Part shown: piece after piece, positions 1 through 64,000 of the stretch
Numbering within the stretch: position 1 is the first letter of the stretch
Layout of the letters: every line of letters begins with the position of its first letter
From: Perna viridis
Taxonomy: Eukaryota
Length of the DNA stretch: 64,000 nucleotides
Assembly: GCA_037379345.1 (NCBI GenBank)
Contig: CM074521.1
Location: 26,064,704-26,128,703 of the forward strand
Direction: 5' to 3'
Notes under the pieces: model-generated
The model's database searches: none
The model's input: only the letters and a program-made list of their open reading frames with translations
What the model was told of the DNA's origin: nothing
Program-made: the position numbers and the translations under genes

Positions 1-228
1 TAATGTTATCAGTTGAAACCAATTTCACTTCTTTTATAGGTCTCTCCTCTGAAGGTGTGTATTCCACAGAAAGTGTTGGTTGGGAACTTTCAAATGGGGT
101 CTTAGATGTTGGTCTCAAGTCTTCAACATTTCCTGTACTATCACTAACAGACAATTCACTACTTGGAATATATGTTGGTGACTCCATACCATCTGTTATT
201 TCGCAAACAGGAGTTGTACTGGCAGTTC
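1..228 (-). CDS. Exon L-B (partial, cut by window edge): (G)TASTTPVCEITDGMESPTYIPSSELSVSDSTGNVEDLRP...
   Basis: Minus-strand acceptor ttttgttgctttacAG|GAACTGCC (plus CT at 229-230); same class as 2184-2464. Confidence 0.88.
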
Positions 229-3200
229 CTGTAAAGCAACAAAAACTCCAATCAATATCAGCTGCTGTAAGTTCTGTTTGCCAGAAATATTTCTCAACAA
301 AACATGTTCTGTTGACTCAAAAAGTGATGGTTCACATTTTTATACAGATGTAAGGGATATAACAAAACGTACCTGTAGTAGTAATGCCTGGTGGTGTGGC
401 TGTACTTGAAACTTTCTCTGAGGTTGAACTTACAGCAGTGGTTACTGTAGTTGTTGATTCTATGAAAGAAAACCAATAGACACTGTAACTACATAGATCA
501 AATTAATAGACTGATACCTACATTACAAATCAGATTTATAACAGAATTTAACACTGACTGCATGTTCAGGAAAAGATTGTGTATTCAAAACAAAGCAAAA
601 AAAAGAACAGATGACTGGAAAATAATCAAATGACTTATTATCTAATTTCGGCAATTAGTATTCTTCAAGAAAACAATTTTAAACAACTGATTTGATACTG
701 CCAACATTATTCACTGAAACACCAATCAAACTGATCACTGATGTTTTGGTATATTCATTCAACCACAATAAGGCATTCACATACGTACCAACTTCAAAGC
801 AAGCATGTATCTGTATTTGGAGTTTGACTGGTTTGTAAGCGTCAATTTTGTCCTCAGGTGTTACAATAATTTCAACTTTCTTTACAAATGGTCTTGTTCC
901 AACACTTGTTGCAACCTCATCCACAGGTACCTGTACAAAAATCAAAACCATGTATATACAACCTTTCTACATGTAGCAATCAAAGCATAACCATAATCAC
1001 AATATTAGTTATGCAAAATGTCTAGGATTTACGAGTCATCCACTGTACGGTTTATTTGAATTGCAAAGAAAAAATCTAATATGATAACTGCGAAGAAAGC
1101 ATACCTGTTTTGTTGTCACTGAACCATCGGGATTAGTGAATTTCACTGTAAATGATTTAATGTTGTCCGTTGACACCAGCTTAACTTCTTTTACAGGTCT
1201 TTCTTCTGACGGTGTGTATACTATGGAAAGTGTTGGTTCAGAACTTTCAAATGGAGTATCAGAGGTTGGTCTCAGGTTCTCAATATTTCCTGTTTTGTCA
1301 CTCACAGATAATTCACTACTTGGAATAAATGTAGGTGACTCCATACCATCTGTTATTTCACAAAGAGGAGTTGTACTGGCTGTTCCTGTAAAACAATCAG
1401 GTCACTCTCGTCATTACATGCAAAGAAAACATAATTTGTTATTTCTCGAACCATTTTAAGTTGACAAAATCAATTGAATTTTTAGACAAGTGTATCATCT
1501 CTTCCAACAGAACTTTTGTACTTGACAGTTGCATAAACAGTATCAAATATTTCTGAACTAACCTGTACTTGATGTACTTGGTGGTGCAGTTGTACTGGTT
1601 ACTTTCTTTGAGACAGAAGAAACAGGTGTGGTAGCAGTTGTTGTTGATTCTGCAAAATAATTAAGAATATCAATTGTTTGTGACAAAGATAAAAGATTAT
1701 TGCACAACAAATGTTATGAAAACCAAAATCTTTAAAAGTATTAAAAGTATTGTCACATAACTACAATGCACAAACTGATGTCTACCAAAAATGATGCTAA
1801 GGTATTGTTTTGTTGATTTCCACTGTTCTTAACAAATAAAATAATTAATATTCCATCATATAAAAGTCACATACCAAGTTCAAAGCAAGCATGGATCTGT
1901 ACTTGGAGCTTGACTGGTTTGTAGGCATCAATCTTATCTTGAGGAGTTATGATGATTTCAACTTTCTTCACATCTGGTTCAGTTCCTACATTTGTTGCTA
2001 CTTCATTCACAGGAACCTGAAATAAGGCAATATGATTTTAATCAACTACCAAATGGCAAATCATGCTCACTACCACCACATTCAATTGCACAAAAATACA
2101 CAGACAAACATTTTTCAATTTATTTGGTATGAACACTCATGAAAAAATACAGATACAAACACGACAAAAGTTCAATATCCTACCTGTTTTGTTGTCACAG
2201 TGCCATCAGGAGCAGTGAATTTCACAGTGAATGATTTAATGTTATCAGTTGAAACCAATTTCACTTCTTTTATAGGTCTCTCCTCTGAAGGTGTGTATTC
2301 CACAGAAAGTGTTGGTTGGGAACTTTCAAATGGGGTCTTAGATGTTGGTCTCAAGTCTTCAACATTTCCTGTACTATCACTAACAGACAATTCACTACTT
2401 GGAATATATGTTGGTGACTCCATACCATCTGTTATTTCGCAAACAGGAGTTGTACTGGCAGTTCCTGTAAAGCAACAAAAACTCCAATCAATATCAGCTG
2501 CTGTAAGTTCTGTTTGCCAGAAATATTTCTCAACAAAACATGTTCTGTTGACTCAAAAAGTGATGGTTCACATTTTTATACAGATGTAAGGGATATAACA
2601 AAACGTACCTGTAGTAGTAATGCCTGGTGGTGTGGCTGTACTTGAAACTTTCTCTGAGGTTGAACTTACAGCAGTGGTTACTGTAGTTGTTGATTCTATG
2701 AAAGAAAACCAATAGACACTGTAACTACATAGATCAAATTAATAGACTGATACCTACATTACAAATCAGATTTATAACAGAATTTAACACTGACTGCATG
2801 TTCAGGAAAAGATTGTGTATTCAAAACAAAGCAAAAAAAAGAACAGATGACTGGAAAATAATCAAATGACTTATTATCTAATTTCGGCAATTAGTATTCT
2901 TCAAGAAAACAATTTTAAACAACTGATTTGATACTGCCAACATTATTCACTGAAACACCAATCAAACTGATCACTGATGTTTTGGTATATTCATTCAACC
3001 ACAATAAGGCATTCACATACGTACCAACTTCAAAGCAAGCATGTATCTGTATTTGGAGTTTGACTGGTTTGTAAGCGTCAATTTTGTCCTCAGGTGTTAC
3101 AATAATTTCAACTTTCTTTACAAATGGTCTTGTTCCAACACTTGTTGCAACCTCATCCACAGGTACCTGTACAAAAATCAAAACCATGTATATACAACCT

Positions 3201-6200
3201 TTCTACATGTAGCAATCAAAGCATAACCATAATCACAATATTAGTTATGCAAAATGTCTAGGATTTACGAGTCATCCACTGTACGGTTTATTTGAATTGC
3301 AAAGAAAAAATCTAATATGATAACTGCGAAGAAAGCATACCTGTTTTGTTGTCACTGAACCATCGGGATTAGTGAATTTCACTGTAAATGATTTAATGTT
3401 GTCCGTTGACACCAGCTTAACTTCTTTTACAGGTCTTTCTTCTGACGGTGTGTATACTATGGAAAGTGTTGGTTCAGAACTTTCAAATGGAGTATCAGAG
3501 GTTGGTCTCAGGTTCTCAATATTTCCTGTTTTGTCACTCACAGATAATTCACTACTTGGAATAAATGTAGGTGACTCCATACCATCTGTTATTTCACAAA
3601 GAGGAGTTGTACTGGCTGTTCCTGTAAAACAATCAGGTCACTCTCGTCATTACATGCAAAGAAAACATAATTTGTTATTTCTCGAACCATTTTAAGTTGA
3701 CAAAATCAATTGAATTTTTAGACAAGTGTATCATCTCTTCCAACAGAACTTTTGTACTTGACAGTTGCATAAACAGTATCAAATATTTCTGAACTAACCT
3801 GTACTTGATGTACTTGGTGGTGCAGTTGTACTGGTTACTTTCTTTGAGACAGAAGAAACAGGTGTGGTAGCAGTTGTTGTTGATTCTGCAAAATAATTAA
3901 GAATATCAATTGTTTGTGACAAAGATAAAAGATTATTGCACAACAAATGTTATGAAAACCAAAATCTTTAAAAGTATTAAAAGTATTGTCACATAACTAC
4001 AATGCACAAACTGATGTCTACCAAAAATGATGCTAAGGTATTGTTTTGTTGATTTCCACTGTTCTTAACAAATAAAATAATTAATATTCCATCATATAAA
4101 AGTCACATACCAAGTTCAAAGCAAGCATGGATCTGTACTTGGAGCTTGACTGGTTTGTAGGCATCAATCTTATCTTGAGGAGTTATGATGATTTCAACTT
4201 TCTTCACATCTGGTTCAGTTCCTACATTTGTTGCTACTTCATTCACAGGAACCTGAAATAAGGCAATATGATTTTAATCAACTACCAAATGGCAAATCAT
4301 GCTCACTACCACCACATTCAATTGCACAAAAATACACAGACAAACATTTTTCAATTTATTTGGTATGAACACTCATGAAAAAATACAGATACAAACACGA
4401 CAAAAGTTCAATATCCTACCTGTTTTGTTGTCACAGTGCCATCAGGAGCAGTGAATTTCACAGTGAATGATTTAATGTTATCAGTTGAAACCAATTTCAC
4501 TTCTTTTATAGGTCTCTCCTCTGAAGGTGTGTATTCCACAGAAAGTGTTGGTTGGGAACTTTCAAATGGGGTCTTAGATGTTGGTCTCAAGTCTTCAACA
4601 TTTCCTGTACTATCACTAACAGACAATTCACTACTTGGAATATATGTTGGTGACTCCATACCATCTGTTATTTCGCAAACAGGAGTTGTACTGGCAGTTC
4701 CTGTAAAGCAACAAAAACTCCAATCAATATCAGCTGCTGTAAGTTCTGTTTGCCAGAAATATTTCTCAACAAAACATGTTCTGTTGACTCAAAAAGTGAT
4801 GGTTCACATTTTTATACAGATGTAAGGGATATAACAAAACGTACCTGTAGTAGTAATGCCTGGTGGTGTGGCTGTACTTGAAACTTTCTCTGAGGTTGAA
4901 CTTACAGCAGTGGTTACTGTAGTTGTTGATTCTATGAAAGAAAACCAATAGACACTGTAACTACATAGATCAAATTAATAGACTGATACCTACATTACAA
5001 ATCAGATTTATAACAGAATTTAACACTGACTGCATGTTCAGGAAAAGATTGTGTATTCAAAACAAAGCAAAAAAAAGAACAGATGACTGGAAAATAATCA
5101 AATGACTTATTATCTAATTTCGGCAATTAGTATTCTTCAAGAAAACAATTTTAAACAACTGATTTGATACTGCCAACATTATTCACTGAAACACCAATCA
5201 AACTGATCACTGATGTTTTGGTATATTCATTCAACCACAATAAGGCATTCACATACGTACCAACTTCAAAGCAAGCATGTATCTGTATTTGGAGTTTGAC
5301 TGGTTTGTAAGCGTCAATTTTGTCCTCAGGTGTTACAATAATTTCAACTTTCTTTACAAATGGTCTTGTTCCAACACTTGTTGCAACCTCATCCACAGGT
5401 ACCTGTACAAAAATCAAAACCATGTATATACAACCTTTCTACATGTAGCAATCAAAGCATAACCATAATCACAATATTAGTTATGCAAAATGTCTAGGAT
5501 TTACGAGTCATCCACTGTACGGTTTATTTGAATTGCAAAGAAAAAATCTAATATGATAACTGCGAAGAAAGCATACCTGTTTTGTTGTCACTGAACCATC
5601 GGGATTAGTGAATTTCACTGTAAATGATTTAATGTTGTCCGTTGACACCAGCTTAACTTCTTTTACAGGTCTTTCTTCTGACGGTGTGTATACTATGGAA
5701 AGTGTTGGTTCAGAACTTTCAAATGGAGTATCAGAGGTTGGTCTCAGGTTCTCAATATTTCCTGTTTTGTCACTCACAGATAATTCACTACTTGGAATAA
5801 ATGTAGGTGACTCCATACCATCTGTTATTTCACAAAGAGGAGTTGTACTGGCTGTTCCTGTAAAACAATCAGGTCACTCTCGTCATTACATGCAAAGAAA
5901 ACATAATTTGTTATTTCTCGAACCATTTTAAGTTGACAAAATCAATTGAATTTTTAGACAAGTGTATCATCTCTTCCAACAGAACTTTTGTACTTGACAG
6001 TTGCATAAACAGTATCAAATATTTCTGAACTAACCTGTACTTGATGTACTTGGTGGTGCAGTTGTACTGGTTACTTTCTTTGAGACAGAAGAAACAGGTG
6101 TGGTAGCAGTTGTTGTTGATTCTGCAAAATAATTAAGAATATCAATTGTTTGTGACAAAGATAAAAGATTATTGCACAACAAATGTTATGAAAACCAAAA

Positions 6201-9200
6201 TCTTTAAAAGTATTAAAAGTATTGTCACATAACTACAATGCACAAACTGATGTCTACCAAAAATGATGCTAAGGTATTGTTTTGTTGATTTCCACTGTTC
6301 TTAACAAATAAAATAATTAATATTCCATCATATAAAAGTCACATACCAAGTTCAAAGCAAGCATGGATCTGTACTTGGAGCTTGACTGGTTTGTAGGCAT
6401 CAATCTTATCTTGAGGAGTTATGATGATTTCAACTTTCTTCACATCTGGTTCAGTTCCTACATTTGTTGCTACTTCATTCACAGGAACCTGAAATAAGGC
6501 AATATGATTTTAATCAACTACCAAATGGCAAATCATGCTCACTACCACCACATTCAATTGCACAAAAATACACAGACAAACATTTTTCAATTTATTTGGT
6601 ATGAACACTCATGAAAAAATACAGATACAAACACGACAAAAGTTCAATATCCTACCTGTTTTGTTGTCACAGTGCCATCAGGAGCAGTGAATTTCACAGT
6701 GAATGATTTAATGTTATCAGTTGAAACCAATTTCACTTCTTTTATAGGTCTCTCCTCTGAAGGTGTGTATTCCACAGAAAGTGTTGGTTGGGAACTTTCA
6801 AATGGGGTCTTAGATGTTGGTCTCAAGTCTTCAACATTTCCTGTACTATCACTAACAGACAATTCACTACTTGGAATATATGTTGGTGACTCCATACCAT
6901 CTGTTATTTCGCAAACAGGAGTTGTACTGGCAGTTCCTGTAAAGCAACAAAAACTCCAATCAATATCAGCTGCTGTAAGTTCTGTTTGCCAGAAATATTT
7001 CTCAACAAAACATGTTCTGTTGACTCAAAAAGTGATGGTTCACATTTTTATACAGATGTAAGGGATATAACAAAACGTACCTGTAGTAGTAATGCCTGGT
7101 GGTGTGGCTGTACTTGAAACTTTCTCTGAGGTTGAACTTACAGCAGTGGTTACTGTAGTTGTTGATTCTATGAAAGAAAACCAATAGACACTGTAACTAC
7201 ATAGATCAAATTAATAGACTGATACCTACATTACAAATCAGATTTATAACAGAATTTAACACTGACTGCATGTTCAGGAAAAGATTGTGTATTCAAAACA
7301 AAGCAAAAAAAAGAACAGATGACTGGAAAATAATCAAATGACTTATTATCTAATTTCGGCAATTAGTATTCTTCAAGAAAACAATTTTAAACAACTGATT
7401 TGATACTGCCAACATTATTCACTGAAACACCAATCAAACTGATCACTGATGTTTTGGTATATTCATTCAACCACAATAAGGCATTCACATACGTACCAAC
7501 TTCAAAGCAAGCATGTATCTGTATTTGGAGTTTGACTGGTTTGTAAGCGTCAATTTTGTCCTCAGGTGTTACAATAATTTCAACTTTCTTTACAAATGGT
7601 CTTGTTCCAACACTTGTTGCAACCTCATCCACAGGTACCTGTACAAAAATCAAAACCATGTATATACAACCTTTCTACATGTAGCAATCAAAGCATAACC
7701 ATAATCACAATATTAGTTATGCAAAATGTCTAGGATTTACGAGTCATCCACTGTACGGTTTATTTGAATTGCAAAGAAAAAATCTAATATGATAACTGCG
7801 AAGAAAGCATACCTGTTTTGTTGTCACTGAACCATCGGGATTAGTGAATTTCACTGTAAATGATTTAATGTTGTCCGTTGACACCAGCTTAACTTCTTTT
7901 ACAGGTCTTTCTTCTGACGGTGTGTATACTATGGAAAGTGTTGGTTCAGAACTTTCAAATGGAGTATCAGAGGTTGGTCTCAGGTTCTCAATATTTCCTG
8001 TTTTGTCACTCACAGATAATTCACTACTTGGAATAAATGTAGGTGACTCCATACCATCTGTTATTTCACAAAGAGGAGTTGTACTGGCTGTTCCTGTAAA
8101 ACAATCAGGTCACTCTCGTCATTACATGCAAAGAAAACATAATTTGTTATTTCTCGAACCATTTTAAGTTGACAAAATCAATTGAATTTTTAGACAAGTG
8201 TATCATCTCTTCCAACAGAACTTTTGTACTTGACAGTTGCATAAACAGTATCAAATATTTCTGAACTAACCTGTACTTGATGTACTTGGTGGTGCAGTTG
8301 TACTGGTTACTTTCTTTGAGACAGAAGAAACAGGTGTGGTAGCAGTTGTTGTTGATTCTGCAAAATAATTAAGAATATCAATTGTTTGTGACAAAGATAA
8401 AAGATTATTGCACAACAAATGTTATGAAAACCAAAATCTTTAAAAGTATTAAAAGTATTGTCAAATAACTACAATGCACAAACTGATGTCTACCAAAAAT
8501 GATGCTAAGGTATTGTTTTGTTGATTTCCACTGTTCTTAACAAATAAAATAATTAATATTCCATCATATAAAAGTCACATACCAAGTTCAAAGCAAGCAT
8601 GGATCTGTACTTGGAGCTTGACTGGTTTGTAGGCATCAATCTTATCTTGAGGAGTTATGATGATTTCAACTTTCTTCACATCTGGTTCAGTTCCTACATT
8701 TGTTGCTACTTCATTCACAGGAACCTGAAATAAGGCAATATGATTTTAATCAACTACCAAATGGCAAATCATGCTCACTACCACCACATTCAATTGCACA
8801 AAAATACACAGACAAACATCTTTCAATTTATTTGGTATGAACACTCATGAAAAAATACAGATACAAACACGACAAAAGTTCAATATCCTACCTGTTTTGT
8901 TGTCACAGTGCCATCAGGAGCAGTGAATTTCACAGTGAATGATTTAATGTTATCAGTTGAAACCAATTTCACTTCTTTTATAGGTCTCTCCTCTGAAGGT
9001 GTGTATTCCACAGAAAGTGTTGGTTGGGAACTTTCAAATGGGGTCTTAGATGTTGGTCTCAAGTCTTCAACATTTCCTGTACTATCACTAACAGACAATT
9101 CACTACTTGGAATAAATGTTGGTGACTCCATACCATCTGTTATTTCGCAAACAGGAGTTGTACTGGCAGTTCCTGTAAAGCAACAAAAACTCCAATCAAT

Positions 9201-12200
9201 ATCAGCTGCTGTAAGTTCTGTTTGCCAGAAATATTTCTCAACAAAACATGTTCTGTTGACTCAAAAAGTGATGGTTCACATTTTTATACAGATGTAAGGG
9301 ATATAACAAAACGTACCTGTAGTAGTAATGCCTGGTGGTGTGGCTGTACTTGAAACTTTCTCTGAGGTTGAACTTACAGCAGTGGTTACTGTAGTTGTTG
9401 ATTCTATGAAAGAAAACCAATAGACACTGTAACTACATAGATCAAATTAATAGACTGATACCTACATTACAAATCAGATTTATAACAGAATTTAACACTG
9501 ACTGCATGTTCAGGAAAAGATTGTGTATTCAAAACAAAGCAAAAAAAAGAACAGATGACTGGAAAATAATCAAATGACTTATTATCTAATTTCGGCAATT
9601 AGTATTCTTCAAGAAAACAATTTTAAACAACTGATTTGATACTGCCAACATTATTCACTGAAACACCAATCAAACTGATCACTGATGTTTTGGTATATTC
9701 ATTCAACCACAATAAGGCATTCACATACGTACCAACTTCAAAGCAAGCATGTATCTGTATTTGGAGTTTGACTGGTTTGTAAGCGTCAATTTTGTCCTCA
9801 GGTGTTACAATAATTTCAACTTTCTTTACAAATGGTCTTGTTCCAACACTTGTTGCAACCTCATCCACAGGTACCTGTACAAAAATCAAAACCATGTATA
9901 TACAACCTTTCTACATGTAGCAATCAAAGCATAACCATAATCACAATATTAGTTATGCAAAATGTCTAGGATTTACGAGTCATCCACTGTACGGTTTATT
10001 TGAATTGCAAAGAAAAAATCTAATATGATAACTGCGAAGAAAGCATACCTGTTTTGTTGTCACTGAACCATCGGGATTAGTGAATTTCACTGTAAATGAT
10101 TTAATGTTGTCCGTTGACACCAGCTTAACTTCTTTTACAGGTCTTTCTTCTGACGGTGTGTATACTATGGAAAGTGTTGGTTCAGAACTTTCAAATGGAG
10201 TATCAGAGGTTGGTCTCAGGTTCTCAATATTTCCTGTTTTGTCACTCACAGATAATTCACTACTTGGAATAAATGTAGGTGACTCCATACCATCTGTTAT
10301 TTCACAAAGAGGAGTTGTACTGGCTGTTCCTGTAAAACAATCAGGTCACTCTCGTCATTACATGCAAAGAAAACATAATTTGTTATTTCTCGAACCATTT
10401 TAAGTTGACAAAATCAATTGAATTTTTAGACAAGTGTATCATCTCTTCCAACAGAACTTTTGTACTTGACAGTTGCATAAACAGTATCAAATATTTCTGA
10501 ACTAACCTGTACTTGATGTACTTGGTGGTGCAGTTGTACTGGTTACTTTCTTTGAGACAGAAGAAACAGGTGTGGTAGCAGTTGTTGTTGATTCTGCAAA
10601 ATAATTAAGAATATCAATTGTTTGTGACAAAGATAAAAGATTATTGCACAACAAATGTTATGAAAACCAAAATCTTTAAAAGTATTAAAAGTATTGTCAC
10701 ATAACTACAATGCACAAACTGATGTCTACCAAAAATGATGCTAAGGTATTGTTTTGTTGATTTCCACTGTTCTTAACAAATAAAATAATTAATATTCCAT
10801 CATATAAAAGTCACATACCAAGTTCAAAGCAAGCATGGATCTGTACTTGGAGCTTGACTGGTTTGTAGGCATCAATCTTATCTTGAGGAGTTATGATGAT
10901 TTCAACTTTCTTCACATCTGGTTCAGTTCCTACATTTGTTGCTACTTCATTCACAGGAACCTGAAATAAGGCAATATGATTTTAATCAACTACCAAATGG
11001 CAAATCATGCTCACTACCACCACATTCAATTGCACAAAAATACACAGACAAACATTTTTCAATTTATTTGGTATGAACACTCATGAAAAAATACAGATAC
11101 AAACACGACAAAAGTTCAATATCCTACCTGTTTTGTTGTCACAGTGCCATCAGGAGCAGTGAATTTCACAGTGAATGATTTAATGTTATCAGTTGAAACC
11201 AATTTCACTTCTTTTATAGGTCTCTCCTCTGAAGGTGTGTATTCCACAGAAAGTGTTGGTTGGGAACTTTCAAATGGGGTCTTAGATGTTGGTCTCAAGT
11301 CTTCAACATTTCCTGTACTATCACTAACAGACAATTCACTACTTGGAATATATGTTGGTGACTCCATACCATCTGTTATTTCGCAAACAGGAGTTGTACT
11401 GGCAGTTCCTGTAAAGCAACAAAAACTCCAATCAATATCAGCTGCTGTAAGTTCTGTTTGCCAGAAATATTTCTCAACAAAACATGTTCTGTTGACTCAA
11501 AAAGTGATGGTTCACATTTTTATACAGATGTAAGGGATATAACAAAACGTACCTGTAGTAGTAATGCCTGGTGGTGTGGCTGTACTTGAAACTTTCTCTG
11601 AGGTTGAACTTACAGCAGTGGTTACTGTAGTTGTTGATTCTATGAAAGAAAACCAATAGACACTGTAACTACATAGATCAAATTAATAGACTGATACCTA
11701 CATTACAAATCAGATTTATAACAGAATTTAACACTGACTGCATGTTCAGGAAAAGATTGTGTATTCAAAACAAAGCAAAAAAAAGAACAGATGACTGGAA
11801 AATAATCAAATGACTTATTATCTAATTTCGGCAATTAGTATTCTTCAAGAAAACAATTTTAAACAACTGATTTGATACTGCCAACATTATTCACTGAAAC
11901 ACCAATCAAACTGATCACTGATGTTTTGGTATATTCATTCAACCACAATAAGGCATTCACATACGTACCAACTTCAAAGCAAGCATGTATCTGTATTTGG
12001 AGTTTGACTGGTTTGTAAGCGTCAATTTTGTCCTCAGGTGTTACAATAATTTCAACTTTCTTTACAAATGGTCTTGTTCCAACACTTGTTGCAACCTCAT
12101 CCACAGGTACCTGTACAAAAATCAAAACCATGTATATACAACCTTTCTACATGTAGCAATCAAAGCATAACCATAATCACAATATTAGTTATGCAAAATG

Positions 12201-15200
12201 TCTAGGATTTACGAGTCATCCACTGTACGGTTTATTTGAATTGCAAAGAAAAAATCTAATATGATAACTGCGAAGAAAGCATACCTGTTTTGTTGTCACT
12301 GAACCATCGGGATTAGTGAATTTCACTGTAAATGATTTAATGTTGTCCGTTGACACCAGCTTAACTTCTTTTACAGGTCTTTCTTCTGACGGTGTGTATA
12401 CTATGGAAAGTGTTGGTTCAGAACTTTCAAATGGAGTATCAGAGGTTGGTCTCAGGTTCTCAATATTTCCTGTTTTGTCACTCACAGATAATTCACTACT
12501 TGGAATAAATGTAGGTGACTCCATACCATCTGTTATTTCACAAAGAGGAGTTGTACTGGCTGTTCCTGTAAAACAATCAGGTCACTCTCGTCATTACATG
12601 CAAAGAAAACATAATTTGTTATTTCTCGAACCATTTTAAGTTGACAAAATCAATTGAATTTTTAGACAAGTGTATCATCTCTTCCAACAGAACTTTTGTA
12701 CTTGACAGTTGCATAAACAGTATCAAATATTTCTGAACTAACCTGTACTTGATGTACTTGGTGGTGCAGTTGTACTGGTTACTTTCTTTGAGACAGAAGA
12801 AACAGGTGTGGTAGCAGTTGTTGTTGATTCTGCAAAATAATTAAGAATATCAATTGTTTGTGACAAAGATAAAAGATTATTGCACAACAAATGTTATGAA
12901 AACCAAAATCTTTAAAAGTATTAAAAGTATTGTCACATAACTACAATGCACAAACTGATGTCTACCAAAAATGATGCTAAGGTATTGTTTTGTTGATTTC
13001 CACTGTTCTTAACAAATAAAATAATTAATATTCCATCATATAAAAGTCACATACCAAGTTCAAAGCAAGCATGGATCTGTACTTGGAGCTTGACTGGTTT
13101 GTAGGCATCAATCTTATCTTGAGGAGTTATGATGATTTCAACTTTCTTCACATCTGGTTCAGTTCCTACATTTGTTGCTACTTCATTCACAGGAACCTGA
13201 AATAAGGCAATATGATTTTAATCAACTACCAAATGGCAAATCATGCTCACTACCACCACATTCAATTGCACAAAAATACACAGACAAACATTTTTCAATT
13301 TATTTGGTATGAACACTCATGAAAAAATACAGATACAAACACGACAAAAGTTCAATATCCTACCTGTTTTGTTGTCACAGTGCCATCAGGAGCAGTGAAT
13401 TTCACAGTGAATGATTTAATGTTATCAGTTGAAACCAATTTCACTTCTTTTATAGGTCTCTCCTCTGAAGGTGTGTATTCCACAGAAAGTGTTGGTTGGG
13501 AACTTTCAAATGGGGTCTTAGATGTTGGTCTCAAGTCTTCAACATTTCCTGTACTATCACTAACAGACAATTCACTACTTGGAATATATGTTGGTGACTC
13601 CATACCATCTGTTATTTCGCAAACAGGAGTTGTACTGGCAGTTCCTGTAAAGCAACAAAAACTCCAATCAATATCAGCTGCTGTAAGTTCTGTTTGCCAG
13701 AAATATTTCTCAACAAAACATGTTCTGTTGACTCAAAAAGTGATGGTTCACATTTTTATACAGATGTAAGGGATATAACAAAACGTACCTGTAGTAGTAA
13801 TGCCTGGTGGTGTGGCTGTACTTGAAACTTTCTCTGAGGTTGAACTTACAGCAGTGGTTACTGTAGTTGTTGATTCTATGAAAGAAAACCAATAGACACT
13901 GTAACTACATAGATCAAATTAATAGACTGATACCTACATTACAAATCAGATTTATAACAGAATTTAACACTGACTGCATGTTCAGGAAAAGATTGTGTAT
14001 TCAAAACAAAGCAAAAAAAAGAACAGATGACTGGAAAATAATCAAATGACTTATTATCTAATTTCGGCAATTAGTATTCTTCAAGAAAACAATTTTAAAC
14101 AACTGATTTGATACTGCCAACATTATTCACTGAAACACCAATCAAACTGATCACTGATGTTTTGGTATATTCATTCAACCACAATAAGGCATTCACATAC
14201 GTACCAACTTCAAAGCAAGCATGTATCTGTATTTGGAGTTTGACTGGTTTGTAAGCGTCAATTTTGTCCTCAGGTGTTACAATAATTTCAACTTTCTTTA
14301 CAAATGGTCTTGTTCCAACACTTGTTGCAACCTCATCCACAGGTACCTGTACAAAAATCAAAACCATGTATATACAACCTTTCTACATGTAGCAATCAAA
14401 GCATAACCATAATCACAATATTAGTTATGCAAAATGTCTAGGATTTACGAGTCATCCACTGTACGGTTTATTTGAATTGCAAAGAAAAAATCTAATATGA
14501 TAACTGCGAAGAAAGCATACCTGTTTTGTTGTCACTGAACCATCGGGATTAGTGAATTTCACTGTAAATGATTTAATGTTGTCCGTTGACACCAGCTTAA
14601 CTTCTTTTACAGGTCTTTCTTCTGACGGTGTGTATACTATGGAAAGTGTTGGTTCAGAACTTTCAAATGGAGTATCAGAGGTTGGTCTCAGGTTCTCAAT
14701 ATTTCCTGTTTTGTCACTCACAGATAATTCACTACTTGGAATAAATGTAGGTGACTCCATACCATCTGTTATTTCACAAAGAGGAGTTGTACTGGCTGTT
14801 CCTGTAAAACAATCAGGTCACTCTCGTCATTACATGCAAAGAAAACATAATTTGTTATTTCTCGAACCATTTTAAGTTGACAAAATCAATTGAATTTTTA
14901 GACAAGTGTATCATCTCTTCCAACAGAACTTTTGTACTTGACAGTTGCATAAACAGTATCAAATATTTCTGAACTAACCTGTACTTGATGTACTTGGTGG
15001 TGCAGTTGTACTGGTTACTTTCTTTGAGACAGAAGAAACAGGTGTGGTAGCAGTTGTTGTTGATTCTGCAAAATAATTAAGAATATCAATTGTTTGTGAC
15101 AAAGATAAAAGATTATTGCACAACAAATGTTATGAAAACCAAAATCTTTAAAAGTATTAAAAGTATTGTCAAATAACTACAATGCACAAACTGATGTCTA

Positions 15201-18200
15201 CCAAAAATGATGCTAAGGTATTGTTTTGTTGATTTCCACTGTTCTTAACAAATAAAATAATTAATATTCCATCATATAAAAGTCACATACCAAGTTCAAA
15301 GCAAGCATGGATCTGTACTTGGAGCTTGACTGGTTTGTAGGCATCAATCTTATCTTGAGGAGTTATGATGATTTCAACTTTCTTCACATCTGGTTCAGTT
15401 CCTACATTTGTTGCTACTTCATTCACAGGAACCTGAAATAAGGCAATATGATTTTAATCAACTACCAAATGGCAAATCATGCTCACTACCACCACATTCA
15501 ATTGCACAAAAATACACAGACAAACATCTTTCAATTTATTTGGTATGAACACTCATGAAAAAATACAGATACAAACACGACAAAAGTTCAATATCCTACC
15601 TGTTTTGTTGTCACAGTGCCATCAGGAGCAGTGAATTTCACAGTGAATGATTTAATGTTATCAGTTGAAACCAATTTCACTTCTTTTATAGGTCTCTCCT
15701 CTGAAGGTGTGTATTCCACAGAAAGTGTTGGTTGGGAACTTTCAAATGGGGTCTTAGATGTTGGTCTCAAGTCTTCAACATTTCCTGTACTATCACTAAC
15801 AGACAATTCACTACTTGGAATAAATGTTGGTGACTCCATACCATCTGTTATTTCGCAAACAGGAGTTGTACTGGCAGTTCCTGTAAAGCAACAAAAACTC
15901 CAATCAATATCAGCTGCTGTAAGTTCTGTTTGCCAGAAATATTTCTCAACAAAACATGTTCTGTTGACTCAAAAAGTGATGGTCCACATTTTTATACAGA
16001 TGTAAGGGATATAACAAAACGTACCTGTAGTAGTAATGCCTGGTGGTGTGGCTGTACTTGAAACTTTCTCTGAGGTTGAACTTACAGCAGTGGTTACTGT
16101 AGTTGTTGATTCTATGAAAGAAAACCAATAGACACTGTAACTACATAGATCAAATTAATAGACTGATACCTACATTACAAATCAGATTTATAACAGAATT
16201 TAACACTGACTGCATGTTCAGGAAAAGATTGTGTATTCAAAACAAAGCAAAAAAACAACAGATGACTGGAAAATAATCAAATGACTTATTATCTAATCTC
16301 GGCAATTAGTATTCTTCAAGAAAACAATTTTTAACAACTGATTTGATACTGCCAACATTATTCACTGAAACACCAATCAAACTGATCACTGATGTTTTGG
16401 TATATTCATTCAACCACAATAAGGCATTCACATACGTACCAACTTCAAAGCAAGCATGTATCTGTATTTGGAGTTTGACTGGTTTGTAAGCGTCAATTTT
16501 GTCCTCAGGTGTTACAATAATTTCAACTTTCTTTACAAATGGTCTTGTTCCAACACTTGTTGCAACCTCATCCACAGGTACCTGTACAAAAATCAAAACC
16601 ATGTATATACAACCTTTCTACATGTAGCAATCAAAGCATAACCATAATCACAATATTAGTTATGCAAAATGTCTAGGATTTACGAGTCATTCACTGTACG
16701 GTTTATTTGAATTGCAAAGAAAAAATCTAATATGATAACTGCGAAGAAAGCATACCTGTTTTGTTGTCACTGAACCATCGGGATTAGTGAATTTCACTGT
16801 AAATGATTTAATGTTGTCCGTTGACACCAGCTTAACTTCTTTTACAGGTCTTTCTTCTGACGGTGTGTATACTATGGAAAGTGTTGGTTCAGAACTTTCA
16901 AATGGAGTATCAGAGGTTGGTCTCAGGTTCTCAATATTTCCTGTTTTGTCACTCACAGATAATTCACTACTTGGAATAAATGTAGGTGACTCCATACCAT
17001 CTGTTATTTCACAAAGAGGAGTTGTACTGGCTGTTCCTGTAAAACAATCAGGTCACTCTCGTCATTACATGCAAAGAAAACATAATTTGTTATTTCTCGA
17101 ACCATTTTAAGTTGACAAAATCAATTGAATTTTTAGACAAGTGTATCATCTCTTCCAACAGAACTTTTGTACTTGACAGTTGCATAAACAGTATCAAATA
17201 TTTCTGAACTAACCTGTACTTGATGTACTTGGTGGTGCAGTTGTACTGGTTACTTTCTTTGAGACAGAAGAAACAGGTGTGGTAGCAGTTGTTGTTGATT
17301 CTGCAAAATAATTAAGAATATCAATTGTTTGTGACAAAGATAAAAGATTATTGCACAACAAATGTTATGAAAACCAAAATCTTTAAAAGTATTAAAAGTA
17401 TTGTCACATAACTACAATGCACAAACTGATGTCTACCAAAAATGATGCTAAGGTATTGTTTTGTTGATTTCCACTGTTCTTAACAAATAAAATAATTAAT
17501 ATTCCATCATATAAAAGTCACATACCAAGTTCAAAGCAAGCATGGATCTGTACTTGGAGCTTGACTGGTTTGTAGGCATCAATCTTATCTTGAGGAGTTA
17601 TGATGATTTCAACTTTCTTCACATCTGGTTCAGTTCCTACATTTGTTGCTACTTCATTCACAGGAACCTGAAATAAGGCAATATGATTTTAATCAACTAC
17701 CAAATGGCAAATCATGCTCACTACCACCACATTCAATTGCACAAAAATACACAGACAAACATCTTTCAATTTATTTGGTATGAACACTCATGAAAAAATA
17801 CAGATACAAACACGACAAAAGTTCAATATCCTACCTGTTTTGTTGTCACAGTGCCATCAGGAGCAGTGAATTTCACAGTGAATGATTTAATGTTATCAGT
17901 TGAAACCAATTTCACTTCTTTTATAGGTCTCTCCTCTGAAGGTGTGTATTCCACAGAAAGTGTTGGTTGGGAACTTTCAAATGGGGTCTTAGATGTTGGT
18001 CTCAAGTCTTCAACATTTCCTGTACTATCACTAACAGACAATTCACTACTTGGAATAAATGTTGGTGACTCCATACCATCTGTTATTTCGCAAACAGGAG
18101 TTGTACTGGCAGTTCCTGTAAAGCAACAAAAACTCCAATCAATATCAGCTGCTGTAAGTTCTGTTTGCCAGAAATATTTCTCAACAAAACATGTTCTGTT

Positions 18201-21200
18201 GACTCAAAAAGTGATGGTCCACATTTTTATACAGATGTAAGGGATATAACAAAACGTACCTGTAGTAGTAATGCCTGGTGGTGTGGCTGTACTTGAAACT
18301 TTCTCTGAGGTTGAACTTACAGCAGTGGTTACTGTAGTTGTTGATTCTATGAAAGAAAACCAATAGACACTGTAACTACATAGATCAAATTAATAGACTG
18401 ATACCTACATTACAAATCAGATTTATAACAGAATTTAACACTGACTGCATGTTCAGGAAAAGATTGTGTATTCAAAACAAAGCAAAAAAACAACAGATGA
18501 CTGGAAAATAATCAAATGACTTATTATCTAATCTCGGCAATTAGTATTCTTCAAGAAAACAATTTTTAACAACTGATTTGATACTGCCAACATTATTCAC
18601 TGAAACACCAATCAAACTGATCACTGATGTTTTGGTATATTCATTCAACCACAATAAGGCATTCACATACGTACCAACTTCAAAGCAAGCATGTATCTGT
18701 ATTTGGAGTTTGACTGGTTTGTAAGCGTCAATTTTGTCCTCAGGTGTTACAATAATTTCAACTTTCTTTACAAATGGTCTTGTTCCAACACTTGTTGCAA
18801 CCTCATCCACAGGTACCTGTACAAAAATTAAAACCATGTATATACAACCTTTCTACATGTAGCAATCAAAGCATAACCATAATCACAATATTAGTTATGC
18901 AAAATGTCTAGGATTTACGAGTCATTCACTGTACGGTTTATTTGAATTGCAAAGAAAAACTCTAATATGATAACTGCGAAGAAAGCATACCTGTTTTGTT
19001 GTCACTGAACCATCGGGATTAGTGAATTTCACTGTAAATGATTTAATGTTGTCCGTTGACACCAGCTTAACTTCTTTTACAGGTCTTTCTTCTGACGGTG
19101 TGTATACTATGGAAAGTGTTGGTTCAGAACTTTCAAATGGAGTATCAGAGGTTGGTCTCAGGTTCTCAATATTTCCTGTTTTGTCACTCACAGATAATTC
19201 ACTACTTGGAATAAATGTAGGTGACTCCATACCATCTGTTATTTCACAAAGAGGAGTTGTACTGGCTGTTCCTGTAAAACAATCAGGTCACTCTCGTCAT
19301 TACATGCAAAGAAAACATAATTTGTTATTTCTCGAACCATTTTAAGTTGACAAAATCAATTGAATTTTTAGACAAGTGTATCATCTCTTCCAACAGAACT
19401 TTTGTACTTGACAGTTGCATAAACAGTATCAAATATTTCTGAACTAACCTGTACTTGATGTACTTGGTGGTGCAGTTGTACTGGTTACTTTCTTTGAGAC
19501 AGAAGAAACAGGTGTGGTAGCAGTTGTTGTTGATTCTGCAAAATAATTAAGAATATCAATTGTTTGTGACAAAGATAAAAGATTATTGCACAACAAATGT
19601 TATGAAAACCAAAATCTTTAAAAGTATTAAAAGTATTGTCACATAACTACAATGCACAAACTGATGTCTACCAAAAATGATGCTAAGGTATTGTTTCGTT
19701 GATTTCCACTGTTCTTAACAAATAAAATAATTAATATTCCATCATATAAAAGTCACATACCAAGTTCAAAGCAAGCATGGATCTGTACTTGGAGCTTGAC
19801 TGGTTTGTAGGCATCAATCTTATCTTGAGGAGTTATGATGATTTCAACTTTCTTCACATCTGGTTCAGTTCCTACATTTGTTGCTACTTCATTCACAGGA
19901 ACCTGAAATAAGGCAATATGATTTTAATCAACTACCAAATGGCAAATCATGCTCACTACCACCACATTCAATTGCACAAAAATACACAGACAAACATCTT
20001 TCAATTTATTTGGTATGAACACTCATGAAAAAATACAGATACAAACACGACAAAAGTTCAATATCCTACCTGTTTTGTTGTCACAGTGCCATCAGGAGCA
20101 GTGAATTTCACAGTGAATGATTTAATGTTATCAGTTGAAACCAATTTCACTTCTTTTATAGGTCTCTCCTCTGAAGGTGTGTATTCCACAGAAAGTGTTG
20201 GTTGGGAACTTTCAAATGGGGTCTTAGATGTTGGTCTCAAGTCTTCAACATTTCCTGTACTATCACTAACAGACAATTCACTACTTGGAATAAATGTTGG
20301 TGACTCCATACCATCTGTTATTTCGCAAACAGGAGTTGTACTGGCAGTTCCTGTAAAGCAACAAAAACTCCAATCAATATCAGCTGCTGTAAGTTCTGTT
20401 TGCCAGAAATATTTCTCAACAAAACATGTTCTGTTGACTCAAAAAGTGATGGTCCACATTTTTATACAGATGTAAGGGATATAACAAAACGTACCTGTAG
20501 TAGTAATGCCTGGTGGTGTGGCTGTACTTGAAACTTTCTCCGAGGTTGAACTTACAGCAGTGGTTACTGTAGTTGTTGATTCTATGAAAGAAAACCAATA
20601 GACACTGTAACTACATAGATCAAATTAATAGACTGATACCTACATTACAAATCAGATTTATAACAGAATTTAACACTGACTGCATGTTCAGGAAAAGATT
20701 GTGTATTCAAAACAAAGCAAAAAAAAGAACAGATGACTGGAAAATAATCAAATGACTTATTATCTAATTTCAGCAATTAGTATTCTTCAAGAAAACAATT
20801 TTAAACAACTGATTTGATACTGCCAACATTATTCACTGAAACACCAATCAAACTGATCACTGATGTTTTGGTATATTCATTCAACCACAATAAGGCATTC
20901 ACATACGTACCAACTTCAAAGCAAGCATGTATCTGTATTTGGAGTTTGACTGGTTTGTAAGCGTCAATTTTGTCCTCAGGTGTTACAATAATTTCAACTT
21001 TCTTTACAAATGGTCTTGTTCCAACACTTGTTGCAACCTCATCCACAGGTACCTGTACAAAAATCAAAACCATGTATATACAACCTTTCTACATGTAGCA
21101 ATCAAAGCATAACCATAATCACAATATTAGTTATGCAAAATGTCTAGGATTTATGAGTCATTCACTGTACGGTTTATTTGAATTGCAAAGAAAAACTCCA

Positions 21201-24200
21201 ACATGATAACTGCGAAGAAAGCATACCTGTTTTGTTGTCACTGAACCATCGGGATTAGTGAATTTCACTGTAAATGATTTAATGTTGTCCGTTGACACCA
21301 GCTTAACTTCTTTTACAGGTCTTTCTTCTGACGGTGTGTATACTATGGAAAGTGTTGGTTCAGAACTTTCAAATGGAGTATCAGAGGTTGGTCTCAGGTT
21401 CTCAATATTTCCTGTTTTGTCACTCACAGATAATTCACTACTTGGAATAAATGTAGGTGACTCCATACCATCTGTTATTTCACAAAGAGGAGTTGTACTG
21501 GCTGTTCCTGTAAAACAATCAGGTCACTCTCGTCATTACATGCAAAGAAAACATAATTTGTTATTTCTCGAACCATTTTAAGTTGACAAAATCAATTGAA
21601 TTTTTAGACAAGTGTATCATCTCTTCCAACAGAACTTTTGTACTTGACAGTTGCATAAACAGTATCAAATATTTCTGAACTAACCTGTACTTGATGTACT
21701 TGGTGGTGCAGTTGTACTGGTTACTTTCTTTGAGACAGAAGAAACAGGTGTGGTAGCAGTTGTTGTTGATTCTGCAAAATAATTAAGAATATCAATTGTT
21801 TGTGACAAAGATAAAAGATTATTGCACAACAAATGTTATGAAAACCAAAATCTTTAAAAGTATTAAAAGTATTGTCACATAACTACAATGCACAAACTGA
21901 TGTCTACCAAAAATGATGCTAAGGTATTGTTTTGTTGATTTCCACGGTTTTTAACAAATAAAATAATTAATATTCCATCATATAAAAGTCACATACCAAG
22001 TTCAAAGCAAGCATGGATCTGTACTTGGAGCTTGACTGGTTTGTAGGCATCAATCTTATCTTGAGGAGTTATGATGATTTCAACTTTCTTCACATCTGGT
22101 TCAGTTCCTACATTTGTTGCTACTTCATTCACAGGAACCTGAAATAAGGCAATATGATTTTAATCAACTACCAAATGGCAAATCATGCTCACTACCACCA
22201 CATTCAATTGCACAAAAATACACAGACAAACATCTTTCAATTTATTTGGTATGAACACTCATGAAAAAATACAGATACAAACACGACAAAAGTTCAATAT
22301 CCTACCTGTTTTGTTGTCACAGTGCCATCAGGAGCAGTGAATTTCACAGTGAATGATTTAATGTTATCAGTTGAAACCAATTTCACTTCTTTTATAGGTC
22401 TCTCCTCTGAAGGTGTGTATTCCACAGAAAGTGTTGGTTGGGAACTTTCAAATGGGGTCTTAGATGTTGGTCTCAAGTCTTCAACATTTCCTGTACTATC
22501 ACTAACAGACAATTCACTACTTGGAATAAATGTTGGTGACTCCATACCATCTGTTATTTCGCAAACAGGAGTTGTACTGGCAGTTCCTGTAAAGCAACAA
22601 AAACTCCAATCAATATCAGCTGCTGTAAGTTCTGTTTGCCAGAAATATTTCTCAACAAAACATGTTCTGTTGACTCAAAAAGTGATGGTCCACATTTTTA
22701 TACAGATGTAAGGGATATAACAAAACGTACCTGTAGTAGTAATGCCTGGTGGTGTGGCTGTACTTGAAACTTTCTCCGAGGTTGAACTTACAGCAGTGGT
22801 TACTGTAGTTGTTGATTCTATGAAAGAAAACCAATAGACACTGTAACTACATAGATCAAATTAATAGACTGATACCTACATTACAAATCAGATTTATAAC
22901 AGAATTTAACACTGACTGCATGTTCAGGAAAAGATTGTGTATTCAAAACAAAGCAAAAAAAAAAAGAACAGATGACTGGAAAATAATCAAATGACTTATT
23001 ATCTAATTTCAGCAATTAGTATTCTTCAAGAAAACAATTTTAAACAACTGATTTGATACTGCCAACATTATTCACTGAAACACCAATCAAACTGATCACT
23101 GATGTTTTGGTATATTCATTCAACCACAATAAGGCATTCACATACGTACCAACTTCAAAGCAAGCATGTATCTGTATTTGGAGTTTGACTGGTTTGTAAG
23201 CGTCAATTTTGTCCTCAGGTGTTACAATAATTTCAACTTTCTTTACAAATGGTCTTGTTCCAACACTTGTTGCAACCTCATCCACAGGTACCTGTACAAA
23301 AATCAAAACCATGTATATACAACCTTTCTACATGTAGCAATCAAAGCATAACCATAATCACAATATTAGTTATGCAAAATGTCTAGGATTTACGAGTCAT
23401 CCACTGTACGGTTTATTTGAATTGCAAAGAAAAAATCTAATATGATAACTGCGAAGAAAGCATACCTGTTTTGTTGTCACTGAACCATCGGGATTAGTGA
23501 ATTTCACTGTAAATGATTTAATGTTGTCCGTTGACACCAGCTTAACTTCTTTTACAGGTCTTTCTTCTGACGGTGTGTATACTATGGAAAGTGTTGGTTC
23601 AGAACTTTCAAATGGAGTATCAGAGGTTGGTCTCAGGTTCTCAATATTTCCTGTTTTGTCACTCACAGATAATTCACTACTTGGAATAAATGTAGGTGAC
23701 TCCATACCATCTGTTATTTCACAAAGAGGAGTTGTACTGGCTGTTCCTGTAAAACAATCAGGTCACTCTCGTCATTACATGCAAAGAAAACATAATTTGT
23801 TATTTCTCGAACCATTTTAAGTTGACAAAATCAATTGAATTTTTAGACAAGTGCATCATCTCTTCCAACAGAACTTTTGTACTTGACAGTTGCATAAACA
23901 GTATCAAATATTTCTGAACTAACCTGTACTTGATGTACTTGGTGGTGCAGTTGTACTGGTTACTTTCTTTGAGACAGAAGAAACAGGTGTGGTAGCAGTT
24001 GTTGTTGATTCTGCAAAATAATTAAGAATATCAATTGTTTGTGACAAAGATAAAAGATTATTGCACAACAAATGTTATGAAAACCAAAATCTTTAAAAGT
24101 ATTGTCACATAACTACAATGCACAAACTGATGTCTACCAAAAATGATGCTAAGGTATTGTTTTGTTGATTTCCACTGTTCTTAACAAATAAAATAATTAA

Positions 24201-27200
24201 TATTCCATCATATAAAAGTCACATACCAAGTTCAAAGCAAGCATGGATCTGTACTTGGAGCTTGACTGGTTTGTAGGCATCAATCTTATCTTGAGGAGTT
24301 ATGATGATTTCAACTTTCTTCACATCTGGTTCAGTTCCTACATTTGTTGCTACTTCATTCACAGGAACCTGAAATAAGGCAATATGATTTTAATCAACTA
24401 CCAAATGGCAAATCATGCTCACTACCACCACATTCAATTGCACAAAAATACACAGACAAACATCTTTCAATTTATTTGGTATGAACACTCATGAAAAAAT
24501 ACAGATACAAACACGACAAAAGTTCAATATCCTACCTGTTTTGTTGTCACAGTGCCATCAGGAGCAGTGAATTTCACAGTGAATGATTTAATGTTATCAG
24601 TTGAAACCAATTTCACTTCTTTTATAGGTCTCTCCTCTGAAGGTGTGTATTCCACAGAAAGTGTTGGTTGGGAACTTTCAAATGGGGTCTTAGATGTTGG
24701 TCTCAAGTCTTCAACATTTCCTGTACTATCACTAACAGACAATTCACTACTTGGAATAAATGTTGGTGACTCCATACCATCTGTTATTTCGCAAACAGGA
24801 GTTGTACTGGCAGTTCCTGTAAAGCAACAAAAACTCCAATCAATATCAGCTGCTGTAAGTTCTGTTTGCCAGAAATATTTCTCAACAAAACATGTTCTGT
24901 TGACTCAAAAAGTGATGGTCCACATTTTTATACAGATGTAAGGGATATAACAAAACGTACCTGTAGTAGTAATGCCTGGTGGTGTGGCTGTACTTGAAAC
25001 TTTCTCTGAGGTTGAACTTACAGCAGTGGTTACTGTAGTTGTTGATTCTATGAAAGAAAACCAATAGACACTGTAACTACATAGATCAAATTAATAGACT
25101 GATACCTACATTACAAATCAGATTTATAACAGAATTTAACACTGACTGCATGTTCAGGAAAAGATTGTGTATTCAAAACAAAGCAAAAAAAAGAACAGAT
25201 GACTGGAAAATAATCAAATGACTTATTATCTAATTTCGGCAATTAGTATTCTTCAAGAAAACAATTTTAAACAACTGATTTGATACTGCCAACATTATTC
25301 ACTGAAACACCAATCAAACTGATCACTGATGTTTTGGTATATTCATTCAACCACAATAAGGCATTCACATACGTACCAACTTCAAAGCAAGCATGTATCT
25401 GTATTTGGAGTTTGACTGGTTTGTAAGCGTCAATTTTGTCCTCAGGTGTTACAATAATTTCAACTTTCTTTACAAATGGTCTTGTTCCAACACTTGTTGC
25501 AACCTCATCCACAGGTACCTGTACAAAAATTAAAAACATGTATATACAACCTTTCTACATGTAGCAATCAAAGCATAACCATAATCACAATATTAGTTAT
25601 GGAAAATGTCTAGGATTTATGAGTCATTCACTGTACGGTTTATTTGAATTGCAAAGAAAAAATCTAACATGATAACTGCGAAGAAAGCATACCTGTTTTG
25701 TTGTCACTGAACCATCGGGATTAGTGAATTTCACTGTAAATGATTTAATGTTGTCCGTTGACACCAGCTTAACTTCTTTTACAGGTCTTTCTTCTGACGG
25801 TGTGTATACTATGGAAAGTGTTGGTTCAGAACTTTCAAATGGAGTATCAGAGGTTGGTCTCAGGTTCTCAATATTTCCTGTTTTGTCACTCACAGATAAT
25901 TCACTACTTGGAATAAATGTAGGTGACTCCATACCATCTGTTATTTCACAAAGAGGAGTTGTACTGGCTGTTCCTGTAAAACAATCAGGTCACTCTCGTC
26001 ATTACATGCAAAGAAAACATAATTTGTTATTTCTCGAACCATTTTAAGTTGACAAAATCAATTGAATTTTTAGACAAGTGTATCATCTCTTCCAACAGAA
26101 CTTTTGTACTTGACAGTTGCATAAACAGTATCAAATATTTCTGAACTAACCTGTACTTGATGTACTTGGTGGTGCAGTTGTACTGGTTACTTTCTTTGAG
26201 ACAGAAGAAACAGGTGTGGTAGCAGTTGTTGTTGATTCTGCAAAATAATTAAGAATATCAATTGTTTGTGACAAAGATAAAAGATTATTGCACAACAAAT
26301 GCTATGAAAACCAAAATCTTTAAAAGTATTGTCACATAACTACAATGCACAAACTGATGTCTACCAAAAATGATGCTAAGGTATTGTTTCGTTGATTTCC
26401 ACTGTTCTTAACAAATAAAATAATTAATATTCCATCATATAAAAGTCACATACCAAGTTCAAAGCAAGCATGGATCTGTACTTGGAGCTTGACTGGTTTG
26501 TAGGCATCAATCTTATCTTGAGGAGTTATGATGATTTCAACTTTCTTCACATCTGGTTCAGTTCCTACATTTGTTGCTACTTCATTCACAGGAACCTGAA
26601 ATAAGGCAATATGATTTTAATCAACTACCAAATGGCAAATCATGCTCACTACCACCACATTCAATTGCACAAAAATACACAGACAAACATCTTTCAATTT
26701 ATTTGGTATGAACACTCATGAAAAAATACAGATACAAACACGACAAAAGTTCAATATCCTACCTGTTTTGTTGTCACAGTGCCATCAGGAGCAGTGAATT
26801 TCACAGTGAATGATTTAATGTTATCAGTTGAAACCAATTTCACTTCTTTTATAGGTCTCTCCTCTGAAGGTGTGTATTCCACAGAAAGTGTTGGTTGGGA
26901 ACTTTCAAATGGGGTCTTAGATGTTGGTCTCAAGTCTTCAACATTTCCTGTACTATCACTAACAGACAATTCACTACTTGGAATAAATGTTGGTGACTCC
27001 ATACCATCTGTTATTTCGCAAACAGGAGTTGTACTGGCAGTTCCTGTAAAGCAACAAAAACTCCAATCAATATCAGCTGCTGTAAGTTCTGTTTGCCAGA
27101 AATATTTCTCAACAAAACATGTTCTGTTGACTCAAAAAGTGATGGTCCACATTTTTATACAGATGTAAGGGATATAACAAAACGTACCTGTAGTAGTAAT

Positions 27201-30200
27201 GCCTGGTGGTGTGGCTGTACTTGAAACTTTCTCTGAGGTTGAACTTACAGCAGTGGTTACTGTAGTTGTTGATTCTATGAAAGAAAACCAATAGACACTG
27301 TAACTACATAGATCAAATTAATAGACTGATACCTACATTACAAATCAGATTTATAACAGAATTTAACACTGACTGCATGTTCAGGAAAAGATTGTGTATT
27401 CAAAACAAAGCAAAAAAAAGAACAGATGACTGGAAAATAATCAAATGACTTATTATCTAATTTCGGCAATTAGTATTCTTCAAGAAAACAATTTTAAACA
27501 ACTGATTTGATACTGCCAACATTATTCACTGAAACACCAATCAAACTGATCACTGATGTTTTGGTATATTCATTCAACCACAATAAGGCATTCACATACG
27601 TACCAACTTCAAAGCAAGCATGTATCTGTATTTGGAGTTTGACTGGTTTGTAAGCGTCAATTTTGTCCTCAGGTGTTACAATAATTTCAACTTTCTTTAC
27701 AAATGGTCTTGTTCCAACACTTGTTGCAACCTCATCCACAGGTACCTGTACAAAAATTAAAAACATGTATATACAACCTTTCTACATGTAGCAATCAAAG
27801 CATAACCATAATCACAATATTAGTTATGGAAAATGTCTAGGATTTATGAGTCATTCACTGTACGGTTTATTTGAATTGCAAAGAAAAAATCTAACATGAT
27901 AACTGCGAAGAAAGCATACCTGTTTTGTTGTCACTGAACCATCGGGATTAGTGAATTTCACTGTAAATGATTTAATGTTGTCCGTTGACACCAGCTTAAC
28001 TTCTTTTACAGGTCTTTCTTCTGACGGTGTGTATACTATGGAAAGTGTTGGTTCAGAACTTTCAAATGGAGTATCAGAGGTTGGTCTCAGGTTCTCAATA
28101 TTTCCTGTTTTGTCACTCACAGATAATTCACTACTTGGAATAAATGTAGGTGACTCCATACCATCTGTTATTTCACAAAGAGGAGTTGTACTGGCTGTTC
28201 CTGTAAAACAATCAGGTCACTCTCGTCATTACATGCAAAGAAAACATAATTTGTTATTTCTCGAACCATTTTAAGTTGACAAAATCAATTGAATTTTTAG
28301 ACAAGTGTATCATCTCTTCCAACAGAACTTTTGTACTTGACAGTTGCATAAACAGTATCAAATATTTCTGAACTAACCTGTACTTGATGTACTTGGTGGT
28401 GCAGTTGTACTGGTTACTTTCTTTGAGACAGAAGAAACAGGTGTGGTAGCAGTTGTTGTTGATTCTGCAAAATAATTAAGAATATCAATTGTTTGTGACA
28501 AAGATAAAAGATTATTGCACAACAAATGTTATGAAAACCAAAATCTTTAAAAGTATTAAAAGTATTGTCACATAACTACAATGCACAAACTGATGTCTAC
28601 CAAAAATGATGCTAAGGTATTGTTTTGTTGATTTCCACTGTTCTTAACAAATAAAATAATTAATATTCCATCATATAAAAGTCACATACCAAGTTCAAAG
28701 CAAGCATGGATCTGTACTTGGAGCTTGACTGGTTTGTAGGCATCAATCTTATCTTGAGGAGTTATGATGATTTCAACTTTCTTCACATCTGGTTCAGTTC
28801 CTACATTTGTTGCTACTTCATTCACAGGAACCTGAAATAAGGCAATATGATTTTAATCAACTACCAAATGGCAAATCATGCTCACTACCACCACATTCAA
28901 TTGCACAAAAATACACAGACAAACATCTTTCAATTTATTTGGTATGAACACTCATGAAAAAATACAGATACAAACACGACAAAAGTTCAATATCCTACCT
29001 GTTTAGTTGTCACAGTGCCATCAGGAGCAGTGAATTTCACAGTGAATGATTTAATGTTATCAGTTGAAACCAATTTCACTTCTTTTATAGGTCTCTCCTC
29101 TGAAGGTGTGTATTCCACAGAAAGTGTTGGTTGGGAACTTTCAAATGGGGTCTTAGATGTTGGTCTCAAGTCTTCAACATTTCCTGTACTATCACTAACA
29201 GACAATTCACTACTTGGAATAAATGTTGGTGACTCCATACCATCTGTTATTTCGCAAACAGGAGTTGTACTGGCAGTTCCTGTAAAGCAACAAAAACTCC
29301 AATCAATATCAGCTGCTGTAAGTTATGTTTGCCAGAAATATTACTCAACAAAACATGTTCTGTTGACTCAAAAAGTGATGGTCCACATTTTTATACAGAT
29401 GTAAGGGATATAACAAAACGTACCTGTAGTAGTAATGCCTGGTGGTGTGGCTGTACTTGAAACTTTCTCTGAGGTTGAACTTACAGCAGTGGTTACTGTA
29501 GTTGTTGATTCTATGAAAGAAAACCAATAGACACTGTAACTACATAGATCAAATTAATAGACTGATACCTACATTACAAATCAGATTTATAACAGAATTT
29601 AACACTGACTGCATGTTCAGGAAAAGATTGTGTATTCAAAACAAAGCAAAAAAAAGAACAGATGACTGGAAAATAATCAAATGACTTATTATCTAATTTC
29701 GGCAATTAGTATTCTTCAAGAAAACAATTTTAAACAACTGATTTGATACTGCCAACATTATTCACTGAAACACCAATCAAACTGATCACTGATGTTTTGG
29801 TATATTCATTCAACCACAATAAGGCATTCACATACGTACCAACTTCAAAGCAAGCATGTATCTGTATTTGGAGTTTGACTGGTTTGTAAGCGTCAATTTT
29901 GTCCTCAGGTGTTACAATAATTTCAACTTTCTTTACAAATGGTCTTGTTCCAACACTTGTTGCAACTTCATCCACAGGTACCTGTACAAAAATCAAAAAC
30001 ATGTATATACAACCTTTCTACATGTAGCAATCAAAGCATAACCATAATCACAATATTAGTTATGGAAAATGTCTAGGATTTATGAGTCATTCACTGTACG
30101 GTTTATTTGAATTGCAAAGAAAAACTCTAACATGATAACCGCGAAGGAAGCATACCTGTTTTGTTGTCACTGAACCATCGGGATTAGTGAATTTCACTGT

Positions 30201-33200
30201 AAATGATTTAATGTTGTCCGTTGACACCAGCTTAACTTCTTTTACAGGTCTTTCTTCTGACGGTGTGTATACTATGGAAAGTGTTGGTTCAGTACTTTCA
30301 AATGGAGTATCAGAGGTTGGTCTCAGGTTCTCAATATTTCCTGTTTTGTCACTCACAGATAATTCACTACTTGGAATAAATGTAGGTGACTCCATACCAT
30401 CTGTTATTTCACAAAGAGGAGTTGTACTGGCTGTTCCTGTAAAACAATCAGGTCACTCTCGTCATTACATGCAAAGAAAACATAATTTGTTATTTCTCGA
30501 ACCATTTTAAGTTGACAAAATCAATTGAATTTTTAGACAAGTGTATCATCTCTTCCAACAGAACTTTTGTACTTGACAGTTGCATAAACAGTATCAAATA
30601 TTTCTGAACTAACCTGTACTTGATGTACTTGGTGGTGCAGTTGTACTGGTTACTTTCTTTGAGACAGAAGAAACAGGTGTGGTAGCAGTTGTTGTTGATT
30701 CTGCAAAATAATTAAGAATATCAATTGTTTGTGACAAAGATAAAAGATTATTGCACAACAAATGTTATGAAAACCAAAATCTTTAAAAGTATTAAAAGTA
30801 TTGTCACATAACTACAATGCACAAACTGATGTCTACCAAAAATGATGCTAAGGTATTGTTTCGTTGATTTCCACTGTTCTTAACAAATAAAATAATTAAT
30901 ATTCCATCATATAAAAGTCACATACCAAGTTCAAAGCAAGCATGGATCTGTACTTGGAGCTTGACTGGTTTGTAGGCATCAATCTTATCTTGAGGAGTTA
31001 TGATGATTTCAACTTTCTTCACATCTGGTTCAGTTCCTACATTTGTTGCTACTTCATTCACAGGAACCTGAAATAAGGCAATATGATTTTAATCAACTAC
31101 CAAATGGCAAATCATGCTCACTACCACCACATTCAATTGCACAAAAATACACAGACAAACATCTTTCAATTTATTTGGTATGAACACTCATGAAAAAATA
31201 CAGATACAAACACGACAAAAGTTCAATATCCTACCTGTTTTGTTGTCACAGTGCCATCAGGAGCAGTGAATTTCACAGTGAATGATTTAATGTTATCAGT
31301 TGAAACCAATTTCACTTCTTTTATAGGTCTCTCCTCTGAAGGTGTGTATTCCACAGAAAGTGTTGGTTGGGAACTTTCAAATGGGGTCTTAGATGTTGGT
31401 CTCAAGTCTTCAACATTTCCTGTACTATCACTAACAGACAATTCACTACTTGGAATAAATGTTGGTGACTCCATACCATCTGTTATTTCGCAAACAGGAG
31501 TTGTACTGGCAGTTCCTGTAAAGCAACAAAAACTCCAATCAATATCAGCTGCTGTAAGTTATGTTTGCCAGAAATATTACTCAACAAAACATGTTCTGTT
31601 GACTCAAAAAGTGATGGTCCACATTTTTATACAGATGTAAGGGATATAACAAAACGTACCTGTAGTAGTAATGCCAGGTGGTGTGGCTGTACTTGAAACT
31701 TTCTCTGAGGTTGAACTTACAGCAGTGGTTACTGTAGTTGTTGATTCTATGAAAGAAAACCAATAGACACTGTAACTACATAGATCAAATTAATAGACTG
31801 ATACCTACATTACAAATCAGATTTATAACAGAATTTAACACTGACTGCATGTTCAGGAAAAGATTGTGTATTCAAAACAAAGCAAAAAAAAGAACAGATG
31901 ACTGGAAAATAATCAAATGACTTATTATCTAATTTCGGCAATTAGTATTCTTCAAGAAAACAATTTTAAACAACTGATTTGATACTGCCAACATTATTCA
32001 CTGAAACAGCAATCAAACTGATCACTGATGTTTTGGTATATTCATTCAACCACAATAAGGCATTCACATACGTACCAACTTCAAAGCAAGCATGTATCTG
32101 TATTTGGAGTTTGACTGGTTTGTAAGCGTCAATTTTGTCCTCAGGTGTTACAATAATTTCAACTTTCTTTACAAATGGTCTTGTTCCAACACTTGTTGCA
32201 ACTTCATCCACAGGTACCTGTACAAAAATCAAAAACATGTATATACAACCTTTCTACATGTAGCAATCAAAGCATAACCATAATCACAATATTAGTTATG
32301 GAAAATGTCTAGGATTTATGAGTCATTCACTGTACGGTTTATTTGAATTGCAAAGAAAAACTCTAACATGATAACCGCGAAGGAAGCATACCTGTTTTGT
32401 TGTCACTGAACCATCGGGATTAGTGAATTTCACTGTAAATGATTTAATGTTGTCCGTTGACACCAGCTTAACTTCTTTTACAGGTCTTTCTTCTGACGGT
32501 GTGTATACTATGGAAAGTGTTGGTTCAGTACTTTCAAATGGAGTATCAGAGGTTGGTCTCAGGTTCTCAATATTTCCTGTTTTGTCACTCACAGATAATT
32601 CACTACTTGGAATAAATGTAGGTGACTCCATACCATCTGTTATTTCACAAAGAGGAGTTGTACTGGCTGTTCCTGTAAAACAATCAGGTCACTCTCGTCA
32701 TTACATGCAAAGAAAACATAATTTGTTATTTCTCAAACCATTTTAAGTTGACAAAATCAATTGAATTTTTAGACAAGTGTATCATCTCTTCCAACAGAAC
32801 TTTTGTACTTGACAGTTGCATAAACAGTATCAAATATTTCTGAACTAACCTGTACTTGATGTACTTGGTGGTGCAGTTGTACTGGTTACTTTCTTTGAGA
32901 CAGAAGAAACAGGTGTGGTAGCAGTTGTTGTTGATTCTGCAAAATAATTAAGAATATCAATTGTTTGTGACAAAGATAAAAGATTATTGCACAACAAATG
33001 CTATGAAAACCAAAATCTTTAAAAGTATTGTCACATAACTACAATGCACAAACTGATGTCTACCAAAAATGATGCTAAGGTATTGTTTCGTTGATTTCCA
33101 CTGTTCTTAACAAATAAAATAATTAATATTCCATCATATAAAAGTCACATACCAAGTTCAAAGCAAGCATGGATCTGTACTTGGAGCTTGACTGGTTTGT

Positions 33201-36200
33201 AGGCATCAATCTTATCTTGAGGAGTTATGATGATTTCAACTTTCTTCACATCTGGTTCAGTTCCTACATTTGTTGCTACTTCATTCACAGGAACCTGAAA
33301 TAAGGCAATATGATTTTAATCAACTACCAAATGGCAAATCATGCTCACTACCACCACATTCAATTGCACAAAAATACACAGACAAACATCTTTCAATTTA
33401 TTTGGTATGAACACTCATGAAAAAATACAGATACAAACACGACAAAAGTTCAATATCCTACCTGTTTTGTTGTCACAGTGCCATCAGGAGCAGTGAATTT
33501 CACAGTGAATGATTTAATGTTATCAGTTGAAACCAATTTCACTTCTTTTATAGGTCTCTCCTCTGAAGGTGTGTATTCCACAGAAAGTGTTGGTTGGGAA
33601 CTTTCAAATGGGGTCTTAGATGTTGGTCTCAAGTCTTCAACATTTCCTGTACTATCACTAACAGACAATTCACTACTTGGAATAAATGTTGGTGACTCCA
33701 TACCATCTGTTATTTCGCAAACAGGAGTTGTACTGGCAGTTCCTGTAAAGCAACAAAAACTCCAATCAATATCAGCTGCTGTAAGTTATGTTTGCCAGAA
33801 ATATTTCTCAACAAAACATGTTCTGTTGACTCAAAAAGTGATGGTCCACATTTTTATACAGATGTAAGGGATATAACAAAACGTACCTGTAGTAGTAATG
33901 CCTGGTGGTGTGGCTGTACTTGAAACTTTCTCTGAGGTTGAACTTACAGCAGTGGTTACTGTAGTTGTTGATTCTATGAAAGAAAACCAATAGACACTGT
34001 AACTACATAGATCAAATTAATAGACTGATACCTACATTACATATCAGATTTATAACAGAATTTAACACTGACTGCATGTTCAGGAAAAGATTGTGTATTC
34101 AAAACAAAGCAAAAAAAAAGAACAGATGACTGGAAAATAATCAAATGACTTATTATCTAATTTCGGCAATTAGTATTCTTCAAGAAAACAATTTTAAACA
34201 ACTGATTTGATACTGCCAACATTATTCACTGAAACACCAATCAAACTGATCACTGATGTTTTGGTATATTCATTCAACCACAATAAGGCATTCACATACG
34301 TACCAACTTCAAAGCAAGCATGTATCTGTATTTGGAGTTTGACTGGTTTGTAAGCGTCAATTTTGTCCTCAGGTGTTACAATAATTTCAACTTTCTTTAC
34401 AAATGGTCTTGTTCCAACACTTGTTGCAACTTCATCCACAGGTACCTGTACAAAAATCAAAAACATGTATATACAACCTTTCTACATGTAGCAATCAAAG
34501 CATAACCATAATCACAATATTAGTTATGGAAAATGTCTAGGATTTATGAGTCATTCACTGTACGGTTTATTTGAATTGCAAAGAAAAACTCTAACATGAT
34601 AACTGCGAAGGAAGCATACCTGTTTTGTTGTCACTGAACCATCGGGATTAGTGAATTTCACTGTAAATGATTTAATGTTGTCCGTTGACACCAGCTTAAC
34701 TTCTTTTACAGGTCTTTCTTCTGACGGTGTGTATACTATGGAAAGTGTTGGTTCAGTACTTTCAAATGGAGTATCAGAGGTTGGTCTCAGGTTCTCAATA
34801 TTTCCTGTTTTGTCACTCACAGATAATTCACTACTTGGAATAAATGTAGGTGACTCCATACCATCTGTTATTTCACAAAGAGGAGTTGTACTGGCTGTTC
34901 CTGTAAAACAATCAGGTCACTCTCGTCATTACATGCAAAGAAAACATAATTTGTTATTTCTCGAACCATTTTAAGTTGACAAAATCAATTGAATTTTTAG
35001 ACAAGTGTATCATCTCTTCCAACAGAACTTTTGTACTTGACAGTTGCATAAACAGTATCAAATATTTCTGAACTAACCTGTACTTGATGTACTTGGTGGT
35101 GCAGTTGTACTGGTTACTTTCTTTGAGACAGAAGAAACAGGTGTGGTAGCAGTTGTTGTTGATTCTGCAAAATAATTAAGAATATCAATTGTTTGTGACA
35201 AAGATAAAAGATTATTGCACAACAAATGTTATGAAAACCAAAATCTTTAAAAGTATTAAAAGTATTGTCACATAACTACAATGCACAAACTGATGTCTAC
35301 CAAAAATGATGCTAAGGTATTGTTTCGTTGATTTCCACTGTTCTTAACAAATAAAATAATTAATATTCCATCATATAAAAGTCACATACCAAGTTCAAAG
35401 CAAGCATGGATCTGTACTTGGAGCTTGACTGGTTTGTAGGCATCAATCTTATCTTGAGGAGTTATGATGATTTCAACTTTCTTCACATCTGGTTCAGTTC
35501 CTACATTTGTTGCTACTTCATTCACAGGAACCTGAAATAAGGCAATATGATTTTAATCAACTACCAAATGGCAAATCATGCTCACTACCACCACATTCAA
35601 TTGCACAAAAATACACAGACAAACATCTTTCAATTTATTTGGTATGAACACTCATGAAAAAATACAGATACAAACACGACAAAAGTTCAATATCCTACCT
35701 GTTTTGTTGTCACAGTGCCATCAGGAGCAGTGAATTTCACAGTGAATGATTTAATGTTATCAGTTGAAACCAATTTCACTTCTTTTATAGGTCTCTCCTC
35801 TGAAGGTGTGTATTCCACAGAAAGTGTTGGTTGGGAACTTTCAAATGGGGTCTTAGATGTTGGTCTCAAGTCTTCAACATTTCCTGTACTATCACTAACA
35901 GACAATTCACTACTTGGAATAAATGTTGGTGACTCCATACCATCTGTTATTTCGCAAACAGGAGTTGTACTGGCAGTTCCTGTAAAGCAACAAAAACTCC
36001 AATCAATATCAGCTGCTGTAAGTTATGTTTGCCAGAAATATTTCTCAACAAAACATGTTCTGTTGACTCAAAAAGTGATGGTCCACATTTTTATACAGAT
36101 GTAAGGGATATAACAAAACGTACCTGTAGTAGTAATGCCTGGTGGTGTGGCTGTACTTGAAACTTTCTCTGAGGTTGAACTTACAGCAGTGGTTACTGTA

Positions 36201-39200
36201 GTTGTTGATTCTATGAAAGAAAACCAATAGACACTGTAACTACATAGATCAAATTAATAGACTGATACCTACATTACAAATCAGATTTATAACAGAATTT
36301 AACACTGACTGCATGTTCAGGAAAAGATTGTGTATTCAAAACAAAGCAAAAAAAAGAACAGATGACTGGAAAATAATCAAATGACTTATTATCTAATTTC
36401 GGCAATTAGTATTCTTCAAGAAAACAATTTTAAACAACTGATTTGATACTGCCAACATTATTCACTGAAACACCAATCAAACTGATCACTGATGTTTTGG
36501 TATATTCATTCAACCACAATAAGGCATTCACATACGTACCAACTTCAAAGCAAGCATGTATCTGTATTTGGAGTTTGACTGGTTTGTAAGCGTCAATTTT
36601 GTCCTCAGGTGTTACAATAATTTCAACTTTCTTTACAAATGGTCTTGTTCCAACACTTGTTGCAACTTCATCCACAGGTACCTGTACAAAAATCAAAAAC
36701 ATGTATATACAACCTTTCTACATGTAGCAATCAAAGCATAACCATAATCACAATATTAGTTATGGAAAATGTCTAGGATTTATGAGTCATTCACTGTACG
36801 GTTTATTTGAATTGCAAAGAAAAACTCTAACATGATAACTGCGAAGGAAGCATACCTGTTTTGTTGTCACTGAACCATCGGGATTAGTGAATTTCACTGT
36901 AAATGATTTAATGTTGTCCGTTGACACCAGCTTAACTTCTTTTACAGGTCTTTCTTCTGACGGTGTGTATACTATGGAAAGTGTTGGTTCAGAACTTTCA
37001 AATGGAGTATCAGAGGTTGGTCTCAGGTTCTCAATATTTCCTGTTTTGTCACTCACAGATAATTCACTACTTGGAATAAATGTAGGTGACTCCATACCAT
37101 CTGTTATTTCACAAAGAGGAGTTGTACTGGCTGTTCCTGTAAAACAATCAGGTCACTCTCGTCATTACATGCAAAGAAAACATAATTTGTTATTTCTCGA
37201 ACCATTTTAAGTTGACAAAATCAAATGAATTTTTAGACAAGTGTATCATCTCTTCCAACAGAACTTTTGTACTTGACAGTTGCATAAACAGTATCAAATA
37301 TTTCTGAACTAACCTGTACTTGATGGTGCAGTTGTACTGGTTACTTTCTTTGAGACAGAAGAAACAGGTGTGGTAGCAGTTGTTGTTGATTCTGCAAAAT
37401 AATTAAGAATATCAATTGTTTGTGACAAAGATAAAAGATTATTGCACAACAAATGTTATGAAAATCAAAATCTTTAAAAGTATTGTCACATAACTACAAT
37501 GCACAAACTGATGTCTACCAAAAATGATGCTAAGGTATTGTTTTGTTGATTTCCACTGTTCTTAACAAATAAAATAATTAATATTCCATCATATAAAAGT
37601 CACATACCAAGTTCAAAGCAAGCATGGATCTGTACTTGGAGCTTGACTGGTTTGTAGGCATCAATCTTATCTTGAGGAGTTATGATGATTTCAACTTTCT
37701 TCACATCTGGTTCAGTTCCTACATTTGTTGCTACTTCATTCACAGGAACCTGAAATAAGGCAATATGATTTTAATCAACTACCAAATGGCAAATCATGCT
37801 CACTACCACCACATTCAATTGCACAAAAATACACAGACAAACATCTTTCAATTTATTTGGTATGAACACTCATGACAGAATACAGATACAAACACAAGAA
37901 AAGTTCAATATCCTACCTGTTTTGTTGTCACAGTGCCATCAGGAGCAGTGAATTTCACAGTGAATGATTTAATGTTATCAGTTGAAACCAATTTCACTTC
38001 TTTTATAGGTCTCTCCTCTGAAGGTGTGTATTCCACAGAAAGTGTTGGTTGGGAACTTTCAAATGGGGTCTTAGATGTTGGTCTCAAGTCTTCAACATTT
38101 CCTGTACTATCACTAACAGACAATTCACTACTTGGAATAAATGTTGGTGACTCCATACCATCTGTTATTTCGCAAACAGGAGTTGTACTGGCAGTTCCTG
38201 TAAAGCAACAAAAACTCCAATCAATATCAGCTGCTGTAAGTTATGTTTGCCAGAAATATTTCTCAACAAAACATGTTCTGTTGACTCAAAAAGTGATGGT
38301 CCACATTTTTATACAGATGTAAGGGATATAACAAAACGTACCTGTAGTAGTAATGCCTGGTGGTGTGGCTGTACTTGAAACTTTCTCTGAGGTTGAACTT
38401 ACAGCAGTGGTTACTGTAGTTGTTGATTCTATGAAAGAAAACCAATAGACACTGTAACTACATAGATCAAATTAATAGACTGATACCTACATTACAAATC
38501 AGATTTATAACAGAATTTAACACTGACTGCATGTTCAGGAAAAGATTGTGTATTCAAAACAAAGCAAAAAAAAGAACAGATGACTGGAAAATAATCAAAT
38601 GACTTATTATCTAATTTCGGCAATTAGTATTCTTCAAGAAAACAATTTTAAACAACTGATTTGATACTGCCAACATTATTCACTGAAACACCAATCAAAC
38701 TGATCATTGATGTTTTGGTATATTCATTCAACCACAATAAGGCATTCACATACGTACCAACTTCAAAGCAAGCATGTATCTGTATTTGGAGTTTGACTGG
38801 TTTATAAGCGTCAATTTTGTCCTCAGGTGTTACAATAATTTCAACTTTCTTTACAAATGGTCTTGTTCCAACACTTGTTGCAACCTCATCCACAGGTACC
38901 TGTACAAAAATCAAAAACATGTATATACAACCTTTCTACATGTAGCAATCAAAGCATAACCATAATCACAATATTAGTTATGGAAAATGTCTAGGATTTA
39001 TGAGTCATTCACTGTACGGTTTATTTGAATTGCAAAGAAAAACTCTAACATGATAACTGCGAAGAAAGCATACCTGTTTTGTTGTCACTGAACCATCGGG
39101 ATTAGTGAATTTCACTGTAAATGATTTAATGTTGTCCGTTGACACCAGCTTAACTTCTTTTACAGGTCTTTCTTCTGACGGTGTGTATACTATGGAAAGT

Positions 39201-42200
39201 GTTGGTTCAGAACTTTCAAATGGAGTATCAGAGGTTGGTCTCAGGTTCTCAATATTTCCTGTTTTGTCACTCACAGATAATTCACTACTTGGAATAAATG
39301 TAGGTGACTCCATACCATCTGTTATTTCACAAAGAGGAGTTGTACTGGCTGTTCCTGTAAAACAATCAGGTCACTCTCGTCATTACATGCAAAGAAAACA
39401 TAATTTGTTATTTCTCGAACCATTTTAAGTTGACAAAATCAATTGAATTTTTAGACAAGTGTATCATCTCTTCCAACAGAACTTTTGTACTTGACAGTTG
39501 CATAAACAGTATCAAATATTTCTGAACTAACCTGTACTTGATGTACTTGGTGGTGCAGTTGTACTGGTTACTTTCTTTGAGACAGAAGAAACAGGTGTGG
39601 TAGCAGTTGTTGTTGATTCTGCAAAATAATTAAGAATATCAATTGTTTGTGACAAAGATAAAAGATTATTGCACAACAAATGTTATGAAAATCAAAATCT
39701 TTAAAAGTATTGTCACATAACTACAATGCACAAACTGATGTCTACCAAAAATGATGCTAAGGTATTGTTTTGTTGATTTCCACTGTTCTTAACAAATAAA
39801 ATAATTAATATTCCATCATATAAAAGTCACATACCAAGTTCAAAGCAAGCATGGATCTGTACTTGGAGCTTGACTGGTTTGTAGGCATCAATCTTATCTT
39901 GAGGAGTTATGATGATTTCAACTTTCTTCACATCTGGTTCAGTTCCTACATTTGTTGCTACTTCATTCACAGGAACCTGAAATAAGGCAATATGATTTTA
40001 ATCAACTACCAAATGGCAAATCATGCTCACTACCACCACATTCAATTGCACAAAAATACACAGACAAACATCTTTCAATTTATTTGGTATGAACACTCAT
40101 GACAGAATACAGATACAAACACAAGAAAAGTTCAATATCCTACCTGTTTTGTTGTCACAGTGCCATCAGGAGCAGTGAATTTCACAGTGAATGATTTAAT
40201 GTTATCAGTTGAAACCAATTTCACTTCTTTTATAGGTCTCTCCTCTGAAGGTGTGTATTCCACAGAAAGTGTTGGTTGGGAACTTTCAAATGGGGTCTTA
40301 GATGTTGGTCTCAAGTCTTCAACATTTCCTGTACTATCACTAACAGACAATTCACTACTTGGAATAAATGTTGGTGACTCCATACCATCTGTTATTTCGC
40401 AAACAGGAGTTGTACTGGCAGTTCCTGTAAAGCAACAAAAACTCCAATCAATATCAGCTGCTGTAAGTTATGTTTGCCAGAAATATTTCTCAACAAAACA
40501 TGTTCTGTTGACTCAAAAAGTGATGGTCCACATTTTTATACAGATGTAAGGGATATAACAAAACGTACCTGTAGTAGTAATGCCTGGTGGTGTGGCTGTA
40601 CTTGAAACTTTCTCTGAGGTTGAACTTACAGCAGTGGTTACTGTAGTTGTTGATTCTATGAAAGAAAACCAATAGACACTGTAACTACATAGATCAAATT
40701 AATAGACTGATACCTACATTACAAATCAGATTTATAACAGAATTTAACACTGACTGCATGTTCAGGAAAAGATTGTGTATTCAAAACAAAGCAAAAAAAA
40801 GAACAGATGACTGGAAAATAATCAAATGACTTATTATCTAATTTCGGCAATTAGTATTCTTCAAGAAAACAATTTTAAACAACTGATTTGATACTGCCAA
40901 CATTATTCACTGAAACACCAATCAAACTGATCACTGATGTTTTGGTATATTCATTCAACCACAATAAGGCATTCACATACGTACCAACTTCAAAGCAAGC
41001 ATGTATCTGTATTTGGAGTTTGACTGGTTTATAAGCGTCAATTTTGTCCTCAGGTGTTACAATAATTTCAACTTTCTTTACAAATGGTCTTGTTCCAACA
41101 CTTGTTGCAACCTCATCCACAGGTACCTGTACAAAAATCAAAAACATGTATATACAACCTTTCTACATGTAGCAATCAAAGCATAACCATAATCACAATA
41201 TTAGTTATGGAAAATGTCTAGGATTTATGAGTCATTCACTGTACGGTTTATTTGAATTGCAAAGAAAAACTCTAACATGATAACTGCGAAGGAAACATAC
41301 CTGTTTTGTTGTCACTGAACCATCGGGATTAGTGAATTTCACTGTAAATGATTTAATGTTGTCCGTTGACACCAGCTTAACTTCTTTTACAGGTCTTTCT
41401 TCTGACGGTGTGTATACTATGGAAAGTGTTGGTTCAGAACTTTCAAATGGAGTATCAGAGGTTGGTCTCAGGTTCTCAATATTTCCTGTTTTGTCACTCA
41501 CAGATAATTCACTACTTGGAATAAATGTAGGTGACTCCATACCATCTGTTATTTCACAAAGAGGAGTTGTACTGGCTGTTCCTGTAAAACAATCAGGTCA
41601 CTCTCGTCATTACATGCAAAGAAAACATAATTTGTTATTTCTCGAACCATTTTAAGTTGACAAAATCAATTGAATTTTTAGACAAGTGTATCATCTCTTC
41701 CAACAGAACTTTTGTACTTGACAGTTGCATAAACAGTATCAAATATTTCTGAACTAACCTGTACTTGATGTACTTGGTGGTGCAGTTGTACTGGTTACTT
41801 TCTTTGAGACAGAAGAAACAGGTGTGGTAGCAGTTGTTGTTGATTCTGCAAAATAATTAAGAATATCAATTGTTTGTGACAAAGATAAAAGATTATTGCA
41901 CAACAAATGTTATGAAAACCAAAATCTTTAAAAGTATTAAAAGTATTGTCACATAACTACAATGCACAAACTGATGTCTACCAAAAATGATGCTAAGGTA
42001 TTGTTTTGTTGATTTCCACTGTTCTTAACAAATAAAATAATTAATATTCCATCATATAAAAGTCACATACCAAGTTCAAAGCAAGCATGGATCTGTACTT
42101 GGAGCTTGACTGGTTTGTAGGCATCAATCTTATCTTGAGGAGTTATGATGATTTCAACTTTCTTCACATCTGGTTCAGTTCCTACATTTGTTGCTACTTC

Positions 42201-45200
42201 ATTCACAGGAACCTGAAATAAGGCAATATGATTTTAATCAACTACCAAATGGCAAATCATGCTCACTACCACCACATTCAATTGCACAAAAATACACAGA
42301 CAAACATCTTTCAATTTATTTGGTATGAACACTCATGAAAAAATACAGATACAAACACGACAAAAGTTCAATATCCTACCTGTTTTGTTGTCACAGTGCC
42401 ATCAGGAGCAGTGAATTTCACAGTGAATGATTTAATGTTATCAGTTGAAACCAATTTCACTTCTTTTATAGGTCTCTCCTCTGAAGGTGTGTATTCCACA
42501 GAAAGTGTTGGTTGGGAACTTTCAAATGGGGTCTTAGATGTTGGTCTCAAGTCTTCAACATTTCCTGTACTATCACTAACAGACAATTCACTACTTGGAA
42601 TAAATGTTGGTGACTCCATACCATCTGTTATTTCGCAAACAGGAGTTGTACTGGCAGTTCCTGTAAAGCAACAAAAACTCCAATCAATATCAGCTGCTGT
42701 AAGTTATGTTTGCCAGAAATATTTCTCAACAAAACATGTTCTGTTGACTCAAAAAGTGATGGCCCACATTTTTATACAGATGTAAGGGATATAACAAAAC
42801 GTACCTGTAGTAGTAATGCCTGGTGGTGTGGCTGTACTTGAAACTTTCTCTGAGGTTGAACTTACAGCAGTGGTTACTGTAGTTGTTGATTCTATGAAAG
42901 AAAACCAATAGACACTGTAACTACATAGATCAAATTAATAGACTGATACCTACATTACAAATCAGATTTATAACAGAATTTAACACTGACTGCATGTTCA
43001 GGAAAAGATTGTGTATTCAAAACAAAGCAAAAAAAAGAACAGATGACTGGAAAATAATCAAATGACTTATTATCTAATTTCGGCAATTAGTATTCTTCAA
43101 GAAAACAATTTTAAACAACTGATTTGATACTGCCAACATTATTCACTGAAACACCAATCAAACTGATCACTGATGTTTTGGTATATTCATTCAACCACAA
43201 TAAGGCATTCACGTACGTACCAACTTCAAAGCAAGCATGTATCTGTATTTGGAGTTTGACTGGTTTGTAAGCGTCAATTTTGTCCTCAGGTGTTACAATA
43301 ATTTCAACTTTCTTTACAAATGGTCTTGTTCCAACACTTGTTGCAACCTCATCCACAGGTACCTGTACAAAAATCAAAAACATGTATATACAACCTTTCT
43401 ACATGTAGCAATCAAAGCATAACCATAATCACAATATTAGTTATGGAAAATGTCTAGGATTTATGAGTCATTCACTGTACGGTTTATTTGAATTGCAAAG
43501 AAAAACTCTAACATGATAACTGCGAAGAAAGCATACCTGTTTTGTTGTCACTGAACCATCGGGATTAGTGAATTTCACTGTAAATGATTTAATGTTGTCC
43601 GTTGACACCAGCTTAACTTCTTTTACAGGTCTTTCTTCTGACGGTGTGTATACTATGGAAAGTGTTGGTTCAGAACTTTCAAATGGAGTATCAGAGGTTG
43701 GTCTCAGGTTCTCAATATTTCCTGTTTTGTCACTCACAGATAATTCACTACTTGGAATAAATGTAGGTGACTCCATACCATCTGTTATTTCACAAAGAGG
43801 AGTTGTACTGGCTGTTCCTGTAAAACAATCAGGTCACTCTCGTCATTACATGCAAAGAAAACATAATTTGTTATTTCTCGAACCATTTTAAGTTGACAAA
43901 ATCAATTGAATTTTTAGACAAGTGTATCATCTCTTCCAACAGAACTTTTGTACTTGACAGTTGCATAAACAGTATCAAATATTTCTGAACTAACCTGTAC
44001 TTGATGTACTTGGTGGTGCAGTTGTACTGGTTACTTTCTTTGAGACAGAAGAAACAGGTGTGGTAGCAGTTGTTGTTGATTCTGCAAAATAATTAAGAAT
44101 ATCAATTGTTTGTGACAAAGATAAAAGATTATTGCACAACAAATGTTATGAAAACCAAAATCTTTAAAAGTATTGTCACATAACTACAATGCACAAACTG
44201 ATGTCTACCAAAAATGATGCTAAGGTATTGTTTTGTTGATTTCCACTGTTCTTAACAAATAAAATAATTAATATTCCATCATATAAAAGTCACATACCAA
44301 GTTCAAAGCAAGCATGGATCTGTACTTGGAGCTTGACTGGTTTGTAGGCATCAATCTTATCTTGAGGAGTTATGATGATTTCAACTTTCTTCACATCTGG
44401 TTCAGTTCCTACATTTGTTGCTACTTCATTCACAGGAACCTGAAATAAGGCAATATGATTTTAATCAACTACCAAATGGCAAATCATGCTCACTACCACC
44501 ACATTCAATTGCACAAAAATACACAGACAAACATCTTTCAATTTATTTGGTATGAACACTCATGAAAAAATGCAGATACAAACACAACAAAAGTTCAATA
44601 TCCTACCTGTTTTGTTGTCACAGTGCCATCAGGAGCAGTGAATTTCACAGTGAATGATTTAATGTTATCAGTTGAAACCAATTTCACTTCTTTTATAGGT
44701 CTCTCCTCTGAAGGTGTGTATTCCACAGAAAGTGTTGGTTGGGAACTTTCAAATGGGGTCTTAGATGTTGGTCTCAAGTCTTCAACATTTCCTGTACTAT
44801 CACTAACAGACAATTCACTACTTGGAATAAATGTTGGTGACTCCATACCATCTGTTATTTCGCAAACAGGAGTTGTACTGGCAGTTCCTGTAAAGCAACA
44901 AAAACTCCAATCAATATCAGCTGCTGTAAGTTATGTTTGCCAGAAATATTTCTCAACAAAACATGTTCTGTTGACTCAAAAAGTGATGGTCCACATTTTT
45001 ATACAGATGTAAGGGATATAACAAAACGTACCTGTAGTAGTAATGCCTGGTGGTGTGGCTGTACTTGAAACTTTCTCTGAGGTTGAACTTACAGCAGTGG
45101 TTACTGTAGTTGTTGATTCTATGAAAGAAAACCAATAGACACTGTAACTACATAGATCAAATTAATAGACTGATACCTACATTACAAATCAGATTTATAA

Positions 45201-48200
45201 CAGAATTTAACACTGACTGCATGTTCAGGAAAAGATTGTGTATTCAAAACAAAGCAAAAAAAAGAACAGATGACTGGAAAATAATCAAATGACTTATTAT
45301 CTAATTTCGGCAATTAGTATTCTTCAAGAAAACAATTTTAAACAACTGATTTGATACTGCCAACATTATTCACTGAAACACCAATCAAACTGATCACTGA
45401 TGTTTTGGTATATTCATTCAACCACAATAAGGCATTCACATACGTACCAACTTCAAAGCAAGCATGTATCTGTATTTGGAGTTTGACTGGTTTGTAAGCG
45501 TCAATTTTGTCCTCAGGTGTTACAATAATTTCAACTTTCTTTACAAATGGTCTTGTTCCAACACTTGTTGCAACCTCATCCACAGGTACCTGTACAAAAA
45601 TCAAAAACATGTATATACAACCTTTCTACATGTAGCAATCAAAGCATAACCATAATCACAATATTAGTTATGGAAAATGTCTAGGATTTATGAGTCATTC
45701 ACTGTACAGTTTATTTGAATTGCAAAGAAAAACTCTAACATGATAACTGCGAAGGAAACATACCTGTTTTGTTGTCACTGAACCATCGGGATTAGTGAAT
45801 TTCACTGTAAATGATTTAATGTTGTCCGTTGACACCAGCTTAACTTCTTTTACAGGTCTTTCTTCTGACGGTGTGTATACTATGGAAAGTGTTGGTTCAG
45901 AACTTTCAAATGGAGTATCAGAGGTTGGTCTCAGGTTCTCAATATTTCCTGTTTTGTCACTCACAGATAATTCACTACTTGGAATAAATGTAGGTGACTC
46001 CATACCATCTGTTATTTCACAAAGAGGAGTTGTACTGGCTGTTCCTGTAAAACAATCAGGTCACTCTCGTCATTACATGCAAAGAAAACATAATTTGTTA
46101 TTTCTCGAACCATTTTAAGTTGACAAAATCAATTGAATTTTTAGACAAGTGTATCATCTCTTCCAACAGAACTTTTGTACTTGACAGTTGCATAAACAGT
46201 ATCAAATATTTCTGAACTAACCTGTACTTGATGTACTTGGTGGTGCAGTTGTACTGGTTACTTTCTTTGAGACAGAAGAAACAGGTGTGGTAGCAGTTGT
46301 TGTTGATTCTGCAAAATAATTAAGAATATCAATTGTTTGTGACAAAGATAAAAGATTATTGCACAACAAATGTTATGAAAACCAAAATCTTTAAAAGTAT
46401 TGTCACATAACTACAATGCACAAACTGATGTCTACCAAAAATGATGCTAAGGTATTGTTTTGTTGATTTCCACTGTTCTTAACAAATAAAATAATTAATA
46501 TTCCATCATATAAAAGTCACATACCAAGTTCAAAGCAAGCATGGATCTGTACTTGGAGCTTAACTGGTTTGTAGGCATCAATCTTATCTTGAGGAGTTAT
46601 GATGATTTCAACTTTCTTCACATCTGGTTCAGTTCCTACATTTGTTGCTACTTCATTCACAGGAACCTGAAATAAGGCAATATGATTTTAATCAACTACC
46701 AAATGGCAAATCATGCTCACTACCACCACATTCAATTGCACAAAAATACACAGACAAACATCTTTCAATTTATTTGGTATGAACACTCATGAAAAAATGC
46801 AGATACAAACACAACAAAAGTTCAATATCCTACCTGTTTTGTTGTCACAGTGCCATCAGGAGCAGTGAATTTCACAGTGAATGATTTAATGTTATCAGTT
46901 GAAACCAATTTCACTTCTTTTATAGGTCTCTCCTCTGAAGGTGTGTATTCCACAGAAAGTGTTGGTTGGGAACTTTCAAATGGGGTCTTAGATGTTGGTC
47001 TCAAGTCTTCAACATTTCCTGTACTATCACTAACAGACAATTCACTACTTGGAATAAATGTTGGTGACTCCATACCATCTGTTATTTCGCAAACAGGAGT
47101 TGTACTGGCAGTTCCTGTAAAGCAACAAAAACTCCAATCAATATCAGCTGCTGTAAGTTATGTTTGCCAGAAATATTTCTCAACAAAACATGTTCTGTTG
47201 ACTCAAAAAGTGATGGTCCACATTTTTATACAGATGTAAGGGATATAACAAAACGTACCTGTAGTAGTAATGCCTGGTGGTGTGGCTGTACTTGAAACTT
47301 TCTCTGAGGTTGAACTTACAGCAGTGGTTACTGTAGTTGTTGATTCTATGAAAGAAAACCAATAGACACTGTAACTACATAGATCAAATTAATAGACTGA
47401 TACCTACATTACAAATCAGATTTATAACAGAATTTAACACTGACTGCATGTTCAGGAAAAGATTGTGTATTCAAAACAAAGCAAAAAAAAGAACAGACGA
47501 CTGGAAAATAATCAAATGACTTATTATCTAATTTCGGCAATTAGTATTCTTCAAGAAAACAATTTTAAACAACTGATTTGATACTGCCAACATTATTCAC
47601 TGAAACACCAATCAAACTGATCACTGATGTTTTGGTATATTCATTCAACCACAATAAGGCATTCACATACGTACCAACTTCAAAGCAAGCATGTATCTGT
47701 ATTTGGAGTTTGACTGGTTTGTAAGCGTCAATTTTGTCCTCAGGTGTTACAATAATTTCAACTTTCTTTACAAATGGTCTTGTTCCAACACTTGTTGCAA
47801 CCTCATCCACAGGTACCTGTACAAAAATCAAAAACATGTATATACAACCTTTCTACATGTAGCAATCAAAGCATAACCATAATCACAATATTAGTTATGG
47901 AAAATGTCTAGGATTTATGAGTCATTCACTGTACGGTTTATTTGAATTGCAAAGAAAAACTCTAACATGATAACTGCGAAGGAAACATACCTGTTTTGTT
48001 GTCACTGAACGATCGGGATTAGTGAATTTCACTGTAAATGATTTAATGTTGTCCGTTGACACCAGCTTAACTTCTTTTACAGGTCTTTCTTCTGACGGTG
48101 TGTATACTATGGAAAGTGTTGGTTCAGAACTTTCAAATGGAGTATCAGAGGTTGGTCTCAGGTTCTCAATATTTCCTGTTTTGTCACTCACAGATAATTC

Positions 48201-51200
48201 ACTACTTGGAATAAATGTAGGTGACTCCATACCATCTGTTATTTCACAAAGAGGAGTTGTACTGGCTGTTCCTGTAAAACAATCAGGTCACTCTCGTCAT
48301 TACATGCAAAGAAAACATAATTTGTTATTTCTCGAACCATTTTAAGTTGACAAAATCAATTGAATTTTTAGACAAGTGTATCATCTCTTCCAACAGAACT
48401 TTTGTACTTGACAGTTGCATAAACAGTATCAAATATTTCTGAACTAACCTGTACTTGATGTACTTGGTGGTGCAGTTGTACTGGTTACTTTCTTTGAGAC
48501 AGAAGAAACAGGTGTGGTAGCAGTTGTTGTTGATTCTGCAAAATAATTAAGAATATCAATTGTTTGTGACAAAGATAAAAGATTATTGCACAACAAATGT
48601 TATGAAAACCAAAATCTTTAAAAGTATTGTCACATAACTACAATGCACAAACTGATGTCTACCAAAAATGATGCTAAGGTATTGTTTTGTTGATTTCCAC
48701 TGTTCTTAACAAATAAAATAATTAATATTCCATCATATAAAAGTCACATACCAAGTTCAAAGCAAGCATGGATCTGTACTTGGAGCTTGACTGGTTTGTA
48801 GGCATCAATCTTATCTTGAGGAGTTATGATGATTTCAACTTTCTTCACATCTGGTTCAGTTCCTACATTTGTTGCTACTTCATTCACAGGAACCTGAAAT
48901 AAGGCAATATGATTTTAATCAACTACCAAATGGCAAATCATGCTCACTACCACCACATTCAATTGCACAAAAATACACAGACAAACATCTTTCAATTTAT
49001 TTGGTATGAACACTCATGAAAAAATGCAGATACAAACACAACAAAAGTTCAATATCCTACCTGTTTTGTTGTCACAGTGCCATCAGGAGCAGTGAATTTC
49101 ACAGTGAATGATTTAATGTTATCAGTTGAAACCAATTTCACTTCTTTTATAGGTCTCTCCTCTGAAGGTGTGTATTCCACAGAAAGTGTTGGTTGGGAAC
49201 TTTCAAATGGGGTCTTAGATGTTGGTCTCAAGTCTTCAACATTTCCTGTACTATCACTAACAGACAATTCACTACTTGGAATAAATGTTGGTGACTCCAT
49301 ACCATCTGTTATTTCGCAAACAGGAGTTGTACTGGCAGTTCCTGTAAAGCAACAAAAACTCCAATCAATATCAGCTGCTGTAAGTTATGTTTGCCAGAAA
49401 TATTTCTCAACAAAACATGTTCTGTTGACTCAAAAAGTGATGGTCCACATTTTTATACAGATGTAAGGGATATAACAAAACGTACCTGTAGTAGTAATGC
49501 CTGGTGGTGTGGCTGTACTTGAAACTTTCTCTGAGGTTGAACTTACAGCAGTGGTTACTGTAGTTGTTGATTCTATGAAAGAAAACCAATAGACACTGTA
49601 ACTACATAGATCAAATTAATAGACTGATACCTACATTACAAATCAGATTTATAACAGAATTTAACACTGACTGCATGTTCAGGAAAAGATTGTGTATTCA
49701 AAACAAAGCAAAAAAAAGAACAGATGACTGGAAAATAATCAAATGACTTATTATCTAATTTCGGCAATTAGTATTCTTCAAGAAAACAATTTTAAACAAC
49801 TGATTTGATACTGCCAACATTATTCACTGAAACACCAATCAAACTGATCACTGATGTTTTGGTATATTCATTCAACCACAATAAGGCATTCACATACGTA
49901 CCAACTTCAAAGCAAGCATGTATCTGTATTTGGAGTTTGACTGGTTTGTAAGCGTCAATTTTGTCCTCAGGTGTTACAATAATTTCAACTTTCTTTACAA
50001 ATGGTCTTGTTCCAACACTTGTTGCAACCTCATCCACAGGTACCTGTACAAAAATCAAAAACATGTATATACAACCTTTCTACATGTAGCAATCAAAGCA
50101 TAACCATAATCACAATATTAGTTATGGAAAATGTCTAGGATTTATGAGTCATTCACTGTACAGTTTATTTGAATTGCAAAGAAAAACTCTAACATGATAA
50201 CTGCGAAGGAAACATACCTGTTTTGTTGTCACTGAACCATCGGGATTAGTGAATTTCACTGTAAATGATTTAATGTTGTCCGTTGACACCAGCTTAACTT
50301 CTTTTACAGGTCTTTCTTCTGACGGTGTGTATACTATGGAAAGTGTTGGTTCAGAACTTTCAAATGGAGTATCAGAGGTTGGTCTCAGGTTCTCAATATT
50401 TCCTGTTTTGTCACTCACAGATAATTCACTACTTGGAATAAATGTAGGTGACTCCATACCATCTGTTATTTCACAAAGAGGAGTTGTACTGGCTGTTCCT
50501 GTAAAACAATCAGGTCACTCTCGTCATTACATGCAAAGAAAACATAATTTGTTATTTCTCGAACCATTTTAAGTTGACAAAATCAATTGAATTTTTAGAC
50601 AAGTGTATCATCTCTTCCAACAGAACTTTTGTACTTGACAGTTGCATAAACAGTATCAAATATTTCTGAACTAACCTGTACTTGATGTACTTGGTGGTGC
50701 AGTTGTACTGGTTACTTTCTTTGAGACAGAAGAAACAGGTGTGGTAGCAGTTGTTGTTGATTCTGCAAAATAATTAAGAATATCAATTGTTTGTGACAAA
50801 GATAAAAGATTATTGCACAACAAATGTTATGAAAACCAAAATCTTTAAAAGTATTGTCACATAACTACAATGCACAAACTGATGTCTACCAAAAATGATG
50901 CTAAGGTATTGTTTTGTTGATTTCCACTGTTCTTAACAAATAAAATAATTAATATTCCATCATATAAAAGTCACATACCAAGTTCAAAGCAAGCATGGAT
51001 CTGTACTTGGAGCTTAACTGGTTTGTAGGCATCAATCTTATCTTGAGGAGTTATGATGATTTCAACTTTCTTCACATCTGGTTCAGTTCCTACATTTGTT
51101 GCTACTTCATTCACAGGAACCTGAAATAAGGCAATATGATTTTAATCAACTACCAAATGGCAAATCATGCTCACTACCACCACATTCAATTGCACAAAAA

Positions 51201-54200
51201 TACACAGACAAACATCTTTCAATTTATTTGGTATGAACACTCATGAAAAAATGCAGATACAAACACAACAAAAGTTCAATATCCTACCTGTTTTGTTGTC
51301 ACAGTGCCATCAGGAGCAGTGAATTTCACAGTGAATGATTTAATGTTATCAGTTGAAACCAATTTCACTTCTTTTATAGGTCTCTCCTCTGAAGGTGTGT
51401 ATTCCACAGAAAGTGTTGGTTGGGAACTTTCAAATGGGGTCTTAGATGTTGGTCTCAAGTCTTCAACATTTCCTGTACTATCACTAACAGACAATTCACT
51501 ACTTGGAATAAATGTTGGTGACTCCATACCATCTGTTATTTCGCAAACAGGAGTTGTACTGGCAGTTCCTGTAAAGCAACAAAAACTCCAATCAATATCA
51601 GCTGCTGTAAGTTATGTTTGCCAGAAATATTTCTCAACAAAACATGTTCTGTTGACTCAAAAAGTGATGGTCCACATTTTTATACAGATGTAAGGGATAT
51701 AACAAAACGTACCTGTAGTAGTAATGCCTGGTGGTGTGGCTGTACTTGAAACTTTCTCTGAGGTTGAACTTACAGCAGTGGTTACTGTAGTTGTTGATTC
51801 TATGAAAGAAAACCAATAGACACTGTAACTACATAGATCAAATTAATAGACTGATACCTACATTACAAATCAGATTTATAACAGAATTTAACACTGACTG
51901 CATGTTCAGGAAAAGATTGTGTATTCAAAACAAAGCAAAAAAAAGAACAGACGACTGGAAAATAATCAAATGACTTATTATCTAATTTCGGCAATTAGTA
52001 TTCTTCAAGAAAACAATTTTAAACAACTGATTTGATACTGCCAACATTATTCACTGAAACACCAATCAAACTGATCACTGATGTTTTGGTATATTCATTC
52101 AACCACAATAAGGCATTCACATACGTACCAACTTCAAAGCAAGCATGTATCTGTATTTGGAGTTTGACTGGTTTGTAAGCGTCAATTTTGTCCTCAGGTG
52201 TTACAATAATTTCAACTTTCTTTACAAATGGTCTTGTTCCAACACTTGTTGCAACCTCATCCACAGGTACCTGTACAAAAATCAAAAACATGTATATACA
52301 ACCTTTCTACATGTAGCAATCAAAGCATAACCATAATCACAATATTAGTTATGGAAAATGTCTAGGATTTATGAGTCATTCACTGTACGGTTTATTTGAA
52401 TTGCAAAGAAAAACTCTAACATGATAACTGCGAAGGAAACATACCTGTTTTGTTGTCACTGAACGATCGGGATTAGTGAATTTCACTGTAAATGATTTAA
52501 TGTTGTCCGTTGACACCAGCTTAACTTCTTTTACAGGTCTTTCTTCTGACGGTGTGTATACTATGGAAAGTGTTGGTTCAGAACTTTCAAATGGAGTATC
52601 AGAGGTTGGTCTCAGGTTCTCAATATTTCCTGTTTTGTCACTCACAGATAATTCACTACTTGGAATAAATGTAGGTGACTCCATACCATCTGTTATTTCA
52701 CAAAGAGGAGTTGTACTGGCTGTTCCTGTAAAACAATCAGGTCACTCTCGTCATTACATGCAAAGAAAACATAATTTGTTATTTCTCGAACCATTTTAAG
52801 TTGACAAAATCAATTGAATTTTTAGACAAGTGTATCATCTCTTCCAACAGAACTTTTGTACTTGACAGTTGCATAAACAGTATCAAATATTTCTGAACTA
52901 ACCTGTACTTGATGTACTTGGTGGTGCAGTTGTACTGGTTACTTTCTTTGAGACAGAAGAAACAGGTGTGGTAGCAGTTGTTGTTGATTCTGCAAAATAA
53001 TTAAGAATATCAATTGTTTGTGACAAAGATAAAAGATTATTGCACAACAAATGTTATGAAAACCAAAATCTTTAAAAGTATTGTCACATAACTACAATGC
53101 ACAAACTGATGTCTACCAAAAATGATGCTAAGGTATTGTTTTGTTGATTTCCACTGTTCTTAACAAATAAAATAATTAATATTCCATCATATAAAAGTCA
53201 CATACCAAGTTCAAAGCAAGCATGGATCTGTACTTGGAGCTTGACTGGTTTGTAGGCATCAATCTTATCTTGAGGAGTTATGATGATTTCAACTTTCTTC
53301 ACATCTGGTTCAGTTCCTACATTTGTTGCTACTTCATTCACAGGAACCTGAAATAAGGCAATATGATTTTAATCAACTACCAAATGGCAAATCATGCTCA
53401 CTACCACCACATTCAATTGCACAAAAATACACAGACAAACATCTTTCAATTTATTTGGTATGAACACTCATGAAAAAATGCAGATACAAACACAACAAAA
53501 GTTCAATATCCTACCTGTTTTGTTGTCACAGTGCCATCAGGAGCAGTGAATTTCACAGTGAATGATTTAATGTTATCAGTTGAAACCAATTTCACTTCTT
53601 TTATAGGTCTCTCCTCTGAAGGTGTGTATTCCACAGAAAGAGTTGGTTGGGAACTTTCAAATGGGGTCTTAGATGTTGGTCTCAAGTCTTCAACATTTCC
53701 TGTACTATCACTAACAGACAATTCACTACTTGGAATAAATGTTGGTGACTCCATACCATCTGTTATTTCGCAAACAGGAGTTGTACTGGCAGTTCCTGTA
53801 AAGCAACAAAAACTCCAATCAATATCAGCTGCTGTAAGTTATGTTTGCCAGAAATATTTCTCAACAAAACATGTTCTGTTGACTCAAAAAGTGATGGTCC
53901 ACATTTTTATACAGATGTAAGGGATATAACAAAACGTACCTGTAGTAGTAATGCCTGGTGGTGTGGCTGTACTTGAAACTTTCTCTGAGGTTGAACTTAC
54001 AGCAGTGGTTACTGTAGTTGTTGATTCTATGAAAGAAAACCAATAGACACTGTAACTACATAGATCAAATTAATAGACTGATACCTACATTACAAATCAG
54101 ATTTATAACAGAATTTAACACTGACTGCATGTTCAGGAAAAGATTGTGTATTCAAAACAAAGCAAAAAAAAGAACAGATGACTGGAAAATAATCAAATGA

Positions 54201-57200
54201 CTTATTATCTAATTTCGGCAATTAGTATTCTTCAAGAAAACAATTTTAAACAACTGATTTGATACTGCCAACATTATTCACTGAAACACCAATCAAACTG
54301 ATCACTGATGTTTTGGTATATTCATTCAACCACAATAAGGCATTCACATACGTACCAACTTCAAAGCAAGCATGTATCTGTATTTGGAGTTTGACTGGTT
54401 TGTAAGCGTCAATTTTGTCCTCAGGTGTTACAATAATTTCAACTTTCTTTACAAATGGTCTTGTTCCAACACTTGTTGCAACCTCATCCACAGGTACCTG
54501 TACAAAAATCAAAAACATGTATATACAACCTTTCTACATGTAGCAATCAAAGCATAACCATAATCACAATATTAGTTATGGAAAATGTCTAGGATTTACG
54601 AGTCATTCACTGTACGGTTTATTTGAATTGCAAAGAAAAACTCTAACATGATAACTGCGAAGAAAGCATACCTGTTTTGTTGTCACTGAACCATCGGGAT
54701 TAGTGAATTTCACTGTAAATGATTTAATGTTGTCCGTTGACACCAGCTTAACTTCTTTTACAGGTCTTTCTTCTGACGGTGTGTATACTATGGAAAGTGT
54801 TGGTTCAGAACTTTCAAATGGAGTATCAGAGGTTGGTCTCAGGTTCTCAATATTTCCTGTTTTGTCACTCACAGATAATTCACTACTTGGAATAAATGTA
54901 GGTGACTCCATACCATCTGTTATTTCACAAAGAGGAGTTGTACTGGCTGTTCCTGTAAAACAATCAGGTCACTCTCGTCATTACATGCAAAGAAAACATA
55001 ATTTGTTATTTCTCGAACCATTTTAAGTTGACAAAATCAATTGAATTTTTAGACAAGTGTATCATCTCTTCCAACAGAACTTTTGTACTTGACAGTTGCA
55101 TAAACAGTATCAAATATTTCTGAACTAACCTGTACTTGATGTACTTGGTGGTGCAGTTGTACTGGTTACTTTCTTTGAGACAGAAGAAACAGGTGTGGTA
55201 GCAGTTGTTGTTGATTCTGCAAAATAATTAAGAATATCAATTGTTTGTGACAAAGATAAAAGATTATTGCACAACAAATGTTATGAAAACCAAAATCTTT
55301 AAAAGTATTGTCACATAACTACAATGCACAAACTGATGTCTACCAAAAATGATGCTAAGGTATTGTTTTGTTGATTTCCACTGTTCTTAACAAATAAAAT
55401 AATTAATATTCCATCATATAAAAGTCACATACCAAGTTCAAAGCAAGCATGGATCTGTACTTGGAGCTTGACTGGTTTGTAGGCATCAATCTTATCTTGA
55501 GGAGTTATGATGATTTCAACTTTCTTCACATCTGGTTCAGTTCCTACATTTGTTGCTACTTCATTCACAGGAACCTGAAATAAGGCAATATGATTTTAAT
55601 CAACTACCAAATGGCAAATCATGCTCACTACCACCACATTCAATTGCACAAAAATACACAGACAAACATCTTTCAATTTATTTGGTATGAACACTCATGA
55701 AAAAATGCAGATACAAACACAACAAAAGTTCAATATCCTACCTGTTTTGTTGTCACAGTGCCATCAGGAGCAGTGAATTTCACAGTGAATGATTTAATGT
55801 TATCAGTTGAAACCAATTTCACTTCTTTTATAGGTCTCTCCTCTGAAGGTGTGTATTCCACAGAAAGTGTTGGTTGGGAACTTTCAAATGGGGTCTTAGA
55901 TGTTGGTCTCAAGTCTTCAACATTTCCTGTACTATCACTAACAGACAATTCACTACTTGGAATAAATGTTGGTGACTCCATACCATCTGTTATTTCGCAA
56001 ACAGGAGTTGTACTGGCAGTTCCTGTAAAGCAACAAAAACTCCAATCAATATCAGCTGCTGTAAGTTATGTTTGCCAGAAATATTTCTCAACAAAACATG
56101 TTCTGTTGACTCAAAAAGTGATGGTCCACATTTTTATACAGATGTAAGGGATATAACAAAACGTACCTGTAGTAGTAATGCCTGGTGGTGTGGCTGTACT
56201 TGAAACTTTCTCTGAGGTTGAACGTACAGCAGTGGTTACTGTAGTTGTTGATTCTATGAAAGAAAACCAATAGACACTGTAACTACATAGATCAAATTAA
56301 TAGACTGATACCTACATTACAAATCAGATTTATAACAGAATTTAACACTGACTGCATGTTCAGGAAAAGATTGTGTATTCAAAACAAAGCAAAAAAAAGA
56401 ACAGATGACTGGAAAATAATCAAATGACTTATTATCTAATTTCGGCAATTAGTATTCTTCAAGAAAACAATTTTAAACAACTGATTTGATACTGCCAACA
56501 TTATTCACTGAAACACCAATCAAACTGATCACTGATGTTTTGGTATATTCATTCAACCACAATAAGGCATTCACATACGTACCAACTTCAAAGCAAGCAT
56601 GTATCTGTATTTGGAGTTTGACTGGTTTATAAGCGTCAATTTTGTCCTCAGGTGTTACAATAATTTCAACTTTCTTTACAAATGGTCTTGTTCCAACACT
56701 TGTTGCAACCTCATCCACAGGTACCTGTACAAAAATCAAAAACATGTATATACAACCTTTCTACATGTAGCAATCAAAGCATAACCATAATCACAATATT
56801 AGTTATGGAAAATGTCTAGGATTTATGAGTCATTCACTGTACGGTTTATTTGAATTGCAAAGAAAAACTCTAACATGATAACTGCGAAGGAAACATACCT
56901 GTTTTGTTGTCACTGAACGATCGGGATTAGTGAATTTCACTGTAAATGATTTAATGTTGTCCGTTGACACCAGCTTAACTTCTTTTACAGGTCTTTCTTC
57001 TGACGGTGTGTATACTATGGAAAGTGTTGGTTCAGAACTTTCAAATGGAGTATCAGAGGTTGGTCTCAGGTTCTCAATATTTCCTGTTTTGTCACTCACA
57101 GATAATTCACTACTTGGAATAAATGTAGGTGACTCCATACCATCTGTTATTTCACAAAGAGGAGTTGTACTGGCTGTTCCTGTAAAACAATCAGGTCACT

Positions 57201-60200
57201 CTCGTCATTACATGCAAAGAAAACATAATTTGTTATTTCTCGAACCATTTTAAGTTGACAAAATCAATTGAATTTTTAGACAAGTGTATATCTCTTCCAA
57301 CAGAACTTTTGTACTTGACAGTTGCATAAACAGTATCAAATATTTCTGAACTAACCTGTACTTGATGTACTTGGTGGTGCAGTTGTACTGGTTACTTTCT
57401 TTGAGACAGAAGAAACAGGTGTGGTAGCAGTTGTTGTTGATTCTGCAAAATAATTAAGAATATCAATTGTTTGTGACAAAGATAAAAGATTATTGCACAA
57501 CAAATGTTATGAAAACCAAAATCTTTAAAAGTATTGTCACATAACTACAATGCACAAACTGATGTCTACCAAAAATGATGCTAAGGTATTGTTTTGTTGA
57601 TTTCCACTGTTCTTAACAAATAAAATAATTAATATTCCATCATATAAAAGTCACATACCAAGTTCAAAGCAAGCATGGATCTGTACTTGGAGCTTAACTG
57701 GTTTGTAGGCATCAATCTTATCTTGAGGAGTTATGATGATTTCAACTTTCTTCACATCTGGTTCAGTTCCTACATTTGTTGCTACTTCATTCACAGGAAC
57801 CTGAAATAAGGCAATATGATTTTAATCAACTACCAAATGGCAAATCATGCTCACTACCACCACATTCAATTGCACAAAAATACACAGACAAACATCTTTC
57901 AATTTATTTGGTATGAACACTCATGAAAAAATGCAGATACAAACACAACAAAAGTTCAATATCCTACCTGTTTTGTTGTCACAGTGCCATCAGGAGCAGT
58001 GAATTTCACAGTGAATGATTTAATGTTATCAGTTGAAACCAATTTCACTTCTTTTATAGGTCTCTCCTCTGAAGGTGTGTATTCCACAGAAAGTGTTGGT
58101 TGGGAACTTTCAAATGGGGTCTTAGATGTTGGTCTCAAGTCTTCAACATTTCCTGTACTATCACTAACAGACAATTCACTACTTGGAATAAATGTTGGTG
58201 ACTCCATACCATCTGTTATTTCGCAAACAGGAGTTGTACTGGCAGTTCCTGTAAAGCAACAAAAACTCCAATCAATATCAGCTGCTGTAAGTTATGTTTG
58301 CCAGAAATATTTCTCAACAAAACATGTTCTGTTGACTCAAAAAGTGATGGTCCACATTTTTATACAGATGTAAGGGATATAACAAAACGTACCTGTAGTA
58401 GTAATGCCTGGTGGTGTGGCTGTACTTGAAACTTTCTCTGAGGTTGAACTTACAGCAGTGGTTACTGTAGTTGTTGATTCTATGAAAGAAAACCAATAGA
58501 CACTGTAACTACATAGATCAAATTAATAGACTGATACCTACATTACAAATCAGATTTATAACAGAATTTAACACTGACTGCATGTTCAGGAAAAGATTGT
58601 GTATTCAAAACAAAGCAAAAAAAAGAACAGATGACTGGAAAATAATCAAATGACTTATTATCTAATTTCGGCAATTAGTATTCTTCAAGAAAACAATTTT
58701 AAACAACTGATTTGATACTGCCAACATTATTCACTGAAACACCAATCAAACTGATCACTGATGTTATGGTATATTCATTCAACCACAATAAGGCATTCAC
58801 ATACGTACCAACTTCAAAGCAAGCATGTATCTGTATTTGGAGTTTGACTGGTTTGTAAGCGTCAATTTTGTCCTCAGGTGTTACAATAATTTCAACTTTC
58901 TTTACAAATGGTCTTGTTCCAACACTTGTTGCAACCTCATCCACAGGTACCTGTACAAAAATCAAAAACATGTATATACAACCTTTCTACATGTAGCAAT
59001 CAAAGCATAACCATAATCACAATATTAGTTATGGAAAATGTCTAGGATTTACGAGTCATTCACTGTACGGTTTATTTGAATTGCAAAGAAAAACTCTAAC
59101 ATGATAACTGCGAAGAAAGCATACCTGTTTTGTTGTCACTGAACCATCGGGATTAGTGAATTTCACTGTAAATGATTTAATGTTGTCCGTTGACACCAGC
59201 TTAACTTCTTTTACAGGTCTTTCTTCTGACGGTGTGTATACTATGGAAAGTGTTGGTTCAGAACTTTCAAATGGAGTATCAGAGGTTGGTCTCAGGTTCT
59301 CAATATTTCCTGTTTTGTCACTCACAGATAATTCACTACTTGGAATAAATGTAGGTGACTCCATACCATCTGTTATTTCACAAAGAGGAGTTGTACTGGC
59401 TGTTCCTGTAAAACAATCAGGTCACTCTCGTCATTACATGCAAAGAAAACATAATTTGTTATTTCTCGAACCATTTTAAGTTGACAAAATCAATTGAATT
59501 TTTAGACAAGTGTATCATCTCTTCCAACAGAACTTTTGTACTTGACAGTTGCATAAACAGTATCAAATATTTCTGAACTAACCTGTACTTGATGTACTTG
59601 GTGGTGCAGTTGTACTGGTTACTTTCTTTGAGACAGAAGAAACAGGTGTGGTAGCAGTTGTTGTTGATTCTGCAAAATAATTAAGAATATCAATTGTTTG
59701 TGACAAAGATAAAAGATTATTGCACAACAAATGTTATGAAAACCAAAATCTTTAAAAGTATTGTCACATAACTACAATGCACAAACTGATGTCTACCAAA
59801 AATGATGCTAAGGTATTGTTTTGTTGATTTCCACTGTTCTTAACAAATAAAATAATTAATATTCCATCATATAAAAGTCACATACCAAGTTCAAAGCAAG
59901 CATGGATCTGTACTTGGAGCTTGACTGGTTTGTAGGCATCAATCTTATCTTGAGGAGTTATGATGATTTCAACTTTCTTCACATCTGGTTCAGTTCCTAC
60001 ATTTGTTGCTACTTCATTCACAGGAACCTGAAATAAGGCAATATGATTTTAATCAACTACCAAATGGCAAATCATGCTCACTACCACCACATTCAATTGC
60101 ACAAAAATACACAGACAAACATCTTTCAATTTATTTGGTATGAACACTCATGAAAAAATGCAGATACAAATACAACAAAAGTTCAATATCCTACCTGTTT

Positions 60201-63200
60201 TGTTGTCACAGTGCCATCAGGAGCAGTGAATTTCACAGTGAATGATTTAATGTTATCAGTTGAAACCAATTTCACTTCTTTTATAGGTCTCTCCTCTGAA
60301 GGTGTGTATTCCACAGAAAGAGTTGGTTGGGAACTTTCAAATGGGGTCTTAGATGTTGGTCTCAAGTCTTCAACATTTCCTGTACTATCACTAACAGACA
60401 ATTCACTACTTGGAATAAATGTTGGTGACTCCATACCATCTGTTATTTCGCAAACAGGAGTTGTACTGGCAGTTCCTGTAAAGCAACAAAAACTCCAATC
60501 AATATCAGCTGCTGTAAGTTATGTTTGCCAGAAATATTTCTCAACAAAACATGTTCTGTTGACTCAAAAAGTGATGGTCCACATTTTTATACAGATGTAA
60601 GGGATATAACAAAACGTACCTGTAGTAGTAATGCCTGGTGGTGTGGCTGTACTTGAAACTTTCTCTGAGGTTGAACTTACAGCAGTGGTTACTGTAGTTG
60701 TTGATTCTATGAAAGAAAACCAATAGACACTGTAACTACATAGATCAAATTAATAGACTGATACCTACATTACAAATCAGATTTATAACAGAATTTAACA
60801 CTGACTGCATGTTCAGGAAAAGATTGTGTATTCAAAACAAAGCAAAAAAAAGAACAGATGACTGGAAAATAATCAAATGACTTATTATCTAATTTCGGCA
60901 ATTAGTATTCTTCAAGAAAACAATTTTAAACAACTGATTTGATACTGCCAACATTATTCACTGAAACACCAATCAAACTGATCACTGATGTTTTGGTATA
61001 TTCATTCAACCACAATAAGGCATTCACATACGTACCAACTTCAAAGCAAGCATGTATCTGTATTTGGAGTTTGACTGGTTTGTAAGCGTCAATTTTGTCC
61101 TCAGGTGTTACAATAATTTCAACTTTCTTTACAAATGGTCTTGTTCCAACACTTGTTGCAACCTCATCCACAGGTACCTGTACAAAAATCAAAAACATGT
61201 ATATACAACCTTTCTACATGTAGCAATCAAAGCATAACCATAATCACAATATTAGTTATAGAAAATGTCTAGGATTTACGAGTCATTCACTGTACGGTTT
61301 ATTTGAATTGCAAAGAAAAACTCTAACATGATAACTGCGAAGAAAGCATACCTGTTTTGTTGTCACTGAACCATCGGGATTAGTGAATTTCACTGTAAAT
61401 GATTTAATGTTGTCCGTTGACACCAGCTTAACTTCTTTTACAGGTCTTTCTTCTGACGGTGTGTATACTATGGAAAGTGTTGGTTCAGAACTTTCAAATG
61501 GAGTATCAGAGGTTGGTCTCAGGTTCTCAATATTTCCTGTTTTGTCACTCACAGATAATTCACTACTTGGAATAAATGTAGGTGACTCCATACCATCTGT
61601 TATTTCACAAAGAGGAGTTGTACTGGCTGTTCCTGTAAAACAATCAGGTCACTCTCGTCATTACATGCAAAGAAAACATAATTTGTTATTTCTCGAACCA
61701 TTTTAAGTTGACAAAATCAATTGAATTTTTAGACAAGTGTATCATCTCTTCCAACAGAACTTTTGTACTTGACAGTTGCATAAACAGTATCAAATATTTC
61801 TGAACTAACCTGTACTTGATGTACTTGGTGGTGCAGTTGTACTGGTTACTTTCTTTGAGACAGAAGAAACAGGTGTGGTAGCAGTTGTTGTTGATTCTGC
61901 AAAATAATTAAGAATATCAATTGTTTGTGACAAAGATAAAAGATTATTGCACAACAAATGTTATGAAAACCAAAATCTTTAAAAGTATTGTCACATAACT
62001 ACAATGCACAAACTGATGTCTACCAAAAATGATGCTAAGGTATTGTTTTGTTGATTTCCACTGTTCTTAACAAATAAAATAATTAATATTCCATCATATA
62101 AAAGTCACATACCAAGTTCAAAGCAAGCATGGATCTGTACTTGGAGCTTGACTGGTTTGTAGGCATCAATCTTATCTTGAGGAGTTATGATGATTTCAAC
62201 TTTCTTCACATCTGGTTCAGTTCCTACATTTGTTGCTACTTCATTCACAGGAACCTGAAATAAGGCAATATGATTTTAATCAACTACCAAATGGCAAATC
62301 ATGCTCACTACCACCACATTCAATTGCACAAAAATACACAGACAAACATCTTTCAATTTATTTGGTATGAACACTCATGAAAAAATGCAGATACAAACAC
62401 AACAAAAGTTCAATATCCTACCTGTTTTGTTGTCACAGTGCCATCAGGAGCAGTGAATTTCACAGTGAATGATTTAATGTTATCAGTTGAAACCAATTTC
62501 ACTTCTTTTATAGGTCTCTCCTCTGAAGGTGTGTATTCCACAGAAAGTGTTGGTTGGGAACTTTCAAATGGGGTCTTAGATGTTGGTCTCAAGTCTTCAA
62601 CATTTCCTGTACTATCACTAACAGACAATTCACTACTTGGAATAAATGTTGGTGACTCCATACCATCTGTTATTTCGCAAACAGGAGTTGTACTGGCAGT
62701 TCCTGTAAAGCAACAAAAACTCCAATCAATATCAGCTGCTGTAAGTTATGTTTGCCAGAAATATTTCTCAACAAAACATGTTCTGTTGACTCAAAAAGTG
62801 ATGGTCCACATTTTTATACAGATGTAAGGGATATAACAAAACGTACCTGTAGTAGTAATGCCTGGTGGTGTGGCTGTACTTGAAACTTTCTCTGAGGTTG
62901 AACTTACAGCAGTGGTTACTGTAGTTGTTGATTCTATGAAAGAAAACCAATAGACACTGTAACTACATAGATCAAATTAATAGACTGATACCTACATTAC
63001 AAATCAGATTTATAACAGAATTTAACACTGACTGCATGTTCAGGAAAAGATTGTGTATTCAAAACAAAGCAAAAAAAAGAACAGATGACTGGAAAATAAT
63101 CAAATGACTTATTATCTAATTTCGGCAATTAGTATTCTTCAAGAAAACAATTTTAAACAACTGATTTGATACTGCCAACATTATTCACTGAAACACCAAT

Positions 63201-63859
63201 CAAACTGATCACTGATGTTTTGGTATATTCATTCAACCACAATAAGGCATTCACATACGTACCAACTTCAAAGCAAGCATGTATCTGTATTTGGAGTTTG
63301 ACTGGTTTGTAAGCGTCAATTTTGTCCTCAGGTGTTACAATAATTTCAACTTTCTTTACAAATGGTCTTGTTCCAACACTTGTTGCAACCTCATCCACAG
63401 GTACCTGTACAAAAATCAAAAACATGTATATACAACCTTTCTACATGTAGCAATCAAAGCATAACCATAATCACAATATTAGTTATGGAAAATGTCTAGG
63501 ATTTACGAGTCATTCACTGTACGGTTTATTTGAATTGCAAAGAAAAACTCTAACATGATAACTGCGAAGAAAGCATACCTGTTTTGTTGTCACTGAACCA
63601 TCGGGATTAGTGAATTTCACTGTAAATGATTTAATGTTGTCCGTTGACACCAGCTTAACTTCTTTTACAGGTCTTTCTTCTGACGGTGTGTATACTATGG
63701 AAAGTGTTGGTTCAGAACTTTCAAATGGAGTATCAGAGGTTGGTCTCAGGTTCTCAATATTTCCTGTTTTGTCACTCACAGATAATTCACTACTTGGAAT
63801 AAATGTAGGTGACTCCATACCATCTGTTATTTCACAAAGAGGAGTTGTACTGGCTGTTC
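1..63859 (-). CDS. Internal part of a giant multi-exon gene: mucin-like beads-on-a-string protein with alternating putative divergent F5/8 type C (discoidin-like) domains and Ser/Thr/Pro-rich linkers; ~172 exons and ~9,760 aa in this window, open at both ends
   Basis: Six exon classes per unit, all bounded by AG/GT on the minus strand with pyrimidine-rich acceptors; lengths 281+142+87 twice = 1020 nt, introns 167+225+177+174+329+144 = 1216 nt, total 2236 = the repeat period. Phases are compatible at every junction and I found no stop in the spliced frame. Exons are conserved between A and B halves while introns are not. Gene structure is well supported; the product call is less certain. Confidence 0.88.
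373..459 (-). CDS. Exon S-A, 87 nt, phase 1-1, Ser/Thr linker (E)STTTVTTAVSSTSEKVSSTATPPGITTT(G); 29 copies
   Basis: Acceptor ggttttctttcatAG|AATCA (plus CT 460-461), donor ACAG|GTACGT (plus AC 371-372). Same length and boundaries as paralogous exon S-B. This frame is missing from the ORF track. Confidence 0.85.
789..930 (-). CDS. Exon M-A, 142 nt, phase 0-1: VPVDEVATSVGTRPFVKKVEIIVTPEDKIDAYKPVKLQIQIHACFEV; 29 copies
   Basis: Acceptor gatttttgtacAG|GTACCT (plus CT 931-932), donor GTTG|GTACGT (plus AC 787-788); 39/47 aa identical to M-B, with similarity ending at the splice sites. Confidence 0.9.
1105..1385 (-). CDS. Exon L-A, 281 nt, phase 1-0: (G)TASTTPLCEITDGMESPTFIPSSELSVSDKTGNIENLRPTSDTPFESSEPTLSIVYTPSEERPVKEVKLVSTDNIKSFTVKFTNPDGSVTTKQ; 29 copies
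   Basis: Acceptor ctgattgttttacAG|GAACAGCC (plus CT 1386-1387), donor AAACAG|GTATGC (plus AC 1103-1104); 82/93 aa identical to the Phe allele of L-B. Confidence 0.92.
1563..1649 (-). CDS. Exon S-B, 87 nt, phase 1-1, Ser/Thr linker (E)STTTATTPVSSVSKKVTSTTAPPSTSST(G); 28 copies
   Basis: Acceptor ttaattattttgcAG|AATCA (plus CT 1650-1651), donor ACAG|GTTAGT (plus AC 1561-1562). Missing from the ORF track. Confidence 0.86.
1733..1750. repeat. Intronic 9-bp direct repeat (TAAAAGTAT)x2; one versus two copies defines the 2227 versus 2236 bp unit types
   Basis: tttaaaagtattaaaagtattgtc here versus tttaaaagtattgtc at ~24092 and in all units from ~44162 on. Confidence 0.95.
1875..2016 (-). CDS. Exon M-B, 142 nt, phase 0-1: VPVNEVATNVGTEPDVKKVEIIITPQDKIDAYKPVKLQVQIHACFEL; 28 copies
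   Basis: Acceptor ccttatttcAG|GTTCCT (plus CT 2017-2018), donor CTTG|GTATGT (plus AC 1873-1874). Missing from the ORF track; found by homology to M-A. Confidence 0.9.
2184..2464 (-). CDS. Exon L-B, 281 nt, phase 1-0: (G)TASTTPVCEITDGMESPT[Y/F]IPSSELSVSDSTGNVEDLRPTSKTPFESSQPTLSVEYTPSEERPIKEVKLVSTDNIKSFTVKFTAPDGTVTTKQ; 28 full copies plus 1 partial
   Basis: Acceptor tttacAG|GAACTG (plus CT 2465-2466), donor AAACAG|GTAGGA (plus AC 2182-2183). Confidence 0.92.
37314..37391 (-). CDS. Variant exon S-B with in-frame 9-nt deletion (78 nt; loses Pro-Ser-Thr)
   Basis: Plus strand reads acctgtacttgatg^gtgcag instead of acctgtacttgatgTACTTGGTGgtgcag; splice sites intact; together with the intronic 9-bp loss it explains the 2218 bp spacing of this unit. 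Confidence 0.9.
62422..62702 (-). CDS. Exon L-B, most upstream copy in window
   Basis: Same boundaries as 2184-2464, offset from the Met codon at 62661. Confidence 0.88.
62847..62933 (-). CDS. Exon S-A, most upstream copy in window
   Basis: Same sequence and splice sites as 373-459. Confidence 0.85.
63263..63404 (-). CDS. Exon M-A, most upstream copy in window
   Basis: Acceptor at plus CT 63405-63406; same as 789-930. Confidence 0.88.
63579..63859 (-). CDS. Exon L-A, first exon of the window in transcription order
   Basis: Acceptor at plus CT 63860-63861; 63860-64000 is the preceding intron, so the gene continues upstream. Confidence 0.9.
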
Positions 63860-64000
63860 CTGTAAAACAATCAGGTCACTCTCGTCATTACATGCAAAGA
63901 AAACATAATTTGTTATTTCTCGAACCATTTTAAGTTGACAAAATCAATTGAATTTTTAGACAAGTGTATCATCTCTTCCAACAGAACTTTTGTACTTGAC

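What the first reader, a model, noticed from the sequence alone, without database searches (positions are those of the whole stretch)
1..63859. A satellite-like array is one spliced reading frame: a giant protein of more than 9,700 aa built from a tandemly amplified exon-intron cassette
Seen: six GT-AG exons per 2.2 kb unit join in frame (281/142/87 nt twice). That gives 340 aa per unit, ~172 exons, ~29.3 kb of coding sequence and 57 complete domain+linker modules, with no start, stop or unique sequence in 64 kb. Inference: the protein exceeds about 1 MDa from this window alone. Established: vertebrate gel-forming mucin PTS repeats typically sit in one large exon, whereas intron-containing coding arrays are known from e.g. 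the LPA kringle IV-2 repeat and the nebulin/titin triplicated regions. A 6-exon dimer repeated at least 28 times at near identity is an extreme case that repeat-maskers and gene predictors would probably hide or fragment.
Basis: partly seen in the sequence, partly recalled or inferred. Interest (0 to 1): 0.9.

Follow-up and report, generated by a model that had tools for sequence, protein, structure and literature searches.

The report
Giant mussel-type mucin, discoidin-bead exon array
The 64-kb "satellite" is the inner part of a very large mucus-protein gene, probably from a mussel-like bivalve. A three-exon cassette (a sugar-coated spacer plus a small discoidin-fold domain) has been copied dozens of times at near identity. 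This is a striking example of a known way of building giant mucins, not a new kind of gene.

Summary
The window carries 28 full copies and one partial copy of a 2.22–2.24-kb unit, about 99.5% identical to each other. On the minus strand every unit has six exons (281/142/87 nt, twice). All 171 complete exons have AG…GT borders. They join into 9,686 codons with no stop, about 1.03 MDa of polypeptide.

The exons are coding:
- Between the two half-units, exons are 71–85% identical, introns do not align, and dN/dS is 0.15.
- Exons vary less than introns among copies (p=0.002).
- The exon design is kept in about 21 diverged modules nearby, in a relative's contig and in Mytilus coruscus.

In the genome the homogeneous array has 71 modules (78.5 kb), with in-frame unique exons on both sides. 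On the same strand lie VWD/C8/LDLa exons about 125–140 kb 5′-ward. Canonical F5/8-type-C exons and long Thr/Ser/Pro exon arrays lie 3′-ward.

Public models of homologues exist: "mucin-17-like" in M. californianus (4,412 aa) and VWD-bearing proteins in Potamilus and Macrostomum. A Mytilus homologue of the module folds with high confidence as a discoidin domain (Z≈13), although Pfam does not detect it.

No RNA evidence could be obtained, so a single transcript remains inferred. MUC16 is a precedent for exon-cassette mucin repeats. The only earlier scan notes found were on this same window.

The parts
1..63859 (-). Segment of the homogenised array: 28 complete 2.2-kb dimer units plus a partial one. 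It holds 171 complete exons (57 modules) and one truncated exon A. It lies inside a larger array at G000:C11:26050930-26129632.
1..228 (-). Truncated exon A. The exon starts at window 228 and runs off the window's low end.
3025..3166 (-). Exon B, first half-unit type (142 nt, phase 0 to 1). It encodes the C-terminal third of the discoidin-fold domain, including the closing Cys.
2609..2695 (-). Exon C (87 nt, symmetric phase 1 to 1). It encodes a Thr/Ser/Pro-rich spacer, 68-75% S+T+P.
2184..2464 (-). Exon A (281 nt, phase 1 to 0). It encodes the end of the spacer, then the opening Cys and the N-terminal two thirds of the discoidin-fold domain.
1875..2016 (-). Exon B, second half-unit type (142 nt).
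1563..1649 (-). Exon C, second half-unit type (87 nt).
1105..1385 (-). Exon A, second half-unit type (281 nt).
37314..37391 (-). The one aberrant exon C: 78 nt, an in-frame 9-nt deletion. It is the only exon length variant in the window.
63860..64000 (-). Intron sequence (part of the C-to-A intron) at the 5' edge of the window. The array continues beyond it.

Best explanation
The window is an internal stretch of one very large secreted, gel-forming-mucin-like gene on the minus strand. The genome is probably that of a mytilid-like bivalve.

The repeating protein module is about 170 aa. It consists of a roughly 35-aa Thr/Ser/Pro spacer, presumably O-glycosylated, followed by a roughly 130-aa all-beta domain bracketed by two Cys. 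That domain is a strongly diverged discoidin (F5/8 type C) fold.

Each module is written in three exons:
- A, 281 nt: end of the spacer plus two thirds of the domain.
- B, 142 nt: the last third of the domain.
- C, 87 nt: the spacer, as a symmetric mini-exon.

An old duplication made a two-module, six-exon unit. This dimer was then amplified and is kept nearly identical by unequal crossing-over or gene conversion, while selection keeps the exons intact.

The likely protein layout is N-terminal VWD-C8 assemblies for disulfide multimerisation, then more than 100 discoidin-type beads on glycosylated spacers, then canonical discoidin domains and long spacer-only arrays.

The likely function is a mucus or adhesive-secretion scaffold. 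Many weak lectin-like domains would bind glycans, its own or those of particles and microbes, and so cross-link the gel.

Shown: the reading frame, the selection on exons, the conserved exon design, the flanking domains on the same strand, the discoidin fold of a homologue, and homologous multi-module gene models.

Inferred: transcription as one mRNA, secretion, glycosylation, ligand binding, and the identity of the organism.
For: Frame: 171/171 exons have AG..GT borders and chain into 9,686 codons with no stop.

Selection on exons:
- Between half-units, exons are 71-85% identical while introns are about 50% (unalignable). dN/dS is 0.15.
- Among the 28 copies, 11 of 1,020 exon sites vary against 36 of 1,207 intron sites (Fisher p=0.0017). 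Exon changes are 7 synonymous to 4 non-synonymous. All indels are intronic except one in-frame 9-nt deletion.

Conserved design elsewhere:
- About 21 further modules lie 5'-ward at 43-65% (exon A) and 48-73% (exon B) aa identity. All are open. The exon-A donor and both borders of the 142-nt exon B sit at homologous positions in nearly all of them, and both Cys are invariant.
- A relative's contig has the same six-exon dimer, with exons 74-87% identical and introns diverged.
- The M. coruscus locus has the same 281/142-nt exons in a roughly 1.6-kb monomer array.

Continuity with flanking exons:
- 3' edge: the last exon B (phase 1) meets a canonical discoidin exon pair of exactly 281 and 142 nt with the same phases.
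- 5' edge: a unique 105-nt phase 1-1 spacer exon links the last diverged module to the array.

Same-strand context: VWD at C11:26269364-26269612 and 26257142-26257489. C8 at 26265644, 26261603 and 26254588. LDLa at 26252613. F5_F8_type_C above the Pfam cut-off at 26047736-26047921. Thr/Ser/Pro exon arrays run down to 25977358.

Homologues: a profile of exon-A translations finds 102 proteins. Examples are XP_052090872.1 'mucin-17-like' of M. californianus (4,412 aa, modules every 209 aa), mucin-2-like proteins of Lineus, Liolophura and Patella, and Potamilus and Macrostomum proteins with three VWD-C8-TIL assemblies upstream of the modules. An M. trossulus model joins the last module to the orthologous canonical discoidin domain.

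Fold: the AlphaFold model of the M. coruscus homologue has pLDDT 92-98 over the complete module. The top 36 Foldseek hits are all neuropilin b1b2 or factor V/VIII C domains. VIA-align gives Z 12.2-13.1 and rmsd about 3 A over about 125 residues against neuropilin b1, FVIII C2, discoidin I/II and DDR1.

Sequence link: exon-B profile against canonical discoidin exon 2 gives hhalign probability 66%, E 5.7e-5, in register with the closing Cys.

Array looks real: variant positions are ordered along it. Neighbouring units differ at about 9 columns and distant ones at about 23.
Against: - There is no transcript or peptide evidence for this genome.
- The near identity of the copies means the stop-free frame over 29 kb is not 57 independent tests.
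- Copy number in a 78-kb, 99.5%-identical array could be mis-assembled.
- Pfam F5_F8_type_C does not hit the module exons even at E<=1. The exon-A profile shows no sequence similarity to canonical discoidin exon 1. The module has no Trp.
- The fold was obtained on a 57%-identical Mytilus homologue, not on the window's own joined module.
- No cystine-knot exon was found near the 3' side.
Confidence: 0.72

Rival explanations
1. The exons are real, but the mature products are much smaller or heterogeneous. Either the roughly 290-kb minus-strand locus is several adjacent genes, or whole modules are skipped. Each module is 510 nt, the A+B pair is 423 nt and C is 87 nt, so all of these can be skipped in frame. 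On this reading no single 9,700-aa stretch, let alone the whole locus, is translated as one chain.
For: All cassette pieces are phase-symmetric, so skipping keeps the frame. There is no RNA evidence. Public models of homologues are shorter: 392 and 692 aa in M. coruscus and 4,412 aa in M. californianus. The locus contains several different arrays and interspersed LDLa and discoidin exons.
Against: The 64 kb contains no Met-initiated signal peptide, stop codon or terminal-type exon. The only Met per module is inside the domain. Both array edges continue in frame into unique exons. VWD-C8 N-terminal assemblies occur only at the 5' end of the locus. Potamilus and Macrostomum homologues place such assemblies and modules in one protein. 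The short public models look like fragmentation in repeats.
Confidence: 0.15
2. The array is real in kind but wrong in size. The 35.5 dimers (28 in the window) would be an assembly artefact, over-expanded or collapsed, of a shorter or longer array. It could also be a polymorphic variable-number repeat for which this haplotype is not typical.
For: Arrays at 99.5% identity with a 2.2-kb period are hard to assemble. No reads could be inspected. The M. coruscus copy of the locus shows apparent frameshifts typical of assembly error.
Against: Variants are ordered along the array with a smooth distance-decay, and a 9-bp intron indel is confined to the second half of the array, from unit 11 onward, interleaved with undeleted units up to unit 19. 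This is as expected for a resolved array and not for stacked errors. There are no N gaps in the window or in the 224 kb of flank examined.
Confidence: 0.09
3. The array is a dead, recently amplified satellite derived from a fragment of a mucin gene. It looks intact only because it is young.
For: Very high copy identity means there has been little time for stops to accumulate, and no expression data exist.
Against: Variation among copies is already skewed: exon sites vary a third as often as intron sites, 7 of 11 exon changes are synonymous, and indels avoid exons. The array sits in frame between unique exons. The same amplified cassette is maintained independently in Mytilus and in a closer relative.
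Confidence: 0.04

Closest known systems
Spiralian 'mucin-17-like / mucin-2-like' predicted proteins (XP_052090872.1 Mytilus californianus, CAC5411568.1 M. coruscus, XP_064639835.1 Lineus longissimus, XP_064614628.1 Liolophura sinensis, XP_055959230.1 Patella vulgata, KAK3603587.1 Potamilus streckersoni, Macrostomum lignano VWFD proteins)
   Same: Homologous module: 57% identity to Mytilus, profile E-values down to 1e-56. Two-Cys domain plus Thr/Ser/Pro spacer. The same 281/142-nt exon pair occurs in Mytilus. VWD-C8-TIL(-LDLa) lies upstream in Potamilus and Macrostomum.
   Different: Here the amplified unit is a two-module, six-exon dimer of 2.2 kb, with 71 modules at about 99.5% identity. Mytilus has a roughly 1.6-kb monomer. 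The public models are automatic, unnamed as a family, probably truncated, and carry no Pfam domain for the module.
MUC16 (CA125) tandem-repeat region
   Same: A mucin whose repeat is a folded domain plus an O-glycosylated spacer. Each repeat is encoded by a multi-exon cassette (five exons per 156-aa repeat) repeated at least 60 times, giving a repeat region of at least about 9,800 aa (PMC3431878).
   Different: The MUC16 domain is SEA (alpha/beta), its repeats are diverged, and the protein is membrane-tethered. Here the domain has a discoidin fold, the copies are nearly identical, and the context is VWD/C8, the secreted gel-forming type.
F5/8 type C (discoidin) domains: neuropilin b1/b2, factor V/VIII C1/C2, Dictyostelium discoidin I/II, DDR1
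   Same: Same fold (Z about 13, rmsd about 3 A over about 125 residues, on a homologue). The domain is bracketed by an N- and a C-terminal Cys. The two-exon design and phases match the canonical discoidin exons in the same gene.
   Different: 11-18% identity. No Pfam PF00754 match. No Trp. About 130 rather than about 150 residues. Ligand unknown.
VWD-plus-lectin-domain secretion proteins of marine invertebrates and insects (sea-star Sfp1/Sfp2, limpet P-vulgata_3, flatworm ap1, hemolectin/hemocytin, SCO-spondin)
   Same: Large secreted proteins that combine VWD-C8-TIL multimerisation modules with LDLa and glycan-binding (galactose-binding/FA58C) domains. They are proposed to cross-link glycan-rich secretions (PMC9382459; PMC7333891).
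   Different: Those proteins are about 1,600-3,900 aa with few lectin domains and no long homogenised exon-cassette array. Homology to them beyond the shared domain types was not tested.
LPA kringle IV-2 and nebulin/titin repeat blocks
   Same: Intron-containing coding cassettes amplified in tandem at high identity and kept in frame.
   Different: Unrelated domains and biology. LPA KIV-2 is a two-exon, 5.5-kb unit with up to about 40 copies. This comparison rests on general knowledge and was not tested here.

Membership tests
F5/8 type C (discoidin) domain, Pfam PF00754 | Significant match to the family HMM | tested here: not met
   hmmscan of exon translations gave no hit at E<=10. A six-frame genome search with PF00754 at E<=1 hits canonical exons at C11:26047736-26047921 but none of the array exons. 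Full-length homologues have no Pfam domain on the module.
F5/8 type C (discoidin) domain, Pfam PF00754 | Distorted beta-barrel/jelly-roll fold superposable on solved discoidin domains | tested here: met
   Tested on the M. coruscus homologue, not on the window's own joined module. pLDDT is 92-98. Foldseek's top 36 hits are all discoidin-domain proteins. VIA-align gives Z 12.2-13.1, rmsd 2.6-3.9 A and 121-131 aligned residues among the single-domain matches.
F5/8 type C (discoidin) domain, Pfam PF00754 | Cys at each end of the domain (terminal disulfide) | tested here: met
   Cys8 of exon A and Cys44 of exon B are invariant in all modules. There are exactly 2 Cys per module. The structural matches span Cys to Cys. 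The disulfide bond itself was not tested.
F5/8 type C (discoidin) domain, Pfam PF00754 | Conserved Trp and signature motifs of canonical members | tested here: not met
   There are 0 Trp in 9,686 residues, while the canonical copies in the same gene keep an invariant Trp. Exon-A profile against canonical exon 1: hhalign probability 2%. Exon B against canonical exon 2: probability 66%, E 5.7e-5. By eye, a G-[LM]-E-S..IPSS-like N-terminal motif is shared with the Mytilus canonical domain.
F5/8 type C (discoidin) domain, Pfam PF00754 | Same exon design as bona fide discoidin domains of the same gene | tested here: met
   The canonical domain next to the array is encoded by exons of exactly 281 nt (phase 1 to 0) and 142 nt (phase 0 to 1), as in the module. 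Two other canonical copies have the same phases.
Gel-forming (VWD-type) mucins | Long Pro/Thr/Ser-rich regions | tested here: met
   Overall composition is T 17%, S 13%, P 9%. Exon C is 68-75% S+T+P. Spacer-only exons of 261-344 aa lie downstream. Glycosylation itself is not testable here.
Gel-forming (VWD-type) mucins | N-terminal VWD-C8(-TIL) assemblies in the same protein | tested here: inconclusive
   VWD and C8 exons lie on the same strand about 125-140 kb 5'-ward, and homologues carry them in one model. That they are spliced to the array was not shown. TIL was not searched.
Gel-forming (VWD-type) mucins | C-terminal cystine knot | tested here: not met
   PF00007 at E<=0.1 has no hit between C11:25.9 and 26.3 Mb. 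The 3' end of the gene was not reached.
MUC16-type SEA-repeat mucins | SEA domain in each repeat | tested here: not met
   The module is all-beta with a discoidin fold. No SEA hit in Pfam.
Spiralian discoidin-bead mucin family (unnamed; RefSeq 'mucin-17-like/mucin-2-like') | Sequence homology of the module and shared exon structure | tested here: met
   Profile search: 102 hits, 8 at E<=1e-30. 57% identity to every module of XP_052090872.1. Homologous splice sites in M. coruscus.

The most novel reading that the evidence does not exclude
The whole minus-strand locus, from the VWD/C8 exons near C11:26.27 Mb to the last Thr/Ser/Pro exons near 25.98 Mb (about 290 kb), is one gene. Its product would exceed roughly 25,000-30,000 aa, in the size class of titin. 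It would carry more than 100 diverged discoidin lectin-like beads that bind the mucin's own O-glycans, a self-cross-linking mucus polymer. Copy number would be tuned rapidly by unequal crossing-over, independently in each mytilid lineage.
Probability: 0.3. Interest if true: 0.75.

Novelty: new variant of a known kind. Interest (0 to 1): 0.55.

Why it matters
The array shows that an apparent 2.2-kb satellite can be fully coding. Repeat masking or short-read assembly would hide more than 1 MDa of protein, so mucin and secretome catalogues of bivalves are probably badly truncated. The fragmented M. coruscus models illustrate this.

It defines a module that Pfam does not recognise but that is conserved across molluscs, nemerteans and flatworms. 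That module can now be read as a diverged discoidin domain. This suggests a testable mechanism for invertebrate mucus and adhesive gels, in which lectin-like beads bind glycans.

It is also a clean natural example of concerted evolution acting on a multi-exon cassette while purifying selection remains visible. An older A/B duplication is frozen inside the homogenised unit.

It is not a new principle. MUC16 and LPA already show multi-exon coding cassettes amplified in tandem.

Tried and rejected
- Tandem Repeats Finder reported nothing because its longest period is 500 bp. A k-mer offset analysis was used instead.
- My first exon-C borders were one base off, giving TA/CA 'acceptors' and GG 'donors'. 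They were corrected. Exon C is open in two frames, which had hidden the error.
- Pfam on single exons and on full homologues gave nothing real. The APT, DAP_epimerase and TRAP-delta hits have 0 significant stretches and are summed noise over repeats.
- A PDB sequence search with the exon-A profile gave only chance hits, E>1.
- The first hhalign run was spoiled by read-through tails in two rows. It was redone with clean exon alignments.
There is no RNA evidence either way.
Extents beyond C11:26024704-26248703 come only from the genome search coordinates.
- The search for homologous proteins with exon A returned only unspliced read-through ORFs from relatives' genomic contigs. With the Mytilus protein as query, low-complexity candidates saturated the search. 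No transcript-derived contig was found.
- No Rfam family or tRNA occurs in the window.
- The long plus-strand ORFs are antisense to exon A and have no support.
- A literature search found no paper describing this family, and the accession of the relative's run appears in no paper.
- The fold rests on a public homologue.

Full report
1. The observation.

The window is AT-rich (34% GC), uniform in composition and contains no N. An exact 40-mer recurs 29 times at spacings of 2,218–2,237 bp. The 28 complete units are on average 99.5% identical, minimum 99.1%, with 77 variable alignment columns.

After I corrected a one-base slip of my own for exon C, all 171 complete exons are flanked by AG and GT. 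They comprise 57 of 281 nt, 57 of 142 nt, 56 of 87 nt and one of 78 nt. Acceptors have good polypyrimidine tracts and donors read GTA/GTT. Phases are 1→0, 0→1 and 1→1. The chain is 29,061 nt, or 9,686 codons, without a stop.

The polypeptide is 1.034 MDa, with T 17%, S 13%, V 11% and P 9%. It has exactly two Cys and one Met per module and no Trp.

The joined frame was computed only inside scripts, for stop counts, composition and mass. All searches were exon by exon, by reference.

2. Is it coding?

Because the copies are nearly identical, the absence of stops is not 57 independent tests. The independent evidence is comparative.

(a) The two half-units. Exons are 85%, 82% and 71% identical. 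The three intron pairs are about 50% identical, which means unalignable. Across the 170 codons, pS=0.46 and pN=0.10, giving dN/dS 0.15.

(b) The 28 copies. 11 of 1,020 exon sites vary against 36 of 1,207 intron sites (Fisher p=0.0017). Exon changes are 7 synonymous to 4 non-synonymous. Every indel is intronic except one in-frame 9-nt deletion.

(c) Diverged modules. 5′-ward of the array are about 21 further modules at 43–65% (exon A) and 48–73% (exon B) amino-acid identity. All are open. The exon-A donor and both borders of a 142-nt exon B (139 nt in one copy) sit at homologous positions in nearly all of them. Both Cys and a set of core residues are invariant.

(d) A closer relative. A 2.2-kb genomic contig from a relative (Logan run SRR26215657; protein P0001 is 89% identical) has the same six exons in the same A/B order. 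Five of the six have AG/GT borders at the homologous positions. The sixth donor reads GC at the projected position, which is uncertain because that exon aligned only partly. Its exons are 74–87% identical and its introns are diverged.

(e) Mytilus coruscus. It has the same 281-nt and 142-nt exons in a roughly 1.6-kb monomer array.

The exons have therefore been under purifying selection before, during and after the amplification.

3. Extent and surroundings.

The window is G000:C11:26064704–26128703 of a 723-Mb, 46-contig assembly. The homogeneous array runs from 26050930 to 26129632 and holds 71 modules in 78.5 kb.

3′ edge. The last exon B ends in phase 1. It is followed by an exon with a strong acceptor in phase 1 that is exactly 281 nt long, then by one of exactly 142 nt. 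Together they encode a canonical discoidin domain. Pfam F5_F8_type_C scores 18 bits for this one and 30 bits, above the cut-off, for the next copy.

5′ edge. A unique 105-nt, phase 1–1 Thr/Ser/Pro exon links the last diverged module to the first array exon A. The array is therefore embedded in frame between unique exons.

Further 5′ on the same strand lie:
- a roughly 1.8–2.0-kb monomer array (seven copies);
- ever more diverged modules, up to 26216466;
- an LDLa-like exon, seen by eye;
- another discoidin-like exon pair;
- an array of a related module type at 26231–26245 kb;
- LDLa at 26252613;
- C8 at 26254588, 26261603 and 26265644;
- VWD at 26257142 and 26269364.

Further 3′ lie a retroelement reverse-transcriptase ORF in an intron, another beta-rich exon pair, and arrays of 170–700-aa Thr/Ser/Pro/Gly exons down to 25977358. 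No cystine-knot exon was found nearby.

A second cluster of related modules lies on the opposite strand at 25.67–25.85 Mb.

4. Relatives.

A profile of exon-A translations searched against 1.84 billion representatives gave 102 hits. The named ones are:
- Mytilus coruscus CAC5411568.1. This spliced model shows the same A|B|C joins.
- M. californianus XP_052090872.1 "mucin-17-like", 4,412 aa. Its modules recur every 209 aa and are each about 57% identical to the window's.
- "Mucin-2-like" proteins of the nemertean Lineus, the chiton Liolophura and the limpet Patella.
- A Potamilus "SCO-spondin" and Macrostomum "VWFD domain" proteins.

The last two carry three VWD-C8-TIL assemblies (plus LDLa in Potamilus) upstream of the modules. 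That is the order seen at this locus. An M. trossulus RefSeq model runs from the last module through a spacer into the orthologue of the canonical discoidin domain, matching the 3′ edge here.

From these identities the genome is probably a mytilid-like bivalve outside the genus Mytilus. This is an inference and was not tested.

5. What the module is.

Pfam sees nothing in the exons or in the homologues. The PDB gives nothing by sequence.

I folded the public M. coruscus protein, using an alignment in which window and locus exons were separate rows. The complete module (residues about 190–322) has pLDDT 92–98 and is all-beta. Foldseek's first 36 matches are all neuropilin b1b2 or factor V/VIII C1–C2. 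VIA-align gives Z 12.2–13.1 and rmsd about 3 Å over about 125 of about 133 residues against neuropilin-1 b1, FVIII C2, discoidin I/II and DDR1, spanning Cys to Cys.

The gene structure agrees independently. Canonical discoidin domains in the same gene use the same two-exon split, the same phases and, in one case, the same 281/142-nt lengths.

At the sequence level, only exon B shows a detectable link to canonical exon 2 (hhalign 66%, E 5.7e-5). Exon A shows none, and the canonical Trp is absent.

I therefore call it a strongly diverged discoidin-fold domain, derived from the discoidin exon pair. It is not a detectable Pfam member.

6. How it most likely works.

Shown: a stop-free, selection-maintained cassette array, embedded in frame in a locus whose same-strand exons encode VWD/C8/LDLa, discoidin and Thr/Ser/Pro domains, with homologues modelled as giant mucins.

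Inferred: a secreted, multimerising, heavily O-glycosylated polymer in which discoidin-type beads alternate with glycosylated spacers. Discoidin domains elsewhere bind galactose/GalNAc, lipids or peptides. Work on sea-star and limpet secretions has proposed that lectin domains and glycans cross-link such materials (PMC9382459; PMC7333891). A self-cross-linking or particle-binding mucus scaffold is therefore the most economical function.

The array's history has two tiers:
- An old A/B duplication, with dS near saturation, is shared with the relative.
- The dimer was homogenised recently, with neighbouring units more alike than distant ones (9 against 23 differing columns). A 9-bp intron deletion is confined to the second half of the array, from unit 11 onward, and is interleaved with undeleted units up to unit 19.

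This is the signature of unequal crossing-over or gene conversion. In Mytilus the amplified unit is a monomer, so amplification was independent.

7. Rivals.

- Smaller or alternatively spliced products cannot be excluded without RNA. Every cassette piece is phase-symmetric.
- Copy number could be mis-assembled, although the ordered variant pattern argues for a resolved array.
- A dead satellite is unlikely, given the selection signal among copies and the in-frame flanks.

8. Novelty.

The kind is known. MUC16 repeats are 156 aa, five exons each, with at least 60 copies (PMC3431878). LPA KIV-2 is another amplified coding cassette. Homologues of this gene are already in RefSeq under automatic names.

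What is new:
- the discoidin reading of a module that Pfam does not recognise and that is conserved across Spiralia;
- the six-exon dimer homogenised to about 99.5% over 71 modules;
- the possibility that the whole roughly 290-kb locus is one gene.

I found no paper describing the family, but the library is limited.

Noticed in passing
L007/L008 and beyond (G000:C11:25977358-26042700, minus strand): A second kind of array lies 3'-ward. It has large single exons (261-344 aa here, open frames up to about 700 aa further on) of Thr/Ser/Pro/Gly repeats at a period of about 1,565 bp. This is the classical one-big-exon PTS style, on the same strand as the cassette array.
   Followed up: partly
L001-L003 (C11:26138262-26150294, minus strand): A third homogenised array of about seven monomer modules with a period of about 1.79-2.0 kb. 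It is about 63% (exon A) and 73% (exon B) identical to the window's modules, so several blocks of the gene have been amplified independently.
   Followed up: partly
L015-L016 (C11:26231273-26245112, minus strand): An array of a more distant module type, with an opening Cys followed by an E-N-M-S-P-L-S-E-N motif. It has paralogous arrays on the opposite strand at C11:25742636-25817363 and weaker ones at 25667902-25724041. This looks like a second, convergently oriented giant mucin locus.
   Followed up: partly
L006:1679-2763 (C11:26046382-26047466) and L012 (C11:26200062-26201153), minus strand: Reverse-transcriptase-like ORFs of the same retroelement family sit inside introns of the gene. Pfam gave no hit on the one piece tested. 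The reverse-transcriptase reading is by eye, from a Y-I-D-D motif.
   Followed up: no
G000:C11:27108437-27177241 (plus strand): About 1 Mb away lies another large gene with VWD, C8, several strong F5/8-type-C exons and a cystine-knot hit. It looks hemolectin/SCO-spondin-like and is a likely older relative of the domain set used here.
   Followed up: no
window 37314-37391: The only exon length variant in the window: an exon C shortened by an in-frame 9-nt deletion.
   Followed up: yes
window, B-to-C intron of the second half-unit, all units: A 9-bp intron indel gives units of 2,236 or 2,227 bp. Units 1-10 all carry the long form. From unit 11 on the short form appears, mixed with long units up to unit 19, and it is fixed from unit 20. 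Single-base variants show the same positional blocks. This is a record of local expansions within the array.
   Followed up: partly
window, every exon C (e.g. 2609-2695): Exon C is open in two of three frames in all 57 copies, which allowed my mis-phased join to pass the stop test at first. Stop counts alone are weak evidence for short low-complexity exons.
   Followed up: yes
L019 (Mytilus coruscus CACVKT020007872.1): In the public M. coruscus assembly several modules show split, frame-shifted matches, and the annotation breaks the array into small genes (392 aa, 692 aa). This illustrates how such arrays are fragmented in current annotations.
   Followed up: partly
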